DNA of 64,000 nt from a virus. Lineage: Duplodnaviria; Caudoviricetes. Under the pieces are notes generated by a model. That model was not told where the DNA came from and did no database searches. It was given only the letters and a program-made list of their open reading frames with translations. This document shows, piece by piece, positions 1 to 64,000 of the stretch (the stretch's first letter is position 1; every line of letters starts with the position of its first letter). The position numbers were made by a program, and so were the translations under genes. The stretch lies in the IMG/VR virus record IMGVR_UViG_3300020465_001196; one strand, 5' to 3'.

Positions 1-997
1 TCTCTATTAGTACGTTATTTTCAAATGTGTCTGATTCTATTTTTGATAATTGATTAGTTACAATTTGATCAACTGATTCAAAATGTATTTCGCCTTCTAC
101 TTCTTGTGCGTGTTCTTCTTTTTTCTGTGGTATTAAAGATAAATCTCTAATATCATAATTTTGTGCAAAGTTTTCTTTAATAAAGTTTGCTTCTTCATAT
201 GAAATATCTAAGTCTACTTTTACCCTAATATATGAATTTGGTTCTAATACTGTTTCTGGATCTTCTAATAATTTACTTAAATTAATTGATCTATATCTTG
301 GAGCATCTGGCCATATTTTATATTCTGGCTTTTTATCCCATTCAAGAAACATAGCACCTCTATCATCATCCCAAACATCTGCAAAGTTATGTGGAAAAGG
401 ATTACCAATATAAGATATATTTCCACTGTGTTGTCTTTTATGAAAATGTCCTGTAAACACTTGTCCAACATTTTTAAAATGATCACTTCTTATTGTTCCT
501 ATATCTGGCATCTCTACCATTGCATTCATTTTAAAATGTGGTAATTCAAAATGCCCAAACATATACTTGCATTTCATTTTTTTAATTTGTTTCCATTCAT
601 CACCTACTAACCATGGTATAATAGCAACTTCATCTTCAACAATCCATTCATCAACTACTTTAATATTTGCAAGTTCATTAGCAAATACTACTGAAGATAT
701 CTCACGTTTATCTCTGTAAAACAAATCATGATTTCCTACAATAAAATATACTTTTTCAAATGCTTCATTTAACTTTTTTAAATTCGATATAGAATAATTT
801 AATGTTGAAATGTTAATTGCAGAACGTTGGTGATGCCAATCGCCTAAAAATATACAAGTTTCACATTCACGTTCTTTGGCTTGTTCAATAAACCATGTAA
901 CAAAGTTTTCACAATCTATATTGTGTTGACGTGCATTGTTTTTCATGCCGAAATGTATGTCTGTAAAACACGCGGCTTTTTTAAATAATTGTGTCAT
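1..997 (-). CDS. gp47: Recombination endonuclease subunit (T4 gp47/Mre11-SbcD-like), 3' end runs off the window
   Basis: Absent from the ORF track because it has no stop in the window. Manual translation from ATG 997 gives MTQLFKKAACFTDIHFG...FLGDWHH...VGNHD...GHFE...TGHFH, the metallophosphoesterase motifs. ATGA overlap with gp55. Confidence 0.93.
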   Translation of the reverse strand, partial: MTQLFKKAACFTDIHFGMKNNARQHNIDCENFVTWFIEQAKERECETCIFLGDWHHQRSAINISTLNYSISNLKKLNEAFEKVYFIVGNHDLFYRDKREISSVVFANELANIKVVDEWIVEDEVAIIPWLVGDEWKQIKKMKCKYMFGHFELPHFKMNAMVEMPDIGTIRSDHFKNVGQVFTGHFHKRQHSGNISYIGNPFPHNFADVWDDDRGAMFLEWDKKPEYKIWPDAPRYRSINLSKLLEDPETVLEPNSYIRVKVDLDISYEEANFIKENFAQNYDIRDLSLIPQKKEEHAQEVEGEIHFESVDQIVTNQLSKIESDTFENNVLIE

Positions 998-1797
998 TTT
1001 TTAGGTGGTTCTTTTTGTTGATCTTCTGAGTTTTGCATTTGTCTTGTTAATGACGGCATTACTCCTGCTTCTTGTAATAAATCATCTCGTAAATTTTGAT
1101 TTTTCTTCTCCATGTTTAATACTCTAGTAAAAGAATTTGTAATTGTTGCTGTATAATAAGCAAATGGATTAGCTGATTTTGATTCGTCAAATTGTAAACC
1201 AATTTGTGATAATTGTAATAATGCTTGTCCTTGCATTTCATCATTGTAAGTATATCCACGCCAGTTAGCTCTTGTACCATATCTATGACATAACTTAATA
1301 AACATATTTGCTAACTTTGGTGTAATTTTTCCATGGTCTAAACAAAACTCATTATGGTTACGATAATGGCTTTTTCCTACTTCAAAAGGATCTCCGTTTT
1401 TGTTTAACTTATAATGTTTATATGGTGGAAAGTTTAATTTAACTTTTGTGTCTGCTACAGTTTTTGGATTTAATTTTCTACCCGGTTCTTCTGGAATATG
1501 ATCATATGTCATAACTCTAAAAATAAGATCTGTAACAGGAATAGTTTTGTGGTCAACCCTGTATTCATCATATTGTGAACGTTTTAACCCAAGTTCATCC
1601 ACTTTTACTTGTAACATTCTATCAGCACGATTTTTACGTGCTTGTGATATTGTAAGTCTGTTTATCTTTGAAACTGTTGGCAAAATTATATCATATTGAT
1701 GATATTCTTGCTTTGTGTAGAAACTATAAGAGGTTTTACTCTTATGAATCTCAGCCAACATATCTTTATTGTTTAAGTAATTAACTCTTTTAGCCAC
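994..1797 (-). CDS. gp55: Late-transcription sigma factor (T4 gp55-like)
   Basis: NYLNNKDML N-terminus and RGYTYNDEMQGQAL...FDESKSANPFAYYT core. Adjacent to gp47 as in T4-like phages. GTG start. Confidence 0.9.
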   Translation of the reverse strand: MAKRVNYLNNKDMLAEIHKSKTSYSFYTKQEYHQYDIILPTVSKINRLTISQARKNRADRMLQVKVDELGLKRSQYDEYRVDHKTIPVTDLIFRVMTYDHIPEEPGRKLNPKTVADTKVKLNFPPYKHYKLNKNGDPFEVGKSHYRNHNEFCLDHGKITPKLANMFIKLCHRYGTRANWRGYTYNDEMQGQALLQLSQIGLQFDESKSANPFAYYTATITNSFTRVLNMEKKNQNLRDDLLQEAGVMPSLTRQMQNSEDQQKEPPKK

Positions 1798-1821
1798 ACT
1801 CTATCCTTTGATTTACATAAT

Positions 1822-1850
1822 ATAATATAATATTAATAGCGAAAAGTCAA
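1822..1850 (-). promoter_or_regulatory. Sigma70-type promoter for gp55-gp47
   Basis: TTGACT-N17-TATTAT on the minus strand. Confidence 0.7.
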
Positions 1851-1885
1851 GCATTTAAATTATTAAGTGCGTATATAATTTTTTC

Positions 1886-1893
1886 AATAAATA
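1886..1893 (+). promoter_or_regulatory. Late promoter box (AATAAATA)
   Basis: TAAATA core like T4 TATAAATA, 8 nt before the ATG of the baseplate operon. Confidence 0.65.
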
Positions 1894-1901
1894 ATACTAT
1901 A

Positions 1902-2588
1902 ATGACACGTATAGATTATAGAGCAAAATTCCAAGCATTAGGCAAAACTGAAGACGCCAAAGAGCTTGTTTATGGTCCAAAAAAGTCTGTTGCCTTAGGT
2001 GCACAGAACGAAAATATTTTGGCTCCAATATGGGATACTGATGGCCTATTATTTCCATACACACCAATGATTCAAATGCAACACGCCAACGTGGCTTTTG
2101 GGCAATATGATTTGCCTCATACAAATTATGATTATATGGCCTACTCAAAAACACAATCTCCATCGATGACTGTTACTGGTACATTTGGTGCTCATACCGA
2201 ACCTGAGGCAAGGTATATGATTGCGGCTATTCATTTTTTTAGAACTGTAACAAAATCTAATTTTGGTTTAGCAGATCCAAAAAGAGGAACGCCTCCGCCA
2301 AAATTGGCTTTTAGTGCATATGGTCCTGCTATGTTTAATAGAGTACCTGTGTATGTTAGATCAGTTTCTTTTGGTTTAGACCAAGATGTAGATTACGTGC
2401 CAATTAGTTCAGGATTAGAAGAAACTGGAGATGGAAGTCTTGATTACTTTTTATCTAGATCATATTTGCCATTAGTACTAAACATATTTGTTGATGCAGT
2501 TATTAGTCCAAATCCATCACAGTTAAGAGACGAATTTAATTTAGAAGATTTCCGTACTGGAAAATTATTAGATAAAGGATTTTATTAA
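1902..2588 (+). CDS. Baseplate tail-tube initiator/cap-like protein (gp48/gp54-like)
   Basis: LLFPYTP and PPPKLAFSAYG motifs typical of tube-fold baseplate proteins; first gene of the baseplate operon. Confidence 0.65.
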   Translation: MTRIDYRAKFQALGKTEDAKELVYGPKKSVALGAQNENILAPIWDTDGLLFPYTPMIQMQHANVAFGQYDLPHTNYDYMAYSKTQSPSMTVTGTFGAHTEPEARYMIAAIHFFRTVTKSNFGLADPKRGTPPPKLAFSAYGPAMFNRVPVYVRSVSFGLDQDVDYVPISSGLEETGDGSLDYFLSRSYLPLVLNIFVDAVISPNPSQLRDEFNLEDFRTGKLLDKGFY

Positions 2589-2866
2589 TGTATAGTTCAA
2601 ACAGTCCATATAGTAAAACGCCAATCAAAGGTGATTATCTTGATATAATGAATCCAAAATTTATTATTAGAGATGAGTCAGATGAAAGTTATGTTATTGA
2701 ATCAAAATATGAAATGAGACCAGATTTGTTATCTCATAAATTATTTGGATCAGTAAAATATTGGTGGGTGTTTGCAGTAAGAAACCCAGATAAAATAGTT
2801 GATCCTATACAAGATTTCAAAGCAGGTTGTACTATTAGAATTCCTAAATTAGAAAACATAAGGTAA
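2588..2866 (+). CDS. gp53: Baseplate wedge subunit, LysM-like (gp53-like)
   Basis: RPDLLSHKLFGSVKYWWVF...IRIP signature. Confidence 0.8.
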   Translation: MYSSNSPYSKTPIKGDYLDIMNPKFIIRDESDESYVIESKYEMRPDLLSHKLFGSVKYWWVFAVRNPDKIVDPIQDFKAGCTIRIPKLENIR

Positions 2867-2872
2867 AACAAG

Positions 2873-5734
2873 ATGCCAGGTAAAGGTACAGGTGGAACAC
2901 ATATAAAACATCCAGCACATAGGAATAATGTAAAGGATGAAAAAGTTGATTCAGATCCTAATATAGATAAAAGCCATCCATATTATGCTTACTACCTTGA
3001 AGGTAAAAAATACAAAGACGAAGCCGATAAAGCCAAAGCATCTGAAGTAGCAACTGGGGTATCAGAAAAAAATCAATATGAATTGGACGCAGGAGTATCA
3101 GCAGTTACAAACAATTTATTACCAAGTTGGATTGAAGGTAAAAATCATGTAGGGTATGATAGAGGTACAGACAATACAGGATTAAATTATATTACTGAAA
3201 CTACAGAAGCTCAAGCAAAAGCAGAAAACAACGGAGAATCATTAAGTCAAAAAGATGTACAAGATATAAAAACAAAAGTTGAGAATGCTAATTCCCCTTA
3301 CATCTATAACGATAAAATTATGGGAATGGTTGAAGGTGAAACTAAAGATAAAACGTACGACTTTTTATCTCACAATAAAGAAAAAAGTTTAGAAATAACT
3401 GTTGATCTACCAGCTACAAATTATGCTACAGCAGATGATGGATATCCTAACTATAAAGGAATGGACGATGAATTCAATTATAGAGGAGCATTCCAAAGAA
3501 ATACATTACTTGACTATGATGGTCCAACATATCATTTTGAATTACAAATGTTATCAGATGATGATGCCATTGCGGCACAACGTCATATATTAGAAGGTAA
3601 AACATCTTTTGATGAATGGAGGCCTACTAAGGCACAACCAGTAACTATTGCTGAAACAGGATCAACTGTTTTAAATTTGCAATCATGTATGATTGAAGCA
3701 GTAGCAGGTCCAACGAACAATCAACATCGTGTTACAGGTGCTACAAATTTTCAAATGTCTTTTGCACAACCATTAGGGGTTTCATTTACTAATTTAATTG
3801 TAAATGCGGCAGTACAATTAGGTATGCCAGATGGATTAAAAGCAACATACTTACTAAAATTACATTTTATTGGTAGAGATGCAAAAACAGGTGCAGATGT
3901 TAATCCAATACCAAATACAGAAAGACAATTTTTAATTAATATAGTTGGTGTAGAACAAACTGTTGATACTTCTGGTGGTATATTTAATGTAACAGCCGTT
4001 CGAAGTGGTGACCAGGGAACATACCAACACGTATATTCAACAGATCGTCCAATGGAATTAAGTAATATTAAAACTGTAAATGATATGATGGAAAAACTTG
4101 CAGAAGCAATAAATGTAAATGAAATTGATAAACTAGCAATTGAAAAAGCAATATTAGACGAGTATTATATACACATTGAAGACCATGCAAAAAAAATATT
4201 AGCAGATGATGAAATTGTACCTACTGCTGGAGAAAAAGGAATAGCAAATGCAAACCAGTATGGTGCGAACAACGGTGATCAACAAGATGCAGATGCTAAT
4301 GAAGGATTTGGTGATCAAAGATTATTAAGAACATTTAAAATTCCACAAAATACAGGTTTAAATCGAATTATGGAATTTGCTTTATCACATTCAAGAAAAC
4401 TACAAAATCTAGCAAAAGGTTTTGATGAAAATGATAAAGATCCAGATTCAACCGACTCAGCTAAAATAAAAAAATATAAAAAATATATTTTTAAAATAAA
4501 AGCAGACGTTGTTAATATTGGTTGGGATATGTTACGTAATGAATATGCAAAAGAATATCATTATACTATATCATTATTTCCAACTATTAGACCAGAAATA
4601 TTACAAGGTACATATTCAAAACAAGAAGAAGCAGTAAAACAAAAAGTTAAAGAATTACTAAAACCTGATTTTGGTGAAGGCAAAACAAGAACAAAATTTA
4701 GAGCATTGCGTAAAAGATATGATTATTTGTTTACTGGTATGAATGATAAAGTTTTAAGATTTGATCTTAAATTTAACAATAACTTTTTTATGGCTATGCA
4801 TAGTTATCAAAATTTGTATGATAACATAGATGAAACTGTACAAGAGCAAATAAAAGAATCTGGTGATAGTTTAAGAAAATTTAAACAACAGCAATCTCAA
4901 GTACGTGCGGCGTGGAAGTCATATTTAAAAAGTAAAGCAGATAAAGTAGGCCAAGTAGGTTTTGATGCTACAACAGAAATGGCTTCTTCTGCAACATATA
5001 ATCAATTTAAAAAAGAAAGAGAAGAATTAATAAACCAATATGTAGGTAGAATTCAAGATGGAACTATTGAGGGTGACCAGGGATTAGCCAGTAGATTACA
5101 AGATTTAGATTCATATGATAAAAAATTATCAGAAAACAAAAATAGAGTTGATGGTACTAAACCAAAAGAAGAATTTAAAGGTGGTGGAGCAGATGCATCA
5201 CGCCTACCGCAAGAAAGAATTATTGGTGAATTAATTAATGAAAATGATTTAAGAAACAAAATAGAATCTGGACAAATTCCAACTCACGTAATGTGGGGTG
5301 TAACAAGAGATGCATCGGCTGGTAATTTTAATGATGAAGGACATCCTGAAAACAAAGGTAAGCATCAATTTGATGCTGTAATGCAGGCATCATTGAGTGA
5401 TTTCCAAGCAGATATGGTTCAAATGGATATGGATATTAGAGGAGATATGTATTGGTTAGAAAGTGAAGGTGACCCACGTGCTATAACTTCTTCTTATTAT
5501 GCAGGAGAAAATTATCTATTGTTTAGAGCAATTACAAGTGCAGGTGAACCTGATATAAATACTGGTATAGCAACTCCAGGCGACACTAAAAAAGAACAAT
5601 TACTTAATGGTGTTTATGCTGTTGTAAATGTAACAAGTAGATTTGAAGGTGGATTGTTTACACAAAATATTAAAGGTCCACGTGAAAACTTTATTTACGA
5701 TACAACACTATTAGAAAGTTTTAAGGAAGAATAA
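2873..5734 (+). CDS. Baseplate hub protein (gp27-like), 953 aa
   Basis: Between gp53 and gp5; C-terminal IRGDMYWL...NGVYAVVNVTSRFEGGLFTQ. Confidence 0.6.
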   Translation: MPGKGTGGTHIKHPAHRNNVKDEKVDSDPNIDKSHPYYAYYLEGKKYKDEADKAKASEVATGVSEKNQYELDAGVSAVTNNLLPSWIEGKNHVGYDRGTDNTGLNYITETTEAQAKAENNGESLSQKDVQDIKTKVENANSPYIYNDKIMGMVEGETKDKTYDFLSHNKEKSLEITVDLPATNYATADDGYPNYKGMDDEFNYRGAFQRNTLLDYDGPTYHFELQMLSDDDAIAAQRHILEGKTSFDEWRPTKAQPVTIAETGSTVLNLQSCMIEAVAGPTNNQHRVTGATNFQMSFAQPLGVSFTNLIVNAAVQLGMPDGLKATYLLKLHFIGRDAKTGADVNPIPNTERQFLINIVGVEQTVDTSGGIFNVTAVRSGDQGTYQHVYSTDRPMELSNIKTVNDMMEKLAEAINVNEIDKLAIEKAILDEYYIHIEDHAKKILADDEIVPTAGEKGIANANQYGANNGDQQDADANEGFGDQRLLRTFKIPQNTGLNRIMEFALSHSRKLQNLAKGFDENDKDPDSTDSAKIKKYKKYIFKIKADVVNIGWDMLRNEYAKEYHYTISLFPTIRPEILQGTYSKQEEAVKQKVKELLKPDFGEGKTRTKFRALRKRYDYLFTGMNDKVLRFDLKFNNNFFMAMHSYQNLYDNIDETVQEQIKESGDSLRKFKQQQSQVRAAWKSYLKSKADKVGQVGFDATTEMASSATYNQFKKEREELINQYVGRIQDGTIEGDQGLASRLQDLDSYDKKLSENKNRVDGTKPKEEFKGGGADASRLPQERIIGELINENDLRNKIESGQIPTHVMWGVTRDASAGNFNDEGHPENKGKHQFDAVMQASLSDFQADMVQMDMDIRGDMYWLESEGDPRAITSSYYAGENYLLFRAITSAGEPDINTGIATPGDTKKEQLLNGVYAVVNVTSRFEGGLFTQNIKGPRENFIYDTTLLESFKEE

Positions 5735-5735
5735 A

Positions 5736-7220
5736 ATGGCAACTAAAAAAATACAATCAATTACATCTTTAAAAAATGCTGTTACTGATGAATTAAAAAC
5801 TTTAGGCTTTGTAAAAAAATACGATAGTATATATGAAGCCGTTGTTATTAGTGCAAAAGATATACAAAAAAATGGTAGACTTGTAGTTAGATTAATTGGT
5901 GAAAATGTTAAAACAACTGATTTACCGGATGAATATGTAAAAAGTGAAGCACATTTAAATTTAACTGTCCGTTGGAGTTCTCCATTTGCTGGAGCAACAA
6001 ATATCAGTAATACAATTAAATCTGGACTATCTACATTACCTGGATCTTCTCCAGCTAGTGATCCTGATAAAGTATATGATGGTACACAACGAAGTTATGG
6101 TATGTGGATGATTCCACCTGATGTTGGAAACAAAGTTTTAGTTATGTTTATTGGTGGTGATTTAGCCAAAGGTGTAGTTGTAGGTTGTTTATATCAAAAT
6201 TTAATGAACCATATGGTTCCTGGTATTGCTAAATCTAGAACATTTACATCTGTAGAATCTGAATTAAAAGAAACTCCAACAGCAGAATATAATAAAGCAT
6301 CAGATATTGCTAGTGATGTAGATTACACAAAATCAAGATCAAGTGATGGGTTAACTCCAACAGATAATATTAAAAGAGCTGTACATACTCCGCACTATAA
6401 TGGTTTAAAAGAACAAGGATTAGAAGAAGATAACACTAGAGGATTAACAAGTTCATCAGCAAGACGCGAATCACCTTCAAAAGTTTTTGGAATATTAACG
6501 CCAGATGCAAATCAGTTTGTAATGGATGATGGTGATCAACAGTTAATTAGATTAAGAACAAAGTCAGGTGCTCAAATATTATTAGATGAAACCAATGGTA
6601 ATGTTTATATTATTAATAAAAAAGGTACTGGCTGGATTGAAATGGACGATGCTGGTAAAATAGATGTATGGGCAAATGACTCAATTAGTATACGTTCACA
6701 CAAAGATATTAATATAAGAGCAGACAGAGATTTAAATTTAGAATCAGGTAGAGATATTAATGTTAGGACTACACAAACAACTGCAACAGGACAGCCAAGT
6801 GATACTACTGGTATTTTGCCAGGAGTCAATGGTGCATTTAATTTAGATGTTGCAGGTGCTTTAAATATTAAAACTGTTGATGCAACAACAATAACATCAG
6901 GAAAAGAATTTCATTTACAATCATCAGCAAATTATCTATCTGCTATTAAAGTAGGTGATTCTTCGGGCAATACTGAAATTAATAGTGCAGGAAATCATCA
7001 TGAAACAGCATCAGCAATACATATGAATGGTCCTGCGGCAGTGGCGGCTACACCATACGGTGGATTAACTGCTAAAGTTGATACTGATGGAAATTTATTT
7101 TTTACAAATACTCTTTATACAAGAAATAGTGAAGATAAAAGAAATACTGAAAGAGTTGGAACTATCCTAACAAGGTTCCCAACTAGAGAACCTTTTGCTA
7201 GGCAAGAATATACAGATTAA
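5736..7220 (+). CDS. gp5: Baseplate central spike (gp5/VgrG-like)
   Basis: OB-fold SYGMWMIPPDVGNKVLV, IRLRTKSGAQILLD, beta-helix repeats and HMNGP apex motif. Confidence 0.8.
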   Translation: MATKKIQSITSLKNAVTDELKTLGFVKKYDSIYEAVVISAKDIQKNGRLVVRLIGENVKTTDLPDEYVKSEAHLNLTVRWSSPFAGATNISNTIKSGLSTLPGSSPASDPDKVYDGTQRSYGMWMIPPDVGNKVLVMFIGGDLAKGVVVGCLYQNLMNHMVPGIAKSRTFTSVESELKETPTAEYNKASDIASDVDYTKSRSSDGLTPTDNIKRAVHTPHYNGLKEQGLEEDNTRGLTSSSARRESPSKVFGILTPDANQFVMDDGDQQLIRLRTKSGAQILLDETNGNVYIINKKGTGWIEMDDAGKIDVWANDSISIRSHKDINIRADRDLNLESGRDINVRTTQTTATGQPSDTTGILPGVNGAFNLDVAGALNIKTVDATTITSGKEFHLQSSANYLSAIKVGDSSGNTEINSAGNHHETASAIHMNGPAAVAATPYGGLTAKVDTDGNLFFTNTLYTRNSEDKRNTERVGTILTRFPTREPFARQEYTD

Positions 7221-7793
7221 TTACCAACCAACACCAACTGGTGTTAGCATATATTGACCTTTATCGTTGGTAACTTGCATACCATTTTCAATTTTAACTT
7301 TAGGATCTTTCATAAGTTCCCATTTACCTGAAGCCGTTCTACAAGCAACACCTTCACTTTGTTCCATTCTTGCACCAATTTGTACTTCTTGGATAAAAGA
7401 ACGACAAGGTATTTGACCGTTTTGTATGTAGTAAGTTTCAGTTACCATTACACCACCTCTATGGCCAGTGTTTGGATTTTCCCAAGTAACAGGAACACCA
7501 TCTTTAGCATATTCAAATGCTCTATAGGCAACTTTTTCGTGTTTGACAGTTTCATAATGATCTAATTGAGCTCCTACGTTACGTCCCCAATGCGAACCAA
7601 GTATTACACCCAAAATAGTTGCGGCATCTTTACCACTTCCACTACCAAATTGATTACCAATTACACCACCAATAACAGCACCACCTAATGTGTAAGTGTC
7701 TGTTTTAGAAACAGTTTGTCCTGTTGTAGCCGTACAATTAGTTAGAAATATAACAGCAAATAAACTTGCTATTAGTTTTTTTATTTTATACAT
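7221..7793 (-). CDS. Glycine-zipper outer-membrane lipoprotein (17-kDa surface antigen, RT0821/Lpp0805-like)
   Basis: Lipobox FLTNC, GGAVIGGVIGNQFGSGSG zipper, WENPNTG...CRSF...GVACR. Start moved to the SD-preceded ATG 7793. Confidence 0.8.
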   Translation of the reverse strand: MYKIKKLIASLFAVIFLTNCTATTGQTVSKTDTYTLGGAVIGGVIGNQFGSGSGKDAATILGVILGSHWGRNVGAQLDHYETVKHEKVAYRAFEYAKDGVPVTWENPNTGHRGGVMVTETYYIQNGQIPCRSFIQEVQIGARMEQSEGVACRTASGKWELMKDPKVKIENGMQVTNDKGQYMLTPVGVGW

Positions 7794-7817
7794 TTTATAC
7801 CTCTTCATATTCTTACT

Positions 7818-7845
7818 ACTATAACACAATATAGAAATCTGTCAA
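7818..7845 (-). promoter_or_regulatory. Early-class sigma70 promoter (16-bp spacer, extended -10)
   Basis: TTGACA-GATTTCTATATTGTGT-TATAGT. Confidence 0.75.
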
Positions 7846-7860
7846 CCAAAAAAAGCCATA

Positions 7861-7897
7861 AAAAAAGCCTGCAAAGTATAGACTTTTACAGGCTTTT
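7861..7897 (-). terminator. Intrinsic terminator
   Basis: AAAAGCCTG/CAGGCTTTT stem with inner AAAGT/ACTTT and a U-tract on the minus strand. Confidence 0.75.
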
Positions 7898-7915
7898 AAT
7901 ACTAAAGTGGCCTAA

Positions 7916-8179
7916 TTAGGCAACTTTTCTTTGCATAATACGATATTTTACCGCACTTCTTTTAGTATCTCTAGTAACAAATCTTAGTGATCTGATATCA
8001 AAACCGTCTTGTCTCAACTCACAAATTCTTGCAGTTGGTTTCATGATTTTGTATCTAGATACTAATGATTTATTAGTTACTGTAGATCCAGTACCCCAGT
8101 AATACTGTAGGATTCTCTGTTTTTGAGTACCTACTTTGTACTGTGAAGCACCTTTTTTAGTTACGTTTTGTAAACCCAT
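7916..8179 (-). CDS. Small basic helix-turn-helix-like protein
   Basis: QKQRILQYY...TARICELRQDGFDI resembles winged-HTH families; SD GGAG before ATG 8179. Confidence 0.55.
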   Translation of the reverse strand: MGLQNVTKKGASQYKVGTQKQRILQYYWGTGSTVTNKSLVSRYKIMKPTARICELRQDGFDIRSLRFVTRDTKRSAVKYRIMQRKVA

Positions 8180-8218
8180 TTTATTCTCCAGTTCTAACAA
8201 GTTAAGTTTATGTATTAC

Positions 8219-8247
8219 ATAATAATACAGAAATTTGATTTTGTCAA
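8219..8247 (-). promoter_or_regulatory. Sigma70 promoter for the HTH gene
   Basis: TTGACA-N17-TATTAT. Confidence 0.65.
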
Positions 8248-8256
8248 CCATTTTAT

Positions 8257-9549
8257 TTAGGCCACTATAAAGTAAAGTAAACTTACTGCCGCAATGGCCA
8301 TACTTCCTGAATTTAATTCAGAATGTTTGCCACTTAATGCTTTAATAACAACATAAGCAATAAATCCTAGTGCAATACCATAAGCAATATTAAAGGTTAA
8401 TGGCATAATAATTGCCGCCAATACTGCCGGTGCATATTCACTTACATCATCCCATTCAATATCCTTAAGATTTCTTAAGAAGTATGTTGCAATGAATACA
8501 AGTGCAGGAGCCGTTGCAAATGCTGGAATACTCTGCGCCAATGGAGCAACGAATAAACACAATGCAAACAACACAGCAACCGTTACTGCCGTTAGTCCTG
8601 TTTTACCACCTTCTTTAATACCTGCACCAGACTCAATGTATGATGTAGTATTAGAAGTACCTGCTAGTGCACCAACTGATGTTGCAACTGAATCGGCCAA
8701 TAATGCTCTGTCAATATCTTCAACTTCGCCATTCTTATTAACTTTACCAGTTAAGTTTGCAACACTTGTTAGTGTTCCTGCGGTATCAAAAAAGTCTACA
8801 AATAAAAATGCAAATGCGACTCCAATGAAACCTGACGTTGCAATTAAACTAAAGTCCATACTAAATGCATGACTTGGGTTTGGAATACTACCAACTACAC
8901 CGCCCATTTCTGAAATACCAAAAATCCAAGCGATAATACTTGTTGCAATAATACCAATAATAATTGCACCTGGGATACCACGTTTGTCAGCAATTGCCAT
9001 AATAGCAAAACCTAGTCCTGCTAATAGTACGGGCCAACTTGAAATATCTCCTAAGCCAACTAAAGTTGCCGGGTTATCAACAACAACACCTGCATTCTTT
9101 AAACCAATAATAGCAAGGAACAAACCAATACCTGCTCCTACTCCAAGTTTCATACTTCGAGGAATACTATTAATAATATACTTTCTTGCTGGTGTTATAC
9201 TTAAACCAATAAACACTATACCTGCAATGAATACAGCCGCTAATGCCTGTTGATACGTATAGCCCATTCCAAAAATAACACCAAATGCAAAAAAGGCATT
9301 TAGTCCCATTCCTGGTGCTAGTGCTACGGGCCATTTAGCCCAAAGTCCCATTATAAGTGTACCTACTACTGCCGCAATAATTGTTGCAGTAAATACAGCA
9401 CCGAATTCCATTCCGGTACCTTCAGTTGACAATATAGCAGGGTTTACTACCGTGATATATGCCATTGTTAAAAATGTGGCTAACCCAGCCATGATCTCAG
9501 TTTTCACTGACGTCTTGGCTTTTGCTAACCCAAATAGTTTTTCTAACAT
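8257..9549 (-). CDS. NCS2-family (AzgA/PbuG-type) purine permease
   Basis: TFLTMAYI...NP, ALAPGMGLNAFF, DFFDTAGT, TSYIESGAGI...GGKTGLTAV, PLTFNIAYG; many TM helices. Confidence 0.95.
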   Translation of the reverse strand: MLEKLFGLAKAKTSVKTEIMAGLATFLTMAYITVVNPAILSTEGTGMEFGAVFTATIIAAVVGTLIMGLWAKWPVALAPGMGLNAFFAFGVIFGMGYTYQQALAAVFIAGIVFIGLSITPARKYIINSIPRSMKLGVGAGIGLFLAIIGLKNAGVVVDNPATLVGLGDISSWPVLLAGLGFAIMAIADKRGIPGAIIIGIIATSIIAWIFGISEMGGVVGSIPNPSHAFSMDFSLIATSGFIGVAFAFLFVDFFDTAGTLTSVANLTGKVNKNGEVEDIDRALLADSVATSVGALAGTSNTTSYIESGAGIKEGGKTGLTAVTVAVLFALCLFVAPLAQSIPAFATAPALVFIATYFLRNLKDIEWDDVSEYAPAVLAAIIMPLTFNIAYGIALGFIAYVVIKALSGKHSELNSGSMAIAAVSLLYFIVA

Positions 9550-9580
9550 ATTATTCTCCTTTATATAAAGATTAAATTAT

Positions 9581-9609
9581 ATTATAGCAAGTTTATTGAA
9601 AAATTACAA
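9581..9609 (-). promoter_or_regulatory. Sigma70 promoter for the permease
   Basis: TTGTAA-N17-TATAAT with TG extension; SD AAGGAG downstream. Confidence 0.65.
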
Positions 9610-9655
9610 CACACGATTGAGTTGTATATCCACACATTGTTGGCCAATGGTTATA

Positions 9656-9997
9656 TTAAGTTAATCCTTGAGTCCAACCATGTCCATAAAGTTCTTCTAT
9701 ATCAACATAATCAGATCCATACTTTATTCGGTCAACGTGTTTTTGCTGATGTACACAAAGCCTTTTATATTCAGCTAAATCTTCTATTTCTGAAATTAGT
9801 TTCATTGGACAAGGATCATTTAATATATCATCTAAATGTTTTATAGCACATAATCTTGTACTATATGCAATTATATCTTTTTTTGTTATACCTTCGGTTA
9901 AACAAGTTAGCAATATATTTTTTCTATATTTGTCAATTAAATTCGATAATTGTTTTACCCTCTTTGGATCAGGATAAGGTGGTCTTCCCTTTTTCAT
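9656..9997 (-). CDS. Hypothetical protein, last gene of cluster A
   Basis: 113-aa ORF tightly coupled to the upstream radical SAM gene. Confidence 0.6.
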   Translation of the reverse strand: MKKGRPPYPDPKRVKQLSNLIDKYRKNILLTCLTEGITKKDIIAYSTRLCAIKHLDDILNDPCPMKLISEIEDLAEYKRLCVHQQKHVDRIKYGSDYVDIEELYGHGWTQGLT

Positions 9998-9999
9998 AA

Positions 10000-11520
10000 T
10001 TACTCCTCTTTATACTCTTGAGATCCTGGATTAGGTCCTTGCGGATTCATGACCCAACCTTCTGTTATGGCTCGTTTTTCTAATTCTTTTTTCATCATAT
10101 TACCTTTAGTTGAATCACCGTCAACTATATTTTGTAATTTTTGTAAATTTGTATCTGGTATTGATTTATACCATTTGACAACATCTTCTGGAAATGTTTT
10201 TTCAAATAATTTGTTTCTTCTTACATCATATTGTGAATAAAATGATTTAAAATCTCTTTCACGTGATTCAATTGAAGATGTACCTTGATGGCCCACTTCT
10301 ACTTCACGCAAGTAGTTTATTAATCTACTTACACCATCTTGTTCCATATCAAAAAATAACTCGTGCTTTTTTCCTACATTTTCTAACCAATTTTCTAAAT
10401 TATCTGCTAAACGTTTTTTAATATCTTGCGGTAACGTTACTGCTGATTGAAAACTTGGAAAACGTAATATGTTAAAGCTCATTGCAGGAGCAAATTGTCC
10501 ATAACGTTCTTTTAGTTTAATCATTTCGTCCATAAATTCTGTAATACTAAACAAGCACAATGCATTGATAGTCATCATCATGTGTAGTTCACGTACATTA
10601 CCTTGTTCCATCATTTTATGAATATTACCTAACCAAGTATCCCATATTAATCCATCACGTATATATTCTGCGTGTGATCCAAATGCTTCGTTTGATGTAT
10701 ATAAATCAAACTCTTTAAACGCATGGCTTTCTTTTGCTAGTCTATCTATTAGTTCTGGTTTAGTTCCTAAATTAGAATTTACTGCTAATCGTACATCACA
10801 ATCTTTGTTGCTTTGCCACCAATTTAGTAATCTCCAAAAGTCTTGCGACATAGTTGCTTCACCACCAGTTACTCTTAATTCTTGTAGTGTGTGTTGTAAA
10901 TCTGATTCCCACCATTTAAAGAAAGCATCTACATAAGGATTGCCTGCATTTTTCTTTCCATATGGCATTGCCCATTTACCATCTTGTTGAAATGCTCTTG
11001 CACCGTCTGATACTAAATTTTGATAAGCACCGCTTTTCTTTATATCATTTTGCCATTGTGTTGAGAAACTAGCATTACAATATGAACAAGCATAATTACA
11101 ATTGGCATCGAAAGCAATTTCTAATGTTTTTAAATTAACATCTTCTTGCCAATCCATTTCACTTGCTTCTTTAATTTGATCTTCTGTGTATATTACAGTT
11201 TTATAAACTCTATCAGAAACATTGTTAGGACCTAGGTCTTCAACTTTCCAACAATATTCACACTCTTTAGGTCTTTCACCACATTGCATTTGTTTACGTA
11301 CCATTTTTTTATATTTGGTATTATGTATTGCTTTTGGATTTGCTAATACTTCTTCTAATGGTATTTTATGTGCAGGTGGGTGATGACAACTTGCTGTTGT
11401 TCCGCTGTTTAACCATACAGTAGCATTATACCATTTGGCACCACACCATGATGTCGATATTGGGTTAATTACCCTATCTCTATACTGTTGGTATGTTTCG
11501 TCTTTACGTTTTTTTGTCAT
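10000..11520 (-). CDS. N-terminal twitch-domain radical SAM protein
   Basis: N-terminal WCGAKW...SCHH...CEYCW, CNYACSYC triad, VTGGE. Confidence 0.9.
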   Translation of the reverse strand: MTKKRKDETYQQYRDRVINPISTSWCGAKWYNATVWLNSGTTASCHHPPAHKIPLEEVLANPKAIHNTKYKKMVRKQMQCGERPKECEYCWKVEDLGPNNVSDRVYKTVIYTEDQIKEASEMDWQEDVNLKTLEIAFDANCNYACSYCNASFSTQWQNDIKKSGAYQNLVSDGARAFQQDGKWAMPYGKKNAGNPYVDAFFKWWESDLQHTLQELRVTGGEATMSQDFWRLLNWWQSNKDCDVRLAVNSNLGTKPELIDRLAKESHAFKEFDLYTSNEAFGSHAEYIRDGLIWDTWLGNIHKMMEQGNVRELHMMMTINALCLFSITEFMDEMIKLKERYGQFAPAMSFNILRFPSFQSAVTLPQDIKKRLADNLENWLENVGKKHELFFDMEQDGVSRLINYLREVEVGHQGTSSIESRERDFKSFYSQYDVRRNKLFEKTFPEDVVKWYKSIPDTNLQKLQNIVDGDSTKGNMMKKELEKRAITEGWVMNPQGPNPGSQEYKEE

Positions 11521-11521
11521 T

Positions 11522-12910
11522 TTATTGCTTACACAAATTATAAAATTCTTCTAATTCCGGAAAAGTTTTGCAGAAGTTTTTATTTCTTCGTTTATCATAT
11601 TCATCTACATATGATACAAAATCTTTTCGTACTTGTTTTATATTTAATCTCTCTTGCGGATTGGGTCCTGCGGCAATGTACTCTTGAAATCGTCTTAATT
11701 TAGCAATTTCAAAATCAAAGAATCCTTTATATGCGTTATCATGTGTTTCTGCATTTTCTAACATAATTTGTACAGAAGGATCAAGCATTTTAGAATAACT
11801 AGGATCAGCAACAACACCACTTAGATAACTAGGATGTCTTAATATTGCTGTATCTAATGTTATTGGTACTCTACGTTCATTGCTATAAAATTCTCTTTTT
11901 AATGGATGTATTATATCTACAAGTTTATGAAAGTTTGGTAAACTTAATAAACCAGTTGTACACATTATTGTTACTTTTGTTTTTGGTAACTCTGTTAATA
12001 CACGACATATATTATCGTACCATTGATTAAAATCTAATCCATCTCTAATATATTCTGCCTGTTCGCCAAATGTATCTACACTAGTGTACAATCTTGTTAA
12101 ACCAATTTTATCATCTAATGTAATACGTTTCATTTTTTCAATGTATTGATCAAAAAGTTTATCTGGTACACATCCATTAGAGTTAATTGCTAATTCTAAT
12201 TCTGGTCTTGGATTATTATTAATATAATCTAAAACTTTAAATGTGTCTTTGGTTAAAAGAGGTTCCCCGCCTGTGATACGAAAAACTTGGAGGTTTTTAT
12301 ACAGGTCGGGAAACCATTTCCAGAATGCGTCAACATAAGGATTATGTTCACGATGAGGAATCGGTAATTTGCCTTCTTTTCGAAGCCATTGTAAATTATT
12401 AAAGTTATCACTTGTAGGATATGCACCCTGTGATTCAATTTCTTCCATCCATGAACTGCTAAATGCAGGTGAACAGTAAGAACATTTTAAGTTGCATACA
12501 TTTGAAAAACTAACCTCAACATAAGTTGGATTAACATTTTCTACACCAACCATTTCAGAAGTTTCTTTTAAAAAAGGTTTAGCCCAGTACTCATGTGATT
12601 TAGAACTTCTATCGCTATAATGTTCTGGACCTAAATCTTCTACGTTCCAACAATACTGACATTCAGGTGGTCGTACACCTTTTAACATCAATTCTCTTTG
12701 TGATTTTTTATACTCTGTGTTATGTAAAGCACTAGGATTATTTTTTAATTCTTCAATAGGTACTTTGTGTGTTCTAGGATGATGGCAACTATGCGTGTGT
12801 CCATATTGCAAGTGTATCGTTGATTGATACCACTTTGCTAGACAGAAACTTGGAGATACAGCATTTAGTTCATCTCTGGTTTGTTTAATCTTAGGTACTT
12901 CATCTGTCAT
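11522..12910 (-). CDS. N-terminal twitch-domain radical SAM protein (paralog)
   Basis: FCLAKW...SCHH...CQYCW, CNLKCSYC, ITGGEP. Confidence 0.9.
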   Translation of the reverse strand: MTDEVPKIKQTRDELNAVSPSFCLAKWYQSTIHLQYGHTHSCHHPRTHKVPIEELKNNPSALHNTEYKKSQRELMLKGVRPPECQYCWNVEDLGPEHYSDRSSKSHEYWAKPFLKETSEMVGVENVNPTYVEVSFSNVCNLKCSYCSPAFSSSWMEEIESQGAYPTSDNFNNLQWLRKEGKLPIPHREHNPYVDAFWKWFPDLYKNLQVFRITGGEPLLTKDTFKVLDYINNNPRPELELAINSNGCVPDKLFDQYIEKMKRITLDDKIGLTRLYTSVDTFGEQAEYIRDGLDFNQWYDNICRVLTELPKTKVTIMCTTGLLSLPNFHKLVDIIHPLKREFYSNERRVPITLDTAILRHPSYLSGVVADPSYSKMLDPSVQIMLENAETHDNAYKGFFDFEIAKLRRFQEYIAAGPNPQERLNIKQVRKDFVSYVDEYDKRRNKNFCKTFPELEEFYNLCKQ

Positions 12911-13917
12911 TTTAACACTTTGTAACGAGTAATTCCGTCAGTTCCTTTCTCTGTCACGAATGCTCCAGAGCGAGGTGGATTCCAATAAACTTTTTTGAAA
13001 AATGCAGAACCTTCTGCACTTAAATCATCTATTTGTAATCCAAGTTTACTTCTTAATTCTTTACCAAGTCTAACAGTTTCATTCCAAAGTTTATCTTTAT
13101 CCCACTGATACTTTTCATGATGGCAAGTTTCATTGCCGCCTGCAAATTGTGGTTTAACTGTTTCATTCCAGAATTTAGTATGCCATTCAAAATCTCTTAC
13201 ATTAACAAAATCCCAATCTGTGCAATTGGTCATATAACAACCAAGTCTTGTACCGTACAATGCCCATAAACCATTTTCAACATCCATTCCAACTGATGCC
13301 CAAATTAAAAGTCTATGATAATTTTTATCATGTATATTCTTTTCAAAGTTAACCGGATCTACTTTAAATCCTCTGTCTAATGACATCTTAACACCTTCTC
13401 TAAACCCTGCTCTGTATGCCTGATAAGGTGTTGCATTATTATATACGTGTGAAAAGCATTCATTTAATTGTATGTAATTCATATCCCAACAAAAATCTAC
13501 TGCTGATCCTTCTGATTCTGCGGCTTCATGTGTTTTCATATCAAGTACTGCTTGTTTAGGCCAACACTTAATACCACCATTACCATACATTAATCCATTA
13601 ATGTTATTATAACCTGTAAAAGATATTACGGATTGATTTAAATTTTCTAAATCATAATCAGAAAAATCAAGTTCTAAGTCCATTAGTTTTTCCCAATTAA
13701 CCAATTTATTATCACCGTCTACAGTAATAAATCTATTAGTATCACTTCTGTTTGCACAGGCTTTATGTGCCGCATCTGATCCTTCAACACCATGCGTATG
13801 TTTTGCCCATGGCACTTTATTTACAATATCTGCCCAATGTTCTTTGTAATTAGGTTCATCATAAGACAGATAAAATATATCAATATCTGCAATTTTTATT
13901 TTTTTATCAGCACTCAT
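12907..13917 (-). CDS. GT-A fold glycosyltransferase-like protein
   Basis: DIFYLSYDEPN, AHKACA, FITVDGDN (DxD), YGNGGIKCW. Confidence 0.7.
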   Translation of the reverse strand: MSADKKIKIADIDIFYLSYDEPNYKEHWADIVNKVPWAKHTHGVEGSDAAHKACANRSDTNRFITVDGDNKLVNWEKLMDLELDFSDYDLENLNQSVISFTGYNNINGLMYGNGGIKCWPKQAVLDMKTHEAAESEGSAVDFCWDMNYIQLNECFSHVYNNATPYQAYRAGFREGVKMSLDRGFKVDPVNFEKNIHDKNYHRLLIWASVGMDVENGLWALYGTRLGCYMTNCTDWDFVNVRDFEWHTKFWNETVKPQFAGGNETCHHEKYQWDKDKLWNETVRLGKELRSKLGLQIDDLSAEGSAFFKKVYWNPPRSGAFVTEKGTDGITRYKVLK

Positions 13918-13920
13918 TGT

Positions 13921-14535
13921 TTATATCTCCACCATTAAATAATCATCATAAATTCTTCTCGTGTATACATTACAAGTATTTAACTCTCCTGTGTAACTGG
14001 CTGTTAACTTATCTTGTGTAAGTAACTGTACAACAGGTACATAATAACTTGCAAATAAATCATGTGGGTCACCTGTTTGTGTTATAAAGAAGTTTAGTAT
14101 ACTTGTTCCATTTATTACAAGCATTTCTGGATTAGTGAACTTTTGTTGTTTACCAGTAAGTTGATACTTACTTGCCATATATGCTTTTAGTGTAGGATTA
14201 AATTCAAAAGTAACTGTTTTTTCTTTTTTATTATGTACAACTCTAATATCATAACTTAAATCATCATCTGTTCCTGATCTAATTTTATGTAAAGTTTTAT
14301 CAATTTCACGTATGTTTAAATGTATTTCTTTTTTCTTAATTGTAAAATCATCTGGATCTTTTGGATTTAATTCTATATAATACTGTGATTGTACTTTTGT
14401 ACCATCAACAAATTCTTTTATGTCATCAAACTCAACTTCATAATAAGGATGTATTACAGAACTATCAACTTCTCGAACAATTTTAACAATGTCTTTTGTT
14501 TCTAAATCATAATATAATATTCTAGACGTTGACAT
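13921..14535 (-). CDS. Hypothetical protein in cluster A
   Basis: ORF coupled to its neighbours; start set at MSTSR. Confidence 0.6.
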   Translation of the reverse strand: MSTSRILYYDLETKDIVKIVREVDSSVIHPYYEVEFDDIKEFVDGTKVQSQYYIELNPKDPDDFTIKKKEIHLNIREIDKTLHKIRSGTDDDLSYDIRVVHNKKEKTVTFEFNPTLKAYMASKYQLTGKQQKFTNPEMLVINGTSILNFFITQTGDPHDLFASYYVPVVQLLTQDKLTASYTGELNTCNVYTRRIYDDYLMVEI

Positions 14536-15397
14536 ATACTTGCTCCTCATATCTTTTTATAATTTCATCTGTAAGGAAATTCTTTGTAACATAATGTACT
14601 GGTAATGTTTGTTGATAGTTTCCAATTTTTAATCTACAATCTGGTGTAAAGTAAGCCCCAATATGTTTAGTCCAATCTTCTGTTGAACCTGATTTCCAAT
14701 TTTGTAATCTTGCTTTCATGTGAACAAATGTTGGACAAGTTACTGCTGGATTTGTTGATTGTTCTACAATGTCTAACATTTTCATTGCCATTGCATATAC
14801 AACATCAGCACTTAAAAACTCTTGTTTAGGTAATACTAATGCTGTGTCTCTATAATATTCCCAACGTCTAAATATATCTTCAACAACACTAAAGTATTCA
14901 TTTACCATATTTGATTTTTTATTAAAATAGAAAAATGCTGTATATACATTTGGTAGCATATTTGGTCCAAATGTTTTTCTGTAATGGTTATCAATTATTG
15001 TTTCACCTCGATATGTTTGAACGTTTGTTGTTGCCATCATATCCCAATGTGTAAAGTATTCCCACCAATGGCTTAGGTCTGTCATAAACAACATATCAGT
15101 ATCTAGTATTACTGTTTGCTCATAAGGTGTGCAATGGTAGTATTTCCATTTGTTGTTAATTTTCCAATCTGCCATTTGAGCGTCATCTTCAAAAGGTAAT
15201 TCAATAACTTCATCAAATACTGCTCTATAATGTTCTGGTACATCTGATTTATTAATAACAGCAATAGATATATTTTTAATTTGTGATTGTGTATGCTTAA
15301 TACTTAATGCTAATGCATAAGCCATACGTACATAATTAATAGATTTTCCATCTGCATCTTTAGAATTCTGTGCTATTACCAAATAACCTTGTTTCAT
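14522..15397 (-). CDS. GT-A (GT8-like) nucleotide-diphospho-sugar transferase
   Basis: GYLVIA, TVILDTDMLF (DxD), C-terminal FVHMK. Confidence 0.7.
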   Translation of the reverse strand: MKQGYLVIAQNSKDADGKSINYVRMAYALALSIKHTQSQIKNISIAVINKSDVPEHYRAVFDEVIELPFEDDAQMADWKINNKWKYYHCTPYEQTVILDTDMLFMTDLSHWWEYFTHWDMMATTNVQTYRGETIIDNHYRKTFGPNMLPNVYTAFFYFNKKSNMVNEYFSVVEDIFRRWEYYRDTALVLPKQEFLSADVVYAMAMKMLDIVEQSTNPAVTCPTFVHMKARLQNWKSGSTEDWTKHIGAYFTPDCRLKIGNYQQTLPVHYVTKNFLTDEIIKRYEEQVYVNV

Positions 15398-15948
15398 TTG
15401 TTTACCTTATTGTAAATTTGTATCCAATTATCAACCTTTTCAATATTGTCAGCATCATACATAGCATTGTAACTATGCTTCATAAAGTACGTCTTAAGTC
15501 CAATATTAGCACCGGCTACTGCGTTTGTCCACTTGTCTTCCACCCATATAGCACCACTTCCTTTGTATTGTGATAGCCATTTGTTTTTTGGTTCCATAAA
15601 TGGAATAATATCAATTCTTGCGAACACATCTGGAAATAAACTTTCAATATTTTGTTTTCGTAATGCGTTTGCATATTGATCTACACCCATTGATGTACAA
15701 GCAATAATTTCCCAACCCTCTTGTTTAAACTTTGGTAATATTTCTTGTGCATCTCTTAAAGGAGGCAAAAACCCAATCCATGCAGTATTATTATAATATT
15801 TTATAATGTCTGCTGTTTGATCTGATTGTGCAAATGTTGTAGGATCCCACAACGATACTTCTGGATAATACTGTTTTAAATATTTTTGAAAATGGTCTGA
15901 CCAGTTTAATACTACGCCGTCTATGTCTGTTAATAAAATTTTATGCAC
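15394..15948 (-). CDS. HAD-superfamily phosphatase (5'-nucleotidase-like)
   Basis: LLTDIDGV motif I; WVEDK...NAVAG motif IV. Confidence 0.8.
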   Translation of the reverse strand: MHKILLTDIDGVVLNWSDHFQKYLKQYYPEVSLWDPTTFAQSDQTADIIKYYNNTAWIGFLPPLRDAQEILPKFKQEGWEIIACTSMGVDQYANALRKQNIESLFPDVFARIDIIPFMEPKNKWLSQYKGSGAIWVEDKWTNAVAGANIGLKTYFMKHSYNAMYDADNIEKVDNWIQIYNKVNK

Positions 15949-16825
15949 TATACATCTCCACTATTTTTTTACTCTGTCGTACAATTGAATACTTGTTCAT
16001 TACATGGACATTAACGCCATCTGTACGTGCTGGAATAAAGTTACCAGGCTCACTTATTTTCTCTAATAAAAATGATAGTGATCCTTTTGAATTTACATTA
16101 TGAAGTTCATCATAATCTAATGTGTGTTGTAAAAAGTCGACTGGGAGGTTTTTAACTAATCGACTTTTTGCAAAACCATTAAACATATGAACAGCAATAC
16201 TAAACGCATGATCATTTCTAAAGTTATATGTTGTAATACCATAAAGTGTTTTAAAATAAGGATAGTTTGATTTAATTGATTCTAGTAAATTAAAAAATAT
16301 TTCTGTCTCAGGAGTTTTTCTAAAAAAGAAAACTGTTGCCCAATAAAAATCAATACCAAAGTCATCAACACGATCAAATTCTTGATGATGTCTTCCTGAT
16401 AATAAATCATAACTTCTTCTGTTAATCATTAAATCTTCTTTATGTCCCCAAATTTGATTTAATGTATCATTGCAAATTAGATAGTCAACATCAATAACTA
16501 GTGTTTCATCATATGGGGATTGTGTAAAAACTGTTGACCTATTAATATTATAAAATTGCAATAAGTTAACTGTATGTCTTGTATCTCTATAACGTTTGTT
16601 ATTTTCTACTTTGCGTCTTGGTTGTATTTTTATATTTTCAAAAGTACTGTCAATTAAACTTTGATCATATTGTGTTTTTAAATGTCGTACAGTACCTTCG
16701 TCAGTAATCAAAGTAATAGCATCAATACCCATATGATGTTTAATCATTAGAGCATTGGCTAATGCTATACTACCATAATCAATTTCAGAATTGTTATGTG
16801 CAAAAAATACTATACCTTGACTCAT
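15941..16825 (-). CDS. GT-A (GT8-like) transferase, paralog of 14522..15397
   Basis: GIVFFA, TLVIDVDYL (DxD), WATVFFF, VHVMNK. Confidence 0.7.
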   Translation of the reverse strand: MSQGIVFFAHNNSEIDYGSIALANALMIKHHMGIDAITLITDEGTVRHLKTQYDQSLIDSTFENIKIQPRRKVENNKRYRDTRHTVNLLQFYNINRSTVFTQSPYDETLVIDVDYLICNDTLNQIWGHKEDLMINRRSYDLLSGRHHQEFDRVDDFGIDFYWATVFFFRKTPETEIFFNLLESIKSNYPYFKTLYGITTYNFRNDHAFSIAVHMFNGFAKSRLVKNLPVDFLQHTLDYDELHNVNSKGSLSFLLEKISEPGNFIPARTDGVNVHVMNKYSIVRQSKKIVEMYSA

Positions 16826-17172
16826 GCCTCTACTAATTTTGCAGTTCTTCTTTTGGTTTGCATTTCGCTATATTGTTTGTGGTAATCATTTGTTACCTCA
16901 AAATATCTTGATGTAATTTCTGTTAAGAACGATTTTAAATTTTCAATCTTAATAGGATTTTCATTAACATCTAGCAATACCATTTCTTCATATCCTTGTT
17001 GTACAAATGTACCAACAAAAGCAATTAGCTCTTGAGTTACTTTAAATGTACCACCTTCTGTTGAATATGATAACAATGCCTGGCTTTTATTTTTCAGGAT
17101 TTGTTTTTGATTAAAGAATGTCTGCCTGTAGTTGGCAAATTCTAATGCTTTGTGTAATCTTTCATCACTCAT
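16822..17172 (-). CDS. Hypothetical protein, first gene of cluster A
   Basis: Start MSDERL after SD GGAGG; faint resemblance to tail-fibre assembly helpers. Confidence 0.6.
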   Translation of the reverse strand: MSDERLHKALEFANYRQTFFNQKQILKNKSQALLSYSTEGGTFKVTQELIAFVGTFVQQGYEEMVLLDVNENPIKIENLKSFLTEITSRYFEVTNDYHKQYSEMQTKRRTAKLVEA

Positions 17173-17178
17173 AAAAAA

Positions 17179-17213
17179 CCTCCGTTTATGTATAATATTA
17201 TACATAACGGAGG
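17179..17213. terminator. 35-nt near-perfect palindrome: terminator hairpin that contains a promoter and an RBS
   Basis: CCTCCGTTTATGTATAAT/ATTATACATAACGGAGG (1-nt bulge), followed by T6 and ATG on the minus strand. Confidence 0.8.
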
Positions 17214-17225
17214 CGTAAAAGTCAA
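17197..17225 (-). promoter_or_regulatory. Sigma70 promoter for cluster A
   Basis: TTGACT-N17-TATAAT with TG extension. Confidence 0.75.
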
Positions 17226-17239
17226 ATACTTTTTAATTA

Positions 17240-18178
17240 TTATGCACTTACTTCTGTAGTTGTAGCAGAACTTGGGTTAGCAACTTGTACATAAGAGGCG
17301 TTATCCGCTCTTAATGTAGTAATTGTGCTAGTTAAAGTTCCATCAACTGCGTCAGCGCCTGTCCAAGCTGTACCTTCATTTGGAGCAGTACCTAAACCGC
17401 CACCAGTGTATGTACCAGTTTGTGCCGCGTGATCATCTTTGAAGTAAACAGTAAAAGTTAAAACAGTTGCTGAGCCATAAGCCGCGTTTGCTTTTGCTTC
17501 AATTGTCCAATCATTCGCTGAATAGTTTCCTTGACCTGTTGCTGTAAAAATTTGTTGATTTGAAGTTGTTAAATCATCAAAACCTACAGAGGCCGCTGTT
17601 CCACCTGATCCAGTGTATGTAGTTGCACCTTCGGCAAATTTTACTGTGCCTGCGTTTGACAATAAGTTAGTCCAATCAGTGTTTTGATCTGTTGAAGAAC
17701 CACCTGCTCGTGATCCTGCAAATCTAATTTCACCGCCTGAATTAAAAAAGTGTCTAGCCGCATTCGCTGATGCAAAAGTTACTGTTAATATGTGTTGAAC
17801 TGTTCCAGTCCATGATGCTGTTCTTGATGAAGTTACACCAGAATCAGTAGCCATATTAGACGCATCTGCAGTCAGCTTGTTATTTGTAATTAATGTGATA
17901 TCTGCCTCTAAGTTAGATAATGGCAAAATGTTTCCACCAGCTGATACTGTGTTTGACGCATTCGTCAACGTAGTACCTTGGTGGTTAGCACCTTTCTGTA
18001 ATCCAGAAAGTAAACTGTTCCATTGTGCCGCTGTAATTGTGTTACCTGCAGAAACCGCCGCGATTTCTGAAATACCATAACCACTATCTGCTGAGCCAGT
18101 ACCAATAATTGTGTTAATGTTTGTAGCAAATGTGTTATAATCACTTGCTGTAATTGTATCACCTTGTTGGTAAGCCAT
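17240..18178 (-). CDS. Virion structural protein (Thr/Ser/Gly/Ala-rich)
   Basis: Internal repeat YQQGDTITASDYN / VSAGNTITAAQWN; end of the late structural operon. Confidence 0.65.
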   Translation of the reverse strand: MAYQQGDTITASDYNTFATNINTIIGTGSADSGYGISEIAAVSAGNTITAAQWNSLLSGLQKGANHQGTTLTNASNTVSAGGNILPLSNLEADITLITNNKLTADASNMATDSGVTSSRTASWTGTVQHILTVTFASANAARHFFNSGGEIRFAGSRAGGSSTDQNTDWTNLLSNAGTVKFAEGATTYTGSGGTAASVGFDDLTTSNQQIFTATGQGNYSANDWTIEAKANAAYGSATVLTFTVYFKDDHAAQTGTYTGGGLGTAPNEGTAWTGADAVDGTLTSTITTLRADNASYVQVANPSSATTTEVSA

Positions 18179-19500
18179 TATTTTACTCCTATTGCAATTG
18201 GAATTAATTCGACTTCTTCCGAAGTCTTGTCGACAAGACTGCGGCCAATAACCGCACGGTAATCAACATTGTTCTCGTCTTCTACTAGTTGTGCTACGCC
18301 CGGTAGTGAACTAGAAACAATACGATCACCTTTACTTACTGTGCCGATAACTTTCGTTAGCACTCGACCTTGGTAAGCAATATATGGATGGGTTGCATCA
18401 TCTCCAGCTAAAGCATTTAACTTTAGACCTGGTTTTTGTGATACTACGCCAAATACTTTTGTATCTTTAAATTTTGTTGTTTGTGTAACTTCTTTGTCAC
18501 CTGCTAGTGCAACAACTGTTCCACAATCATATTCATCATCAGCTTCATAACGTTCTGCTATATCACCATATTGTGCAATCATTGCCTGTGCATAAACGTT
18601 TCTGAAAAACTTACCATCACCACCTAAATCAATTGATGCTGAACCTTGTTGCGTTGAAGATGGTTGACCTGCTGTACCGTGAGCAGGTGGAACAATATGT
18701 CCTTGTACTGTTTGTGGATTTGTTTGTGTTAATCTTAAAAATGATGCCGCACTATGACCACCTAATTGGTCTGCATTAACACCTTCTGATTGTAAACTAT
18801 CCCAAGTGTTAACTCCGTGAATCAATGTACCTGTTTGTGTAGTTGTTGATGAACTTACTGTAATCGCCGCTGTAAAGCCATCAAAGATTGCTTTTTCAAC
18901 TGTTACACCTGCACCTGATCCTGGATCAGCAAATCTAAAGTGTGCTGGAGAAACAACTCTTGCTACTTCAACTGCACCTGATTTTTTTTGTAAAACTTCT
19001 GCAATTACTTGAATTTTGTCTGAAACAACATAACCGTTGTTATTTGCCGCCGCATCATCAACGTGTGTTGCAGTTAATTCTATAACCTGTGTATATGATT
19101 TATCTGATGCTGATGCAAATTGTTTGTAACCTGTTGCAGAACCATCTACATTAACATTTAATTGTTTTGTAGATGTATTGTACCATAGAGAACCTTTTGT
19201 AGTTGCATGAGGATATGTTGTGCCTACGTGTACTGTTACTGGATGCCAACCTGTTGAACCTGATAATCTAACTTTTAAAGATTGATTTGTTGTATCCCAC
19301 CAAAGTTGTCCTTCTTGTGGATCAGCTGGTGCTGATGTATTTGCATTGTTTTCTAATAATTTTATAAAATCTTCGGCAATAGTTTCACCGTAACCAGTGA
19401 AGTTTTTACCAATTAATGTAATACCACCAATAGAAGCAGTAGTACCGTCATTTACCGTTGAAACAATACTTCCTCTTGTGTTGTTTACTGTATATGGCAT
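18178..19500 (-). CDS. Tail fibre/structural protein with C-terminal peptidase G2-like chaperone domain
   Basis: LIGKNFTGYGE...LENNAN, GQLWWD; C-terminal AQYGDIAERY...GTVV...VFGVVS...GRV...KGDRIVSS. Confidence 0.7.
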   Translation of the reverse strand: MPYTVNNTRGSIVSTVNDGTTASIGGITLIGKNFTGYGETIAEDFIKLLENNANTSAPADPQEGQLWWDTTNQSLKVRLSGSTGWHPVTVHVGTTYPHATTKGSLWYNTSTKQLNVNVDGSATGYKQFASASDKSYTQVIELTATHVDDAAANNNGYVVSDKIQVIAEVLQKKSGAVEVARVVSPAHFRFADPGSGAGVTVEKAIFDGFTAAITVSSSTTTQTGTLIHGVNTWDSLQSEGVNADQLGGHSAASFLRLTQTNPQTVQGHIVPPAHGTAGQPSSTQQGSASIDLGGDGKFFRNVYAQAMIAQYGDIAERYEADDEYDCGTVVALAGDKEVTQTTKFKDTKVFGVVSQKPGLKLNALAGDDATHPYIAYQGRVLTKVIGTVSKGDRIVSSSLPGVAQLVEDENNVDYRAVIGRSLVDKTSEEVELIPIAIGVK

Positions 19501-19565
19501 CGTTTATGTTCTCCTAAACTTTCAATCTTTAAAAGTAGTATATAAAATACTTACTTTATATTAGT

Positions 19566-19573
19566 TATTTATA
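19566..19573 (-). promoter_or_regulatory. Late promoter TATAAATA
   Basis: Exact T4 late consensus upstream of 19500. Confidence 0.75.
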
Positions 19574-19607
19574 ATAACCACTACAATAATAAAGCTATAT
19601 ACTTAGA

Positions 19608-20255
19608 TTATTGCAGTTGTACCCTGATAGTATATACTATCTCAATCACCCTATTTAAACTCTTTTGCACAGGATGAAATATAACGTGTGTTAATAGATA
19701 TTCACTTGCTATACCACTTACATTATAAGCATAAATGCCTAATTCGTCAAATATAAAATCTGTTGATGAATCTGAAGTTGCTGTATCTGAAGTAGTTTGA
19801 CTTGATGGTTCACCAAAATCAAGTGTACAAGTAATTTTTAAATCTGTGTATGAACTAGAACTTGTAACAATTGCTACATTGTTTTTAGTATCTGTTGATG
19901 GATCTTTACCAACAATTTTTTCATATGTTTTATTATATAACGCCGCTGAATCATCTTTAATATTTCCAGTGTTTGTTGCTTTGTATTTGATTTCACCAGT
20001 ATTAAGTACATCTGATCCACCATTACCAAAAGCCATATGATATATGCCGTTATCAGCTGTTTTCCAATACGACATTGCGTTTGCAATCACAAACGCCATA
20101 TTACCAAAGTGAATAGCATTTCTTTTATTAACTAACTCTTCGCCAGTTTCAGCATCACGAATTAGCAAATGACCTTGCATTTTAACTTTTGCACCTTCAT
20201 TTGGCATAGTTTCGTTTTGCTCTTTATCTGTGTTATGTTCCATACTCTTTTCCAT
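19608..20255 (-). CDS. Virion structural/baseplate protein
   Basis: VNKRNAIHFGNM, MAFGNGG, FDELG, THVIFHPVQKSLNR...YTIR; in structural operon. Confidence 0.65.
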   Translation of the reverse strand: MEKSMEHNTDKEQNETMPNEGAKVKMQGHLLIRDAETGEELVNKRNAIHFGNMAFVIANAMSYWKTADNGIYHMAFGNGGSDVLNTGEIKYKATNTGNIKDDSAALYNKTYEKIVGKDPSTDTKNNVAIVTSSSSYTDLKITCTLDFGEPSSQTTSDTATSDSSTDFIFDELGIYAYNVSGIASEYLLTHVIFHPVQKSLNRVIEIVYTIRVQLQ

Positions 20256-20269
20256 ATTAACTTAATATA

Positions 20270-20277
20270 TATTTATA
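20270..20277 (-). promoter_or_regulatory. Late promoter TATAAATA
   Basis: Exact consensus upstream of 20255. Confidence 0.7.
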
Positions 20278-20296
20278 CTTATATAATATACTCTGT

Positions 20297-23200
20297 TTAT
20301 TCATTTCGCAAGTATTTTGCTATGTCTCCAGTTGAATTTGTAGTATCAAGCACACTATATCCCGTATTGTTCCAGAATCCGTTGTTTCTAGCTCCTGGTA
20401 TATTTGTATCTCCACTGTATACCTCAGTGCTATTTGCATGAGTTAAAATTGTTGTGCCGTGCGTTCCTCGTACAATATCTAATAAATCATTACCTTGAAT
20501 TCTATGGTATTCAATTCTTTCATTGCCAACATATATTACTCCTGGCTGTCCTGAATATGTTCCAGCAGTAGTTACACCAACGTCTTTTGGTTGAGGTAAT
20601 AAACTAGCATTGGCTACACTAATTTTATTTGAGTATGGAGTAACTGCCGCGGTTAATGTTGTATGGTCTGTTGTTGAGTTTCCTCCACCACTGTCAACAA
20701 ATTTTTGTCTTAGATATTTTACAGTTCCGTATGGTTTGTAATGAATTTGGTATTGTGATAAATCACCTGTTCCTGTATAGTTTGGTGCACTACCAGAAAC
20801 ACCTTCGTATGTTTTAACAGTTATGAATAAACTTTCTTTTGGTTTTAATGGTACAAGTTCTTCTGGATTTGGATCTTTGTCTGGTCTTACAAATCCTGCT
20901 GAATCTAATTTAGATTTTACTAGCACCCATTTACCTGCATCATAATCAGTTTCAAATGTTGCTGACGCTGTGTGCGTTTCGTTTGTGTAATAAATTAATT
21001 CATCAACTAAATCCCAACGTGATTCTTGTAGTGTTGTTTCACTTGCTAAATTTTTATGTGTTACGTTTGCAACATAAACTTTGTTGTTGTGTTTTACAAT
21101 ATCACCAACTGTATAACTTGTTGATGCTGACCATGCCGTAAAGTGAGTTAAGTCTGAATATTTTACAAATGAATCTTTTGCAAAAGATGTACCTGTTTTC
21201 CATTGTAAGTTTTCATTTACAAATTTTGAATCATACCAAACTTGAGTTGCTTCATCATCATAACCAATTTCAGTATTTGTATCTAATGCTGTAGCATCCC
21301 ATCTCAAACTATCCCAAGCAAAAGTAGTTAAGTCTTTTCCAATTCTATCTCTGTTTACAACAAAGCCAATTGGTTGAACATCTAAATCTTTAAATGACGT
21401 AATTGCATTTTCTAAATTAGTTGTAAACGTACTTACTTGAGTTACGTTTGCAGTATCTACATTCGCTAACTCATTTTTAAAATAATATTTTGCTAATCGA
21501 TCAACGTGTGTTGATTCAGGTGTTGACGTTTTCACTTTGTCAATCAATGCCGCATCAGTTGGTGCAGTAGTTGGACTAAAGTTGTAAGATATTAATTTAC
21601 CTGCTTGTACATCTGTAACAAAAACTCCTGAAGTATGATTAGCAGTAACTTGCCAGTAACCACCTCTATATTTTAAAGGTGTACCTGCTGTATATGATGT
21701 TGCCGTTGCCCATGTATTAATACTGTTTGTTGAAGGTGACAACAATGTTATCTTAGAACTAACTCTATCAAATAATAATTTAGTTGTAACTTTTGGTGTA
21801 GGATTAGTTGTACCGCTACCACTATTGTTTATTGTGTAATCAGCAGTTGATGTAAAGTCACTCATTGCTAAATTCATATTTTCTCTTGCTGGTGCTTTTT
21901 TACTTAAGAAGTCTCTAATTTTTGCTTTGTAAGGTTTAACTTCTTCAATGTAAGTTTTAATATCATCAAATGGATCTTTTTCATAAGATGCTTTTTGTTT
22001 TAATGTTGTATCTTGTTGAATAACATTTATGTATGTTGTTTTAAATAACCAATCAGTATTACTTTGTTCACTTGAAATATATCTTATTAATGCAAACAAT
22101 ACATCATTTTGTTTACCAAGTTTATCACTTATGAATACATTTAATCTTAATGCTGATATATACTGTCTTAATTCATTTGCTAGTGCTGTAGAATTATCTT
22201 CTGTATATACTGTTGTTTTTAATTTAGTTGTTGCAGTTTGTAAACCAATTCTTACTAATGATAAATTGTCTGAATCAATTGACGTTGTTGTCCCTGCCAA
22301 ATAATCAGCATCAGTATATTTGTATAATGCCCATTTAGATGCGTAATCATAATTTACTTTAATTACATCGCCTTCGTTAAGGTTAGCAGTAACAATGTCT
22401 GCTTTGTAATCAACAATTTCATCAATTATAGTATTATCATTAAATGTGCTATTGTAATACCAATTTGCTTTTTCATGGTACACAGATGTTGTAACTGTAC
22501 TATCCCAATTTGAATGTTCAACGTCTAAACTAATATTAGCAGTAATGTTATTCAATGCTTGGAATAAAACTTTTCTTGCATTTTTAATATTAACAAACCA
22601 AGTTTGTCTTGGTCTTACTTTAGAACCATATCTATCATTTAAAGATATTGATGTATCAGGAACAGTATTTCCAACAATATCATATCCACAAATACTGTCA
22701 GTCATTTTATTCCAAATTTGATTTGGAATTTGTGTATCTGAATATCCTTCTCTAATTAACAACCATTGTGCGTGTGGTTTATCTGTTTTATCTTTTGTTT
22801 TTCTATTTCTATAATTAATTTGTAAAACACTATTGTCTTTAGTTAAGTTATTAACAACATTTGCAATCATAAATGAATTAGGTGATATTGGTGCAAAATA
22901 ACTTAACCCTTGTGTTAATGGTGAAGTCATTAAGTTTGAAACTGTTTGTGTATCACTTGTTCTAGAATCCATTTGAGGTACAGTTGTTTTGTTTTTAACC
23001 CAATAATAATAAGTTGTAATATTTGCATTTGTATATGGATCAGTAGTAATTTCACTTACATAATTTGTTGTTGACTTAACTGTTCCTGTTCCTAAATACG
23101 AATCTGGAAGTTGTGATGATTTAACCCATTCATAAATGTCAATTGTAGATCCTTCAAATAATCTACCCCAATGTTTTCTTCTATAATTATTGTCATGACT

Positions 23201-26200
23201 TTCATAATCAATATATCTTGTTGTTGATTGATCCCACCAAACTTGACCAACGTATTCATCAGTCCATGGATTATTAACACTAATTTGTGTTGTATCAGAA
23301 TGATTATTATATATTGCAGGATCTATTTCAGTTTTATATGTTATTTCACGATCAGCAGTTGCAGGTAATATACCTTTTATAGGATCGTAAATATTCATAC
23401 CAACATCAATTTGATGATCCCTGTCATCATACAATGATGTTTTCTTAAATTGTTTTGTATCAATTTTGTCTTTTTGTCTACGTTTTGTTTTTTCAAAATA
23501 TGCTGTTGTTGTTTGAGTTGAATCACTATAGTTTACTCCACTATGCAAAATCCATGTACCACCTGCCGCACTTACACTTGCAGGCTCACTACCACGTATT
23601 GTATTATATGAAGATATTATTGATGCGTTAGTAGTATATCTGTATACTCCCCATTTACCAGTAAAGTCATCATCTAACCAAATTAGTGCACCTTCTGTCC
23701 AAGCACTATTTGATAATCCTGTACCTGTTAAGAAGTTTGTAATTGTAGTTGAAGTACTTGTTGATACGTATGCTTTGTCAGTTGCAATACCATTGTTTAA
23801 TCTTACATCTTTCCAATCAAGTAATTTTATAACATCAAGACCAGTCTGATTATTAGTTGTAATAAATTCTGGAGTGCCGTCTGCTTGTGTAATTGAATAT
23901 TCTTTTTTAGTATAACTTAACGATAAAGACATATCCCCAGTTGTTGCTGATGATACTGAAATGTTTGCTCTAACTGTTGCATTTGAATTGTCTGTAATAT
24001 TCTGTGATGGAGTAACTGTTTTAACTCCTGCTGTATTTAAACCTGTTAATGTATATAATGTAGTTGCTGTTGATCCATCCCATTTTTCAACAACACCTGT
24101 AACTGTACCATCAAATGCTGTTGTTACATTTGCAGTAAGATTATTTAAAACGTGTATCTTACTTAAATTTGGAGATAAGTTTATAATATAATTTGCTTTA
24201 GTATCTACTACTGAAATTTTACCAGTTGCTGTACTAATAATCCCTGCACTAAATCCTTTGTTCCATAAACCTGTTGGAACTGTAATTGCAGTTATAACTC
24301 CACTAGATACAGTAATGTTTCCTGGTGATGTTAATGTTCCAACTGTTGTCCCAGCATTGTTTATAATTTTAATACTTGGAGATTGATAATTTGTACCACC
24401 ATTAATAATTGTTAAATCTTTAATTTCACCTAAACGTCCACTTGCACCATCTCCAGTAAATGTAAATGTTGCAGGTGTGTAATGCGTTCCAGAAGTTTTT
24501 GTTGTACCATCAAAAGAAACAACTGAATATCCATCTGGGGCATCTGCGTAATTATCTCCGCCACTGTTTAATGTTAATTCACTTCCACCAGTATTACCAG
24601 TTAATGCTCCAGTAAATGAAACTGTTGGAGCAGTATAACCGCTACCAGCATTAGTAATAGTAATTGCATCAACTTCTCCACTTCCATTAATTGTACAAGT
24701 TGCTGTTGCACCTTGTCCTGTTGTATCTGTAATTTTTACTTGTGGTGCTGATTGGTATCCTGTACCTGCCGCACTAATTGTTATAGCAGTAATCAATCCA
24801 TCTTTTTCTTGTCCTAATGTTGCGAATGCTGTAGCACCAGTTCCATCTCCTGTGATAGTAACAGTTGGTTGATATGTGTACCCTGCACCAGCGGCCGTTA
24901 AAGTAATACCAGTTACTTTACCTCCTGCTATTGTTGCCGTTGCTGTTGCACCTACACCGCCGCCACCGGATATATTAACAGTTGCTGAACTGTAACCTGA
25001 CCCTTGCTCTAGTACTTGTATTGATGTAATTGGAAACGTATCATTAACTGTTGCAGTTGCTTGAGCACCACTACCACCATTAATTTTATCAACAGTCATT
25101 GCCGCACCTGTGCCACCGCTACCTGTAAATGTAATTGTGTCGCCTTCTGCAAATCCGGCTCCACCACCTGAAACTGTTACTACTGTAATTGTACCATTAA
25201 TATTACCAACGGCAATGTCTGCACCTGTACCAGCAATATTTGAAAACGAAACTGTAGCAGTTGGTTCTGTTGGTGTTGTTGTTTCAAGTTTTATTTTATG
25301 TGTTCCCCAAGTTTGAGGATTATAAACAAGGTCACCATTTCCATTATAAGTTTTTTCTAATACTAAATCTTTTTCTTGTCCAATATCTGCACCAGTGCCT
25401 GTTACAGTAACAGTCATTGCCGTGTTAGCATCACCACTGGTTGAAACACGATCAATTCTAGTACTTGTATCATATAACTTATAAACATTCCAATCTTTAC
25501 CAGATAATACGTCTTTGGCTACCCATGCCGTACTACCTATTGAAACATTTTCAGATGCATTTGTATAAACGTTTGCCAATGCATTTGAATCTAATGCTTT
25601 GTACGTTGCATCATCAAAATGTACATAACCAGCTGTTGGTACTATTGACGTAACTGAAGATAATACTGGCCATAAGTTTGCCAAAGATTTTTCACCTTTT
25701 GGTTTTTTCAACCAACGTGTTGTATCATCAATATCAATAGTAATTACGTCATCAGTTTTTGAATCATAACCTGAAGTTGTTGTTCCATCTGATGGTAATA
25801 AAAATTCAAATGTTTGTGGATCACTAACAACATCATTTGCTTTTACTTGTAATTCTATTTGTTGATTAAATGCTGTTGAACCAAAGTCTCCAACTTTAAA
25901 TGCCCATTCTTCATATGTGTCAAACGTTTGATCAGTGCTTACAGTTGTTGAACGTAATAATCTGTCAATAGCATTTGTTGTACCTTTTTGTTTTATCATA
26001 CCTTGATAAAACTTAACTTGATTAGTTTTGCTAATTTTTAAGTTTGTTAAATAATCTCTTTCTTGATATCCAATTAAATGCATTGCCGCATCTCTAAAGT
26101 TAGTGCTAACTAAAGAAGCATCAACGTCATAATATAATCTACTATCTGTTACTGATTTTTCAAAGTTATTAATTAAACTTGTACCGCTAATAATATAACC

Positions 26201-29200
26201 ATCTGATTCAAGTTTACCATTCCAACCTAGTGTTTTAATTGTGCTTAATTTAATACGTGGTTGTCTTTGTGCTAAAACAGTATTGTAAATTGTATCATTA
26301 AAGATTGTTTTATTGTTTAATGTTATTGCGTGTTCTGTTTCTTTAATAGATAACCTTAATCCATATACACCAATATTTTGTTTGTGTGTAATTGTTACAA
26401 TATCATCATCACGTAAAACTTCTAATTGCTGTGCATCTAATCCAAAACCTTCTTTGTTTAGTACACTATATACACCATTATTAATATCAGTTATACCTTG
26501 TACGACACCTGTTAATGGTGCAAATCTTAATCTATCGGCACTTGGACTTAAAGTTATAAAAGTTCCTTTATCCCATTTACCTAAACTCCAGAATAAAAAT
26601 TCTTTTGCACTATAATCATAATCTTTGTTTTCACCTGCATCAGTATTAAAGTCATCAAATATCCAACCAAGGCTTTTTAAGTATTCACCATAGCCACGAA
26701 TAACATCATATACTTCTTGTCTTGTTTTATAAACTGTGCCATAACCACATTTTTTAATTTGGTTTTCATTATAATCAAAATAATGTTCAACTTCAGTGCC
26801 ACCAACTGTTGGAAGAACTTTTAGTAATTTCCATTTATTCATATCTGGTGACCTATCAGTTGTTAGTGAAACATGAGTAGTTGTTGCTTGATAATATTTT
26901 GTATCATGCTGTACAATCTCATCTCTATGATAAGTTGTTCCTGGATTATATCCAACTGGAGATATTGATTTACCACCAACACGTACTTTTTTAGATCTTC
27001 CAGATATTAAAGGTACTAATGTATTAAAGTATGGATGAACAATATCATAACCAAATAATTTATATCCACCTTCAACTGCTTGTACAACTACTCCACTATA
27101 TGATGCTTCTTGAACACTTCCACCAGTATGTAAAGTTATATTAATATCTTCGTTTGGAACTGTAATACTTGTTGCATTACTTGTTGAATCATATGCTTCT
27201 GATTCAACTTGTAGTGTAGATGCATCTATAAATCCTGCACAACGATAAGTTAAGTTTGTTTGTAAATTTCTAATTACGTTACCAAAAGATTCTGTAATAG
27301 GTTTGCCTTTGTAATTTAAATATTCAACTAAAAAGTTTTGTACACCTGCTTTATAATGAGTTATATTGCTACTATCAGTTTCAGTATGTACATAATAGTC
27401 TTTGTTATTTGATCTTTTACCTGTGCTTGAATCTATAATTTGATTGTTATCAGCATTTGATCTAGTTAATTTGTTTGAATCCCAAAGTAAGTCAACGTAT
27501 GAACCAGGTGTAGTTAAGTATAATATTTTTTGAATTGCATATTGATACGATGATGAAGTATAAAATGCATTTTCTACCGGAGCACCATCTCCAAATTCCC
27601 AATCAAGTTGTGATTCGTATTCAGTTGGGTTACTTGAAATAATACCTGCTTGTAAAGGACTTAATAAGTTTCCTGTTGTACTTACAGGTACGTATGATGC
27701 AAAACCTGGTTTTTTATAAACGTTGTCTGCATTTAAATATGAATTATCAGTGTAATTATTTCTTGAACCATCTCTAATAATACCTTGCTCAATATCATTT
27801 ATTAATTGTGTTCTTGTTGCTGTTGTTGTCCAAGAATAATAATTATCCCACCATAATGGTTTTTGAGAGAAGCCCAACATTTCCCATGGATGAGTATGTG
27901 GTCTATCTGTTCCATAATACCAACGATAAATTCCTCTCCAATGTCCTGGTAATTGATCACCATTTGCATCTTTAATTGTTGAATAATTTAATACTTTCCA
28001 ATCAACAACTACTCCGCTACTTGTATCTATTACTCCTGTTGCACCACTTGTTTCACCAGTAACTGTTTCTGAAAGTTGAAAAGAATCAACTACGTTATTA
28101 ATTGTTATTGTGTTAGTTCCAACTTTAGTAATAATACCTTCTGCACCAGATGAGCCGCCATTTACTTTTTCACCAACTTTAAATGTTCCTGACGAACTTG
28201 AAAAATTAATTACGTTTGTATAACCAGTATTTTCTTGATAGTTTACTGCATTCTCAGAAGCCCATCTTGTAAATATTGGTCTAAGTAAATTATTAAACTC
28301 TTCTCTTGTCCAACTAGTTGAATTAAAGAAGTTTGGTTGTATTTTGTTAATGTCTAACAATACAGAATAATCTCTGTTTGTAAATCTTTTATTAATTGAG
28401 TTATATATTCTTTTTTCTAATTCTAATAATGCTGTATCACGTAAGTCATTATATTTTAATACTAATGCACCATCATGACATTGTATAAAGTTTCTTGTAC
28501 CAGTTGAATACGTAATCGCATCTGATACTTCTTCTGGTCTATATACTCTTGCCGCTCCAAGTTTTGCTGGAGTAGGTGGAACCCACGTTGGTTGAATTGT
28601 TTTATAATGTCTAATAGTAATTACATCATTTACTTTTGGTTTATTATTTGCATAACCTATGAAGATAATTTTATTTCCATTAGATGAATTATTAACAATA
28701 TACTCATGATTGTATAACATTAAAACATTATTTTTGTAAACGTAAAATGCTTGGCTATCATAATCATTATCAGGATTGTATGCTGACGTAATTGCTAATC
28801 CTGGTTCTGTATTAAATATCTCTTGTGTTTCACTTCCTTGTAAAAATGTGTTTGTATTTCCCCAAGTATAATTTGTTGACGTAATAGTATGCGTTTCTGT
28901 TGTATACCTATCACCACTTGCTAACATAAACGAATTTGCAAAAGGTGTTGTAGGAAGTTTATCTATATTAATATTTTTAAGTGCTTTGTCAACTATTTGT
29001 GCTGTAGTTAATAAAGATGCATCTTGTGTTACTTGTATTTTGTTTACAGAATTTAAAAATTTTAATTGAAACTCTTGATATCTATTTTTAACATAACGTA
29101 TTGATGAAATCATATCTAAGTCATCGTTGTTAGTAAATGACATTGCTTTAAGTAATGATCCGTCGTGTTGTAATATTACTGATCCTTTACCTAAATTTTT

Positions 29201-32002
29201 AGCAGTATCTCTGTAATTGTTTGCTCCACCAATGTCTCCAGTAAACCCTGTTTGGTTTTGAACTATTGATTCAAAGTGTTGGAAAAATTCTGAATATGAA
29301 CCTGATGCAACTTCTTCGTTTGCTGAATTTGATTCTAAATTTTTTGGTATTTCATAATAGTTAATTGCTTTAATAGGAGTATTGTTATTTGTATCATAAT
29401 AAACTTTTACAAAATCATTTTCTACTAATGCAGTTGTAAACACAATTTCAACACTTCTATTAGTTGTATAGTCTGTACCAAATACTTGCTTAACACCATT
29501 TTTATATACTTCCATATTTGAAACTGATGTTGGAATTACTTCAAGTGTTGGTTTATCAGTTAAATTTGCTTTTGAAACTGTATGCTCTTGTACTAAACGT
29601 TGTCTTAATTTTTGACTTGAATTCCATTCGTTTTTGTAAAACGTTTCAGTTGCATCTGTAAGTTTTGTAATTGGGTTATCAATAATTACTAATTTAATTG
29701 CAGAATTATGTGTTGCACAATTGTAATATAATGTGTTTGGTGCACCAGATGGAACTGTAAAAGTTAATGTAGTATTTGCTCCACCGTAATATGATCTTGA
29801 TCCAGTAACTCCAGTTAAGTACTCATTCTCATAACCGTTTTGCGACCAAGTTGTACCTGTTGAAAGATAAAATGGATGATTTGATCCAGTATAACCAGTT
29901 GAGCTTGTTTCTGGAGAACTTAACTTAAAGTTATATGTGTTGCCTCTTTGTAAAATTAATATTGGTTGTTCTTCACCATTTATAAAGTAAACATTTTTTG
30001 TTGAATCTTTTTTACTTGGATTAATGTTAACTTCATAATCAACTGTTTTAGCAATTGTTTCAGGATACAAATACTCTTTGAAATATTTGTATCCTGTTAT
30101 TGCAGTTGAGGTATTATATGTGTATGAGTCAAGGTTGAGGTAATTACAAAACTCAATATCACTTTGGCCACTACCAGTAACATAAGATAGTGGAAATCCT
30201 AATTCTGTATCATTAGTACCTGTACCAACTTTATAACCAAATATTTTTGATCCAGCAAAGTCAGATGATGCATATACTCCTGCATCACTTAATAAAACTT
30301 TATTGTTGTCATATAAATTAAATAATGGTGCAATGTTTGATTGTGTTTTTTGTTGTGCTTGATTCCAATTGTAACCATCATAGTACCATTCAGTACCACC
30401 ATATGTTGTACCTTGAGAAATATATACTTTGTCATCTTTATCAACACTTGAAACTACTTGAGTTAATTTTATTTGTGATCCTACTCCAGATACTTGCCAA
30501 ATAGAACCTTCAATAGTAAATGATGTGCTTGATACGTCCCAACCTACATCACCACCTGTGTTACCACCGCCACCAGTTGTAGCATCAGAGTCAGTATCAT
30601 GATCCCATAAACCACTATCCCATTGTACATAGTCATCTTGTGATGCCGCATTTGGAAATAGTATTGTATCTCTGTTTTGAATTTGTCTACCGTCAATTGC
30701 TATATTTGATTGCGTTTCAATTTGTGTTTTTGATAATGTTCCTTCTATAACAGTAACATCGAGAATATGTTTTTTACCATAATCATATAATTCAATATCT
30801 CTATTAAATTCTAAAATTGGTCTTGTAGCACGTCTACCAGTTGTTTTTGTAAATGCAGTTGTTGATGTTACAGTAACACTATCCCATGCTTGACTAATTT
30901 CATCCCAATCACCTGTGTCCCATAAATGGTTTTCAGTTGACGAAGTTGTTAAACTTGGATAGTTTTCTAAAGTATTTTTATGTACCCAACCATTTGTTTT
31001 TGACCAAATGTTTCCATCTCTAGCACCACGTTCAATTGTAATATAATCTTTTGTCGATGCTGTTTGTTCTTTTAAGTTTCTTAAATTTCTTTTATCAATT
31101 AATTTAATTTCTCTACCAACACCTTCAACTATATAAGTGTTTATAGTTTGTGTGTTTGTTGCAGTAATTGTTGCACTATTACCACTTGTAGAAGATACTG
31201 TTACTGCTGTTGGTGTAACACCATCGCCTAATGCTGTTGTAGTTAAATCTATACCTGTAATTGTACCACTGCCATTTACACTTATTACTTTACCAACTAC
31301 TACAGTTGAAATAATAATTGTATCATTAACAGCATATCCGGTACCACCACCAGTTAAGTTTAATCCTGTAATGGTGTGATAAAATTTGTATGCGTTGTTT
31401 GTAACTGATTGTCCAAATTGTACTTGTAATCCATTTGTAAATATAGTACCATCAGGTGCGGTATATGTTTTCTTACCAATAATATCTGTTGCTGGATCAA
31501 TTTGGTTACCACCAGACCCGTCAACAATTGTTGCAGGTAAATTTGAAAACACTCCATTTGTTTCTGTTGATAAATCATCATTTGATGGATACCAATAATA
31601 GTTTGCATAGTTTAAAAACTTATCTATATCAATTGGTGGTGCAAATGAATAATAACTTTCTTCAAATAACTTTGCATGGTTATTAATAACTCCACCATCA
31701 AATCTTAATTTGTTTACTAGGTCTTCGTATGTAGTTTGGTAAGATATCCTTTGAGTATCATTATCTCTTACAACAACTGATGGTTCTAATTGATAATTAT
31801 ATCTATCTACAGATGGCTCACCTAAATAAGCATCTTTCTTGGTTTGATAAATTCTACCTTCACGTCTTCCAACGAATCCATTTGTAAATTCATTTTCTTC
31901 GTTTTTGAACCATTGGTCAACTGTAGAATCAAAAAAGTTTGTTAACTTTGTTGACTGTAGAACAAACGGTAATTGTTTTGAAGCTACAAATTGCTCAGCC
32001 AT
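20297..32002 (-). CDS. Giant baseplate wedge protein (gp7-like), 3901 aa, multi-domain
   Basis: Follows gp25-gp6; FSFAPPIDIDKF-type N-terminus, YEEWAFKVGDFG, YIEEVKPYKAKIR; CBM-like, cupredoxin-like and Gly/Thr repeat insertions. Confidence 0.75.
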   Translation of the reverse strand: MAEQFVASKQLPFVLQSTKLTNFFDSTVDQWFKNEENEFTNGFVGRREGRIYQTKKDAYLGEPSVDRYNYQLEPSVVVRDNDTQRISYQTTYEDLVNKLRFDGGVINNHAKLFEESYYSFAPPIDIDKFLNYANYYWYPSNDDLSTETNGVFSNLPATIVDGSGGNQIDPATDIIGKKTYTAPDGTIFTNGLQVQFGQSVTNNAYKFYHTITGLNLTGGGTGYAVNDTIIISTVVVGKVISVNGSGTITGIDLTTTALGDGVTPTAVTVSSTSGNSATITATNTQTINTYIVEGVGREIKLIDKRNLRNLKEQTASTKDYITIERGARDGNIWSKTNGWVHKNTLENYPSLTTSSTENHLWDTGDWDEISQAWDSVTVTSTTAFTKTTGRRATRPILEFNRDIELYDYGKKHILDVTVIEGTLSKTQIETQSNIAIDGRQIQNRDTILFPNAASQDDYVQWDSGLWDHDTDSDATTGGGGNTGGDVGWDVSSTSFTIEGSIWQVSGVGSQIKLTQVVSSVDKDDKVYISQGTTYGGTEWYYDGYNWNQAQQKTQSNIAPLFNLYDNNKVLLSDAGVYASSDFAGSKIFGYKVGTGTNDTELGFPLSYVTGSGQSDIEFCNYLNLDSYTYNTSTAITGYKYFKEYLYPETIAKTVDYEVNINPSKKDSTKNVYFINGEEQPILILQRGNTYNFKLSSPETSSTGYTGSNHPFYLSTGTTWSQNGYENEYLTGVTGSRSYYGGANTTLTFTVPSGAPNTLYYNCATHNSAIKLVIIDNPITKLTDATETFYKNEWNSSQKLRQRLVQEHTVSKANLTDKPTLEVIPTSVSNMEVYKNGVKQVFGTDYTTNRSVEIVFTTALVENDFVKVYYDTNNNTPIKAINYYEIPKNLESNSANEEVASGSYSEFFQHFESIVQNQTGFTGDIGGANNYRDTAKNLGKGSVILQHDGSLLKAMSFTNNDDLDMISSIRYVKNRYQEFQLKFLNSVNKIQVTQDASLLTTAQIVDKALKNINIDKLPTTPFANSFMLASGDRYTTETHTITSTNYTWGNTNTFLQGSETQEIFNTEPGLAITSAYNPDNDYDSQAFYVYKNNVLMLYNHEYIVNNSSNGNKIIFIGYANNKPKVNDVITIRHYKTIQPTWVPPTPAKLGAARVYRPEEVSDAITYSTGTRNFIQCHDGALVLKYNDLRDTALLELEKRIYNSINKRFTNRDYSVLLDINKIQPNFFNSTSWTREEFNNLLRPIFTRWASENAVNYQENTGYTNVINFSSSSGTFKVGEKVNGGSSGAEGIITKVGTNTITINNVVDSFQLSETVTGETSGATGVIDTSSGVVVDWKVLNYSTIKDANGDQLPGHWRGIYRWYYGTDRPHTHPWEMLGFSQKPLWWDNYYSWTTTATRTQLINDIEQGIIRDGSRNNYTDNSYLNADNVYKKPGFASYVPVSTTGNLLSPLQAGIISSNPTEYESQLDWEFGDGAPVENAFYTSSSYQYAIQKILYLTTPGSYVDLLWDSNKLTRSNADNNQIIDSSTGKRSNNKDYYVHTETDSSNITHYKAGVQNFLVEYLNYKGKPITESFGNVIRNLQTNLTYRCAGFIDASTLQVESEAYDSTSNATSITVPNEDINITLHTGGSVQEASYSGVVVQAVEGGYKLFGYDIVHPYFNTLVPLISGRSKKVRVGGKSISPVGYNPGTTYHRDEIVQHDTKYYQATTTHVSLTTDRSPDMNKWKLLKVLPTVGGTEVEHYFDYNENQIKKCGYGTVYKTRQEVYDVIRGYGEYLKSLGWIFDDFNTDAGENKDYDYSAKEFLFWSLGKWDKGTFITLSPSADRLRFAPLTGVVQGITDINNGVYSVLNKEGFGLDAQQLEVLRDDDIVTITHKQNIGVYGLRLSIKETEHAITLNNKTIFNDTIYNTVLAQRQPRIKLSTIKTLGWNGKLESDGYIISGTSLINNFEKSVTDSRLYYDVDASLVSTNFRDAAMHLIGYQERDYLTNLKISKTNQVKFYQGMIKQKGTTNAIDRLLRSTTVSTDQTFDTYEEWAFKVGDFGSTAFNQQIELQVKANDVVSDPQTFEFLLPSDGTTTSGYDSKTDDVITIDIDDTTRWLKKPKGEKSLANLWPVLSSVTSIVPTAGYVHFDDATYKALDSNALANVYTNASENVSIGSTAWVAKDVLSGKDWNVYKLYDTSTRIDRVSTSGDANTAMTVTVTGTGADIGQEKDLVLEKTYNGNGDLVYNPQTWGTHKIKLETTTPTEPTATVSFSNIAGTGADIAVGNINGTITVVTVSGGGAGFAEGDTITFTGSGGTGAAMTVDKINGGSGAQATATVNDTFPITSIQVLEQGSGYSSATVNISGGGGVGATATATIAGGKVTGITLTAAGAGYTYQPTVTITGDGTGATAFATLGQEKDGLITAITISAAGTGYQSAPQVKITDTTGQGATATCTINGSGEVDAITITNAGSGYTAPTVSFTGALTGNTGGSELTLNSGGDNYADAPDGYSVVSFDGTTKTSGTHYTPATFTFTGDGASGRLGEIKDLTIINGGTNYQSPSIKIINNAGTTVGTLTSPGNITVSSGVITAITVPTGLWNKGFSAGIISTATGKISVVDTKANYIINLSPNLSKIHVLNNLTANVTTAFDGTVTGVVEKWDGSTATTLYTLTGLNTAGVKTVTPSQNITDNSNATVRANISVSSATTGDMSLSLSYTKKEYSITQADGTPEFITTNNQTGLDVIKLLDWKDVRLNNGIATDKAYVSTSTSTTITNFLTGTGLSNSAWTEGALIWLDDDFTGKWGVYRYTTNASIISSYNTIRGSEPASVSAAGGTWILHSGVNYSDSTQTTTAYFEKTKRRQKDKIDTKQFKKTSLYDDRDHQIDVGMNIYDPIKGILPATADREITYKTEIDPAIYNNHSDTTQISVNNPWTDEYVGQVWWDQSTTRYIDYESHDNNYRRKHWGRLFEGSTIDIYEWVKSSQLPDSYLGTGTVKSTTNYVSEITTDPYTNANITTYYYWVKNKTTVPQMDSRTSDTQTVSNLMTSPLTQGLSYFAPISPNSFMIANVVNNLTKDNSVLQINYRNRKTKDKTDKPHAQWLLIREGYSDTQIPNQIWNKMTDSICGYDIVGNTVPDTSISLNDRYGSKVRPRQTWFVNIKNARKVLFQALNNITANISLDVEHSNWDSTVTTSVYHEKANWYYNSTFNDNTIIDEIVDYKADIVTANLNEGDVIKVNYDYASKWALYKYTDADYLAGTTTSIDSDNLSLVRIGLQTATTKLKTTVYTEDNSTALANELRQYISALRLNVFISDKLGKQNDVLFALIRYISSEQSNTDWLFKTTYINVIQQDTTLKQKASYEKDPFDDIKTYIEEVKPYKAKIRDFLSKKAPARENMNLAMSDFTSTADYTINNSGSGTTNPTPKVTTKLLFDRVSSKITLLSPSTNSINTWATATSYTAGTPLKYRGGYWQVTANHTSGVFVTDVQAGKLISYNFSPTTAPTDAALIDKVKTSTPESTHVDRLAKYYFKNELANVDTANVTQVSTFTTNLENAITSFKDLDVQPIGFVVNRDRIGKDLTTFAWDSLRWDATALDTNTEIGYDDEATQVWYDSKFVNENLQWKTGTSFAKDSFVKYSDLTHFTAWSASTSYTVGDIVKHNNKVYVANVTHKNLASETTLQESRWDLVDELIYYTNETHTASATFETDYDAGKWVLVKSKLDSAGFVRPDKDPNPEELVPLKPKESLFITVKTYEGVSGSAPNYTGTGDLSQYQIHYKPYGTVKYLRQKFVDSGGGNSTTDHTTLTAAVTPYSNKISVANASLLPQPKDVGVTTAGTYSGQPGVIYVGNERIEYHRIQGNDLLDIVRGTHGTTILTHANSTEVYSGDTNIPGARNNGFWNNTGYSVLDTTNSTGDIAKYLRNE
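24270..25260 (-). repeat. Tandem ~35-aa Gly/Thr-rich coding repeats in the gp7-like protein
   Basis: About 7 copies of I-T-x-I-x-x-x-x-x-G-x-G-Y-x-x-x-P-T-V-x-I-x-G-x-G-x-G-A-T-A. Confidence 0.8.
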
Positions 32003-32005
32003 TAT

Positions 32006-35000
32006 CTACGACCCCTTTTTCAAATTCTGATCGGTATATGCGTTTACAATTTCGATATTATCTACTGTTGCTGTTGAATAAAATAATTCGTTTGATGCAG
32101 ATACAATTTCAAATAAATCTCCAAATGTTGATTCAGCATCTGCTCCAACAATTACCACTGAACTAATCTGTGTTGATAATTGATTGTGTATGTACGCACT
32201 TAACTCAGTATAGTAAAAACTTTCACCAAAGTTCCAATTGGATATATCAAAAAATGTATTAATTGCTGTAATTGTTCTTGCTTTAATTTCATTGTCTGTC
32301 ATTGTTGCACCAACGGCTTTTACAACTTTAAATTTAGATTGTAATGTTGTATCTGCTGACGAACCAAATAGCAATTTAAATTTAGCTGGAGTATAAATTA
32401 TTTGGTCTCCAATTGCTTTGTATGAATTTAGATTTGATGCAAACATTTCATTTAATTCTTCAACTGTTGGTTCTGTTGGAAATTCACTTACTGCTTTGTC
32501 GTTTGCTGTCCAACTTAAAACATCATCATAATATTTTGATGTTAAAACTTGTAGTTCAATAATATTTGAAATACTTGGATCAATTCTTTGATCTCTTGGT
32601 GCTGTGTGCTTCCATTGGAAGAACATTGGATCACTAACACCTGCTGGAGTATAATATGATCTACCAACGAATGCTTTATAAGTTATTGAACTTATAGTAG
32701 ATTGGTATGCTCCGCCTGAGCCAGTTGTTGTTTGTACTGCACCATCTTTATAAAACTTGTTATCAGTTGTTAAAAATTCTAAACCATTATTAGTTAATGT
32801 TGAACGTTGCATAACTGACGTTGTTAATTTGTAATAAACATAATTGTCAAAGTCTGTGTAACTTTCAAAGAACACATAGTTTTTACCATTTGATGTGTCA
32901 TGAACTAATTGGTCAATTGCTAAAGGAAGATCTGGCATACCATCTTCATCTGAATCATATGTTGATACTTTTATTTTTCTATCATCAACATAACCATCTT
33001 GTTCTACAGCACTATCAACTACTGCTAGAGAAATTGTTTCACTTAATTTTCCGCCAACTGATTGTGGAGTAATTGTTACTGTTGGTGGTGACTCATAACT
33101 TGAACCACCGTCAATAATTGTAAAGTCAACTATTGCACCTTGATATACTGTTGTAATTGCTGTTGCACCAGAACCTCCTCCACCTGAAAAAGAAACTGTA
33201 GGTGCTGATGTATAATTTAATCCTGTTGTATTTAAAGCATTAATTTGTGCTCCTGCTGAATCAGTAAAGCCAGTTACTGCTCCTCCTGTTATAACATTTG
33301 GATATCTATTATAAGCACCGTTTACTGATCCTGTTAATAGATCTGATGCATTAGTTGTAAATGTTCCTGACACATTAGTTAATTGTAAATTTGTTGATCC
33401 TGAACTACTAACTTTTACTTTTCCTTTTGCACCTGAGTTTGCTTGAGTTACTATTTCATCTTTAGTTGCTGTTCCAATTGCTCCGCTGGCTGTTATTGTT
33501 AAATCAATAGTTGCTAAAGCTGACGCTCCAGTTCCTTCTTCAATTTTACTGTTTACATCTGCCAACACATCAATTTTATCTTGTACACTTAACCCTGTTG
33601 CACTATCTAATGTTTTATAATCTTTTACATAAAAGAATCTAACATCGTCTGTTGATTGGAATATATAATCTAATCCTCTTGATGTAAATGTAAATTTAGC
33701 ATTTGTGTTCGAACCTTTTTCTGTAAACTCTGATTTTATTAACCAACTTGAGTCATTGTTTGTACCAGCAGTTCCACTACCAATTGAATTGTTAATTACA
33801 TCAAATTCACTTGTAGTATCAATTTTGTCAGCATCAATAATATACCATGCTTCTTCTTTTGATGATGAATCAAAATAATTATAACCAATACCAAACTTAC
33901 TTAATATTGCTGTCGATTCGCTTAACTTAGATTTAATTGCAGTTTTTTCTGCTGAAGTTAATGTAGTTCTTAAATTTGGTATAATGGCTCTAGCTCTATA
34001 TCCTGCCGGAATAGATTCACTTAATTGGATTGGTCCTGTTGTTAAGTTTGCAGGATCACCATTTGCTGTAACACCTTTAACTGTTGCCCAAATTATTTTT
34101 GTTGGGTTTGCATAGTCATCAACAAATTCAATTCTTGAACCTTTACGTATTAAACCATGTTTATCAGTTGTTGGTGCTTTATGAACCTTTTTCAAATTTG
34201 TAGAATTTTTTGCAGTTGATTCTGATTCGCTCGGTAACGATTGTGTAATATAACCGTAGTAACTAGACGTTGCAACTGGCATAGGTCTCCAATATACAAT
34301 ATCACTACCACCTGTTAAGAATATAAATTTTGCAGGATAGCCTGAAATTGGTACTGCCTCAATTGCTTTTTTGTAAGGATCAAAATAAAAGTTTTGTGTT
34401 TGAATTAATTGAATCATTTTTTCAATTTCTAAAACCATATTATCATATGAACTTGAATCAATTACATTTTCAACTTTTTCTGCGTTGTTTGGTTCTTTAT
34501 AAAGAATTCCATCTTCTCCAATGCAGTTTACATTTGCAACTGTACCAGTTGGATCTTGTACGTCAATAAATCTAGAATGACCTGCGTGTGTTTTGTTTAT
34601 TGCTTTTAATTTTTGTATACCAGAAACTTTTGTAATTGGAAATACATTATAATCTTCTGCATTAATCATTCTGTCTTGAGTGTAATACCCTTGACTTGCA
34701 TTTGTTCTAACTTCTTCAATTGATTCTCTTACTGATGAATTGTTTATGCTATATTCTAAACTAAATGTTAAAGATAAATCATAAGTTTGATCAGCTGAAT
34801 TAGAATAACTAAATCCAATTGCTTTGTTTTTAATATCCGATGGTGAAATTGTTTCGCCTTTTGATTGACTTGCTCTATACCATATTCTATATAAACCAAC
34901 TGGTATATCACCAAACTGTCCATCTGAGAATCTAATATCTATTTGATCATCTGTTTTTGATTGTACATCAAATATTGTTCTTGTACCTAATGCTAAACTA

Positions 35001-35959
35001 TTGTATATAATATTTTGTCCTGCAAGTGTTGGAACTTTTGTCCATTGTGTTTGTGTTAAACCATTTGAATTAATTTCTTGTACCCAAACATCTAAATCAT
35101 TAATGTCATCAATATCAATTGCTTGTACTCTATCAACAACTGGAGAAGCAAAGTTAAAATCTTGATATGCTAATGATCCTTCTTTCATGTACATGAAGAA
35201 GCCTGTGTTTATGCTATCAAAACCTTTGCTATCATTTTTATAAACTACACCTACTGCGTTTAACGGATTAGGTGCCGCCTCTTCAATATATCCTGCACTA
35301 TTAAATGCTGGTGGAACAATTTCAAACGACATTGATTTATTATCTACTCTTGCTGTAAAAGGATGTGCTACAGCAATTGCTTTTGTATTATTAACAGTAT
35401 ACAAATCATTTTGTATAGCATTAATTGATTTTGATGCAGTTGGATTACCAAATTTATTTGTTGATACCAAAGTTGTATTTAAAACTGTAATAAATTGTTC
35501 GTACCAATTTGGATTGTTTGGATCATTCCATTTAACTTCAACATTACTTAAATTATTTCCTAATGAATCAGTAACTGGTTCACTAGTTTGTATTGCTTGT
35601 AATTTTACTAAACCTCTTGCTGGCATATTTCTTTTTGGTTTGTAGCTCAGCATATTTGCTAACTTCAATATTGAATCTCTTCTTGAAGCTGTATCTATAA
35701 AATTTTCTCTTGCGTTTATATCAATTCTAAATGATAAACTTTGTCCAAGGTATGCTAATAAATCTAATATAGCAATAAACTCAGATGAGTTAATATAATC
35801 ATTAAAGTTTTCAGGATAGTTTCTTGAAATATAATTTAACATAGATGCTCTGATAGTTTCAAAGTCATATGATTTAAAATCAGAATCTCTAAATGATCTA
35901 TAAATTACTTTCCAGTCTTCTGCCGCAAACAAATTTGATTGTCTAACTAATTGGCTCAT
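32006..35959 (-). CDS. gp6: Baseplate wedge subunit (gp6-like), 1317 aa
   Basis: SYDFETIR...NDYINSSEFIAILDLLAY...RENFIDTASRRDSI...LSYKPKR; QDRMINAEDY. Confidence 0.88.
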   Translation of the reverse strand: MSQLVRQSNLFAAEDWKVIYRSFRDSDFKSYDFETIRASMLNYISRNYPENFNDYINSSEFIAILDLLAYLGQSLSFRIDINARENFIDTASRRDSILKLANMLSYKPKRNMPARGLVKLQAIQTSEPVTDSLGNNLSNVEVKWNDPNNPNWYEQFITVLNTTLVSTNKFGNPTASKSINAIQNDLYTVNNTKAIAVAHPFTARVDNKSMSFEIVPPAFNSAGYIEEAAPNPLNAVGVVYKNDSKGFDSINTGFFMYMKEGSLAYQDFNFASPVVDRVQAIDIDDINDLDVWVQEINSNGLTQTQWTKVPTLAGQNIIYNSLALGTRTIFDVQSKTDDQIDIRFSDGQFGDIPVGLYRIWYRASQSKGETISPSDIKNKAIGFSYSNSADQTYDLSLTFSLEYSINNSSVRESIEEVRTNASQGYYTQDRMINAEDYNVFPITKVSGIQKLKAINKTHAGHSRFIDVQDPTGTVANVNCIGEDGILYKEPNNAEKVENVIDSSSYDNMVLEIEKMIQLIQTQNFYFDPYKKAIEAVPISGYPAKFIFLTGGSDIVYWRPMPVATSSYYGYITQSLPSESESTAKNSTNLKKVHKAPTTDKHGLIRKGSRIEFVDDYANPTKIIWATVKGVTANGDPANLTTGPIQLSESIPAGYRARAIIPNLRTTLTSAEKTAIKSKLSESTAILSKFGIGYNYFDSSSKEEAWYIIDADKIDTTSEFDVINNSIGSGTAGTNNDSSWLIKSEFTEKGSNTNAKFTFTSRGLDYIFQSTDDVRFFYVKDYKTLDSATGLSVQDKIDVLADVNSKIEEGTGASALATIDLTITASGAIGTATKDEIVTQANSGAKGKVKVSSSGSTNLQLTNVSGTFTTNASDLLTGSVNGAYNRYPNVITGGAVTGFTDSAGAQINALNTTGLNYTSAPTVSFSGGGGSGATAITTVYQGAIVDFTIIDGGSSYESPPTVTITPQSVGGKLSETISLAVVDSAVEQDGYVDDRKIKVSTYDSDEDGMPDLPLAIDQLVHDTSNGKNYVFFESYTDFDNYVYYKLTTSVMQRSTLTNNGLEFLTTDNKFYKDGAVQTTTGSGGAYQSTISSITYKAFVGRSYYTPAGVSDPMFFQWKHTAPRDQRIDPSISNIIELQVLTSKYYDDVLSWTANDKAVSEFPTEPTVEELNEMFASNLNSYKAIGDQIIYTPAKFKLLFGSSADTTLQSKFKVVKAVGATMTDNEIKARTITAINTFFDISNWNFGESFYYTELSAYIHNQLSTQISSVVIVGADAESTFGDLFEIVSASNELFYSTATVDNIEIVNAYTDQNLKKGS

Positions 35960-36444
35960 TAATATCCGCCTCCACTTGTATTTCCGTTAACGTTAAATTC
36001 TATTGACATTTTTTCTACCATATTTTGAGGTAATATTATTAGTGCTAAATTAACAATAATACCGTGTTCAAAACCAACAACGTTTACACTTGTTAACGAT
36101 ACTCTTGGATCTTGTGCAACAATTTGTCTAGCATCTTCTTCGACAATTGATTTTGTTTGTTCATCTAATGGATTATATAAATGGTCCCAGATAATGCTAC
36201 CAAAATCAGGTAGCATTACTCTTTCGCCTTTTGCAGTCATAAAGTGATTGTAAATGTCTTGTTTTATGAGGTCAGCATCGTATAACATATTATTTTTTGC
36301 ATTAGGATTATTGGAACTAAATCCTTTATAAATCCTTTGACTTACATACGTACTATTAGTAGTTGCTCCGCTATCAGAAGGAGAGATTGTTCTGGATGCA
36401 ACTGTTCTATCTGTTCCGTAATTAACCGGTGTATTATATGCCAT
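35959..36444 (-). CDS. gp25: Baseplate wedge/sheath initiator (gp25-like)
   Basis: YKGFS, HFMTAKGERVMLPDFGS, QDPRV. Confidence 0.9.
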   Translation of the reverse strand: MAYNTPVNYGTDRTVASRTISPSDSGATTNSTYVSQRIYKGFSSNNPNAKNNMLYDADLIKQDIYNHFMTAKGERVMLPDFGSIIWDHLYNPLDEQTKSIVEEDARQIVAQDPRVSLTSVNVVGFEHGIIVNLALIILPQNMVEKMSIEFNVNGNTSGGGY

Positions 36445-36478
36445 TTTTTACCTCAATAATAACTGCTATGTTATTAAA

Positions 36479-36486
36479 TATTTATG
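36479..36486 (-). promoter_or_regulatory. Late promoter (CATAAATA) for gp25-gp6-gp7
   Basis: TAAATA core upstream of gp25. Confidence 0.6.
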
Positions 36487-36517
36487 TACGAAATAATGTA
36501 CGTATATAATTATCTAA

Positions 36518-36525
36518 TATAAATA
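36518..36525 (+). promoter_or_regulatory. Late promoter TATAAATA
   Basis: Exact consensus 8 nt before ATG 36534. Confidence 0.7.
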
Positions 36526-36533
36526 ACTTTGTT

Positions 36534-36746
36534 ATGAAAATAAAAGATATTGATGAAAGTTTTAGTGGTGCAATTGCTGGTGTGGCTATGCCTTTAGGTG
36601 GTAAAAAAAAGAAAAAACCTAAATCCGAAGATGCACAAATTGGTGGATATATTAGCAATACTAAGAAAAGATACGGACCAGCAAAGGGTCCTAAATTTAC
36701 TGCTGGTGCTGGCATGAAAAATGCAACATATCCTGGAAAACAATAA
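36534..36746 (+). CDS. Small basic late protein
   Basis: GAIAGVAMPLGG plus a Lys run; follows a late promoter. Confidence 0.65.
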   Translation: MKIKDIDESFSGAIAGVAMPLGGKKKKKPKSEDAQIGGYISNTKKRYGPAKGPKFTAGAGMKNATYPGKQ

Positions 36747-36805
36747 ATTATAATAATATACTATAATATTCAAAATACACTAAATACTGCATATAGGTGC
36801 ATTAA

Positions 36806-37369
36806 ATGAGTAAAAAATATGATCAGTATACAGCGGCGGAAAGAATAGACGCCCATTTACACGACAATGATATTCATTATCTGACAGGTGAAATTACTCA
36901 AAGCAACGTTGAAGATGCAATCAAATGGATACTATCTTGTAACCTAAACAAAAAACCAAAGAAAACATTAAAGTTATATATTAATACAGTTGGTGGAGAT
37001 TTATACGAAGCATTTGCACTAATTGATGTTATGAAAAACAGTTATCATCATATATCTACTATTGGAATTGGTGCTGTTATGAGTGCAGGATTTTTAATTT
37101 TTGCAAGTGGTAAGCAAGGTGAAAGATATATTGCTAAAAATACCGGAATATTAAACCACCAACATTCAGATGCTATGGAATCAAAAATGCACGATATGAG
37201 ATCACAGATGAAAGAAAATAACAACTGTGAATTAAGATGTTTAAACATATTACGTGAAGCAACTGGGTTTAGTTTGGCCGATGTACGTAAAAAACTTAAT
37301 ACTCCAAGTGATCAATATTTTACTGCTAGACAGTTAGTTGATTTAAAAATAGCAGACCATATTTTATAA
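36806..37369 (+). CDS. clpP: ClpP-like ATP-dependent Clp protease proteolytic subunit
   Basis: LYINTVGGD, AVMSAG (Ser), HQ (His), SDQY (Asp); ACTAAATA box at 36779. Confidence 0.85.
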   Translation: MSKKYDQYTAAERIDAHLHDNDIHYLTGEITQSNVEDAIKWILSCNLNKKPKKTLKLYINTVGGDLYEAFALIDVMKNSYHHISTIGIGAVMSAGFLIFASGKQGERYIAKNTGILNHQHSDAMESKMHDMRSQMKENNNCELRCLNILREATGFSLADVRKKLNTPSDQYFTARQLVDLKIADHIL

Positions 37370-37375
37370 TAATAT

Positions 37376-37404
37376 TTGCTTTTTTCCAATTATTTGTGTA
37401 TAAT
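37376..37404 (+). promoter_or_regulatory. Sigma70 promoter for cluster B (leaderless)
   Basis: TTGCTT-N17-TATAAT with TG extension, ATG 6 nt downstream. Confidence 0.6.
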
Positions 37405-37410
37405 ACTTGT

Positions 37411-38097
37411 ATGACCAATAGAATCAATGTGATTACTTCTGGGTGTAGTTTCACATATAACAGTGAAATGACCTGGGTAGGTAAATTAGAAGAATTGTGG
37501 AACGTACACAATGTGGCTTCTTGTGCCGCAGGCCAAGATTATATTTCAAGACAAGCAATTGCAAAATGTGAAGAACTACAAGGTCAAAAAAATATTTTAA
37601 TTTGTCAATGGAGTGGAATTCATAGACGTGCATTTTTAACTGAACATGATTTTGGTTTTGAACAAGGTTCTCCATATATGGATAAAACACAAAATGGTTA
37701 TTGGGTAAAGAATGGTGGTAATGGTGTAGACAGTCAAGTATCTGAAAATGATTTAGCAGAAAAACATTTGTTTGAACCTTACAGAAAAATTTATAACGAA
37801 CAACAAGGTGCTATAGAAAGTTTAGAACACATAGCAAGAACACAATGGTATTGTAAACTTAATAGAATACCAATGTTAAACTTTTGGTGGAAAGATGAAT
37901 TATCAAATATCGATATAGATGTATCATTAGTTGATTGGAAACAATTTTGGTTTTACAAGAAAACAGGTGGTATGGCAGAATGGTGTGTAGATGAAATGTG
38001 GGATCCTGGATTTGCTGACGGCAATCATCCTACAAAAGAACACCATGATAAATTTGCAGAAGATGTTATTATTCCTTGGATAGGAGATAATATATGA
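37411..38097 (+). CDS. SGNH-hydrolase-like protein 1
   Basis: ITSGCSFT, WSGIHR, DGNHP. Confidence 0.7.
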   Translation: MTNRINVITSGCSFTYNSEMTWVGKLEELWNVHNVASCAAGQDYISRQAIAKCEELQGQKNILICQWSGIHRRAFLTEHDFGFEQGSPYMDKTQNGYWVKNGGNGVDSQVSENDLAEKHLFEPYRKIYNEQQGAIESLEHIARTQWYCKLNRIPMLNFWWKDELSNIDIDVSLVDWKQFWFYKKTGGMAEWCVDEMWDPGFADGNHPTKEHHDKFAEDVIIPWIGDNI

Positions 38098-38651
38098 TAG
38101 ATTCATTTGGACATGGTGGAAAATTATATTCAAACAAAGATTGGAATTATATTGCTGTTCCTAAATGTGCATCATCAGTTATAATAGATACTTTAAAAAT
38201 GAAAGAAGTAAAAAACAAAAAAAATAATAAGTCTTTTACTTTTATAAGATTACCATTTGCTCGTTTAAAAAGTTATTTGTATCAAGAAAAATGTTTTACA
38301 GAAAAACTAACTGAAGAAAAAATAAGAAGTATAATTAATAACTTTGACCGCTTTAACGAACATTGTGTACCTTACAGTCTTTACATAAAAAAAGATAACT
38401 TTGACTTTATTGGAACATTAGAAAACTTTTACGAAGATTGGAAAAACATTTCTGATATTCACATTGAGCATATGACCGAAAGACAAAATTTTGATAACAA
38501 AGTACAAAAAGATCCAAAAACTAAAAAGTTTGTTAAAGTAGATAATAAAAAAATAGAAGATATGCATAACACAGTAATTAAAAAATATTCAAATGAATTA
38601 AGTCGTTTATATTCAGGTGACTTTGCATTATACAGTAAGGTAACAAAATGA
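38094..38651 (+). CDS. Sulfotransferase (Sulfotransfer_2-like)
   Basis: YIAVPKCASS (5'-PSB loop), IRLPFARLKSY (3'-PB), FIGTLEN. Confidence 0.75.
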   Translation: MIDSFGHGGKLYSNKDWNYIAVPKCASSVIIDTLKMKEVKNKKNNKSFTFIRLPFARLKSYLYQEKCFTEKLTEEKIRSIINNFDRFNEHCVPYSLYIKKDNFDFIGTLENFYEDWKNISDIHIEHMTERQNFDNKVQKDPKTKKFVKVDNKKIEDMHNTVIKKYSNELSRLYSGDFALYSKVTK

Positions 38652-39796
38652 CTCCATTAACTATTGGACAATATATTAAAGAAGAGTCAATAAGTCAATT
38701 TATTAAAAGCAATGAACATTATGAACTAGCCTTTTATGGAAGTGATGTTGATTATCCTTTTATACATCATGACGTTTGGTATCATGGAGTAATGAATGCT
38801 ATCAAATTTAGTAAAAAACTAGCAATATGTTATATGCGTGAACCTGCGTTTGCTCATGATGAACACGTTGAAAAACAAATACTATTGGGACATGATTTAG
38901 TTAAAGAAGGTGTACCTGCACATAAAATATATTACTTTTATTCAACTGACTTAGGTAAAGAAACGCATGAAGTTATAGCAAAGAAACATAATTTAAAACC
39001 AAAAGGATTTAATATTATTACGTTTCCTTATTATGAAGTTGACGCTTATAAAAAAATATTAGAACAAAAAGTATGCGAACACGTTCCTCCATTTGAAGCA
39101 AAACGTAAAGTTGCTGTTAGATCATTTTTGTCATTAAATGGTAAGCCAGATAAGTTTATGAGATTAAGACAAATTGTTTTATATTGGCAACGTAGATTAA
39201 TGAACAATGGATTAATTACATTAACCAGAACTGAAGAAGATATTGAAAAATATCCTAACTTAGAAGATTATTATAACGAAGTCAAAGACTTAATTAGTAA
39301 AACAGACTACGATAAATTATGTAAGCATTGGCCACATTCATTAGATGAACACAATGTTAAACAAGGATTATATGGAAAACACTTTAGTGGTTATCCTTTT
39401 GATAAAAAATTATATTTAGATACTTACTTTAGTGTAGTATCAGAAACACATAGTGGTGCACATAATTGTAATCCACAATTCTTTCCAACAGAAAAAATAT
39501 ATAAAGCAATAATAAACTGTCATCCATTTATTGCATTATCAACACAAAACTTTTTACATAATTTAAAAGAACAAGGATATAAATCTTTTAGTCCATTTAT
39601 AAACGAAGAGTACGATCAAGAACCAGATGCATATAAAAGAATGAACCTAGCAATTGATCAAGTTGAAAAATTATGCAAGGACGGTGTGCCAATAGATATG
39701 TTTTCAAATGCAATTTACAATTACACTAACTTAATTAACAGAGCTGAATCAAGTATAAAATTAGTAGAAGGAATATTTAATGAGAGTACTGTATAA
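38648..39796 (+). CDS. TEK-motif GT-B/GT10-like protein 1
   Basis: FLSLNGKP, YFSVVSET...FPTEKIYKAI...HPFI...GYKSF...EEYD. Confidence 0.55.
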   Translation: MTPLTIGQYIKEESISQFIKSNEHYELAFYGSDVDYPFIHHDVWYHGVMNAIKFSKKLAICYMREPAFAHDEHVEKQILLGHDLVKEGVPAHKIYYFYSTDLGKETHEVIAKKHNLKPKGFNIITFPYYEVDAYKKILEQKVCEHVPPFEAKRKVAVRSFLSLNGKPDKFMRLRQIVLYWQRRLMNNGLITLTRTEEDIEKYPNLEDYYNEVKDLISKTDYDKLCKHWPHSLDEHNVKQGLYGKHFSGYPFDKKLYLDTYFSVVSETHSGAHNCNPQFFPTEKIYKAIINCHPFIALSTQNFLHNLKEQGYKSFSPFINEEYDQEPDAYKRMNLAIDQVEKLCKDGVPIDMFSNAIYNYTNLINRAESSIKLVEGIFNESTV

Positions 39797-40808
39797 CAGT
39801 TATCCTTATTGGAGATATACTCCAAGTCAAAACGGAGAACGTGAAGGATTGTTTAGTGGACATCCTTTACCATTAATGGTTACACATGAAAACATATATA
39901 ACAAAGCTAAAAAAGATAACGAAGAATGTAAATTTATTATTGAAGAATTAACAGAAGCTGATATTCCTGGACCATCGTTAGATGACGGACTTCCTGTTTT
40001 TGAAATGTTACATAAGATACTTAACGAAAGTAATATTGATAAAAATGATATTCATATGATTATGCCAAGTATTAATTTTGATCAGCAATATATTACTTGG
40101 TGTAAAAAAAATAATCACAAAGAAATTATAAAGCATAGACACACATACCCATTTTATTTTTTAGATGTACAAAAGAAATATGAATACGTAAACAACTTTA
40201 ATCATAATAGAATTTGTCATATGATGAGTTTAAATGGTGCTATGAAACCTAAACGTGTAGAGTTTGTAAATTTTTGTAAAGAAAACAGACTAATGGACAA
40301 TTATATTAGTTTAGTTGGAAATTATAATACAACCGGAGAAGAAGTTGAACCTGTAATATTAGATACTAATATAAACAATTTAAAAGAAGATGATAAACCT
40401 GTTCCATTAGATATGATGTATCAATCTTGGTTAAATGTTATTAATGAAACACACGAAGATGATACAATATTCTTTACTGAGAAATCATGGAAGCCAATAT
40501 TAAATTTACAATTGTTTTTATATTATGGAGTTGGTAATCCATCTGCATACTATAAAGCATTAGAATCATTTGGATTTAAGTTGTATGATGAAATATTTGA
40601 TTACAATAATGATCCTAAAAAAGAAATATTAAAATTTTGTTCAACACCTTTGCCACTTATACAGTCTGAAATAGTTGAGCAAGTTAAAGATAAAATGTTA
40701 TATAATCAACGTTTAGCTCTTGACACAGATTGGAGAGACGTATATCATAAGAAAATATACAAAGGAATATATGGAAAAGAAAAAGTATCTAATAACGTCT
40801 GGATGTAG
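39780..40808 (+). CDS. TEK-motif GT-B/GT10-like protein 2
   Basis: MSLNGAMKPKR, NVINET...FFTEKSWKPI...FGFKLYDEIFDY. Confidence 0.55.
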   Translation: MRVLYNSYPYWRYTPSQNGEREGLFSGHPLPLMVTHENIYNKAKKDNEECKFIIEELTEADIPGPSLDDGLPVFEMLHKILNESNIDKNDIHMIMPSINFDQQYITWCKKNNHKEIIKHRHTYPFYFLDVQKKYEYVNNFNHNRICHMMSLNGAMKPKRVEFVNFCKENRLMDNYISLVGNYNTTGEEVEPVILDTNINNLKEDDKPVPLDMMYQSWLNVINETHEDDTIFFTEKSWKPILNLQLFLYYGVGNPSAYYKALESFGFKLYDEIFDYNNDPKKEILKFCSTPLPLIQSEIVEQVKDKMLYNQRLALDTDWRDVYHKKIYKGIYGKEKVSNNVWM

Positions 40809-41589
40809 TTTTACAGCTCATGCTGTTGAATCAAACATTGCTTGGCCAAATCATATTAAAGATTGGCAAGTAATTAACTGTGCCGAAATGGCAAGTAGTA
40901 ACGCACTTATAAGTCGTAACTTAATAGCAAACATTCCACATTACTTAGATAAAGATCCAACTGTGGCTGTGATGTGGTCAAACCCAAATCGTTTTGAATT
41001 GTTTTATAATCGAGAAGCAAACAACTATGATAAAATTTATAGAGATATGAAAGGCCAAGGAGGATTTCAAAATCAACCATTAACAGGTAAATGGCAAACA
41101 CATGACTCTTCCAATTGGGCAAAGAGCGGAGGAGGATTTGGTCATTGGGAATTTGATAGCAAAGAATTAAACCAAGATATGAAATTATATCTTACTAACT
41201 TTCATCACGAAGAATTACAATTTGTGCAAACACTAGAACATATATTAAGAATACAATGGTACTGTAAAGCACACAATTTAAAATTAATTAATATGTGTTG
41301 GCAAGATATATTCACAGGACAAAATAGTCCGGACGGAAATAATTCAACACAGAGTGGTCAATTAATAATAAACAAATATGAAAATGCTATACACCTTTGG
41401 GAATTAGTTGATTGGTCAACTTGGTGGTTTCATCACAGTCATAAACAAGAATGGTCACGCCAATATGGTGGGCTAAAAGAATGGTGTATTGATAACGGAC
41501 ATGAACAGTTTCCAGGAAGTCATCCTACAACAGAAGCACAAAAAGATTTTGCTTCTACAATTGTAGAAAGGTTAATTAATGAAACGTAA
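40771..41589 (+). CDS. SGNH-hydrolase-like protein 2
   Basis: ITSGCSFT, WSNPNR, PGSHP; start set at MEKKKY. Confidence 0.7.
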   Translation: MEKKKYLITSGCSFTAHAVESNIAWPNHIKDWQVINCAEMASSNALISRNLIANIPHYLDKDPTVAVMWSNPNRFELFYNREANNYDKIYRDMKGQGGFQNQPLTGKWQTHDSSNWAKSGGGFGHWEFDSKELNQDMKLYLTNFHHEELQFVQTLEHILRIQWYCKAHNLKLINMCWQDIFTGQNSPDGNNSTQSGQLIINKYENAIHLWELVDWSTWWFHHSHKQEWSRQYGGLKEWCIDNGHEQFPGSHPTTEAQKDFASTIVERLINET

Positions 41590-42016
41590 AATATTAATAA
41601 TGGGTTTACCAGGATCAGGTAAAACAACATTAGCAAAGCATTTGGCTCCATTGTTTAATGCAGTATTACTAAATGCAGATACAGTAAGAAAAGAAGCAAA
41701 CGATTGGGACTTTAGTCTAGAAGGTAGAGATAGACAAGCATTAAGAATGTGGACATTGGCCCAAGAAGCATTAGATGATGGTAAAACTGTTGTTGCCGAC
41801 TTTGTTTGTCCTACTGTAAAAACAAGAAAAGAATTTAATGCAGATTATACTATATGGATGAACACCATCGAAGAATCAGAATATCAAGATACAAATGATA
41901 TGTTTGAAAGACCAATTGTTGCTAATGGCGATAGTGCAGATATTGTTATTACACAGAAAGATGCAGAAACTTGGGCATATACAATCTTTCAAATAGTTGC
42001 AGGAGAAGTTGTATGA
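41579..42016 (+). CDS. cysC: Adenylyl-sulfate (APS) kinase
   Basis: GLPGSGKT P-loop, NADTVRK, DFSLEGRDRQ, VADFVCPT. Confidence 0.8.
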   Translation: MKRKILIMGLPGSGKTTLAKHLAPLFNAVLLNADTVRKEANDWDFSLEGRDRQALRMWTLAQEALDDGKTVVADFVCPTVKTRKEFNADYTIWMNTIEESEYQDTNDMFERPIVANGDSADIVITQKDAETWAYTIFQIVAGEVV

Positions 42017-42327
42017 AAAAACTTTGGGAAAAATATAAAGCACACGATAAAAAAGTAAAAGAAGCACAGGCAAATTTTAAAGTGTCTGATATAAAGAACA
42101 AATACTTTAGAGCATTAATGTGGATCTTTATGTTGAGATTTGTATGGGATATTACTACACTATTTGAAAAGTATTTGCCTATGCCTAAAGTATACAAAGT
42201 ATTAGGCTTAGGTTGGACAAAATTAGGTTACTATGTGTTTTGGTTATTATGGTTTATATTCTTAGGAGTATTGTTATATAACATACTAGGCGAACAATTA
42301 TTTGATCAGGTAATAAACGAACTATGA
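42013..42327 (+). CDS. Membrane protein (2 TM)
   Basis: Hydrophobic segments; ATGA-coupled to cysC. Confidence 0.6.
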   Translation: MKKLWEKYKAHDKKVKEAQANFKVSDIKNKYFRALMWIFMLRFVWDITTLFEKYLPMPKVYKVLGLGWTKLGYYVFWLLWFIFLGVLLYNILGEQLFDQVINEL

Positions 42328-43094
42328 AAAAAATATTAACTACAGGATGTTCATTTACTCACGCACCAAACAGTTGGGCAAATTATTTGAAAGAAGAATA
42401 TGATTTAGTTAATGTTGCTGAAGGCGGTGCTGGTAATGAAATGAATTTAAGAAATGCCAGCCTAGAAGTATTATCAGAATCATACTCTCATGTTATTGCA
42501 CAAATTAGTGGTATAAACAGATTTGAAATTATATATGATGAAAAAATGGAATCAAAAAATAATTATATACTTCCTAAAGAATATTACACTTGGATTAAAA
42601 GTACAGGAGATCAACGTTGGTGGCGAGGACTTGAACAAAACAATTTTGATTTATTTCGAACAAGTAAACATATCAGTGATAGACTAGATGCGTATATAAA
42701 ATATACACATTCGGATGTACAGCAAATATTAAGAACACTTATGAACATTGTGTTTTTACAAAAACTATGTAAAGAAAAAAATATTAACTGCTTGTTCTTT
42801 TGTTGGAAAAATGAATTTGCAATATATGAAAAACAAATTAATGAATCTGCAGAACTTACAAATTGGTGGGATCAAATTGATTGGTCAAAATTTTGGTTCC
42901 ATGGAGCAATGGGTGGACTTGCAGAATGGGGAATAGCAAATGGTTTTACTGGAGCATTACATGAAGATAAAATAAATGTTCCAGCAAAAGGTTGGCATGA
43001 TGTTGACGGGCAAAAAATTATGATTGGTCATCCGTCGACAGACTGCCACTGGAACTTTGCAAAGAAAGTAATTAAACCTTGGATTGAACAATGA
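42324..43094 (+). CDS. SGNH-hydrolase-like protein 3
   Basis: LTTGCSFT, GGAGN, ISGINR, IGHP. Confidence 0.7.
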   Translation: MKKILTTGCSFTHAPNSWANYLKEEYDLVNVAEGGAGNEMNLRNASLEVLSESYSHVIAQISGINRFEIIYDEKMESKNNYILPKEYYTWIKSTGDQRWWRGLEQNNFDLFRTSKHISDRLDAYIKYTHSDVQQILRTLMNIVFLQKLCKEKNINCLFFCWKNEFAIYEKQINESAELTNWWDQIDWSKFWFHGAMGGLAEWGIANGFTGALHEDKINVPAKGWHDVDGQKIMIGHPSTDCHWNFAKKVIKPWIEQ

Positions 43095-43321
43095 CAAAAA
43101 CATACATACACGTTAACCAACATAAAATTAGGAGTAATAAAAAACATGGGACTAATGAACCTGTTATCACTATTAAACGTGGAAGTAGGAATGACTATTG
43201 TCATGCCGTTAAAATATTGGGCGATAGTACTGTTCGTTATGGTGGCAATGATAAGCCTATCCTTAGTTGCGGTGCTAGAGTTGTTATAGAAACTGAAGCG
43301 GAAGTTAAAATTGTAGAATGA
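43091..43321 (+). CDS. Conserved marine phage hypothetical protein
   Basis: YIHVNQHKIRSN...LSCGARVVIET; coupled to its neighbours. Confidence 0.65.
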   Translation: MTKTYIHVNQHKIRSNKKHGTNEPVITIKRGSRNDYCHAVKILGDSTVRYGGNDKPILSCGARVVIETEAEVKIVE

Positions 43322-44637
43322 TCAATTTATTATATCAAACTTGGATTAATGAAGTACCTATTTCAAATAGTGTACCTCCACACAAACGCAAAATAAATTC
43401 TAATGGTTACGGAAATGTTAAATGTAATTACATAGAAAAAATGTTTGAAGTTGAAGATATTAAATGGAATTCAAAAAACATAGACACAGTTAATCCAAAC
43501 GAAATTACATATTATCATATACAACCAGAATGGATTGACTTGGCTTTCTTTTATGAAAATGTATTTCATCATATTGATGACAATGTGTTAAACTTGTTAC
43601 GTGATCCAAATAATAAAGTAAGAGTATTAATATGGTTTCCAAGTGAAGGCTTTCATTTATCAATGCCAAGATTCTTAGATGATATAACTTGGAGTATTAC
43701 TGATAAAGGAATTCCTTTTGAAAAAGTATATATGGTTTATGGTGATTTAAATATCGAACAAAATTATAAAACATACATGAAAGTAAAACGTTTTGGTAAT
43801 GATCAAAAAATTAATATGTATCCTTTTAATATATTTGAAACAAACTACAGACATGAATGCGATGTAAGATACTTTATGAATCATAAACATAAAGGTGTAT
43901 CTAATGAATTAATTGATGCTTCTGAACTATCAAAAGATCATATACGTTCACACAAATTTTTATGTAAGAATGCAAATCCAAGAGAACACAGAATTTATAT
44001 ATTAAGCGAGTTATATCGTAAAGGCTATCAAGATCAAACTATACATAGTTTTTTAAATAGATATTTTACACCAGACAGTATTGGTAATTTAAGAAGTTAC
44101 CTAACACAAGAAGATATGCATTTAGCAAAGACTATTGACAGTTATGGTAAGCAATGGCTAAAAGAAAAAACACCAATAATACTTGATCATAATGCTGATA
44201 CGATTGGTGATGATATGAACCAACGTATACTAACTAAAGAACATTTTACTGAAACATATTTTAGTTTTGTAACTGAAACTGTATTTGAATCACAACCAGG
44301 TTCTCCATTATTTGTTACTGAAAAAACATATATGCCTTTTGTAAATTATCATCCTTTTATTATTACAAGTGGTACTGGGTGTTTACAATATTTAAAGGAC
44401 CAAGGATACGAAACGTTTCCAGAAATATTTGATGAGTCATATGACAATATTAATAACAGGGCAGAAAGATTAAAATCTATAATGAATAATATCGAACGTA
44501 TATGCAAAATGGATATTAAAGAATTGCATAAACTATATTGGAGTGTTTGGGATAAACTAGAACACAATAGAAATCATTTTTTTCAAAGGAGTCACGCTAA
44601 TCGTTGGACTAAATTATTGGAATTTTTATCCAGATAA
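43318..44637 (+). CDS. TEK-motif GT-B/GT10-like protein 3
   Basis: FLCKNANPREHR, YFSFVTET...FVTEKTYMP...HPFI...GYETFPEIFDESYD. Confidence 0.55.
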   Translation: MINLLYQTWINEVPISNSVPPHKRKINSNGYGNVKCNYIEKMFEVEDIKWNSKNIDTVNPNEITYYHIQPEWIDLAFFYENVFHHIDDNVLNLLRDPNNKVRVLIWFPSEGFHLSMPRFLDDITWSITDKGIPFEKVYMVYGDLNIEQNYKTYMKVKRFGNDQKINMYPFNIFETNYRHECDVRYFMNHKHKGVSNELIDASELSKDHIRSHKFLCKNANPREHRIYILSELYRKGYQDQTIHSFLNRYFTPDSIGNLRSYLTQEDMHLAKTIDSYGKQWLKEKTPIILDHNADTIGDDMNQRILTKEHFTETYFSFVTETVFESQPGSPLFVTEKTYMPFVNYHPFIITSGTGCLQYLKDQGYETFPEIFDESYDNINNRAERLKSIMNNIERICKMDIKELHKLYWSVWDKLEHNRNHFFQRSHANRWTKLLEFLSR

Positions 44638-44648
44638 GTATATACATC

Positions 44649-45263
44649 ATGTCAAAGAAAACAGAAAAAGAACTAAAAAGAGTCAGAGGAAGAATGTTAA
44701 TTTCAATGCCACACATGGCTGACCCACGATTCTATAAAACTACATTAGCAGTTATACGGCACGATGCCAGTGGTGCAAGTGCTATTATTTTTAACAAGCC
44801 ATCTAAAAGTTTAATCTTTAGTGAAGTATGTTTAGACATGGGATTAAAATGTCATCCTAAATGGAAAAATCAACCAATATATTATGGCGGCCCAATTAAC
44901 ACATCACAAATATTTGTTATACATAGTAGCGACTATCATGATAAAGATACAATGAACGTTGCTCCAAGTATATCACTAACTTCAAATAAAGCAATAATAC
45001 AAACCATTGCAGAAGACAAAGGTCCTAATTTATTTAAAGTTGCAGTTGGTTGTGCAATATGGAGTCCAGATCAACTTGATGATGAAATAGAAGGAGCATG
45101 GCCACGTGATGGAGTTATCAGTTGGTTGCATACAGATTTAAATCCAGCTAACGTATACTCTACAAAAGATAATTGGAATGACGCTATAGAATTATACAGC
45201 CAGTCAATGGCTTCAAACATATTAAAAAGGTTAGAAGTAGAAGATGCCAAATATAATTTCTAA
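44649..45263 (+). CDS. YqgE/AlgH (DUF179) family protein
   Basis: GRMLISMPHMADPRF, IIFNKP, YYGGP, GCAIWSPDQLDDEI; GATAAGTA box at 44633. Confidence 0.85.
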   Translation: MSKKTEKELKRVRGRMLISMPHMADPRFYKTTLAVIRHDASGASAIIFNKPSKSLIFSEVCLDMGLKCHPKWKNQPIYYGGPINTSQIFVIHSSDYHDKDTMNVAPSISLTSNKAIIQTIAEDKGPNLFKVAVGCAIWSPDQLDDEIEGAWPRDGVISWLHTDLNPANVYSTKDNWNDAIELYSQSMASNILKRLEVEDAKYNF

Positions 45264-46272
45264 AAATAATAAAAAATATCTTGTTTATGATTTTGATTGT
45301 GGCCGAGAAAAAGGTTTTGGTGACCTGTTGCAAACAAAAGACTTATGGATAAAATCAAAAGATAAACCATACGTTGTTATTTCAAATGCATATGAAGGTG
45401 AAATACATCACAAACAAGCTGATCAATTTTTAGAAAGACTTCATGCTGAACTACGAGGTTATGAACATGATAAAATTGTATTAGTAATGGCAGATGCTAA
45501 TTTAGAAAAAAATTACAAACGTTGGTATAAAAATTACAAAGAGCCAAGAGTAATTGGGCATTGTGTATACTATCCATATACATTATTAAAAAGATCTATC
45601 GAAAGTTTTAACAAATATAAAATTAATAAAAAGTATATGACTAGGAAGCCAAAGTATTTTATTTGTATGAATGGTGCCGCAAAGCCTCACAGATTTCATA
45701 TGGTAGAAACATTATATTCAAACGACTGGCATCACAAAGGTCATATTACATATCTAAACAGATATGGTGAAAACACAAAACATATGGCTAATGAAAACTT
45801 TCAAGGACAAACATTAAAATTAGACTTTGATGCTAAAACTATTGACGAAGGTGATAATCAAGAAATACTTCCACCAGAATATAGAGAAGCAATATTTGAT
45901 GTTGTAACTGAAAGTATTGTTAGTGATAGTAGTGTATTCATAACTGAAAAAACTTGGAAACCAATATTACAAAAAGTTCCTTTTTTACCATTAGGTTCAA
46001 AAAAAATGTGTAAACATTTAGAAGAATTTTTTGGAATTAAATTGTATAACAATCTATTCAATTATAGTTTTGATTATATTGATTATCCAAATAGACTACA
46101 CAGAATCAAAGAAGATAACTTAAGAAGGTTAATCAATACTCCTTTAGCGGACCTTAACGATATAATTAATTCAGATAAAATGCAAAAACAATTATCATAC
46201 AATCAAACGCAATTAATTAATTTTAAAATTCCAATGCTAATAGATGCTATTGATAAAGAGGTCAATGGATAA
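45244..46272 (+). CDS. TEK-motif GT-B/GT10-like protein 4
   Basis: FICMNGAAKPHR, FDVVTES...FITEKTWKPI...PFL. Confidence 0.55.
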   Translation: MPNIISKNNKKYLVYDFDCGREKGFGDLLQTKDLWIKSKDKPYVVISNAYEGEIHHKQADQFLERLHAELRGYEHDKIVLVMADANLEKNYKRWYKNYKEPRVIGHCVYYPYTLLKRSIESFNKYKINKKYMTRKPKYFICMNGAAKPHRFHMVETLYSNDWHHKGHITYLNRYGENTKHMANENFQGQTLKLDFDAKTIDEGDNQEILPPEYREAIFDVVTESIVSDSSVFITEKTWKPILQKVPFLPLGSKKMCKHLEEFFGIKLYNNLFNYSFDYIDYPNRLHRIKEDNLRRLINTPLADLNDIINSDKMQKQLSYNQTQLINFKIPMLIDAIDKEVNG

Positions 46273-47494
46273 AGATACTGCATTAAAAAAATCAAAACGT
46301 TTCTGTATGTTACCTTGGACACATTTACACTCATGGCCAGATGGCAGAGTGTTACCATGTTGTATGGCCCCAATGGACGAAATACTTGGTAACTTAAAAG
46401 ATCAATCATTTGAAGATATTTGGAATTCAGATAAGTTAAAGAAAATGCGTGTAGCAATGTTAAAAGATAAACCAACAAAAGAATGCACTCGTTGTTATTC
46501 TATGGAATCAAGTGGATTGAATACAACAAGAACTTGGGCTAATGAAACATTTGAAAATCATTTTGATAAAGTAGGAACTACACAAGAAGATGGTACCGTT
46601 GATAAAATTAACTTACCATATATTGATTTTAGATTTTCAAATTTATGTAACTTTAAATGTAGAACTTGTGGACCAGATTTATCATCAAGCTGGTACGAAG
46701 ATAATATTAAACTGTATGGTCCATTAAAACATCCAAAAATTATAAGGCCATATAAAGATGAAGAAACATTTTGGCAAAAAGTCGAACCATACATGGACGG
46801 ATTAGAAGAAATATATTTTGCAGGTGGTGAACCACTTATCATGGAAGAACATTATAGAATTCTTAAAAAACTTGATGAACGTAAAATGTATCACGTAAGA
46901 TTAAAATACAACACAAACTTTTCACAAATGACATTTAAAAAATTAGATGTTATGGAAATATGGAATCGTTTTGAATCTGTTAAAATAGGTGCTTCGTTAG
47001 ATGGCATGGGTAAACGTGGAGAATACTTACGTAAAGGACAATCATGGGAACAAGTTGAAGAAAATAGAAAACGTATGTTTGATATTTGTCCAGATGTATA
47101 TGTGTTCCTTGCAACTTGTTTAAATGTATATAATAGTTTCCATGTACCAGACTTTCATCATGAATGGATACAAAAAGGTTGGATTGACGCTGTTGGTGGC
47201 AGTTTGATTAATCCGTTGTTTGTACCAGAAGAACTTTCTATACAAATACTCCCAATGGAAATGAAAAAACGATTAGAAGAAAGATATGTGCAAGAACAAG
47301 AATGGTTTGACAAGTATACGCAAAATAAAGAAAAACGTTATGATAAACTAATTCATTTTATGTATGAAAAAGATTCATCACATCTTATTCCAAAGTTTTG
47401 GGAAAGAACAAATATGGTCGATAAGTTACGTAACGAAGATGTTATTTCATTGTTCCCAGAATTGATGGACCTAAAAAATCATCAACCAGTTTAG
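46265..47494 (+). CDS. N-terminal twitch-domain radical SAM protein 3
   Basis: FCMLPW...PCC...CTRC, CNFKCRTC, FAGGEP. Confidence 0.9.
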   Translation: MDKDTALKKSKRFCMLPWTHLHSWPDGRVLPCCMAPMDEILGNLKDQSFEDIWNSDKLKKMRVAMLKDKPTKECTRCYSMESSGLNTTRTWANETFENHFDKVGTTQEDGTVDKINLPYIDFRFSNLCNFKCRTCGPDLSSSWYEDNIKLYGPLKHPKIIRPYKDEETFWQKVEPYMDGLEEIYFAGGEPLIMEEHYRILKKLDERKMYHVRLKYNTNFSQMTFKKLDVMEIWNRFESVKIGASLDGMGKRGEYLRKGQSWEQVEENRKRMFDICPDVYVFLATCLNVYNSFHVPDFHHEWIQKGWIDAVGGSLINPLFVPEELSIQILPMEMKKRLEERYVQEQEWFDKYTQNKEKRYDKLIHFMYEKDSSHLIPKFWERTNMVDKLRNEDVISLFPELMDLKNHQPV

Positions 47495-48278
47495 CATTTC
47501 CTTCATTGCTAAAATGATACCCGTTATCTATTTGATAAGATTCAAAATTCTTTTTACCAAATAAACCTTCTATAGATGGAAAAGGTCTAAGCTCAAAAAG
47601 ATTTGAACGAAATTCTGGTTTATACTTTAACCAATAAAATGGTAATACATCTTTACCTTTGGATTGCAAGTAATCTATTAAACTATATGTTTGTGAATAA
47701 TAAAAATATTTTTGATAATCTGTTTCACTTTGTTGTTCATACCAAGTTGCAATATAACTTTTAAAATTTGTTAAAGACAATTGTGGAGTAACTTTATCTT
47801 TTATTTTATCATTATATAATTTTTCTATAAATGATTCCCATCTCTTTTCTTTATGATGTTCACTTGCACTTGCTCCAATTCCTTGACTTAAATGTATTAT
47901 GTGACCACTTAAATCCCATATTTTATAATAGCTTCGATCTCCTTTATCAACTTCATCAAAACCAAAACGTATTCTTTTTTCTTTTTCTTCAATTGGATCT
48001 AACGCAAGTATTGATCTATCATGTGTTGTAATTTGAAATACAAACATATCTGGATCAAACTCTTTTAAAAGATAGTCAGCAACTAAATGACAATACTCAA
48101 CTCCTGCACCTGGTCTACCAGCTTGTATTATATCAGCTTTTATTCCATTATTACCTAAGTAAGTCATTAAATGATAAGGGTAAGTTTCATTATCTGGCAT
48201 ATCACCATTACCTGTTGAACTTAATCCTCTAGTCCAACTGCAACCTAAACAGGCTATCTTTAAATTTTTATTTGGCAT
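47442..48278 (-). CDS. SGNH-hydrolase-like protein 4
   Basis: CLGCSWT, PGAG, DNGYHF. Confidence 0.65.
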   Translation of the reverse strand: MPNKNLKIACLGCSWTRGLSSTGNGDMPDNETYPYHLMTYLGNNGIKADIIQAGRPGAGVEYCHLVADYLLKEFDPDMFVFQITTHDRSILALDPIEEKEKRIRFGFDEVDKGDRSYYKIWDLSGHIIHLSQGIGASASEHHKEKRWESFIEKLYNDKIKDKVTPQLSLTNFKSYIATWYEQQSETDYQKYFYYSQTYSLIDYLQSKGKDVLPFYWLKYKPEFRSNLFELRPFPSIEGLFGKKNFESYQIDNGYHFSNEGNAKLVDDFLGPSILGTMK

Positions 48279-48669
48279 ATTCTTTTACTTTATGAAACAT
48301 ATTATACGCACCATTTCTTCTGTTAGGTGACAAAATATTTATTAACTGTAGACTTTCAATAACGTTATCAATATCTGTGTTTTGTATTTCTTTTTTAGTT
48401 ACATCGCTAAAGATATCTGCAACCATTGTTACTATTCCTTTAGTAATATGTGCATCTGAATCTGCCATAAATGATATTGTACTTTCGTTATATTTTGGAA
48501 CTAACCATACTTGACTCATACATCCGTGAACTTTAAATGTATCTAATCTATACTCTTCTGACATAGAACTTTTACTACCTAATGTTATTAGATATTGATA
48601 TTTGTCCATATTATTATCAAATAATTCTAAATCTGTTTTATATTTTTCTAATTTTTCTTGTATAGACAT
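48268..48669 (-). CDS. sufE: SufE-family cysteine desulfurase sulfur acceptor
   Basis: DKYQYLITLG, KVHGCMSQVW (active Cys), DSDAHITKG, LSPNRRNG. Confidence 0.92.
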   Translation of the reverse strand: MSIQEKLEKYKTDLELFDNNMDKYQYLITLGSKSSMSEEYRLDTFKVHGCMSQVWLVPKYNESTISFMADSDAHITKGIVTMVADIFSDVTKKEIQNTDIDNVIESLQLINILSPNRRNGAYNMFHKVKEYAK

Positions 48670-48701
48670 TTTATCCTTTTTGTGCTATGTTAAATATAGT
48701 T

Positions 48702-49883
48702 ATGCACACACCAAAATCATTTTGTATACTACCATGGATATCATTAGAGTCCACAGCCGCAGGGTGGGTTAAACCTTGCTGTATGTATAATAATAACATG
48801 ACTGATGAAAACAATCAACCATTCAATTTACAAAAAAATACATTTAATGATGCTTGGAATAGTGATTATTATAGAAACCTAAGACAAGAATTCTTAGATG
48901 GTAAAATGCCAAAAGGTTGTACAAAATGTTGGAGTGAAGAAGCAAGTGGTAAAGTATCTAAACGTATTAGAGATAATCAAAAATACAAACATCATATTAC
49001 TGAAGAAATAATACAGGAACCTAAATTAAAATATTTAGATCTAAAACTAGGAAACATTTGTAATTTAAAATGTCGTATATGTGGAACACATTCAAGTTCA
49101 AAATGGATAGCAGAACAAAAGCACTATGACAAGCAAGACAATCACGAAGAAGAACACACACGTCATGGCTGGCCTGAAACTAACAAAAAGTTTTGGGAAG
49201 AACTTGAAGAACTGTTGCCAACATTAGAATACATCGACTTTACTGGTGGTGAACCATTTATGATTAAAGAACAATTTGAACTATTAAAGTTTTGTGTTGA
49301 AAAGGGTTATGCAAAAGATATTGGCATACACTATAACACAAATGGAACACAATTACCAAATGATGCATTACAAAACATATGGCCGCACTTTAAATCAGTT
49401 GACGTGCAGTTTTCAATTGATGGAATAGAAAATCATTTTGAATATCAAAGACATCCTGCTAAATGGAAAAATGCTTTACACGTTATAAATGAATTTAAGA
49501 ATAAACAAAGCAAAAAGTTTACTGTTGGTATATGTCATACAATTAACATCTTTAACGTGCTATACATACCCAAATTTTTAACATGGGCAAAAGAATTTGG
49601 TATAAGTGTATACTTGAACAGTTTACATTATCCATCGCATTATAATATTAAGTGTTTACCAAATGAGGCTAAAAGAAACATTACTAATAGGTTACAAGAA
49701 AACAATAACAAAGACATACAAACGTTCATTGATTATATGAATCAAGATGATAATGGATATCATGATTGGATGAAATTTGTACATTGGACTATGCGTGTTG
49801 ATAAATTTAGAAGCGAAAACTTTGAACAAGTTTTTCCAGAACTAGCAGAAGCAACTGAATATAAATATTATAAAAGGAAATAA
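48702..49883 (+). CDS. N-terminal twitch-domain radical SAM protein 4
   Basis: FCILPW...PCC...CTKC, CNLKCRIC, FTGGEP; start set at MHTPK after the TTAAATA box. Confidence 0.9.
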   Translation: MHTPKSFCILPWISLESTAAGWVKPCCMYNNNMTDENNQPFNLQKNTFNDAWNSDYYRNLRQEFLDGKMPKGCTKCWSEEASGKVSKRIRDNQKYKHHITEEIIQEPKLKYLDLKLGNICNLKCRICGTHSSSKWIAEQKHYDKQDNHEEEHTRHGWPETNKKFWEELEELLPTLEYIDFTGGEPFMIKEQFELLKFCVEKGYAKDIGIHYNTNGTQLPNDALQNIWPHFKSVDVQFSIDGIENHFEYQRHPAKWKNALHVINEFKNKQSKKFTVGICHTINIFNVLYIPKFLTWAKEFGISVYLNSLHYPSHYNIKCLPNEAKRNITNRLQENNNKDIQTFIDYMNQDDNGYHDWMKFVHWTMRVDKFRSENFEQVFPELAEATEYKYYKRK

Positions 49884-49885
49884 CA

Positions 49886-49996
49886 ATGTTTATTATAAAT
49901 TGGTTTAAAAACAAGTGGCAAGATTATAAAATTTGGCGAGCTTACAAAAAGAAAATTAAAAAATTAAAAAAACAAGATCCTTTTATTTACAGATAA
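49886..49996 (+). CDS. 36-aa basic protein ending DPFIYR (below track cutoff)
   Basis: Manual translation MFIINWFKNKWQDYKIWRAYKKKIKKLKKQDPFIYR; fills the gap exactly. Confidence 0.6.
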   Translation: MFIINWFKNKWQDYKIWRAYKKKIKKLKKQDPFIYR

Positions 49997-50332
49997 ATGA
50001 TTAACAAATCTGTTCTTTTAAAAAATATTAAAAAGGTTATTGAAGGAAATGTTATGGATCCAGATTGGACGTATGATGATTGTCGTTTAGAAAACAATGG
50101 ACTTATTCGCAAAGGCTGTGGATATAATCAATCTTTTAAATATAATGTTCCGTTAGTTAAAATGGACATCAATATGAAAATTATAGAATGGTGTAACAAA
50201 TATTGTGATGGCAAATTTGGTTGGTACTTTGAAGATTGTGAACCTTCACGTTCTTGGCCAGCAAGGCAACGAGCAATAATAACTTTTCAACGTAAAGCAG
50301 ATTGCTTTAATTTTAAATTAAAAATTTTATAG
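49997..50332 (+). CDS. Hypothetical protein
   Basis: IIEWCNKYCDGKFGWYF...ITFQRKADCFNFKL. Confidence 0.65.
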   Translation: MINKSVLLKNIKKVIEGNVMDPDWTYDDCRLENNGLIRKGCGYNQSFKYNVPLVKMDINMKIIEWCNKYCDGKFGWYFEDCEPSRSWPARQRAIITFQRKADCFNFKLKIL

Positions 50333-50361
50333 TTGACAAACATATCTCTGTAGTTTATTAT
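50333..50361 (+). promoter_or_regulatory. Sigma70 promoter (leaderless)
   Basis: TTGACA-N17-TATTAT, ATG 6 nt downstream. Confidence 0.6.
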
Positions 50362-50367
50362 GGCGTT

Positions 50368-50577
50368 ATGTTTAACAATGAGGATCAAGTAGTTAAAATA
50401 ACCTGTACTGATAATGGTGCAACTGCTACCGGAATAGTAATTAAAGATCATCCAAACGGAGATAAAACAATCATACTTGAAAAGACAATGAAAATGACTT
50501 TTAAAAAGTATCGAGGTAATGTTTGGATTTGTCAAATGCTAGGACGTGAGTATGTTTACGACACAAGGGTTACATAA
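50368..50577 (+). CDS. Hypothetical protein
   Basis: 69-aa ORF behind a promoter. Confidence 0.6.
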   Translation: MFNNEDQVVKITCTDNGATATGIVIKDHPNGDKTIILEKTMKMTFKKYRGNVWICQMLGREYVYDTRVT

Positions 50578-50591
50578 TAAATACTCTTATT

Positions 50592-50903
50592 ATGTATAGA
50601 CCATTACCAGACGGATTAACAATTAAAGAATCTAATGTGCAAGGCTTAGGCTTGTTTGCTACAAAAGATTTTGAAGCATGGACCATTTTAGGAATTGTTC
50701 ATATTATGGATAAAAACTTTCCACATGGTGCTATACGAACTGCCTTGGGTGCTTTTTATAATCATTCAGATGATCCTAATTGTAAAAATGTAAAAGGCTT
50801 TTGGCATCAACTTCCTGTAAAGTATCTGCAAACAATTAAACCAATTAAAGCAGGTGAAGAACTTACATCAAAATATACGTTGTACAACGACTTTGACTAT
50901 TAA
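50592..50903 (+). CDS. SET-domain protein (lysine methyltransferase-like)
   Basis: GLGLFA, FYNHSDDPN, GEELTSKY; AATAAATA box at 50576. Confidence 0.85.
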   Translation: MYRPLPDGLTIKESNVQGLGLFATKDFEAWTILGIVHIMDKNFPHGAIRTALGAFYNHSDDPNCKNVKGFWHQLPVKYLQTIKPIKAGEELTSKYTLYNDFDY

Positions 50904-51019
50904 CCAAAACCAGTCCAGTTCCAAGGATCTTTAAATTTATCTTCTTCTGATTTGTGTGGTGGAGACATTGCAACTCTAAATGCAAAGCCAATTGCTATAC
51001 CAATTAACATCCAGGTCAT
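50900..51019 (-). CDS. 39-aa single-TM protein (below track cutoff)
   Basis: MTWMLIGIAIGFAFRVAMSPPHKSEEDKFKDPWNWTGFG; ATGA-coupled to the SDR. Confidence 0.6.
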   Translation of the reverse strand: MTWMLIGIAIGFAFRVAMSPPHKSEEDKFKDPWNWTGFG

Positions 51020-51570
51020 TGTATTGGATCCATATGTAATTCATTTATGTTAATATTCACTGGAGCATCAATAATCCATTTAATATATTCTGCGGCTTGT
51101 ATTACGTTCATTAGTTTTCTATCAGGATGTTTTTCATGTACTTTTTTAGTTTCTAATGAACCAAATGATATATAACTTACTCTAATACCACTGTCTCCCC
51201 ATATACCTAACATTGCATATTGATGACTCATACTTTTAAGTGCTTTCTTTTCTTGCGGATAAATCCATTCAGCACCTTTTGTTGATCTATCTACTGTTGA
51301 ACCAATATTAATAATAAGACCTTTTTTATTTTCTTCTTGCCATTTTTTCCAAACAGTTTCTAATACTAATGATTGATTAAATTGATGTAACGCACTACTG
51401 TTAATAAACACATCATAGTGTAGACTAGACTGTGCTATTTTAACACGGCCTTGTTTAGTACATAAGTCGTAATCATTTGTTCTACTTGCAAAATCAGTTT
51501 GCGTATGAACAATAGAAAACTTCTCAGCAAGTCCGTATGTTGGATTGCCTGTCATTAATACTTTTAACAT
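51016..51570 (-). CDS. Compact short-chain dehydrogenase/reductase
   Basis: VLMTG...G, DVFINSS, IINIGS, YPQEK (YxxxK). Confidence 0.75.
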   Translation of the reverse strand: MLKVLMTGNPTYGLAEKFSIVHTQTDFASRTNDYDLCTKQGRVKIAQSSLHYDVFINSSALHQFNQSLVLETVWKKWQEENKKGLIINIGSTVDRSTKGAEWIYPQEKKALKSMSHQYAMLGIWGDSGIRVSYISFGSLETKKVHEKHPDRKLMNVIQAAEYIKWIIDAPVNININELHMDPIQ

Positions 51571-51882
51571 TTATACCTCTAGCTGTTTTTCAATTGCAAC
51601 GTCTTTAAGTTCTTCTGGTATGCCTTTAGGATATGATGGGCTTATTTGAAACTCTTCACCTGTTTCTTCATTTTTACATCCTGCTACTAACCAATCCCAT
51701 TTAAAGTTCATATCATCTACAAATTCCCACAATACATCATACGTACCATTATCACGAGTTTGCATTAACAACTCTGCTTTACATTCTTCCATAGTATCAA
51801 ATGTTTTTTCCATTTGGAAAGTTTGTTGAGTTGCTATAGGATCTTGTCCAATTAAATAAGCTAAAATTAATATCTTAAACAT
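51571..51882 (-). CDS. Hypothetical protein
   Basis: 103-aa ORF, ECKAEL motif, abuts its neighbours. Confidence 0.6.
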   Translation of the reverse strand: MFKILILAYLIGQDPIATQQTFQMEKTFDTMEECKAELLMQTRDNGTYDVLWEFVDDMNFKWDWLVAGCKNEETGEEFQISPSYPKGIPEELKDVAIEKQLEV

Positions 51883-52260
51883 TTACTTTAACTCCACTTG
51901 TCCACCTGCGTCTTCAATTTCTTTTTTAAATTTTTCAGCTTGGTCTTTAGCAACTTCAGTATCAACTGTTGCAGGCATATCACCTTCAACAAATTGTTTG
52001 GCTTCCATTAAACCAATACCTTTGATTGTTTTAATTGCTTTCAACACGTTAATTTTTTTACTACTGTCAAAGCCTGTTAGTATTACATTAAATTCTGTTT
52101 TACTTGCATCAACAGGTGCCGCCGCTGGCGCTCCTGCTGTTAAATTGGCTAAATCTAAATCCCATTCTTTTTCTAATTGCTTTGCAAGTTGACCTGCTTC
52201 TACTACTGTTAGTTGTCCTAATTGTTCTATTAGTATATCTAATTTGTTTGTTTCTGTCAT
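51883..52260 (-). CDS. rplL: 50S ribosomal protein L7/L12 (bL12)
   Basis: LTVVEAGQLAKQLEKEW NTD, Ala/Pro hinge, KTEFNVIL, KKINVLK, GLMEAK, IEDAGGQVELK; TATAAGTA box at 52293. Confidence 0.95.
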   Translation of the reverse strand: MTETNKLDILIEQLGQLTVVEAGQLAKQLEKEWDLDLANLTAGAPAAAPVDASKTEFNVILTGFDSSKKINVLKAIKTIKGIGLMEAKQFVEGDMPATVDTEVAKDQAEKFKKEIEDAGGQVELK

Positions 52261-52323
52261 AAATCCTTTTATATTATAACTGTTGTTTTAATTACTTATA
52301 TTAATATTGTATTATAATTGGGG

Positions 52324-52584
52324 TTATATGTCAATCTGCTCATTGTAAACTTTAAAAGCATCTGGGTCCAACGTTGATATAGTGTACTCCCCAAGTATCT
52401 TACCATTTTTATTATCTTGTTCAGTAATTGACATATGGCATTTCTTACACTTCCAACCTTCTACCCAAAACTTATCTTTATATATTGGTAGTTCAGTTTC
52501 TTTATTAATGCAATGAGTATGTAGCCAAACAGGTATGCCTGTTAGTTTATACCACATCCTGCGTTTGTGCAATGTCCATTTCAT
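52324..52584 (-). CDS. Hypothetical protein (Cys/His, possible Zn binding)
   Basis: HTHC...CKKCH. Confidence 0.55.
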   Translation of the reverse strand: MKWTLHKRRMWYKLTGIPVWLHTHCINKETELPIYKDKFWVEGWKCKKCHMSITEQDNKNGKILGEYTISTLDPDAFKVYNEQIDI

Positions 52585-52799
52585 TATGGTGTATACCTTT
52601 TTATTCTTTTATCAAATTCTTCTTTAGTTATATCGTCAAATACTATACAAGTCCATTTGTTTGAATCTCTTAATTTTTCAAATTCTTGCCAAGCCATACG
52701 TTTAGTAAAGTAACCTAAATAAATCGTATCAGTTTTTCCATTATCAGCATTGTGCATATAAACTTTATGAAATTGATTATGTGTTTTTTCAAAACTCAT
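52584..52799 (-). CDS. Hypothetical protein
   Basis: 71-aa coupled ORF. Confidence 0.55.
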   Translation of the reverse strand: MSFEKTHNQFHKVYMHNADNGKTDTIYLGYFTKRMAWQEFEKLRDSNKWTCIVFDDITKEEFDKRIKRYTP

Positions 52800-52800
52800 A

Positions 52801-52896
52801 TTATAACCAAATCAATGTTTCATGAATGTAACCTAGCCAGAGTGCTATTAAGATTGCTAATGCAAAAAACCCTAGTAACAGTTTCATCAACTCCAT
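52801..52896 (-). CDS. 31-aa single-TM microprotein
   Basis: Manual translation MELMKLLLGFFALAILIALWLGYIHETLIWL. Confidence 0.45.
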   Translation of the reverse strand: MELMKLLLGFFALAILIALWLGYIHETLIWL

Positions 52897-52900
52897 ACAT

Positions 52901-52981
52901 CTACCAAACATATACTCCTAGGTAGAAAGCCAATACAACCATTGCTATAATCAATAAACCTTGTACTACATATGAGTTCAT
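52901..52981 (-). CDS. 26-aa single-TM microprotein
   Basis: Manual translation MNSYVVQGLLIIAMVVLAFYLGVYVW. Confidence 0.45.
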   Translation of the reverse strand: MNSYVVQGLLIIAMVVLAFYLGVYVW

Positions 52982-52989
52982 GATAATAT

Positions 52990-53316
52990 TTATTGGAAAT
53001 ACTTAAATAGGCCTACCATTAAGAATCCTGTAATTATGACTGAAGTAATCATAGATAACCAAAATCCATAGTTAGGTATCATATAAACAAATATAGGAAA
53101 GAATAATAAACTTACTAAAACAAAATATACAGTTTGAATACTAATCATTTTAAACGTCTGTACGTCAACTCCTGCATAATGCATAAAGATAAATGAAACA
53201 AATGTTGCTAAAGGTATGCCTAACACAAAGGCTCCTATAGTAGGATAACGTCCTCCTATAGTACTAACTGTTGCAATAATAATACCGCCAATGATTGCTT
53301 TAAGTAATAGTTCCAT
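52990..53316 (-). CDS. 4-TM membrane protein (DUF3147-like)
   Basis: KAIIGGIIIATVS...GAFVLGIPLATFVSF. Confidence 0.65.
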   Translation of the reverse strand: MELLLKAIIGGIIIATVSTIGGRYPTIGAFVLGIPLATFVSFIFMHYAGVDVQTFKMISIQTVYFVLVSLLFFPIFVYMIPNYGFWLSMITSVIITGFLMVGLFKYFQ

Positions 53317-53317
53317 T

Positions 53318-53524
53318 TTATATTGTATTGCCTGTTATATTCCACCATTCTTTTTCATCAACGTTATGGCATCTAGACATCATAACTCCTGGCTTAGGCA
53401 TAGTATTAAAGAACTCCATATGTTCAATACATTCTTCTTCAGTATTGAAAAACTTACGTTCGCTTTCGTACCATCCACCTTCGGGACCTGCGATAAAAAA
53501 TAATATGATTAATGCCCATTTCAT
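53318..53524 (-). CDS. Small exported/membrane protein
   Basis: MKWALIILFF signal-like, EECIE and RCH motifs. Confidence 0.55.
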   Translation of the reverse strand: MKWALIILFFIAGPEGGWYESERKFFNTEEECIEHMEFFNTMPKPGVMMSRCHNVDEKEWWNITGNTI

Positions 53525-53532
53525 AGTACTAC

Positions 53533-53751
53533 TTATTGAACACACCAAACTTTTAATGACTCTACTTCAATACGAGCTTCATTAAACTTTGCTAATGTTT
53601 CTTCAGCTCTTTGTTGTGCTACAACTTCACATTGTTCTAAATTAACATATGAGGTATTACTAGCATCTTCAAACTGCGTACATTCTAATTCAGATAGCAT
53701 TGTGTAGTCTGGCCATTCAAGCATACAAATTACTGCAACGATTTTCCACAT
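53533..53751 (-). CDS. Small exported protein
   Basis: MWKIVAVIC, EQCE, WCVQ; SD GAGG and ACTAAATA box at 53771. Confidence 0.6.
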   Translation of the reverse strand: MWKIVAVICMLEWPDYTMLSELECTQFEDASNTSYVNLEQCEVVAQQRAEETLAKFNEARIEVESLKVWCVQ

Positions 53752-53780
53752 AGTAACCTCTCTCTCAAAGTATTTAGTGG

Positions 53781-53965
53781 GCAGGGGCTCATATATTGTA
53801 TTTTGTGTATGCGAAAAATTTTTTTGCAGGGGTGTTTATATTGCATAGTTTGTATTAGCGATTTTTTGTATGTGCGGGGTTATATATTGTATTTGTGTGT
53901 ATGTGGCGGTTATATTGTATAGTTTGTATGTGCGGCGGTTAGTTTGTATTTGCTTGTATTTGCGG
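53781..53965. repeat. Degenerate G/T-skewed direct repeats, about 5 copies
   Basis: Units like GCRGGGGT-TATATTGTATAGTTTGTATGTGCG at about 53781, 53826, 53874, 53906 and 53932. Confidence 0.75.
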
Positions 53966-54306
53966 AAAATTATAAGCAATCTAATTAACTTTACAAAAGG
54001 ATATAACATAGCTCGTCTATACGGATATATCTGCTCGCTAGTGGAACGGAACTTACGTTCCTTTTCCAGCTCTCGCAGAAGACTCTAATTACAGCAACCA
54101 CCATGCCCCACCATAGCAAATAGTAATAAAGATTTCATTACAGTATGTTACACGCCTTAGACTAATTGTTCACCGTGTGTGTATGCTGTTATATGTGCTA
54201 ACACTAACAAGTACAGAGCATTACTAGTACTACGTATATCATAGCCTTTAATCCTGTTTTAAAGCCCGTGTATCCTATATCCTGACAGTTCTGCTTAAAT
54301 AGTGCT

Positions 54307-54393
54307 ATGAACGATCGTATAGTTGAAATAGTGTTGTATGTACTTGCCGCTTTATGGTGGTTTATATTTGTGTATATGATATTTGTGGGTTAG
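54307..54393 (+). CDS. 28-aa single-TM microprotein
   Basis: MNDRIVEIVLYVLAALWWFIFVYMIFVG; CTTAAATA box 5 nt upstream. Confidence 0.45.
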   Translation: MNDRIVEIVLYVLAALWWFIFVYMIFVG

Positions 54394-54529
54394 AAACCTA
54401 TATAGTTGAAGCCAACACAGTTATTACAGTTTTCCAAGATAGTGCCAGTGTGATCCATTAAGTTATACCTCTCGCCGCGAGGTATTGTTATAAATGCTAT
54501 TTTTTATAGCATTTTAATTTGTAGCATCA

Positions 54530-54655
54530 TTCACAATGGTTCATAGTAGTTCATAGTGTTCACAGTTCTTTACTGTTGATCACATCACAGTACTGCGTGT
54601 AGGCTCATAGTAGCTCACAGTTGAATAACTGTCGTTTCTGTTGAGTTCATGGTTC
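54530..54655. repeat. 9-10-nt direct repeats YTCAYAGTRG, about 7 copies
   Basis: TTCACAATGG, TTCATAGTAG, TTCATAGTG, TTCACAGTT, ATCACAGTA, CTCATAGTAG, CTCACAGTTG. Confidence 0.7.
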
Positions 54656-54913
54656 TTACCGCGGGGTATACCTGTTATATTAGTTGTTTTATATTTAAAA
54701 TAGTACATTACAGAATTCTATACATTTAGCTAAAAATTTTTTACTGCAATTTTTTTAGCACCGCCCTATACATTACGTCTTACCTTTTTTGCCCAAAAAA
54801 TATAACAGCCGCCATAACCCTGGTCCCTAGGATTTGTCCTAGCGAATATTTACATGGTCGGCCAGGGGAAAATTATTTTATTTTTCTTTTTTCTTTTACG
54901 AAATAAATTTCAT

Positions 54914-54937
54914 AAAAAAAGGCCCCGTAGGGCCTTT
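54914..54937 (-). terminator. Intrinsic terminator ending the early module
   Basis: AAAGGCCC-TACG-GGGCCTTT (cUACGg tetraloop) plus a U7 tract. Confidence 0.85.
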
Positions 54938-54963
54938 AGTGTAGGAGTGTTCTGTATAGTACT

Positions 54964-55257
54964 CTATGCTACCTTGCTTAACATAGTAGCTGGTACATTG
55001 TATCGCATAGGGAATCCACCCTTGCTGTCAACATTAACAAGTATGTACTTCTGCTTGATCTTATCAATAGTACCCTTGTATGTCTGTCCGTTTCTGCTAG
55101 TGAACTGTACTCTGTCTCCAGCTACAAAGTTCCTTCTAGCTTCTGAAGCCAAATAGTTCTGCTTCAGTTTAATAGCATCAATAACCTGTGATACTTCATA
55201 TGTGCTATCCAAGTTCATGATAGCATCTATTATAGTTCCTATTGCCAGTTTAGCCAT
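54964..55257 (-). CDS. Hypothetical early protein (SH3-like C-terminus)
   Basis: FVAGDRVQF...YKGTIDKIKQK...YNVPATML; SD AAGGAGG. Confidence 0.7.
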   Translation of the reverse strand: MAKLAIGTIIDAIMNLDSTYEVSQVIDAIKLKQNYLASEARRNFVAGDRVQFTSRNGQTYKGTIDKIKQKYILVNVDSKGGFPMRYNVPATMLSKVA

Positions 55258-55266
55258 TTGACCTCC

Positions 55267-55614
55267 TTAGTCTGCTCTACTACCCATATGAGCATCAAAC
55301 CCATATTTGTTTAATACTTCTGCATAAGCTGAAGCACCTACCTCTTTACAATCCATTGATTGTCCTCTGTGTTGGGCAGGATCCCACAGTTGCATTGCTC
55401 TACCTCTATAACTAGGTTTAAAGCCAATTGAACTTAATTGCTTTGCCTCTTGGCTATTAGTTCTTGTTACAGAGACTTCAACCCAAGCAAACCCACAATA
55501 CATAGGTTCACCATACTCATTTCCACCTGTTGTTTTAGTCCAGTTGTCCAAGTAGTTTACTACTGCCTGTTTCGCGGCATTTGTAGCTTCTGTGTGTATT
55601 TGATCTATTTGCAT
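55267..55614 (-). CDS. Hypothetical early protein
   Basis: MYCGFAWV, QSMDCKEVGASAYAEVL; SD AAAGGAG. Confidence 0.7.
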   Translation of the reverse strand: MQIDQIHTEATNAAKQAVVNYLDNWTKTTGGNEYGEPMYCGFAWVEVSVTRTNSQEAKQLSSIGFKPSYRGRAMQLWDPAQHRGQSMDCKEVGASAYAEVLNKYGFDAHMGSRAD

Positions 55615-55645
55615 ATCTGCTCCTTTGTTTTGCATTATATTAATA

Positions 55646-55673
55646 ATAATAACATAATATAGGATTCTGTCAA
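55646..55673 (-). promoter_or_regulatory. Early-class promoter
   Basis: TTGACA-N16-TATTAT with ATGT extension. Confidence 0.8.
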
Positions 55674-55688
55674 GTGTTTATTTGCCAT

Positions 55689-55725
55689 AAAAAAGTGGCG
55701 TAAACCTTGGTAGATCTACGCCACT
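55689..55725 (-). terminator. Intrinsic terminator
   Basis: AGTGGCGTA/TACGCCACT 9-bp stem plus U-tract. Confidence 0.8.
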
Positions 55726-55756
55726 ATATGCGTCATATTACGAAAGGAACAGAATA

Positions 55757-56818
55757 TTATGACGCAATTCTGTTGGCCGCCATGCTTCTCTTCATACAAG
55801 TAGCACTAGCCAGCTTCTTCCAATCTGTGCTCATTCTCATTAGATCAGCTATTTTGGTGACCATTCTCAAACTTATTTCGTTTAAGCTATCTCTGTTATC
55901 CCATAGGAAATCAATAAGCTCTTGCTCTTGTTCCGGGGCGAACTTGTATGGAGTAAGCATTTCTCCATCTGCTATGATCTGTTTACATCTAAGCATTCTA
56001 TCACGAATACTATCCATTGTTAAATCCAAATAGTGACATCTGGACATTACCGCTTGTAAGTGGTCCTGTAGCTTTTTAGATTTAACATAATCAAACTTGA
56101 TGTTTGTTATCATGATCACAGATCCTTGGAATTCAAATCTATCTGGCACACCCTCATTGGCTAATACTCTGGATTCTGTATTCCAACTTATGTATCTCTT
56201 CTTGCTTGAATCTAAAGCCGCTTTAAGTATGTTAAGAGCAACATCATCAAATAGGATACTGTCGCAGTCATCTAATACTAGGATATGTCCTCTATTAGAA
56301 AACTTAAATAGTTTCTGATACAATCCTATGGCACTCATAGCACCTCTAACTATTTCCCATTTGGGTTGAGCTTCTGAGATCTTATCGAAGATGTTGGCCT
56401 CGTTTAGTTTCTCTTCTACTCCGTAACTTTTACCAACTCCTGGAGGGCCACTAACTATCATAGCTCTAACAGTCCCTTCCATAGTTGCTTCCGTCATAGT
56501 ATCTAGGATATCGAATCTTTCTCTGATTCTATCAATTGCTTGTTCTTCTGTTTCACCAGGTATGTTACTGTCGACGTGTTTGTTTTGCTTTTCAAAATCA
56601 GACTCGTTAACGAACTCGTAACTCTTAGGTGATTCACATCTTACCTTAATTGTACGAGCTGGAAAGTTAGGCACGTCAATGGCATCAACTGTAACAAAGC
56701 CACCTTGCTTATCAGTAGCAAATGCTTTTGTCATAGGAAATATTGTGCCAGCAACCGAAATAGGTTTGCCTGCTTTCTTACCGTAGGTTCCTTCTACGAT
56801 CTTTACAAATGTTTGCAT
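55757..56818 (-). CDS. AAA+ ATPase
   Basis: Walker A GPPGVGKS, Walker B LVLDDCD, sensor ITN, AVMSRC arginine finger. Confidence 0.85.
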   Translation of the reverse strand: MQTFVKIVEGTYGKKAGKPISVAGTIFPMTKAFATDKQGGFVTVDAIDVPNFPARTIKVRCESPKSYEFVNESDFEKQNKHVDSNIPGETEEQAIDRIRERFDILDTMTEATMEGTVRAMIVSGPPGVGKSYGVEEKLNEANIFDKISEAQPKWEIVRGAMSAIGLYQKLFKFSNRGHILVLDDCDSILFDDVALNILKAALDSSKKRYISWNTESRVLANEGVPDRFEFQGSVIMITNIKFDYVKSKKLQDHLQAVMSRCHYLDLTMDSIRDRMLRCKQIIADGEMLTPYKFAPEQEQELIDFLWDNRDSLNEISLRMVTKIADLMRMSTDWKKLASATCMKRSMAANRIAS

Positions 56819-56854
56819 AGTGTTCCTTTCTTTGCAATGTTAATTTATAATATT

Positions 56855-56882
56855 ATAATAGCATGGATCTAAGATCTGTCAA
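56855..56882 (-). promoter_or_regulatory. Early-class promoter
   Basis: TTGACA-N16-TATTAT with ATGC extension. Confidence 0.8.
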
Positions 56883-56885
56883 CCA

Positions 56886-57137
56886 TTAATTATTGTTCTC
56901 GATCTTTTCTCCTAATACATTACCAGCTTTACATCCAGCTAATGTTCCTAAAATAGTTGCCGCAGTTTTACCTGATCCGCTACCTACTTTAGATCCTAAT
57001 ACTCCACCTGCTACACACCCACCTGCAGTTGATACATCCTTTTTAGATATAGTTCCTGTAGTTGCATAACAACCTGATAACATAATCATAGCCGTTAATA
57101 ATAATACAAGTGATATTAATGTTTTCTTATAGTACAT
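56886..57137 (-). CDS. Glycine-zipper 2TM lipoprotein
   Basis: Lipobox LSGC; GGCVAGGVLGSKVGSGSGKTAATILG. Confidence 0.75.
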   Translation of the reverse strand: MYYKKTLISLVLLLTAMIMLSGCYATTGTISKKDVSTAGGCVAGGVLGSKVGSGSGKTAATILGTLAGCKAGNVLGEKIENNN

Positions 57138-57357
57138 ATTGACCCTCTCTCTTTAAGTTAATAAAAGGATAACCTAAGTTTTTAAAGTGTCCCAGCTTTC
57201 TGGCTCTTACTAACATCCTAGCAAGAATCGATGTTTCATGGTTATCACTACTTTGCATCAATTGGTTAAATTTATAGAGTAAACCAGGCGCATCGCCGAA
57301 ACCTCTCTGAGCACTTTTAAGTCTGCCGACTATTAGCTTCTTGCTTCTAATTCTCAT
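57127..57357 (-). CDS. Hypothetical basic protein
   Basis: Coupled ORF. Confidence 0.5.
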   Translation of the reverse strand: MRIRSKKLIVGRLKSAQRGFGDAPGLLYKFNQLMQSSDNHETSILARMLVRARKLGHFKNLGYPFINLKREGQYVL

Positions 57358-58336
57358 ATGTGTCTACCTTTATAGATTGACTTTCTAACTCTGAACAACT
57401 ATATCCTAGTTCTTCTAATTTTAATTTAGAACATTTCTTTTTTGCAAATCTTATTTCATCATAATAACTAACCTGCGTACCTCTAGTATCATGATAGTCT
57501 GTTCTGTATATTCCAAATTGCATTGTAGACCAATTACTCCAAGTACCATTCTTTTTACCTGCTGGAGGAATAATTGAACCTTGGTAATGATAAACTAACT
57601 TACCATTAATCCATAATTTTAAAAATCCACTATCCTTTGTTGTGTAGTTGACATTCATTACTACATCATTCCATTGGTTAAACAATTCTGATATGTCTAA
57701 TGCTTTTTGGTTTGTATTCTCTTTCCAACTAACTGAACAACCTTCATTACCTTTGGCACCATACTTTTTATAAATCTTAGGTTCATTACAAGCAGTTCTT
57801 CTTTGTGTATAAAGACCATCGCTTTCAATTGACCAGTTAAACATTGGTGCCCAATCACCATCGTTATGTATCTGCCAAATAGAATTGTGTCCTTCTTCAT
57901 GTGGAATCTCTTCTACATAAAACGATAGTGTTTGCCAAACATTACCTTTGAAACCAATTTGTGAATTATCATTTGCAGGAGTTAATTCATTTCTTTCTGA
58001 ATCTTGTCCGCAGTCCCATGATGTATTATTTGCTACATCATTTTTTGTAGCACCACAACTGCCTTTTCTAAGTTCAAACCTTAAAGCACTATCTCCATAT
58101 CTAGTGTTGCTAGATACTTCTTGTATCATCCAAGGTTTCCAAAAAGACATATCATAATTGTATTTCCATTTATGAGGCCACTTCTGGAAAACGTCACCAT
58201 CAGTTTTAATTACTTGATTTTTAATTTTTAAAGTATTTGCTTCTGCTTTGTTGCAACCACCTAATCCCCATGCAAAGAAATACACGGCAAAGAATAGTAT
58301 TGCTATTGTTTTAAAGTTTGGTTTATTGTTTTCCAT
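57347..58336 (-). CDS. Exported polysaccharide lyase-like protein (heparin lyase I/Polysacc_lyase-like beta-sandwich)
   Basis: Signal/lipobox-like GLGGC; ALRFELRKG, ERNEL, IWQIH, WNDVV, GFLKLWINGK, QFGIYR, YYDEI. Confidence 0.65.
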   Translation of the reverse strand: MENNKPNFKTIAILFFAVYFFAWGLGGCNKAEANTLKIKNQVIKTDGDVFQKWPHKWKYNYDMSFWKPWMIQEVSSNTRYGDSALRFELRKGSCGATKNDVANNTSWDCGQDSERNELTPANDNSQIGFKGNVWQTLSFYVEEIPHEEGHNSIWQIHNDGDWAPMFNWSIESDGLYTQRRTACNEPKIYKKYGAKGNEGCSVSWKENTNQKALDISELFNQWNDVVMNVNYTTKDSGFLKLWINGKLVYHYQGSIIPPAGKKNGTWSNWSTMQFGIYRTDYHDTRGTQVSYYDEIRFAKKKCSKLKLEELGYSCSELESQSIKVDTYEN

Positions 58337-58363
58337 CTGTTCTGTTCCTTTTGTTATACTATT

Positions 58364-58391
58364 ATAATAGCATATTATAGGATTCTGTCAA
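58364..58391 (-). promoter_or_regulatory. Early-class promoter
   Basis: TTGACA-N16-TATTAT with ATGC extension. Confidence 0.8.
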
Positions 58392-58394
58392 CCC

Positions 58395-58502
58395 CTAAAA
58401 TCCCCAACAAGTAATGCCCATAATACATAAGGTTTCTGTTGTCCACAGAATGTATATTGTACAGATTATACCCAAAATTACTTTTAAAATGTTCTCTCCC
58501 AT
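58395..58502 (-). CDS. 35-aa hydrophobic microprotein
   Basis: MGENILKVILGIICTIYILWTTETLCIMGITCWGF, 6 nt behind a -10 box. Confidence 0.45.
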   Translation of the reverse strand: MGENILKVILGIICTIYILWTTETLCIMGITCWGF

Positions 58503-58508
58503 ATAATA

Positions 58509-58536
58509 ACTATAGCACAATGTATAGATAAGTCAA
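58509..58536 (-). promoter_or_regulatory. Early-class promoter
   Basis: TTGACT-N16-TATAGT with GTGC extension. Confidence 0.75.
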
Positions 58537-58540
58537 CCAC

Positions 58541-58569
58541 AAAAAAAGCCCCATATTTCAGGGGCTTTT
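58541..58569. terminator. Bidirectional intrinsic terminator
   Basis: AAAAGCCCC-ATATTTCA-GGGGCTTTT. Confidence 0.85.
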
Positions 58570-58577
58570 AAATTTGT

Positions 58578-58808
58578 TTAAGCACCAGCTACAGCAGTAG
58601 CTTTTACTGAATCGATGTACTCTGATTTTGTCATCGGTTCTGATAATGCAATGAACTCTACTTTTGAGTGTTCATCTTTTGGTGTATAACCATTATTGAT
58701 TAACACCTGAGCTCTGTTATCTGGTTTGTTAGTGAATCTTTTTACCAACTTACCATCGGCTCTTTTTGCTTCAAGTACGAATGTGTACTTTGTATTTGAG
58801 TCAGCCAT
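58578..58808 (-). CDS. Hypothetical early protein
   Basis: Start MADSN after SD GGAGG. Confidence 0.65.
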   Translation of the reverse strand: MADSNTKYTFVLEAKRADGKLVKRFTNKPDNRAQVLINNGYTPKDEHSKVEFIALSEPMTKSEYIDSVKATAVAGA

Positions 58809-58844
58809 TATAACCTCCTGTAGATTTAATTGACTATTTGTTTT

Positions 58845-58872
58845 AGTATAACACACTTTGGCCATTTGTCAA
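58845..58872 (-). promoter_or_regulatory. Early-class promoter
   Basis: TTGACA-N16-TATACT with GTGT extension. Confidence 0.8.
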
Positions 58873-58898
58873 CCAAAATGTTTTGGCCTAACATAGGC

Positions 58899-59549
58899 CT
58901 ATTTCATAAATGTGTGGTTGCCCAACACACCTATATACTCTTTAGAACCAGCCCAGTAAGGTGATACTAAATTGTGATTATAATAGAAAACCGCACCGTG
59001 CGTGTTATCATTTATAACTAGTTTTCCCCAACCTGTAATATAAATTGCAAGTTGAATAGAATCTTTCCAAGCTCTGGCATTGCCTTCGATGACTTGGCCA
59101 GTCTTTTCATAGTTGGCCCATACAACATCTTTCTTACCATCGCAGTACCAACTGAATTGACATTTGTGTTTAATTGGCCAGAACACTCTATCTTCTTCAG
59201 CAACATCTTTACCTCTGGTCTTCCAAGACTCTCTTATAGGTCCTTGGTAGATAACTTCACAATAGGTAGACGGCCATCTAGAATCTGCAATTCGATTCTT
59301 AACAACATTACCAACGGCCGCCTTACCTGATTCACCTTCAGCTCTGGCTTCAAAGTAGATGTTCTCTGCTAAACACATAATTTGTTTTATTTTTTCTTTA
59401 TCATGAATATTGTTTTCTTCTAATTCAATCTTTAGAATTGTTTTGGCGTGCGTTGTAAGTGTTGCGGCTTGTGCCTTCTGATCAAAGAACCAAAGCACAA
59501 CCATCAACGCCATTAAGAAGTAAGCAACCTTTGTAATCAACTTATCCAT
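58899..59549 (-). CDS. SleB/Hydrolase_2 family cell-wall hydrolase
   Basis: N-terminal TM; CLAENIYFEARAE, AVGNVVKNR, CEVIYQ, CQFSWYCDG, GNHTF. Confidence 0.9.
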   Translation of the reverse strand: MDKLITKVAYFLMALMVVLWFFDQKAQAATLTTHAKTILKIELEENNIHDKEKIKQIMCLAENIYFEARAEGESGKAAVGNVVKNRIADSRWPSTYCEVIYQGPIRESWKTRGKDVAEEDRVFWPIKHKCQFSWYCDGKKDVVWANYEKTGQVIEGNARAWKDSIQLAIYITGWGKLVINDNTHGAVFYYNHNLVSPYWAGSKEYIGVLGNHTFMK

Positions 59550-59905
59550 TAAGCAACCTCTTCTTTCTTCCATTCATAATCATCTGTAGACCATTCATAG
59601 TCTCCATAATCAATACTATCGCTATCTTCGTATGGAATACATTCAGCAACCTTTTTTGCTTCGAAGCTTTCTGAATGATCACCATTCCAATCACTAGCAT
59701 AAACTTCTACAGGTTCATCTTTATGATAACCTTCTTGCCATTCAATTTTATCAATACCACCTTCTTCGATAACAGCATCAACGGCTTCATCTCTACTATC
59801 AGCTACAACATCATATTCAACCCATGCTGTGTAAGCCATTCTAACTCTGTATTTTGATTTACCGATATCCTTGTGTGGATTATCTTTGCTATATTCTTTT
59901 TTCAT
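59549..59905 (-). CDS. Acidic hypothetical early protein
   Basis: YRVRMAYTAWVEYDVVADSRDEA. Confidence 0.65.
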   Translation of the reverse strand: MKKEYSKDNPHKDIGKSKYRVRMAYTAWVEYDVVADSRDEAVDAVIEEGGIDKIEWQEGYHKDEPVEVYASDWNGDHSESFEAKKVAECIPYEDSDSIDYGDYEWSTDDYEWKKEEVA

Positions 59906-59931
59906 ATTCTTGTTCCTTTTGTTATATTATT

Positions 59932-59959
59932 AATATAGCACATATTGGCCAATTGTCAA
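59932..59959 (-). promoter_or_regulatory. Early-class promoter
   Basis: TTGACA-N16-TATATT with GTGC extension. Confidence 0.8.
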
Positions 59960-59984
59960 GACCCTAAATGACTCGCAGTTTTGC

Positions 59985-60185
59985 TTAATATTCGTCAAAC
60001 AATACTCCTTCATCTTCATCTAGATCGCTGAAATACGTGGCATTATCTAATGCATCATCGGAACCTTGCTTATCCATACATTGGATACAATTCCATTTCT
60101 CATTATCTTCTGCATATTGTCTATCGTCAAAATGCTCTGTTGTCTCTTGACAAGTTTCACAGAACTTTGTTTTATATGGTACCAT
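59985..60185 (-). CDS. Small Zn-ribbon-like acidic protein
   Basis: CETC...CIQC. Confidence 0.6.
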   Translation of the reverse strand: MVPYKTKFCETCQETTEHFDDRQYAEDNEKWNCIQCMDKQGSDDALDNATYFSDLDEDEGVLFDEY

Positions 60186-60411
60186 TTAATCTTTCCTCCT
60201 CTTCCATTCTATAATTGGCTTCACCGGCAGGTGTTCTCCAAATGTTAATAACCTTTACACGATGTTTCATATCTCTGTAGAACTCTTTCAACACCTTATG
60301 AAATGGTGTAGGTTCATCTACTTCAACTAAAGTGTATCCTCTAGTCATTCTCTCATCTTCAAGGTAATGATCTTTCTCCTTGTAGAATCTATATCTAATA
60401 TGAACTGACAT
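60172..60411 (-). CDS. Hypothetical early protein
   Basis: Coupled ORF. Confidence 0.6.
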   Translation of the reverse strand: MSVHIRYRFYKEKDHYLEDERMTRGYTLVEVDEPTPFHKVLKEFYRDMKHRVKVINIWRTPAGEANYRMEEEERLNGTI

Positions 60412-60656
60412 TATCTAACTATACCTTTCTGCATTATTAAATGCTTGTCCCTTGCATCAGCAATAGGCTTGTCCTCATCTTCATCTTCTACTAAAGTCCA
60501 ATAAGGTCCTCCATACATTAATTCTTTTACTTTTGCATCAACTAATCTTTCTGCTTCGACTTCATCGTCTGCACTAAAAGAATTAAATAGACTTTCTAAA
60601 TGTTGTCCTTCTTCTCTAGGTGAATCAAAGTCTACTATTAATCTATATTTTGGCAT
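60411..60656 (-). CDS. Hypothetical early protein
   Basis: Coupled ORF. Confidence 0.6.
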   Translation of the reverse strand: MPKYRLIVDFDSPREEGQHLESLFNSFSADDEVEAERLVDAKVKELMYGGPYWTLVEDEDEDKPIADARDKHLIMQKGIVR

Positions 60657-60838
60657 TACGCATCCTCCTCTTCTGTTTGATGATATCTGTCTGTAAAGTC
60701 CAAAGGTAAACCATTTGGATCGTGTTCGTCTTTTATTTCAGACTCTTTCCATGTGTTGCCATTTGCAATACTTGGTGTACCGCTTCTACCTGTTAAGGCA
60801 TATATTTTACCTGCTTCTGGTTTTCCTTTATCTGACAT
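60656..60838 (-). CDS. Hypothetical early protein
   Basis: Coupled ORF. Confidence 0.55.
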   Translation of the reverse strand: MSDKGKPEAGKIYALTGRSGTPSIANGNTWKESEIKDEHDPNGLPLDFTDRYHQTEEEDA

Positions 60839-61365
60839 TACGCAACCTCCCCTAGTTTGTAACTTCTTTTTAATATATCGATATGATCTTTAACAGCATC
60901 TATTTCTAAAGACTTAAACGGTCCTTCAACATACTTGCCATTGTCTGTGTATATCGATTCTGAATAAAACCAAGTGCCAATTGGATTACCTAAATAATCT
61001 TTATGACCCGTATCTTTCATTAGATAAACAAATTGCTCACCCGACTTAAATCCGTTAGCAATAAAGTCTGCTTCATCTTTGTACACTTTGTACCCGCAGT
61101 TCTTCTCGCCTCTGTCTCTGCCATAATAAACATTTTGCACTTCGTATAATGGATCTTGTCTGTTGTCAAAATCAATTTTGTTTCCAACAATCATTCCCCA
61201 TTTACTTGCGTCGCCAAGTTTAATTGCTTCTGTTACTTTCTTAGGGTCAGTCCAATAATCAATTAAGTTATAGCCCAAGCCGCCTGTATAGCCGTCCCAG
61301 TGTTGATAACTTGCTATGATTCTTCCTGACTTTTGTTGTATTCCTATTCTAGCTCTAGTTGACAT
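60838..61365 (-). CDS. Conserved phage hypothetical protein (MSTR...YQHWDGY type)
   Basis: MSTRARIG, YQHWDGY, YYGRDRGE, EQFVYL. Confidence 0.7.
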   Translation of the reverse strand: MSTRARIGIQQKSGRIIASYQHWDGYTGGLGYNLIDYWTDPKKVTEAIKLGDASKWGMIVGNKIDFDNRQDPLYEVQNVYYGRDRGEKNCGYKVYKDEADFIANGFKSGEQFVYLMKDTGHKDYLGNPIGTWFYSESIYTDNGKYVEGPFKSLEIDAVKDHIDILKRSYKLGEVA

Positions 61366-61565
61366 TACGCTTCCCTCCTATTTGCAAATAATATTGCAGT
61401 ACCAGTTGTCATAAACGCAACACCTATACCAACCAGCATAAGCATTTCTGGTAAAGTGTTTGCAGTTTCCATACACTTGCCATCGCAGTCGTTAGCACTA
61501 CCCGCCATTACTATAAGTCCTATGGCAATTAGTATTGTTGCTAAAGTATTAAAAATGTTTTTCAT
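61365..61565 (-). CDS. 2-TM membrane protein
   Basis: Two hydrophobic segments flanking CDGKC. Confidence 0.65.
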   Translation of the reverse strand: MKNIFNTLATILIAIGLIVMAGSANDCDGKCMETANTLPEMLMLVGIGVAFMTTGTAILFANRREA

Positions 61566-61590
61566 TGTTTGTTCCTTTTGTTATATTATT

Positions 61591-61618
61591 AATATAGCAT
61601 AGGTTTCTATGTTGTCAA
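61591..61618 (-). promoter_or_regulatory. Early-class promoter
   Basis: TTGACA-N16-TATATT with ATGC extension. Confidence 0.8.
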
Positions 61619-61632
61619 CCATTAATTTTCCC

Positions 61633-61902
61633 TTATTTTGTGGGCGAATATGTGCCATCATCTTCGCAGTAAACCATAGGATCTACATATTCTTGCAGTT
61701 CTGCATGATCAACAACATTAACTCTAGGCTCGTTTTTACCTACTTTAACTGTCAAGTCAAATTCAGCATTACAAGCCAAGTCAGTTGCTTCATCCTCATC
61801 CTTTGCATCTACATCAACCCAAACAATGTAAGGTATGCCAATGCTGTATTTTTTATATGGTGATTTAAGATATGCTGTTTCTTCTTCTTGAGTCCAAACC
61901 AT
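61633..61902 (-). CDS. Acidic hypothetical early protein
   Basis: VWVDVDAKDEDEATDLA, similar to the 59549 protein. Confidence 0.6.
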   Translation of the reverse strand: MVWTQEEETAYLKSPYKKYSIGIPYIVWVDVDAKDEDEATDLACNAEFDLTVKVGKNEPRVNVVDHAELQEYVDPMVYCEDDGTYSPTK

Positions 61903-62069
61903 TATTCTTCCTCCTGTACATCAACTGTTATTGTATAACTAATTCCTGTTATACCAGGACTATCTTTGAAATATTTGTGTTCTCTAACAGCTTCCCATAT
62001 TATTTCAGAAACTGTTTCTTTATCTCTTTTATTAAAGTTTTCGTTGATTCCTATTATTTGCTTTGGCAT
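61902..62069 (-). CDS. 55-aa hypothetical protein (below track cutoff)
   Basis: Manual translation MPKQIIGINENF...YTITVDVQEEE; fills the gap. Confidence 0.55.
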   Translation of the reverse strand: MPKQIIGINENFNKRDKETVSEIIWEAVREHKYFKDSPGITGISYTITVDVQEEE

Positions 62070-62383
62070 ATTGGATCCTCCTCATATGGTTCCCATGGTA
62101 GCTCTCCATCTTCGTACAGCTGAAACCATCTTCCTTCTGCACCATCAAGCCACTCATCTCTTAATTGTTGTTTAGTATATTTGTGAAAGCCTCTAAAGCC
62201 TCCCTCGAGTATATAAATTAATGTTTCGCTTTGCGGATCCATATCGTCAGTTATATCTTTGTACTCGACTTGTATCAATCGTTCAGCTAATACATAATGC
62301 GTTAAGAAGTGACCCTCCTTATCGACGATCACTTCTTCATCAGCACTACAATCTCTATAGTCTACAGGTAAGTTATTTGGCAT
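62054..62383 (-). CDS. Hypothetical early protein
   Basis: Start set at MPNNL; YILEGGFRGFHKY. Confidence 0.65.
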   Translation of the reverse strand: MPNNLPVDYRDCSADEEVIVDKEGHFLTHYVLAERLIQVEYKDITDDMDPQSETLIYILEGGFRGFHKYTKQQLRDEWLDGAEGRWFQLYEDGELPWEPYEEDPICQSK

Positions 62384-62969
62384 TCGCTTCTTCCTTTTCC
62401 TCTGCTTCATATTCAATAAGTCTTTCAACGCAACCCATATAGTCATCAATCAACTTACCATCTTCTGTATCCCAAAAGTCTGAATCTGATCTAGGTCCAT
62501 CTTCGCTACAATTATAGCAACGATCATCAAAGTCTTCATACACACCCATGAAGTCACAACCTGGTTCGTAATATACTAGACGAATTGAAACATCATCATT
62601 ATTAGTAAGGTAATGTTCTATAGCCCCTAATGGTGGTGCCCAAGCACTATCAAAACCAAAGTCGACTTTCTTATCTCCATCGTCTTTACCAAATAGTTCT
62701 TCTTGTTCTTGTATTGAACCTTCGTAGATATCTACATCCCATTTGGTACCCCAATTGTCTACTCGCCAATCGTACCAGTTGTTATGTCCGTCCACGGTAG
62801 GTTGTTTCTTCATTACCTTTTCATCACTTGTGCTTTGCGTATCTTCAAGTTGTTTAGGCATTGGATAGAGTGCGTTTACGAACTCACCCTTTTTTGCACT
62901 ATCAACAAGTTTGTCAACCTTTGCTTTAGGTCCAACTATTGAGATATTATTATTACACCAATTTGGCAT
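62373..62969 (-). CDS. DUF1281/YubB ferredoxin-like domain protein
   Basis: MPNWCNN, WYDWRVDNWGTKWD, FDSAWAPP, YYEPGCDFMG. Confidence 0.8.
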   Translation of the reverse strand: MPNWCNNNISIVGPKAKVDKLVDSAKKGEFVNALYPMPKQLEDTQSTSDEKVMKKQPTVDGHNNWYDWRVDNWGTKWDVDIYEGSIQEQEELFGKDDGDKKVDFGFDSAWAPPLGAIEHYLTNNDDVSIRLVYYEPGCDFMGVYEDFDDRCYNCSEDGPRSDSDFWDTEDGKLIDDYMGCVERLIEYEAEEKEEANAK

Positions 62970-63184
62970 TATTGCTCCTCTCCTGGTTTGTTGATTAATT
63001 GAACATACTCACAAAAGTTATGTTCAAATACCGTAAGCAAATCATTATATGATCCTTGCATCATATCAACAACAATGCCTTCGGTCTTGTCCATAGGAAA
63101 CGCAAGTTGCTTACCTAAAGATTTTGCAATCCCTATCAATGCGTATGCGTTGCCTTGTGGTCCTTGTAAGTCTATAGTTTGCAT
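62969..63184 (-). CDS. Conserved hypothetical protein
   Basis: IDLQGPQGNAYALIG...MMQGSYNDLL. Confidence 0.7.
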   Translation of the reverse strand: MQTIDLQGPQGNAYALIGIAKSLGKQLAFPMDKTEGIVVDMMQGSYNDLLTVFEHNFCEYVQLINKPGEEQ

Positions 63185-63218
63185 TTTTTCTGCTCCTTTT
63201 TAAGTTAAACTATAATTA

Positions 63219-63246
63219 AATATAACATAGAAACCTATATTGTCAA
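63219..63246 (-). promoter_or_regulatory. Early-class promoter
   Basis: TTGACA-N16-TATATT with ATGT extension. Confidence 0.8.
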
Positions 63247-63326
63247 CCATTTATTTTAGTCTAAATACCCCAAAAAAATGTAATGATTTCAATGACTTAC
63301 GTGAGGCATTTTTATTAAAAAGAGGC

Positions 63327-63354
63327 TTGACATAACAGTATACTGTGTTATAGT
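63327..63354 (+). promoter_or_regulatory. Early-class promoter (divergent)
   Basis: TTGACA-N16-TATAGT with GTGT extension; SD AAAGGAG. Confidence 0.8.
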
Positions 63355-63386
63355 TAATAATACAATTTACAACAAAAGGAGCAGTA

Positions 63387-63974
63387 ATGTATACAACACA
63401 ACAAGTACAAGCAGGTATTAAGTTTTTGCAGAATGCTAATGTTAACATGGAAGTAGAGTATGATGGTGATGAGAAGCAAATACACATACACATACATACT
63501 CCTGAGGGCACTCGTTTTTGGACTAGTGGAGATAGCATATGGAGTGACAGGGGTGTTAAAAAAGGTGTACTAGTAGAAGGTATTGGTATGTGTGCTACGT
63601 ACACAGACTACGAAGAAGACAACTATTGGAGTGGAGGACTTGCGGGCAACATTAACTATGATGGTAGTGGAAAAAACGGCACATGGTATGATGGAATTGA
63701 CGATCCCTCTGCGTTAATTAATAGGAACCCTAGTAAAGCAAGTGATGGATTAATTTATACAGACTATGGCTTTATTGAGAATGCATTTAAATATATGGAA
63801 GAGCATTGCGACTTTAACAGCAAACTGTTAAGGGAAAAGTTTTTAGACTTTGACTATAGCGAACAGGGAATGCAAGATGAGGGTAACGTTAACTTAGACG
63901 TTGACTTAGATGGAGACTTTTGGATACATTGTAATGACGAGTTAGTAAAGTTTACAGCAACTAAAGTTGCATAA
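63387..63974 (+). CDS. Acidic hypothetical early protein
   Basis: Own promoter and SD; C-terminal FDYSEQGMQ...VNLDV. Confidence 0.7.
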   Translation: MYTTQQVQAGIKFLQNANVNMEVEYDGDEKQIHIHIHTPEGTRFWTSGDSIWSDRGVKKGVLVEGIGMCATYTDYEEDNYWSGGLAGNINYDGSGKNGTWYDGIDDPSALINRNPSKASDGLIYTDYGFIENAFKYMEEHCDFNSKLLREKFLDFDYSEQGMQDEGNVNLDVDLDGDFWIHCNDELVKFTATKVA

Positions 63975-64000
63975 CACGTAAAAAGAAAAAGCCCCTTTGC

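Follow-up and report, generated by a model that had tools for sequence, protein, structure and literature searches.

The window, a 64,000-nucleotide stretch of DNA from an uncultured marine Rak2/PA5oct-like jumbo phage, carries baseplate genes flanked on both sides by clusters of glycosyltransferase (GT), SGNH and radical SAM genes, as listed in Table 1. Gene counts in this 64-kb window were checked with all-versus-all BLASTP and family HMMs, and a complete 328-kb relative is collinear with it at ∼80% identity. On the minus strand, cluster A closes a series that runs from gp25 through a wedge gene and the gene of a 3901-aa protein to three fibre-type genes, which sit directly upstream of the cluster. 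The product of the last of these (17240-18178) is 27% Ser plus Thr and is a candidate glycan acceptor. The conserved 127-aa protein that follows (p127) occupies the same position in 9 loci, was not matched in family searches of Pfam and PHROG, and could be a fibre chaperone. The phosphatase gene inserted between the two GT8-like genes is lineage-specific, being absent from the operon in other contigs. Cluster B, on the plus strand, opens with a ClpP-like gene that is transcribed away from gp25 and keeps this position in close relatives; the AlgH-like gene lies within the cluster only among close relatives. A polysaccharide lyase gene lies elsewhere in the window (57347-58336).

Table 1. Features of clusters A and B, with positions in the window
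Feature	Position	Strand	Basis or remark
Three fibre-type virion genes (cluster A)	19608-20255, 18178-19500, 17240-18178	-	PHROG virion structural and tail-fibre families
p127, conserved 127-aa protein	16822-17205	-	between fibre gene and GT8 pair
GT8-like GT-A glycosyltransferase, DVD motif	15941-16825	-	glycogenin profile match
NT5C/HAD-type phosphatase	15394-15948	-	PF06941 27.2 bits (above cut-off); phrog_420 E=3e-29
GT8-like GT-A glycosyltransferase, DTD motif	14522-15397	-	paralog of 15941-16825
209-aa protein	13921-14550	-	conserved in 328-kb relative; no family match
p336 family, VDGD motif	12907-13917	-	possibly GT2-like
Two tandem N-terminal-twitch radical SAMs	11522-12910, 10000-11520	-	NF033640 345 and 298 bits
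113-aa protein closing operon	9656-9997	-	conserved in 328-kb relative; no family match
ClpP-like protease (cluster B)	36806-37369	+	PF00574 E=2e-27
SGNH-fold protein, GCS in place of GDS	37396-38097	+	paralogy, family HMM
Sulfotransferase-like protein	38094-38651	+	PKCASS and RLPFARLKS motifs; Atlas lead
Two TEK-family GT-B glycosyltransferases	38648-39796, 39780-40808	+	paralogy, family HMM
SGNH-fold protein	40720-41589	+	paralogy, family HMM; true start probably ATG near 40771
APS-kinase-like P-loop kinase, 145 aa, full length	41579-42016	+	PF13671, PF01583
Small hydrophobic ORF	41971-42327	+	probably outside the system because the 328-kb relative lacks it
SGNH-fold protein, modelled copy	42324-43094	+	AF2, Foldseek
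TEK-family GT-B glycosyltransferase	43318-44637	+	paralogy, family HMM
AlgH-like (DUF179) protein	44649-45263	+	PF02622 E=8e-28
TEK-family GT-B glycosyltransferase, modelled copy	45244-46272	+	AF2, fold matches
N-terminal-twitch radical SAM	46244-47494	+	NF033640 411 bits; Pfam SPASM and Radical_SAM domains
Divergent fourth SGNH-fold protein	47442-48278	-	independent HMM
SufE, sulfur acceptor for Fe-S cluster assembly	48268-48669	-	PF02657 E=4e-34
N-terminal-twitch radical SAM	48687-49883	+	NF033640 393 bits

A preliminary description of this DNA had named four TEK-motif proteins as GT-B-like, and the AF2 model of one copy (pLDDT 89.4) indeed has a GT-B fold (Z ∼11). All of its top fold matches are GT-B glycosyltransferases, including FUT13, FUT9, HpFucT, T4 BGT and SdgB. 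Judging from this model, the TEK proteins would most resemble GT10 fucosyltransferases among GT-B enzymes: Helicobacter pylori FucT, human FUT9 and plant FUT11/13 (Z 10-11, 10-13% identity) rank among the strongest structural matches and among those with the highest identity. Across 96 homologs, the E-K of the TEK motif is invariant and E51, R150, D194 and E223 are near-invariant; we take the C-terminal E...x-TEK motif, the conserved Arg and the N-terminal Glu to match the GDP-fucose site of HpFucT. In contrast to GT10 enzymes, however, none of the 96 members matched a Pfam family, Glyco_transf_10 included, and neither a PDB sequence search nor tblastn against 50,697 GenBank phage records gave a match. 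At 50% identity the family has 15,417 representatives, nearly all of them from viruses or metagenomes and annotated as 'hypothetical'. In viral Atlas clusters TEK-fold domains are fused to GDP-mannose-dehydratase/epimerase or methyltransferase domains, and a bacterial homolog lies amid GDSL, glycosyltransferase, UDP-glucose dehydrogenase and ABC transporter genes.

The four N-terminal-twitch radical SAM proteins described earlier were likewise confirmed, scoring 298-411 bits against NCBIfam NF033640 ('twitch domain-containing radical SAM protein', N_Twi_rSAM), for which the curated cut-off is 170 bits. The tandem pair in cluster A is 38% identical. As in other NF033640 members, an N-terminal 4-Cys module precedes the CxxxCxxC core in all four. 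Cys21, Cys40, Cys81 and Cys84 are conserved in 163 radical SAM sequences together with CxxxCxxC and GGE, and we propose that the enzymes carry a SAM cluster and a fully Cys-ligated auxiliary cluster. In this they resemble the twitch/SPASM dehydrogenases BtrN and anSME, which combine a radical SAM core with a fully Cys-ligated auxiliary [4Fe-4S] site, and the C-x18-C-x40-CxxC spacing is presumably close to that of BtrN; however, the domain order is permuted, with the auxiliary domain at the N-terminus, and the similarity is at the general radical-SAM level only. Because NF033640 is defined by computation alone, membership tells no function, and our literature search found no paper on the family. 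Of 50,697 GenBank phage records only 3 encode such a protein, as do only 3 of 401 Bacteroidota genomes. Against this background it is the copy expansion that stands out here: the 328-kb relative has 14 copies that pass the cut-off, and a relative that is 55% complete has 17. We know of no glycan pathway that needs 14-17 such paralogs per genome, which counts against a glycan reading.

The set of four SGNH-like proteins, which carry the GCS motif, was also upheld. The modelled copy (pLDDT 93.5) aligns with TesA at Z 14.0 (rmsd 3.3 over 158 residues), and its top Foldseek matches are PatB, TesA and acetyl-xylan esterases; the divergent copy was matched over its full length (E=4.6e-13) by an HMM built from 88 family members, its own orthologs excluded. 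SGNH genes tend to adjoin TEK genes. Two of the three supposed GT-A transferases are GT8-like, since a profile built from 19 homologs aligns with glycogenin (E=5e-8) over the region that binds the nucleotide and the DxD motif. The third, p336, found no profile support: it matched nothing in PDB or Pfam and showed no relation to the GT8 pair in profile comparison, its one link to GTs being the automatic Atlas label 'Glycosyltransferase 2-like'. The p336 family has 47 copies in 32 loci and adjoins radical SAM genes 3.1 times more often than chance. For the putative sulfotransferase, the motifs and an Atlas language-model lead stand (19% Sulfotransfer_2 members in the top cluster, score 0.96), but searches of Pfam, NCBIfam and PDB sequences gave no match. 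The protein previously called an APS kinase is a P-loop kinase with a 148-aa ortholog in the 328-kb relative, and an APS kinase (2yvu, E=5e-4 over residues 6-83) is the best of its extended PDB matches; however, PF13671 (AAA_33, 41 bits) outscores PF01583 (APS_kinase, 35 bits), and the protein falls far below NCBIfam equivalog cut-offs. The assignments of p336, the sulfotransferase and the kinase are thus weak ones. SufE and the HAD phosphatase were recovered with PF02657 and PF06941 (NT5C/HAD), SufE plausibly supporting the radical SAMs, and the nearby SDR corresponds to a 184-aa candidate that scores only at the Pfam threshold.

The equal numbers of radical SAM, TEK and SGNH genes in the window had been taken for matched 4:4:4 sets, possibly repeated add-then-tailor modules, and comparison with relatives supports neither idea. 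The 328-kb relative holds 14 radical SAM, 6-9 TEK and 4 SGNH genes, and the three counts are equal in 0 of 61 related full-length loci. Copy numbers correlate at rho 0.28 between TEK and radical SAM genes and at 0.16, which is not significant, between TEK and SGNH genes. The ratio in the window results from where the window was cut. The grouping of both clusters into one set of carbohydrate-type enzymes did hold: the two modules, split around the baseplate genes in the window, lie side by side in relatives. Radical SAM genes are present in 56 of 79 TEK-seeded loci (71%) and TEK genes in 33 of 65 SGNH-seeded loci. Further, the order fibre, two GT8, p336, radical SAMs, TEK recurs in at least 9 diverse contigs and is kept even in a Haliscomenobacter genome. 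Wherever upstream DNA is visible (9 of 9 contigs), the fibre homologs fibC175, fibC43 and fibC26 precede the GT8 pair, and the genes run fibC43, fibC26, p127, GT8, GT8, x, p336, radical SAMs, TEK. Neighbours in other loci include a carbamoyltransferase, DegT aminotransferase, TPP enzymes, cytidylyltransferase, B12 radical SAM, 2OG oxygenase and amidinotransferase-like protein, that is, sugar-tailoring enzymes, which supports the glycan reading.

The pathway is not the self-contained one that had been suggested, because neither sugar-nucleotide synthesis genes nor an exporter were found in the window clusters, and no ATP sulfurylase of either type was found there or in the complete 328-kb relative. 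That the window lacks nucleotide-sugar genes weighs against our main reading, as do the weak assignments of p336, the sulfotransferase and the kinase. None of the cluster enzymes has a transmembrane segment or signal peptide; all look soluble and suited to act in the cytoplasm. Glycan SGNH acyltransferases usually act outside the cytoplasm, which counts against a cytoplasmic reading. Metatranscriptome contigs from the same sample reach at least 99% identity to patches of both the baseplate genes and cluster B, although contigs of an RNA library cannot prove transcription, timing or strand, and promoter-like sites were not above chance frequency.

We consider it likely that clusters A and B form one glycan assembly and tailoring system. 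The two would be halves of a virus-enriched toolkit active in the cytoplasm of the infected cell. The GT8-like pair, possibly with p336, and four ancient GT10-like TEK paralogs of the GT-B class would add sugars from nucleotide-sugar donors made by the host. SGNH proteins would act on O-acyl groups, adding or removing them, the N-terminal-twitch radical SAMs would tailor the sugars by redox or other radical chemistry, with SufE helping to load their clusters, and the sulfotransferase-like protein and APS-kinase-like kinase may add sulfate from host APS. By analogy with mycobacteriophage virion glycosylation cassettes, the glycan would coat the host-binding apparatus, with the Ser/Thr-rich fibre, encoded immediately upstream in the same operon as cluster A, as its recipient. 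Fibre or baseplate proteins of the phage itself are the most likely acceptor; the reading as a whole, acceptor included, is a tentative one to which we give somewhat less than an even chance. The preliminary description knew of no such pathway characterised in a phage, and we found none in the literature.

The main rival to virion-protein glycosylation is remodelling of the host surface, which we hold to be unlikely yet worth serious weight. Here soluble GTs would change the cell-surface glycan during infection by acting on nucleotide-sugar pools or on undecaprenyl-linked intermediates of O-antigen or capsule, so that superinfection is blocked or progeny are not trapped on debris. Proximity to fibre genes would suit enzymes that change the receptor glycan of the host just as well, because receptor and receptor-binding protein co-evolve, and O-antigen transferases are mostly soluble or peripheral, which counts in favour of this rival. 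Consistent with it are the polysaccharide-type locus with an ABC transporter around the bacterial TEK homolog, the polysaccharide lyase in the window, and the same reading given for GT and radical-SAM host-recognition cassettes of pelagimyophages and cyanomyophages (PMC7029224; PMC12801897). However, the clusters contain no initiating transferase, flippase, polymerase, exporter or membrane-segment protein, a strictly lytic jumbo phage leaves little time for host-surface turnover, and cluster A is the tail end of a structural fibre operon. DNA hypermodification, in which the GT-B enzymes would glycosylate modified phage bases and the others tailor the glycan to block restriction, is highly improbable because the complete 328-kb relative has no credible hydroxymethylase of the thymidylate-synthase family (best 15.5 bits, in a 611-aa ORF). 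Although T4 beta-glucosyltransferase is the top Foldseek PDB match of the TEK model (E=4.8e-4), both T4 alpha- and beta-glucosyltransferases reach Z ∼10, and phages are known to encode GTs that hypermodify DNA with glycan (Pyle et al. 2024, as cited in PMC12619734), the T4 enzymes score no better than dozens of other GT-B enzymes, and in this lineage the operon goes with fibre genes rather than replication genes.

Strict synteny with fibre genes would also be unexpected if the product were a free metabolite, such as a soluble modified sugar, pseudo-oligosaccharide or aminoglycoside-like compound directed at competitors, host defence or signalling. Across related loci the toolkit does resemble aminoglycoside pathways (BtrN-type twitch radical SAMs, B12 radical SAM, DegT aminotransferase, carbamoyltransferase, amidinotransferase-like protein, kinase and GTs), and three such cyanophage genes have been called 'antibiotic synthesis genes' (PMC12801897). 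Nevertheless, the window has no aminotransferase, amidinotransferase or cyclitol synthase, and no exporter or self-resistance gene, which leaves a free product improbable. We give an equally small chance to the view that there is no single pathway but a hypervariable accessory region of independent genes, with the radical SAMs acting as peptide or protein maturases, for example in fibre cross-linking. Many SPASM/twitch enzymes mature peptides (NCBIfam side matches), radical SAM genes adjoin one another 4.4 times as often as chance and TEK genes only 0.9 times, copy numbers correlate weakly, and two cultured jumbo phages have radical SAM arrays without TEK genes nearby. Yet otherwise rare radical SAMs occur in 71% of TEK-seeded loci, the gene order is kept across diverse contigs and the Haliscomenobacter genome, and no small Cys-rich precursor ORF was noticed in either cluster.

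Cassettes of GT and radical-SAM genes beside marine myophage tail fibres have been described previously (PMC7029224, PMC12801897). The clusters found here resemble the host-recognition or hypervariable clusters of pelagimyophages and cyanomyophages, in which GTs, GT8 prominent among them, lie with radical-SAM cassettes by the tail fibres; in S-SCSM2R, S-SCSM1 and P-SSM2 such genes are assigned a putative function in 'cell wall synthesis and modification' (PMC12801897). In contrast to those phages, the present one is a Rak2/PA5oct-like jumbo phage whose clusters are split around the baseplate genes and also contain SGNH paralogs, SufE and a putative pair of sulfation genes. The virion glycosylation cassettes of mycobacteriophages (Freeman et al. 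2023, as cited in PMC12619734) use enzyme families unrelated to those found here, and no radical SAM or SGNH components are reported for them. According to the same source, virion glycosylation has been shown experimentally for mycobacteriophages, whereas here it is inferred from the genes. In both cases GT genes lie beside structural genes, an arrangement implying soluble enzymes that would modify virion proteins in the cytoplasm.

The window (GC ∼31%) derives from an uncultured marine jumbo myophage whose baseplate wedge gene is distantly matched, at the DNA level, by Salicola phage SCTP-2, Pseudomonas phage PA5oct, and Klebsiella phage RaK2; gp25 and a VgrG-like OB domain are also encoded, and DNA of the phage is present in marine metagenomes of 11 studies. 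Because the relative UViG_3300020477_000990 (G001; 328,149 bp, direct terminal repeats, rated complete) is complete and collinear with the window, with ∼80% nucleotide identity over both gene clusters (A and B in the Table), it served as our whole-genome proxy. The stretch holding the nucleobase permease gene has no counterpart in this relative and is therefore a lineage-specific insertion. Two glycine-zipper paralogs (51% identity over 73 amino acids) flank the structural region, one on each side.

Table. Positions of the genes and sites discussed in the text
Position	Strand	Feature
7221-7829	-	Glycine-zipper/17-kDa outer-membrane-antigen type protein
8257-9549	-	Full-length Xan_ur_permease (NCS2) nucleobase permease, 11 hydrophobic segments
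8258-9714		Stretch without counterpart in G001
9656-17205	-	Cluster A
10000-11520	-	N-terminal-twitch radical SAM
11522-12910	-	N-terminal-twitch radical SAM
12907-13917	-	p336
16822-17205	-	p127
17197-17225	-	Match (11/12) to sigma-70 consensus, TTGACT-N17-TATAAT
17240-20255		Fiber genes upstream of cluster A
31000-50900		Region with same-sample metatranscriptome contigs
∼36806-49883	+	Cluster B
37396-38097	+	SGNH-like (GCS) protein
38648-39796	+	TEK protein
39780-40808	+	TEK protein
40720-41589	+	SGNH-like (GCS) protein
41971-42327	+	118-aa hydrophobic ORF overlapping the kinase stop
42324-43094	+	SGNH-like (GCS) protein
43318-44637	+	TEK protein
45244-46272	+	TEK protein
46244-47494	+	N-terminal-twitch radical SAM
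47442-48278	-	SGNH-like (GCS) protein
48687-49883	+	N-terminal-twitch radical SAM
51016-51570	-	SDR, 184 aa
51571-51882		ORF in the SDR frame, across its stop codon
56886-57137	-	Glycine-zipper/17-kDa outer-membrane-antigen type protein
57347-58336	-	Polysaccharide lyase (PF14099, E = 3e-21)
58899-59573	-	Cell-wall hydrolase (PF07486)

All-versus-all BLASTP and family HMMs counted exactly four each of the radical SAMs, TEK proteins, and GCS/SGNH-like proteins in the window, together with two DxD proteins and a single p336, so that the three sets of four paralogs named in the preliminary description were all recovered. Direct Pfam, PHROG, and NCBIfam scans were empty for the TEK, SGNH-like, GT8-like, p336, and sulfotransferase-like proteins, and four-sequence profiles had no match in the PDB; therefore, deeper alignments from viral contigs were needed. 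Even over 96 homologs, the TEK proteins had no Pfam, PHROG, NCBIfam, or PDB sequence match, and none of the 96 matched any glycosyltransferase Pfam model, GT10 (PF00852) included, at E ≤ 0.01. The AF2 model from this 96-sequence alignment (pLDDT 89.4) has two Rossmann-like domains with a cleft, and its full-length structural matches (Foldseek and VIA-align) were all GT-B enzymes at the top, with Z up to 11.4 over residues 2–342; the Foldseek matches, which include T4 BGT, mango FUT13, SdgB, GtfA, HpFucT, and POFUT3, agree with the GT-B-like character first proposed for these proteins. A GT10-type C-terminal donor motif is present (consensus FSxVxET...FxTEKTxKP), with E235 and K236 invariant in the 96 sequences, and one N-terminal Glu, one Arg, and two acidic residues are near-invariant. 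These residues presumably echo the GDP-fucose site of Helicobacter pylori FucT, which we take as a lead only. That TEK proteins may use GDP-fucose, with inverting transfer, has a single indirect hint: in one viral cluster of the Atlas protein cluster resource, TEK-fold domains are fused to GDP_Man_Dehyd/Epimerase domains. Fusions to methyltransferase domains occur in viral Atlas clusters as well.

The TEK family is large: it has at least 500 IMG/VR matches, and a library of 1.84 billion proteins contains 15,417 of its representatives at 50% identity, for which every source name is "hypothetical." A tblastn search of 50,697 GenBank phage records with one TEK protein gave zero matches, so no cultured TEK model was identified. 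The four paralogs of the window are mutually 21–28% identical, whereas each shares ∼70–80% identity with its ortholog in the close relative, and one still shares ∼45% with orthologs in more distant relatives, which points to old and specialized copies rather than recent duplicates. A bacterial homolog is encoded on a Chitinophagales contig of 1.46 Mb, where its neighbors are two GDSL proteins, a DXD transferase, UbiA, UDP-glucose dehydrogenase, and an ABC transporter.

The AF2 model of one SGNH-like protein (42324-43094; pLDDT 93.5) matched only SGNH enzymes at the top, led in Foldseek by the peptidoglycan O-acetyltransferase PatB, and aligned with TesA at Z 14.0 (rmsd 3.3 over 158 residues). 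The family profile matches GDSL esterases (E = 1.6e-5), with blocks I and V in alignment, and the divergent fourth copy was recovered by an independent HMM (E = 4.6e-13). The motif is G-C-S instead of G-D-S; G8, S10, and H236, which include the block I Ser and the block V His, are invariant in 64 sequences. By eye, the block V D-x-x-H occurs only in the protein at 37396-38097, the other three reading PGSH, MIGH, and NGYH, and a Ser-His dyad without the block V Asp is possible.

The four radical SAMs scored 298, 345, 411, and 393 bits against NCBIfam NF033640 ("twitch domain-containing radical SAM protein"; curated cut-off 170), and Pfam places SPASM (residues 13–85) ahead of Radical_SAM (residues ∼121–286). 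Among 163 family sequences, C21, C40, C81, C84, C135, C139, and C142 are conserved in 98–100%, as are the CxxxCxxC and GGE motifs; the four N-terminal cysteines together with CxxxCxxC fit a SAM cluster accompanied by a single auxiliary cluster that is fully ligated. A literature search found no paper on NF033640 or on N-terminal twitch/SPASM radical SAMs. Family members occur in only 3 of 50,697 GenBank phage records, and the NF033640 cut-off is reached by only 3 of 401 Bacteroidota genomes and by 0 of 14 control genomes. G001 encodes 14 above the cut-off and another 6 radical SAMs that score more weakly, distributed among six or more places in the genome, and a 55%-complete relative encodes 17 above it. 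G001 also contains a gene for a B12 radical SAM (68.3 kb), a carbamoyltransferase-TEK-radical SAM trio (82–86 kb), and an amidinotransferase-like gene amid radical SAMs (293 kb). Two cultured jumbo phages carry the family: in Ralstonia phage RsoM2USA (MG752970.1, locus L184, 8126-12131), gp202 is an N-terminal-twitch radical SAM with three SGNH-family genes around it, each bearing a hypothetical annotation, and Vibrio phage K566 (OZ196521.1, locus L183, 8959-15701) has four consecutive radical SAMs; neither has a TEK gene within 9 kb. A Haliscomenobacter MAG (G005) has 12 above the cut-off, 11 of them in two similar clusters (C1:104–114 kb and C3:17–26 kb), and the one cluster inspected (L147) also contains TEK and p336 genes.

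The remaining assignments were less uniform. Of three GT-A transferases suggested previously, the two DxD proteins stand: a profile of 19 homologs matched glycogenin-1/-2 over the nucleotide-binding region (E = 5e-8 to 2e-7), the DaD aligning with the glycogenin DAD, with no match to the Pfam GT8 model itself. For the third, p336, there was no Pfam, PHROG, NCBIfam, or PDB match, leaving a VDGD motif and the automatic Atlas name "Glycosyltransferase 2-like"; a relationship to the GT8-like pair was rejected (hhalign against the GT8-like profile, probability 0.2). The putative sulfotransferase has two PAPS-type motifs by eye (PKCASS and RLPFARLKS) and 19% Sulfotransfer_2 members in its nearest Atlas cluster, and no Pfam (including PF03567), NCBIfam, or PDB sequence match. 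Its presumed partner, described as an APS kinase, is a full-length 145-aa P-loop protein for which the best extended match is indeed APS kinase, with matches limited to residues 5–87, short of a full-length APS kinase domain with its lid; it scored 35.1 bits against Pfam APS_kinase (cut-off 21.1), yet AAA_33 scores higher, and against the CysC equivalog TIGR00455 it reached 25.6 bits, far under the cut-off of 138.7. That the kinase is frameshifted and continues into the hydrophobic ORF downstream was rejected, as this ∼340-bp stretch is missing from the relative, in which the SGNH gene comes straight after a kinase gene encoding 148 aa. SufE, the NT5C/HAD protein, AlgH/DUF179, and ClpP had clear family assignments, which confirms the SufE and HAD phosphatase already named. 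The nearby SDR is short, and its match to adh_short_C2, at threshold (27.8 bits), is confined to the C-terminal half of that domain; splitting of a longer SDR by the in-frame stop was rejected, as the ORF upstream lacks a Rossmann motif and is not its N-terminal half.

As far as genomics shows, clusters A and B are one conserved operon split by baseplate genes. In G002 and G003, two relatives at a greater distance, the order p336 > radical SAM > radical SAM > [SGNH/TEK]n > radical SAM indicates that the two modules are contiguous there, and at least nine diverse contigs have fibC43 > fibC26 (fiber-gene homologs) > p127 > GT8 > GT8 > small ORF > p336 > radical SAMs > TEKs on a single strand, with fiber genes upstream of the GT8 pair in 9 of 9 contigs with visible upstream DNA. 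The families had been taken to form one system, and they do occur together across related loci: among 79 loci fetched via TEK alone, N-terminal-twitch radical SAMs were found in 56 (up to 8 per 20 kb), SGNH in 23, and p336 in 29, and among 65 fetched via SGNH alone, TEK was found in 33 and radical SAMs in 26. Adjacency exceeded chance 4.4-fold for radical SAM-radical SAM, 3.1-fold for p336-radical SAM, and 2.5-fold for SGNH-TEK. In the window, cluster A is the distal end of a minus-strand series, gp25 > wedge > 3901-aa protein > three fiber-type genes, the last of which encodes 27% Ser+Thr. Metatranscriptome contigs (≥99% identity) from the sample that also gave a source metagenome cover patches of the wedge, gp25, and cluster B genes over flat DNA coverage, which is compatible with expression of baseplate and cluster B genes. 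The sigma-70-like site in the Table lies in the only intergenic gap between the fiber genes and cluster A. Across the region, predicted sigma-70 promoters and terminators were no commoner than in shuffled sequence, and we therefore make no claim on timing.

The matched 4:4:4 copy numbers, in contrast, did not hold as a rule. G001 has 14 N-terminal-twitch radical SAMs above the cut-off, 6–9 TEK, 4 SGNH, 2 GT8-like, and 2 p336 genes; equal TEK, radical SAM, and SGNH counts were found in 0 of 61 non-redundant full-length related loci, in which copy numbers correlated weakly (TEK versus radical SAM, rho 0.28; TEK versus SGNH, rho 0.16, not significant). Thus, the pattern is an effect of the window ends and not a stoichiometric rule.

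It is probable that the two clusters encode a glycan assembly and tailoring system. Neighbors in related loci include a carbamoyltransferase, a DegT-type aminotransferase, a split TPP/transketolase enzyme, a cytidylyltransferase, a B12 radical SAM, a GT7-LamG fusion, a 2OG oxygenase, and an amidinotransferase-like protein, together what is, from predicted functions, a sugar-tailoring toolkit. Two other readings, that the genes make a free glycoside-type metabolite or that they are unrelated accessory genes with the radical SAMs acting as protein maturases, both seem improbable to us. A self-contained pathway, as first envisaged, was not upheld: the window clusters lack genes for an exporter, an initiating transferase, and nucleotide-sugar synthesis, G001 has no match to PF01747 or PF01507 for an ATP sulfurylase partner, and the one SDR of G001 that is clearly of the NDP-sugar epimerase type is encoded at a distance from the clusters. 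The pathway is therefore host-dependent, and APS could be supplied by the host.

Regarding the acceptor, we tentatively favor cytoplasmic glycosylation of the phage's own fiber or baseplate proteins as the best explanation; no membrane segment or signal peptide was detected in the cluster enzymes of the window. Sugars would be placed on these proteins in the cytoplasm and then tailored by the SGNH enzymes and radical SAMs, perhaps with sulfation, and SufE would support Fe-S loading. The main rival is that the enzymes remodel O-antigen or capsule intermediates of the host, the interpretation given in the literature on pelagimyophages and cyanomyophages, and the polysaccharide lyase of the window is in keeping with it; together with the cell-wall hydrolase gene, the lyase suggests that a uronic-acid-type host surface polysaccharide is degraded by the phage. 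We regard such remodeling as rather unlikely. Hypermodification of DNA is the least probable reading; G001 has no thymidylate-synthase-type hydroxymethylase, which argues against glycosylated 5-hydroxymethyl bases. Beyond the favored glycosylation of fiber or baseplate proteins, a bolder proposal, about which we are doubtful, is a mainly viral combinatorial system in which arrays of N-terminal-twitch radical SAMs, TEK glycosyltransferases, and Cys-variant SGNH proteins would decorate receptor-binding fibers with glycans that are radically tailored and may also be sulfated and acylated. If true, the system would add a further level of control over host range or defense evasion and be a source of uncharacterized radical sugar chemistry. 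A single phage may carry 14–17 distinct radical SAM activities.

Glycosyltransferase and radical-SAM cassettes beside the tail fibers of large marine myophages have been described and never characterized (PMC7029224, PMC12801897). Such islands occur widely among abundant uncultured phages of marine and fresh waters. The present analysis adds the model-based, fold-level identification of the TEK (GT-B, GT10-like) and Cys-variant SGNH families, the probable unity of the two clusters as one split operon, the scale of radical SAM expansion per genome, a putative sulfation pair, and rejection of the 4:4:4 pattern. With GT10 fucosyltransferases, TEK proteins share the GT-B fold and the C-terminal TEK motif but not the PF00852 sequence match. 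They form an unnamed GT-B transferase family of ∼15,000 sequence clusters without a Pfam model. It is accompanied by a radical SAM family that is rare among the 401 Bacteroidota and 14 control genomes searched and expanded to 14–17 copies in single phage genomes, the whole enzyme set being tied to fiber genes. If the target is the host surface, the system bears on superinfection exclusion in the sea. Virion glycosylation is established for mycobacteriophages, according to work cited in PMC12619734; if the target is the virion, glycosylation of phage particles would extend from actinobacteriophages to ocean jumbo phages and bring with it new radical enzymology on sugars.

Follow-up and report, generated by a model that had tools for sequence, protein, structure and literature searches.

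Four N-terminal-twitch radical SAM proteins encoded among candidate glycosyltransferase genes of an uncultured aquatic virus

Four genes for N-terminal-twitch radical SAM proteins

The window, meaning the whole 64,000-nucleotide stretch of viral DNA analyzed here (IMGVR_UViG_3300020465_001196) and belonging to a giant marine phage, contains four intact open reading frames for radical SAM proteins, named A1, A2, B1, and B2 after their subtypes.

10000-11520, minus strand: A2, A-type N-terminal-twitch radical SAM protein (506 aa; NF033640, 298.3 bits)
11522-12910, minus strand: A1, A-type N-terminal-twitch radical SAM protein (462 aa; NF033640, 344.7 bits)
46244-47494, plus strand: B1, B-type N-terminal-twitch radical SAM protein (416 aa; NF033640, 410.7 bits)
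48687-49883, plus strand: B2, B-type N-terminal-twitch radical SAM protein (398 aa; NF033640, 393.1 bits)

A preliminary description of the window had placed a twitch module before the CxxxCxxC core in all four proteins and proposed a search with NCBIfam models. In that search, all four score well above the curated cut-off of 170 bits for NF033640 (N_Twi_rSAM, "twitch domain-containing radical SAM protein"), with E values of 9e-89 to 6e-123 and end-to-end coverage (model positions 1-2 to 393-398 of 398). Together with the Pfam domain order and the invariant cysteines, this bears out the proposed architecture. The four proteins are members of a family already catalogued, as a "subfamily" without assigned function. 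As the preliminary description stated, it is a family of no assigned role: literature searches returned no paper on it, only general reviews and annotations, and searches combining radical SAM proteins with phages and their glycosyltransferases or tail fibers returned nothing relevant.

A1 and A2 form a tight tandem (38 to 40% identity), with the A2 start 1 nt past the A1 stop and the A1 ATG overlapping the stop of an upstream GT-A-like gene (ATGA overlap). The 5' end of B1 overlaps the 3' end of an upstream GT-B gene (45244-46272); its true start is probably the Met at 46265, giving 409 aa, because close homologues have that length. B1 and B2 share 30% identity and are separated by two minus-strand genes, an SGNH-like gene (47442-48278) and a SufE gene (48268-48669), so that of the two pairs noted previously only the first is a tandem. 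When the window was compared with a cultured-phage database, the only match was at 65% identity over 10% of the query, to hypothetical proteins of Ralstonia phage RsoM2USA.

Domain architecture and structural relatives

Pfam places SPASM/twitch and Radical_SAM matches at residues 21-85 and 131-286 of B1 and at residues 13-82 and 121-282 of B2. The Radical_SAM match lies above the gathering score in two of the proteins and below it in the other two (21.5 and 27.4 versus 29.5 bits). In the four-way alignment, twitch cysteines C26, C45, C87, and C90 and the core C141-x3-C145-x2-C148 are invariant (numbering of the 10000-11520 product), and C138, C142, and C145 together with G213-G214-E215 are invariant in an alignment of 115 sequences. 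Family-wide invariants comprise seven cysteines, the GGE motif, three Arg, an N, an S, and an E-Y. A C-terminal helical region with D-x2-R...F-P-E is common to the four proteins and NF033640. The AF2 model of A1 (mean pLDDT, 97.4) predicts a Cys-flanked beta-hairpin twitch (residues 23-90) and a helix before barrel strand beta-1, then a partial TIM barrel of six beta-alpha units; the barrel is followed by a helical domain, about 100 residues long, that is specific to the family.

A SPASM domain, which carries two auxiliary clusters, was considered and rejected. The full seven-Cys motif is C-x9-15-G-x4-C...C-x2-C-x5-C-x3-C...C, and in the four proteins and alignments no C-x5-C-x3-C follows the C-x2-C; only the first half of the motif is present, and the module is therefore a twitch. 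Clade A has four cysteines in this auxiliary module and clade B five. No additional cysteine is conserved family-wide; the one that is invariant in clade B alone (C39 of B1) corresponds to an invariant Ser in clade A.

In a VIA fold search, the radical SAM model matched 40 radical SAM structures with Z scores of 8 to 14. The best match, SkfB (Z = 14.0), is essentially tied with BlsE (13.1), MoaA, SuiB, and anSME. Likeness to SkfB (6EFN), BlsE (7VOB), MoaA (1TV7), SuiB, anSME, and DesII consists of the partial TIM-barrel radical SAM core. The nearest twitch/SPASM enzymes align over 220 to 238 residues (VIA Z, 11.6 to 14.0; Foldseek E, 8e-5 to 1e-3) at 12 to 16% identity, with query-normalized TM scores of at most 0.36, and no match stands out. 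Neither Foldseek nor VIA separates the sugar-acting relatives (BlsE and DesII) from the peptide-acting ones (SkfB, SuiB, and anSME). Because the matches mix peptide, nucleotide, and sugar enzymes, the fold list leaves the substrate unassigned.

In sequence, the B-type twitch comes closest to that of BtrN, the butirosin 2-deoxy-scyllo-inosamine dehydrogenase and founding twitch enzyme (PDB 4M7T). Residues 13-94 of B1 align with residues 161-242 of BtrN (E = 0.002), and only the twitch region aligns; A1 has no match at all among PDB sequences. The phage twitch modules and BtrN have in common the pattern C...G-x4-C...C-x2-C and a single four-Cys auxiliary [4Fe-4S] site. In BtrN, the auxiliary cluster is ligated by four cysteines and is the proposed electron acceptor, and the substrate is sugar-like (PMC9012708). 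A DegT-type aminotransferase step is adjacent to the BtrN reaction. The BtrN twitch is C-terminal, whereas in N_Twi_rSAM proteins it is N-terminal and is followed by the barrel and the helical domain. Given this order and the lack of sequence similarity outside the twitch, the window proteins were not assigned to the BtrN family.

HygY, NeoN, and AprD4 are radical SAM carbohydrate epimerases and dehydratases with auxiliary clusters, and AprD4 is among the Foldseek matches of the radical SAM model. The likeness to these three would lie in a twitch-type enzyme of a glycoside pathway that abstracts hydrogen from sugar carbons by radical chemistry. Their auxiliary domains are C-terminal, however, rather than N-terminal, and the epimerases among them use a dedicated Cys as hydrogen atom donor, whereas N_Twi_rSAM proteins have no extra family-wide conserved Cys.

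Two deep clades and four conserved lineages

The two subtypes recognized in the preliminary description, with motifs C-x-AKW...S-C-H-H (A) and C-x-[LIM]PW...C-C (B), recur among 462 relatives: 184 have AKW/CHH and about 110 have xPW/CC. A and B form separate clades in the tree (support, 0.90 and 0.87), by which measure they are real and deep. The order A1-A2-B1-B2 is kept at 38 to 58% identity in four phage loci (L002, L016, L019, and L021) and in a Bacteriovoracaceae locus (L005), and positional orthologues of A2 at 48 to 58% identity occur in these five and in L003. Judged from these comparisons, A1, A2, B1, and B2 are four separate old orthologous lineages with no recent duplication. The two window pairs are contiguous in these relatives and interleaved with TEK and SGNH genes (see below). 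The window is a compact four-enzyme version, split to both sides of a structural block and with a SufE gene beside it. NF033640 does not differ from the four window proteins; what the window adds is a division into at least two deep clades and four conserved lineages.

The family is large, with 5,809 clusters (50% identity) reaching E <= 1e-30. Relatives are present in about a fifth of the sampled genomes of the Bdellovibrionota-type phylum. The range, given earlier as mostly marine and aquifer sequences, is better described as uncultured aquatic phages and Bdellovibrionota-type predatory bacteria.

A minus-strand operon with a tail-fiber-like gene

A1 and A2 end an operon that begins with a tail-fiber-like gene.

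12907-13917, minus strand: candidate glycosyltransferase, GT-A (GT2-like), translationally coupled to A1
14522-15397, minus strand: GT8-like glycosyltransferase candidate, paralogue 1 (profile A3)
15394-15948, minus strand: HAD/NT5C-type phosphatase (Pfam NT5C, 4e-6; HAD_2, 1e-3)
15941-16825, minus strand: GT8-like glycosyltransferase candidate, paralogue 2 (in the BLAST cluster and alignment A3 of 14522-15397)
18178-19500, minus strand: tail-fiber-like structural gene, first of the operon (PHROG virion structural and tail fiber families)
19566-19573, minus strand: TATAAATA word, T4-type late promoter consensus, intergenic, 65 nt upstream of the tail-fiber-like gene
36518-36525, plus strand: TATAAATA word, in the divergent gap that precedes the plus-strand island

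The nearest Atlas clusters of the gene coupled to A1 (f7) are auto-named "Glycosyltransferase 2-like" (0.98). Its alignment by hhalign with Pfam-confirmed GT2 neighbors covers the nucleotide-binding and DxD region (E = 9e-4; probability, 22%). The gene has no Pfam match, its profile (A4) has no meaningful match in the PDB, and hhalign against the GT8-like family finds nothing. Profile A3 aligns with chains of glycogenin (GT8) across the first 100 residues, a stretch that contains the DxD region (E = 0.005). The GT-A-like and GT8-like assignments are thus both weak at these scores and are used here for candidates. Pfam and PHROGs were mostly empty on the phage neighbors. Phage loci and bacterial locus L037 retain the pair f7-A1, and the order tail-fiber-like gene, f18, f19, two GT8-like genes, f7, and two A-type genes recurs in L002, L016, L019, L021, and L076.

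TATAAATA is depleted in the window (5 copies versus 15.1 +/- 3.8 expected), and a copy lies upstream of each of the two gene blocks, where both may act as late promoters. Scans of the window for sigma-70 promoters and terminators found sites no commoner than in shuffled sequence.

A plus-strand island of glycosyltransferase-like and SGNH-like genes

B1 and B2 lie in a second block, which is rich in paralogues.

37396-38097, plus strand: SGNH/GDSL-like hydrolase or acyltransferase paralogue (profile A5)
38648-39796, plus strand: TEK-motif GT-B glycosyltransferase paralogue (alignment A2)
39780-40808, plus strand: TEK-motif GT-B glycosyltransferase paralogue (alignment A2, common BLAST cluster)
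40720-41589, plus strand: SGNH/GDSL-like paralogue (alignment A5)
41579-42016, plus strand: small P-loop kinase, APS-kinase-like (Pfam AAA_33, 2e-10; APS_kinase, 2e-8)
42324-43094, plus strand: SGNH/GDSL-like paralogue (alignment A5)
43318-44637, plus strand: TEK-motif GT-B glycosyltransferase paralogue (alignment A2, common BLAST cluster)
45244-46272, plus strand: TEK-motif GT-B glycosyltransferase, directly upstream of B1 (AF2 pLDDT, 80.5)
47442-48278, minus strand: fourth SGNH-like paralogue, between B1 and B2 (hhalign against A5: probability, 82%; E = 1e-5)
48268-48669, minus strand: SufE-type sulfur-transfer protein (Pfam SufE, 4e-34), divergent from B2 across an 18-nt gap

Profile A5 matches the GDSL protein 4rsh (E = 1e-4) and has conserved blocks G-C-S, G-x-N, and D-x-x-H-P. 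The SufE-type protein could supply the Fe-S enzymes. Within the TEK family (alignment A2), R, E, and E-K are invariant. The family profile has no meaningful match in the PDB. In a Foldseek search with the model of 45244-46272, GT-B glycosyltransferases account for all 50 of the top 50 PDB matches (TM scores, 0.3 to 0.49), including SdgB (best, 1.2e-5), T4 beta-glucosyltransferase (4e-5), GtfA, TarM, BshA, and FUT13. The four TEK paralogues are predicted on this model to fold as GT-B glycosyltransferases, and a GT10 assignment (Atlas score, 0.80; FUT13 at rank 50) is only a lead.

The match to T4 beta-glucosyltransferase, at rank 6, raises the idea that the module makes a DNA base or nucleotide that is both glycosylated and radical-modified, and ThyA and DHFR genes lie nearby on related phage contigs. 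We consider such DNA hypermodification highly unlikely. All GT-B enzymes match the TEK protein equally weakly, and ThyA and DHFR are ordinary T4-like genes. Bacterial chromosomes encode the same enzymes amid genes for surface glycans, flagellin, and exporters. DNA-modification genes are early genes in T4, and late-promoter words and linkage to a tail-fiber-like gene are atypical for genes of that kind.

A transmembrane scan, in which a permease control gave 10 segments, found no TM-like segments in the module's enzymes; it flagged only a 118-aa ORF (41971-42327) and one ClpP segment, which we read as a buried core stretch. Profiles for DegT, epimerase, and carbamoyltransferase have no match in the window, and no NDP-sugar synthesis gene is therefore seen there. 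Profiles of two conserved phage neighbors (fam 49 and fam 50) also have no match in the window.

These results bear on whether the enzymes tailor sugars of the host surface polysaccharide (O-antigen or capsule) during infection, blocking superinfection. Zaragoza-Solas et al. (2020) described glycosyltransferases, most commonly GT8, and radical SAM cassettes in the hypervariable host recognition cluster of pelagimyophages, and favored O-chain modification (PMC7029224). That account of the pelagimyophage and cyanomyophage cluster names the cassettes only in passing; it identifies neither the N-terminal-twitch family nor the four conserved lineages nor the Bdellovibrionota link (PMC7029224). The role it proposes for the glycosyltransferases agrees with a host-surface target, as do bacterial relatives beside Wzm/Wzt-type ABC-2 transporters and GT4/GT2 arrays. 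The phage module, however, has no membrane protein apart from the 118-aa ORF, so that its enzymes all look soluble, and it has no flippase, polymerase, or polyprenyl-phosphate transferase. Further, a virion-linked product accounts better than early surface conversion for the late-promoter words and the operon shared with a tail-fiber-like gene. Neither point settles the matter, since the phage could draw on host machinery; we regard a host-surface target as distinctly improbable.

Gene context of bacterial and phage relatives

Bacterial relatives sit among flagellin genes and Pfam-confirmed genes for GT2, GT4, DegT, sugar epimerase, and carbamoyltransferase. Among 145 immediate neighbors at 38 non-redundant bacterial loci, the commonest Pfam families include GT2 (6), GT4-type (6), and flagellin (4); sugar epimerase accounts for 3 neighbors and carbamoyltransferase for 2. 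Only about 12% of these neighbors belong to glyco families, a raw share with no random-locus baseline, and the majority lack any Pfam match. Related phage contigs carry DegT, NDP-sugar epimerase/dehydratase, and GFO_IDH_MocA genes. In locus L078, nine radical SAM and five GT2 genes alternate in an array that includes one radical SAM-GT2 fusion, and L079 has a sugar epimerase/C-methyltransferase, RmlD, and GT2.

The glyco-gene context proposed in the preliminary description is thus largely confirmed by the GT-B fold, the GT8-like and GT-A-like matches, the bacterial GT2, GT4, DegT, epimerase, and carbamoyltransferase neighbors, and the fusion. Family neighborhoods lacking glyco genes had been named as an argument against a sugar role; since such genes were found, that argument does not apply. 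The sugar reactions suggested in that description, dehydrogenation, epimerization, or deoxygenation, are candidates.

Other neighbors make a protein or peptide substrate possible. In several Bdellovibrionota loci, PqqD-family, type IV pilin-like, TPR, and Peptidase_S74 genes adjoin A-type genes. PqqD-family proteins normally serve in peptide recognition. A stand-alone PqqD-family protein is encoded directly beside them in L015, L017, L030, L064, and L069, loci that also hold pilin-like, TPR, S26-like, and Peptidase_S74 genes. Because of the adjacent PqqD gene in some bacterial relatives, the family as a whole is not cleared of RiPP-maturase character. The targets would then be residues of a tail fiber or of a bacterial pilin, flagellin, or small secreted peptide, subject to cross-linking, epimerization, or oxidation as with most characterized SPASM/twitch enzymes, and the glycosyltransferases would decorate the same protein independently. 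The rank of flagellin among the commonest immediate neighbors (4 of 145), the existence of TPR and Sel1 fusions of relatives, the RiPP maturase SkfB as top structural match (Z = 14.0), and the tail-fiber-like gene that opens the phage operon all agree with this.

In the window, however, six-frame searches with PqqD (from the bacterial neighbors), S74, and pilin profiles find no such ORF, and Pfam finds no PqqD/RRE domain in any of the four proteins. The fusion and the alternating array in L078 link the family with sugar transfer, and many bacterial loci have only GT2, GT4, DegT, or epimerase neighbors and no candidate precursor. Protein-glycosylation islands are classically found at flagellin and pilin loci, and such neighbors are therefore compatible with a glycan substrate as well. 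On balance, we think a protein or peptide target unlikely.

Proposed function

We favor, at a little better than even odds (roughly 0.55), the reading that the A1, A2, B1, and B2 lineages are a working sugar-acting set that travels with glycosyltransferase-like genes, with a virion component as the favored acceptor. The four non-redundant lineages travel as an ordered set. In T4-like aquatic phages the set occupies the tail-fiber ("host recognition") region, accompanied by genes for soluble glycosyltransferase-like and SGNH-like proteins, a kinase, and a phosphatase, and related genes occur at surface-glycan and flagellin loci of predatory Bdellovibrionota-type bacteria.

Each enzyme would cleave SAM at the CxxxCxxC [4Fe-4S] cluster, and the 5'-deoxyadenosyl radical would take a hydrogen from a sugar carbon, either of an activated sugar or of a residue in a glycan assembled by the neighboring transferases. 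The four cysteines of the N-terminal twitch would hold a second [4Fe-4S] cluster, which would therefore be fully ligated as in BtrN. This cluster may accept the second electron, giving oxidation to a keto sugar, or may support a redox-neutral outcome such as epimerization. Four different enzymes would imply four different positions or steps. Because of the T4-type late-promoter words and operons without membrane proteins, a soluble target made late, such as the tail fiber or another virion protein, seems more likely as acceptor than a membrane-bound host O-antigen.

A more speculative extension, which we hold to be unlikely, is that A1-A2-B1-B2 form a dedicated radical toolkit that edits protein-linked glycans, in phages those of their own tail fibers and in predatory bacteria those of flagellin or pilin. 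Sugars already bound to protein would undergo several oxygen-independent C-H functionalizations, and the Ser/Cys switch beside the auxiliary cluster would set oxidizing chemistry (A) apart from redox-neutral or reducing chemistry (B). If true, this would be a new class of glycan-editing enzymes, and phages would have a new means of varying host recognition.

The N_Twi_rSAM family is very large. Abundant marine phages maintain its members as ordered sets of several enzymes in their host-recognition region, and the family is expanded in predatory bacteria. If its substrate is a glycan, the family would open an unexplored area of radical carbohydrate chemistry and could be a source of surface variation in phages or their hosts.

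Four radical SAM proteins carry a twitch domain at the N terminus

The preliminary description had reported four radical SAM genes in which a twitch module precedes the CxxxCxxC core, and this observation is confirmed. All four open reading frames are intact.

Radical SAM genes of the window, with scores against NF033640
11522-12910, minus strand: A1, 462 aa, 345 bits
10000-11520, minus strand: A2, 506 aa, 298 bits
46244-47494, plus strand: B1, 416 aa, 411 bits
48687-49883, plus strand: B2, 398 aa, 393 bits

In an HMM search, all four proteins matched the NCBIfam model NF033640 (N_Twi_rSAM, "twitch domain-containing radical SAM protein") end to end and above its curated cut-off of 170 bits. 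The family is thus already catalogued, with no function attached, in keeping with the preliminary description. Pfam places the SPASM/twitch match at residues 21 to 85 of B1 and 13 to 82 of B2, followed by the Radical_SAM match. Four N-terminal cysteines and C-x3-C-x2-C are invariant in a four-way alignment. Across 115 sequences, the invariant positions are seven cysteines, G-G-E, R100, S150, N244, S276, and R288, and a C-terminal D-x2-R...F-P-E motif is conserved. A very confident AlphaFold model of A1 (mean pLDDT, 97.4; pTM, 0.94) predicts a Cys-flanked beta-hairpin with helices (twitch topology), followed by a beta/alpha barrel of six strands and a helical C-terminal domain of ~100 residues. 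Because published work treats SPASM and twitch domains as extensions at the C terminus (PMC9012708), "inverted architecture" suits the twitch-before-barrel order seen in the Pfam matches and the A1 model. The window proteins contain just half of the SPASM cysteine pattern, which rules out SPASM-domain membership; the module is therefore a twitch, with a single auxiliary cluster.

Two clades and four lineages

The motif pair C-x-AKW...C-H-H occurs in 184 of 462 relatives and C-x-[LIM]PW...C-C forms in about 110. These classes correspond to supported clades in a maximum-likelihood tree of 173 sequences (clade A, support 0.90, 104 of 107 leaves; clade B, 0.87, 53 of 58), so the two proposed subtypes are real. 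Immediately ahead of the second twitch ligand, all 104 A-type sequences have Ser (S41 in A1), and 96% of the 53 B-type sequences have Cys (C39 in B1); this switch residue could donate a hydrogen atom or act as a fifth ligand.

Identity is 38 to 40% between A1 and A2 and 30% between B1 and B2. Four phage-like contigs (L002, L016, L019, and L021) share the gene order A1, A2, B1, B2, and their orthologues are 39 to 43% (A1), 48 to 50% (A2), 41 to 45% (B1), and 40 to 41% (B2) identical to those of the window. A Bacteriovoracaceae locus (L005) holds all four lineages in one array, with B1-B2 ahead of A1-A2. The window therefore contains four separate lineages of long standing, an argument for each doing a different job. 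In relatives, the two pairs adjoin, and the neighbor families found in the window lie interspersed among them. In the window, the set flanks a structural block (20297-36444) on both sides.

Gene context and late-promoter words in the window

The window has a low GC content (0.28 to 0.38), and no tRNA genes were found within its 64 kb. Its phage-type genes (a gp25 baseplate protein, two giant ORFs, a tail-fiber-like protein, and ClpP) agree with a T4-like jumbo phage.

Neighboring features of the window
18178-19500, minus strand: tail-fiber-like gene (PHROG matches), start of the minus-strand block
20297-32002, minus strand: giant ORF, 3901 residues
32006-35959, minus strand: giant ORF, 1317 residues
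38648, 39780, 43318, and 45244, plus strand: four TEK-motif paralogues, the last overlapping the B1 start

Minus-strand genes from 19500 down to 10000 are tightly packed, in the order tail-fiber-like, two of unknown function, GT8-like, HAD/NT5C phosphatase, GT8-like, one of unknown function, f7 (a GT-A candidate), A1, and A2. The f7/A1 junction is an ATGA overlap and the A1/A2 junction a 1-nt gap. The A pair is thus tandem as claimed; B1 and B2 are not strictly so, because SGNH-like and SufE genes on the other strand separate them. The GT8-like family profile matches glycogenin at an E value of 0.005. Atlas clusters of f7 are automatically named "glycosyltransferase 2-like," and profile comparison with Pfam-confirmed GT2 neighbors aligned the nucleotide-binding and DxD region at an E value of 9e-4, with a probability of only 22%. 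For the TEK protein at 45244, the predicted fold (pLDDT, 80.5) has GT-B glycosyltransferases as all of its top 50 PDB matches. The plus-strand island also encodes three SGNH/GDSL-like paralogues (a fourth lies on the minus strand), a small APS-kinase-like P-loop kinase, an AlgH-like protein, and SufE. The SufE gene (48268-48669, minus strand; Pfam, 4e-34) diverges from B2 at a distance of 18 nt; SufE may help supply Fe-S clusters to the many radical SAM enzymes of the phage.

Several further genes were observed. The giant ORFs lie directly upstream of the tail-fiber/radical SAM operon and downstream of the gp25-like gene, and may be the counterpart of the VrlC-type gene bordering a host recognition cluster (PMC7029224). 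Adjoining the operon is a 430-aa NCS2-like permease (8257-9549, minus strand; ~10 transmembrane-like segments), with 75% nucleotide identity over ~100 bases to the gene labeled "yieG" in assemblies of Acinetobacter phages. A phage-encoded bL12 (L7/L12) homologue lies at 51883-52260 (minus strand; Pfam Ribosomal_L12, 3.5e-22, plus the L12 N-terminal dimerization domain). ClpP (36806-37369), the AlgH/DUF179-like protein (44649-45263), and a small SET-domain protein (50592-50903) are encoded within or beside the plus-strand island.

A scan detected no transmembrane-like segments in any enzyme of the module, with ten in the permease as control. Within the module, it flagged only one 118-aa ORF (41971-42327) and one segment in ClpP, which we read as a buried hydrophobic stretch.

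The window has far fewer copies of the T4 late-promoter word TATAAATA than expected (5 versus 15.1 +/- 3.8; 100 of 100 shuffles had at least 5).

Copies of TATAAATA from the word scan
5554-5561, plus strand
19566-19573, minus strand
20270-20277, minus strand
36518-36525, plus strand
49860-49867, plus strand

The surviving copies occupy gaps or positions shortly before gene blocks; one is 65 nt upstream of the tail-fiber-like gene, and another falls between the divergent genes that precede the plus-strand island. This depletion and placement suggest that the word has a function and that selection removes it elsewhere. Since it precedes the gene blocks, we infer that both would be expressed late.

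Relatives and their neighborhoods

A profile of the four proteins matched 22,087 representatives of a 50%-identity library at E <= 1e-3 and 5,809 at E <= 1e-30, among them proteins with two or three copies fused in tandem. Fusions to GT2 (protein P0266), TPR (P0325 and P0308), Sel1 (P0289), and a subtilase fragment also occur. P0266 is a continuous 794-aa ORF (locus L078, 10001-12385) joining an N_Twi radical SAM to a C-terminal GT2 domain; the surrounding array has nine radical SAM genes, five GT2 genes, and a FAD amine-oxidase-like gene. P0325 neighbors a sugar epimerase/C-methyltransferase, RmlD, and GT2. Close phage homologues form arrays of four to six copies adjoining DegT, NDP-sugar epimerase/dehydratase, and GFO_IDH_MocA genes.

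A scan of species-representative genomes gave 75 loci, mostly in Bdellovibrionota MAGs, megabase contigs among them; one 3.7-Mb chromosome has nine matches at at least five places. Within an even sample of the Bdellovibrionota-type phylum, 31 of 151 genomes have matches above the cut-off (up to 11 per genome), versus 0 of 14 controls. Pfam-confirmed clustered neighbors include GT4 (27 copies at 12 loci), GT2 (17 copies at 6 loci), Wzm/Wzt-type ABC-2 transporters, DegT, NDP-sugar epimerase, carbamoyltransferase, an FAD amine-oxidase-like protein, and a B12 radical SAM enzyme; flagellin, type IV pilin-like, TPR, PqqD, Peptidase_S74, and S26-like genes cluster as well. Among 145 unselected immediate neighbors at 38 nonredundant bacterial loci, GT2 and GT4-type lead (6 each), followed by other radical SAMs (5), flagellin and methyltransferases (4 each), sugar epimerase and GDSL (3 each), and carbamoyltransferase, PqqD, and S74 (2 each). 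Glyco families are the commonest class, yet account for only ~12% in this raw tally, which covers loci of the family only. The glyco-gene context proposed earlier largely holds, with glycosyltransferase-like genes in the window and glycosyltransferase, epimerase, and DegT neighbors in relatives; overall, the earlier interpretation is supported in part.

A recurring cassette of Bdellovibrionota MAGs sets an A-type gene beside genes for a PqqD-family protein (96 aa), a Peptidase_S74 protein of the endosialidase-chaperone kind (150 aa), and type IV pilin-like and TPR membrane proteins.

Loci of the PqqD/S74 cassette
L015, 5646-5936
L069, 11764-12216
L030, L017, L064, L020, L022, and L028

The cassette suggests that the partner may be a protein or peptide; in the main alternative reading, the enzymes would modify protein residues rather than sugar. 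Stand-alone PqqD genes directly adjoin A-type genes in several Bdellovibrionota loci, and the pilin-like, TPR, flagellin, and S74 neighbors and the TPR/Sel1 fusions point the same way. The window itself contains no PqqD-, S74-, or pilin-like ORFs. We consider residue modification less likely than action on a sugar. Flagellin and pilin loci are typical protein-glycosylation islands, and such neighbors therefore fit a glycan on a surface protein and residue modification alike.

Proposed chemistry and target

The A1-model core is about equally similar to SkfB (Z = 14.0), BlsE (13.1), MoaA (12.4), SuiB (12.4), and DesII (11.6), with PFL-AE, viperin, and anSME also in this range; Foldseek returned BlsE, SkfB, AprD4, and anSME at E values of 1e-4 to 1e-3. 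The only sequence resemblance to a solved protein is that of the B1 twitch to BtrN (E = 0.002). These matches place the family in the twitch/SPASM branch and are compatible with sugar and peptide substrates alike. In BtrN, unlike MoaA, the twitch cluster is fully ligated (PMC9012708), as proposed here for the four-Cys twitch.

We put the probability that the enzymes act on a sugar at roughly 0.55. Reductive SAM cleavage at the core cluster would yield a 5'-deoxyadenosyl radical that takes hydrogen from a sugar carbon, and the twitch cluster would accept the second electron, leaving a keto sugar that could feed DegT-type aminotransferases such as those found near relatives. Alternatively, the radical would be quenched in a redox-neutral change. 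The family as a whole shares no additional cysteine; clade B alone has its own, at the Ser/Cys switch, and the outcome may therefore differ between the clades. The three invariant arginines could favor anionic substrates, for example nucleotide sugars or acidic sugars.

We read a virion protein glycan as the likeliest target in the phage, because the enzymes look soluble, late-promoter words are present, and a tail-fiber-like gene heads the operon. The phage might instead modify the host O-chain, the target that published work suggests for this region (PMC7029224).

Literature searches found no paper on the N_Twi_rSAM family; radical SAM cassettes and GT8 genes are mentioned, although not analyzed, in a study of the pelagimyophage host recognition cluster (PMC7029224). 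Our tests agree with the family assignment, the glycosyltransferase fold of the TEK neighbor, and the Bdellovibrionota link. New in the present analysis are the positional orthology of the four lineages, the Ser/Cys switch between clades, the late-promoter words, and the lead given by PqqD and S74.
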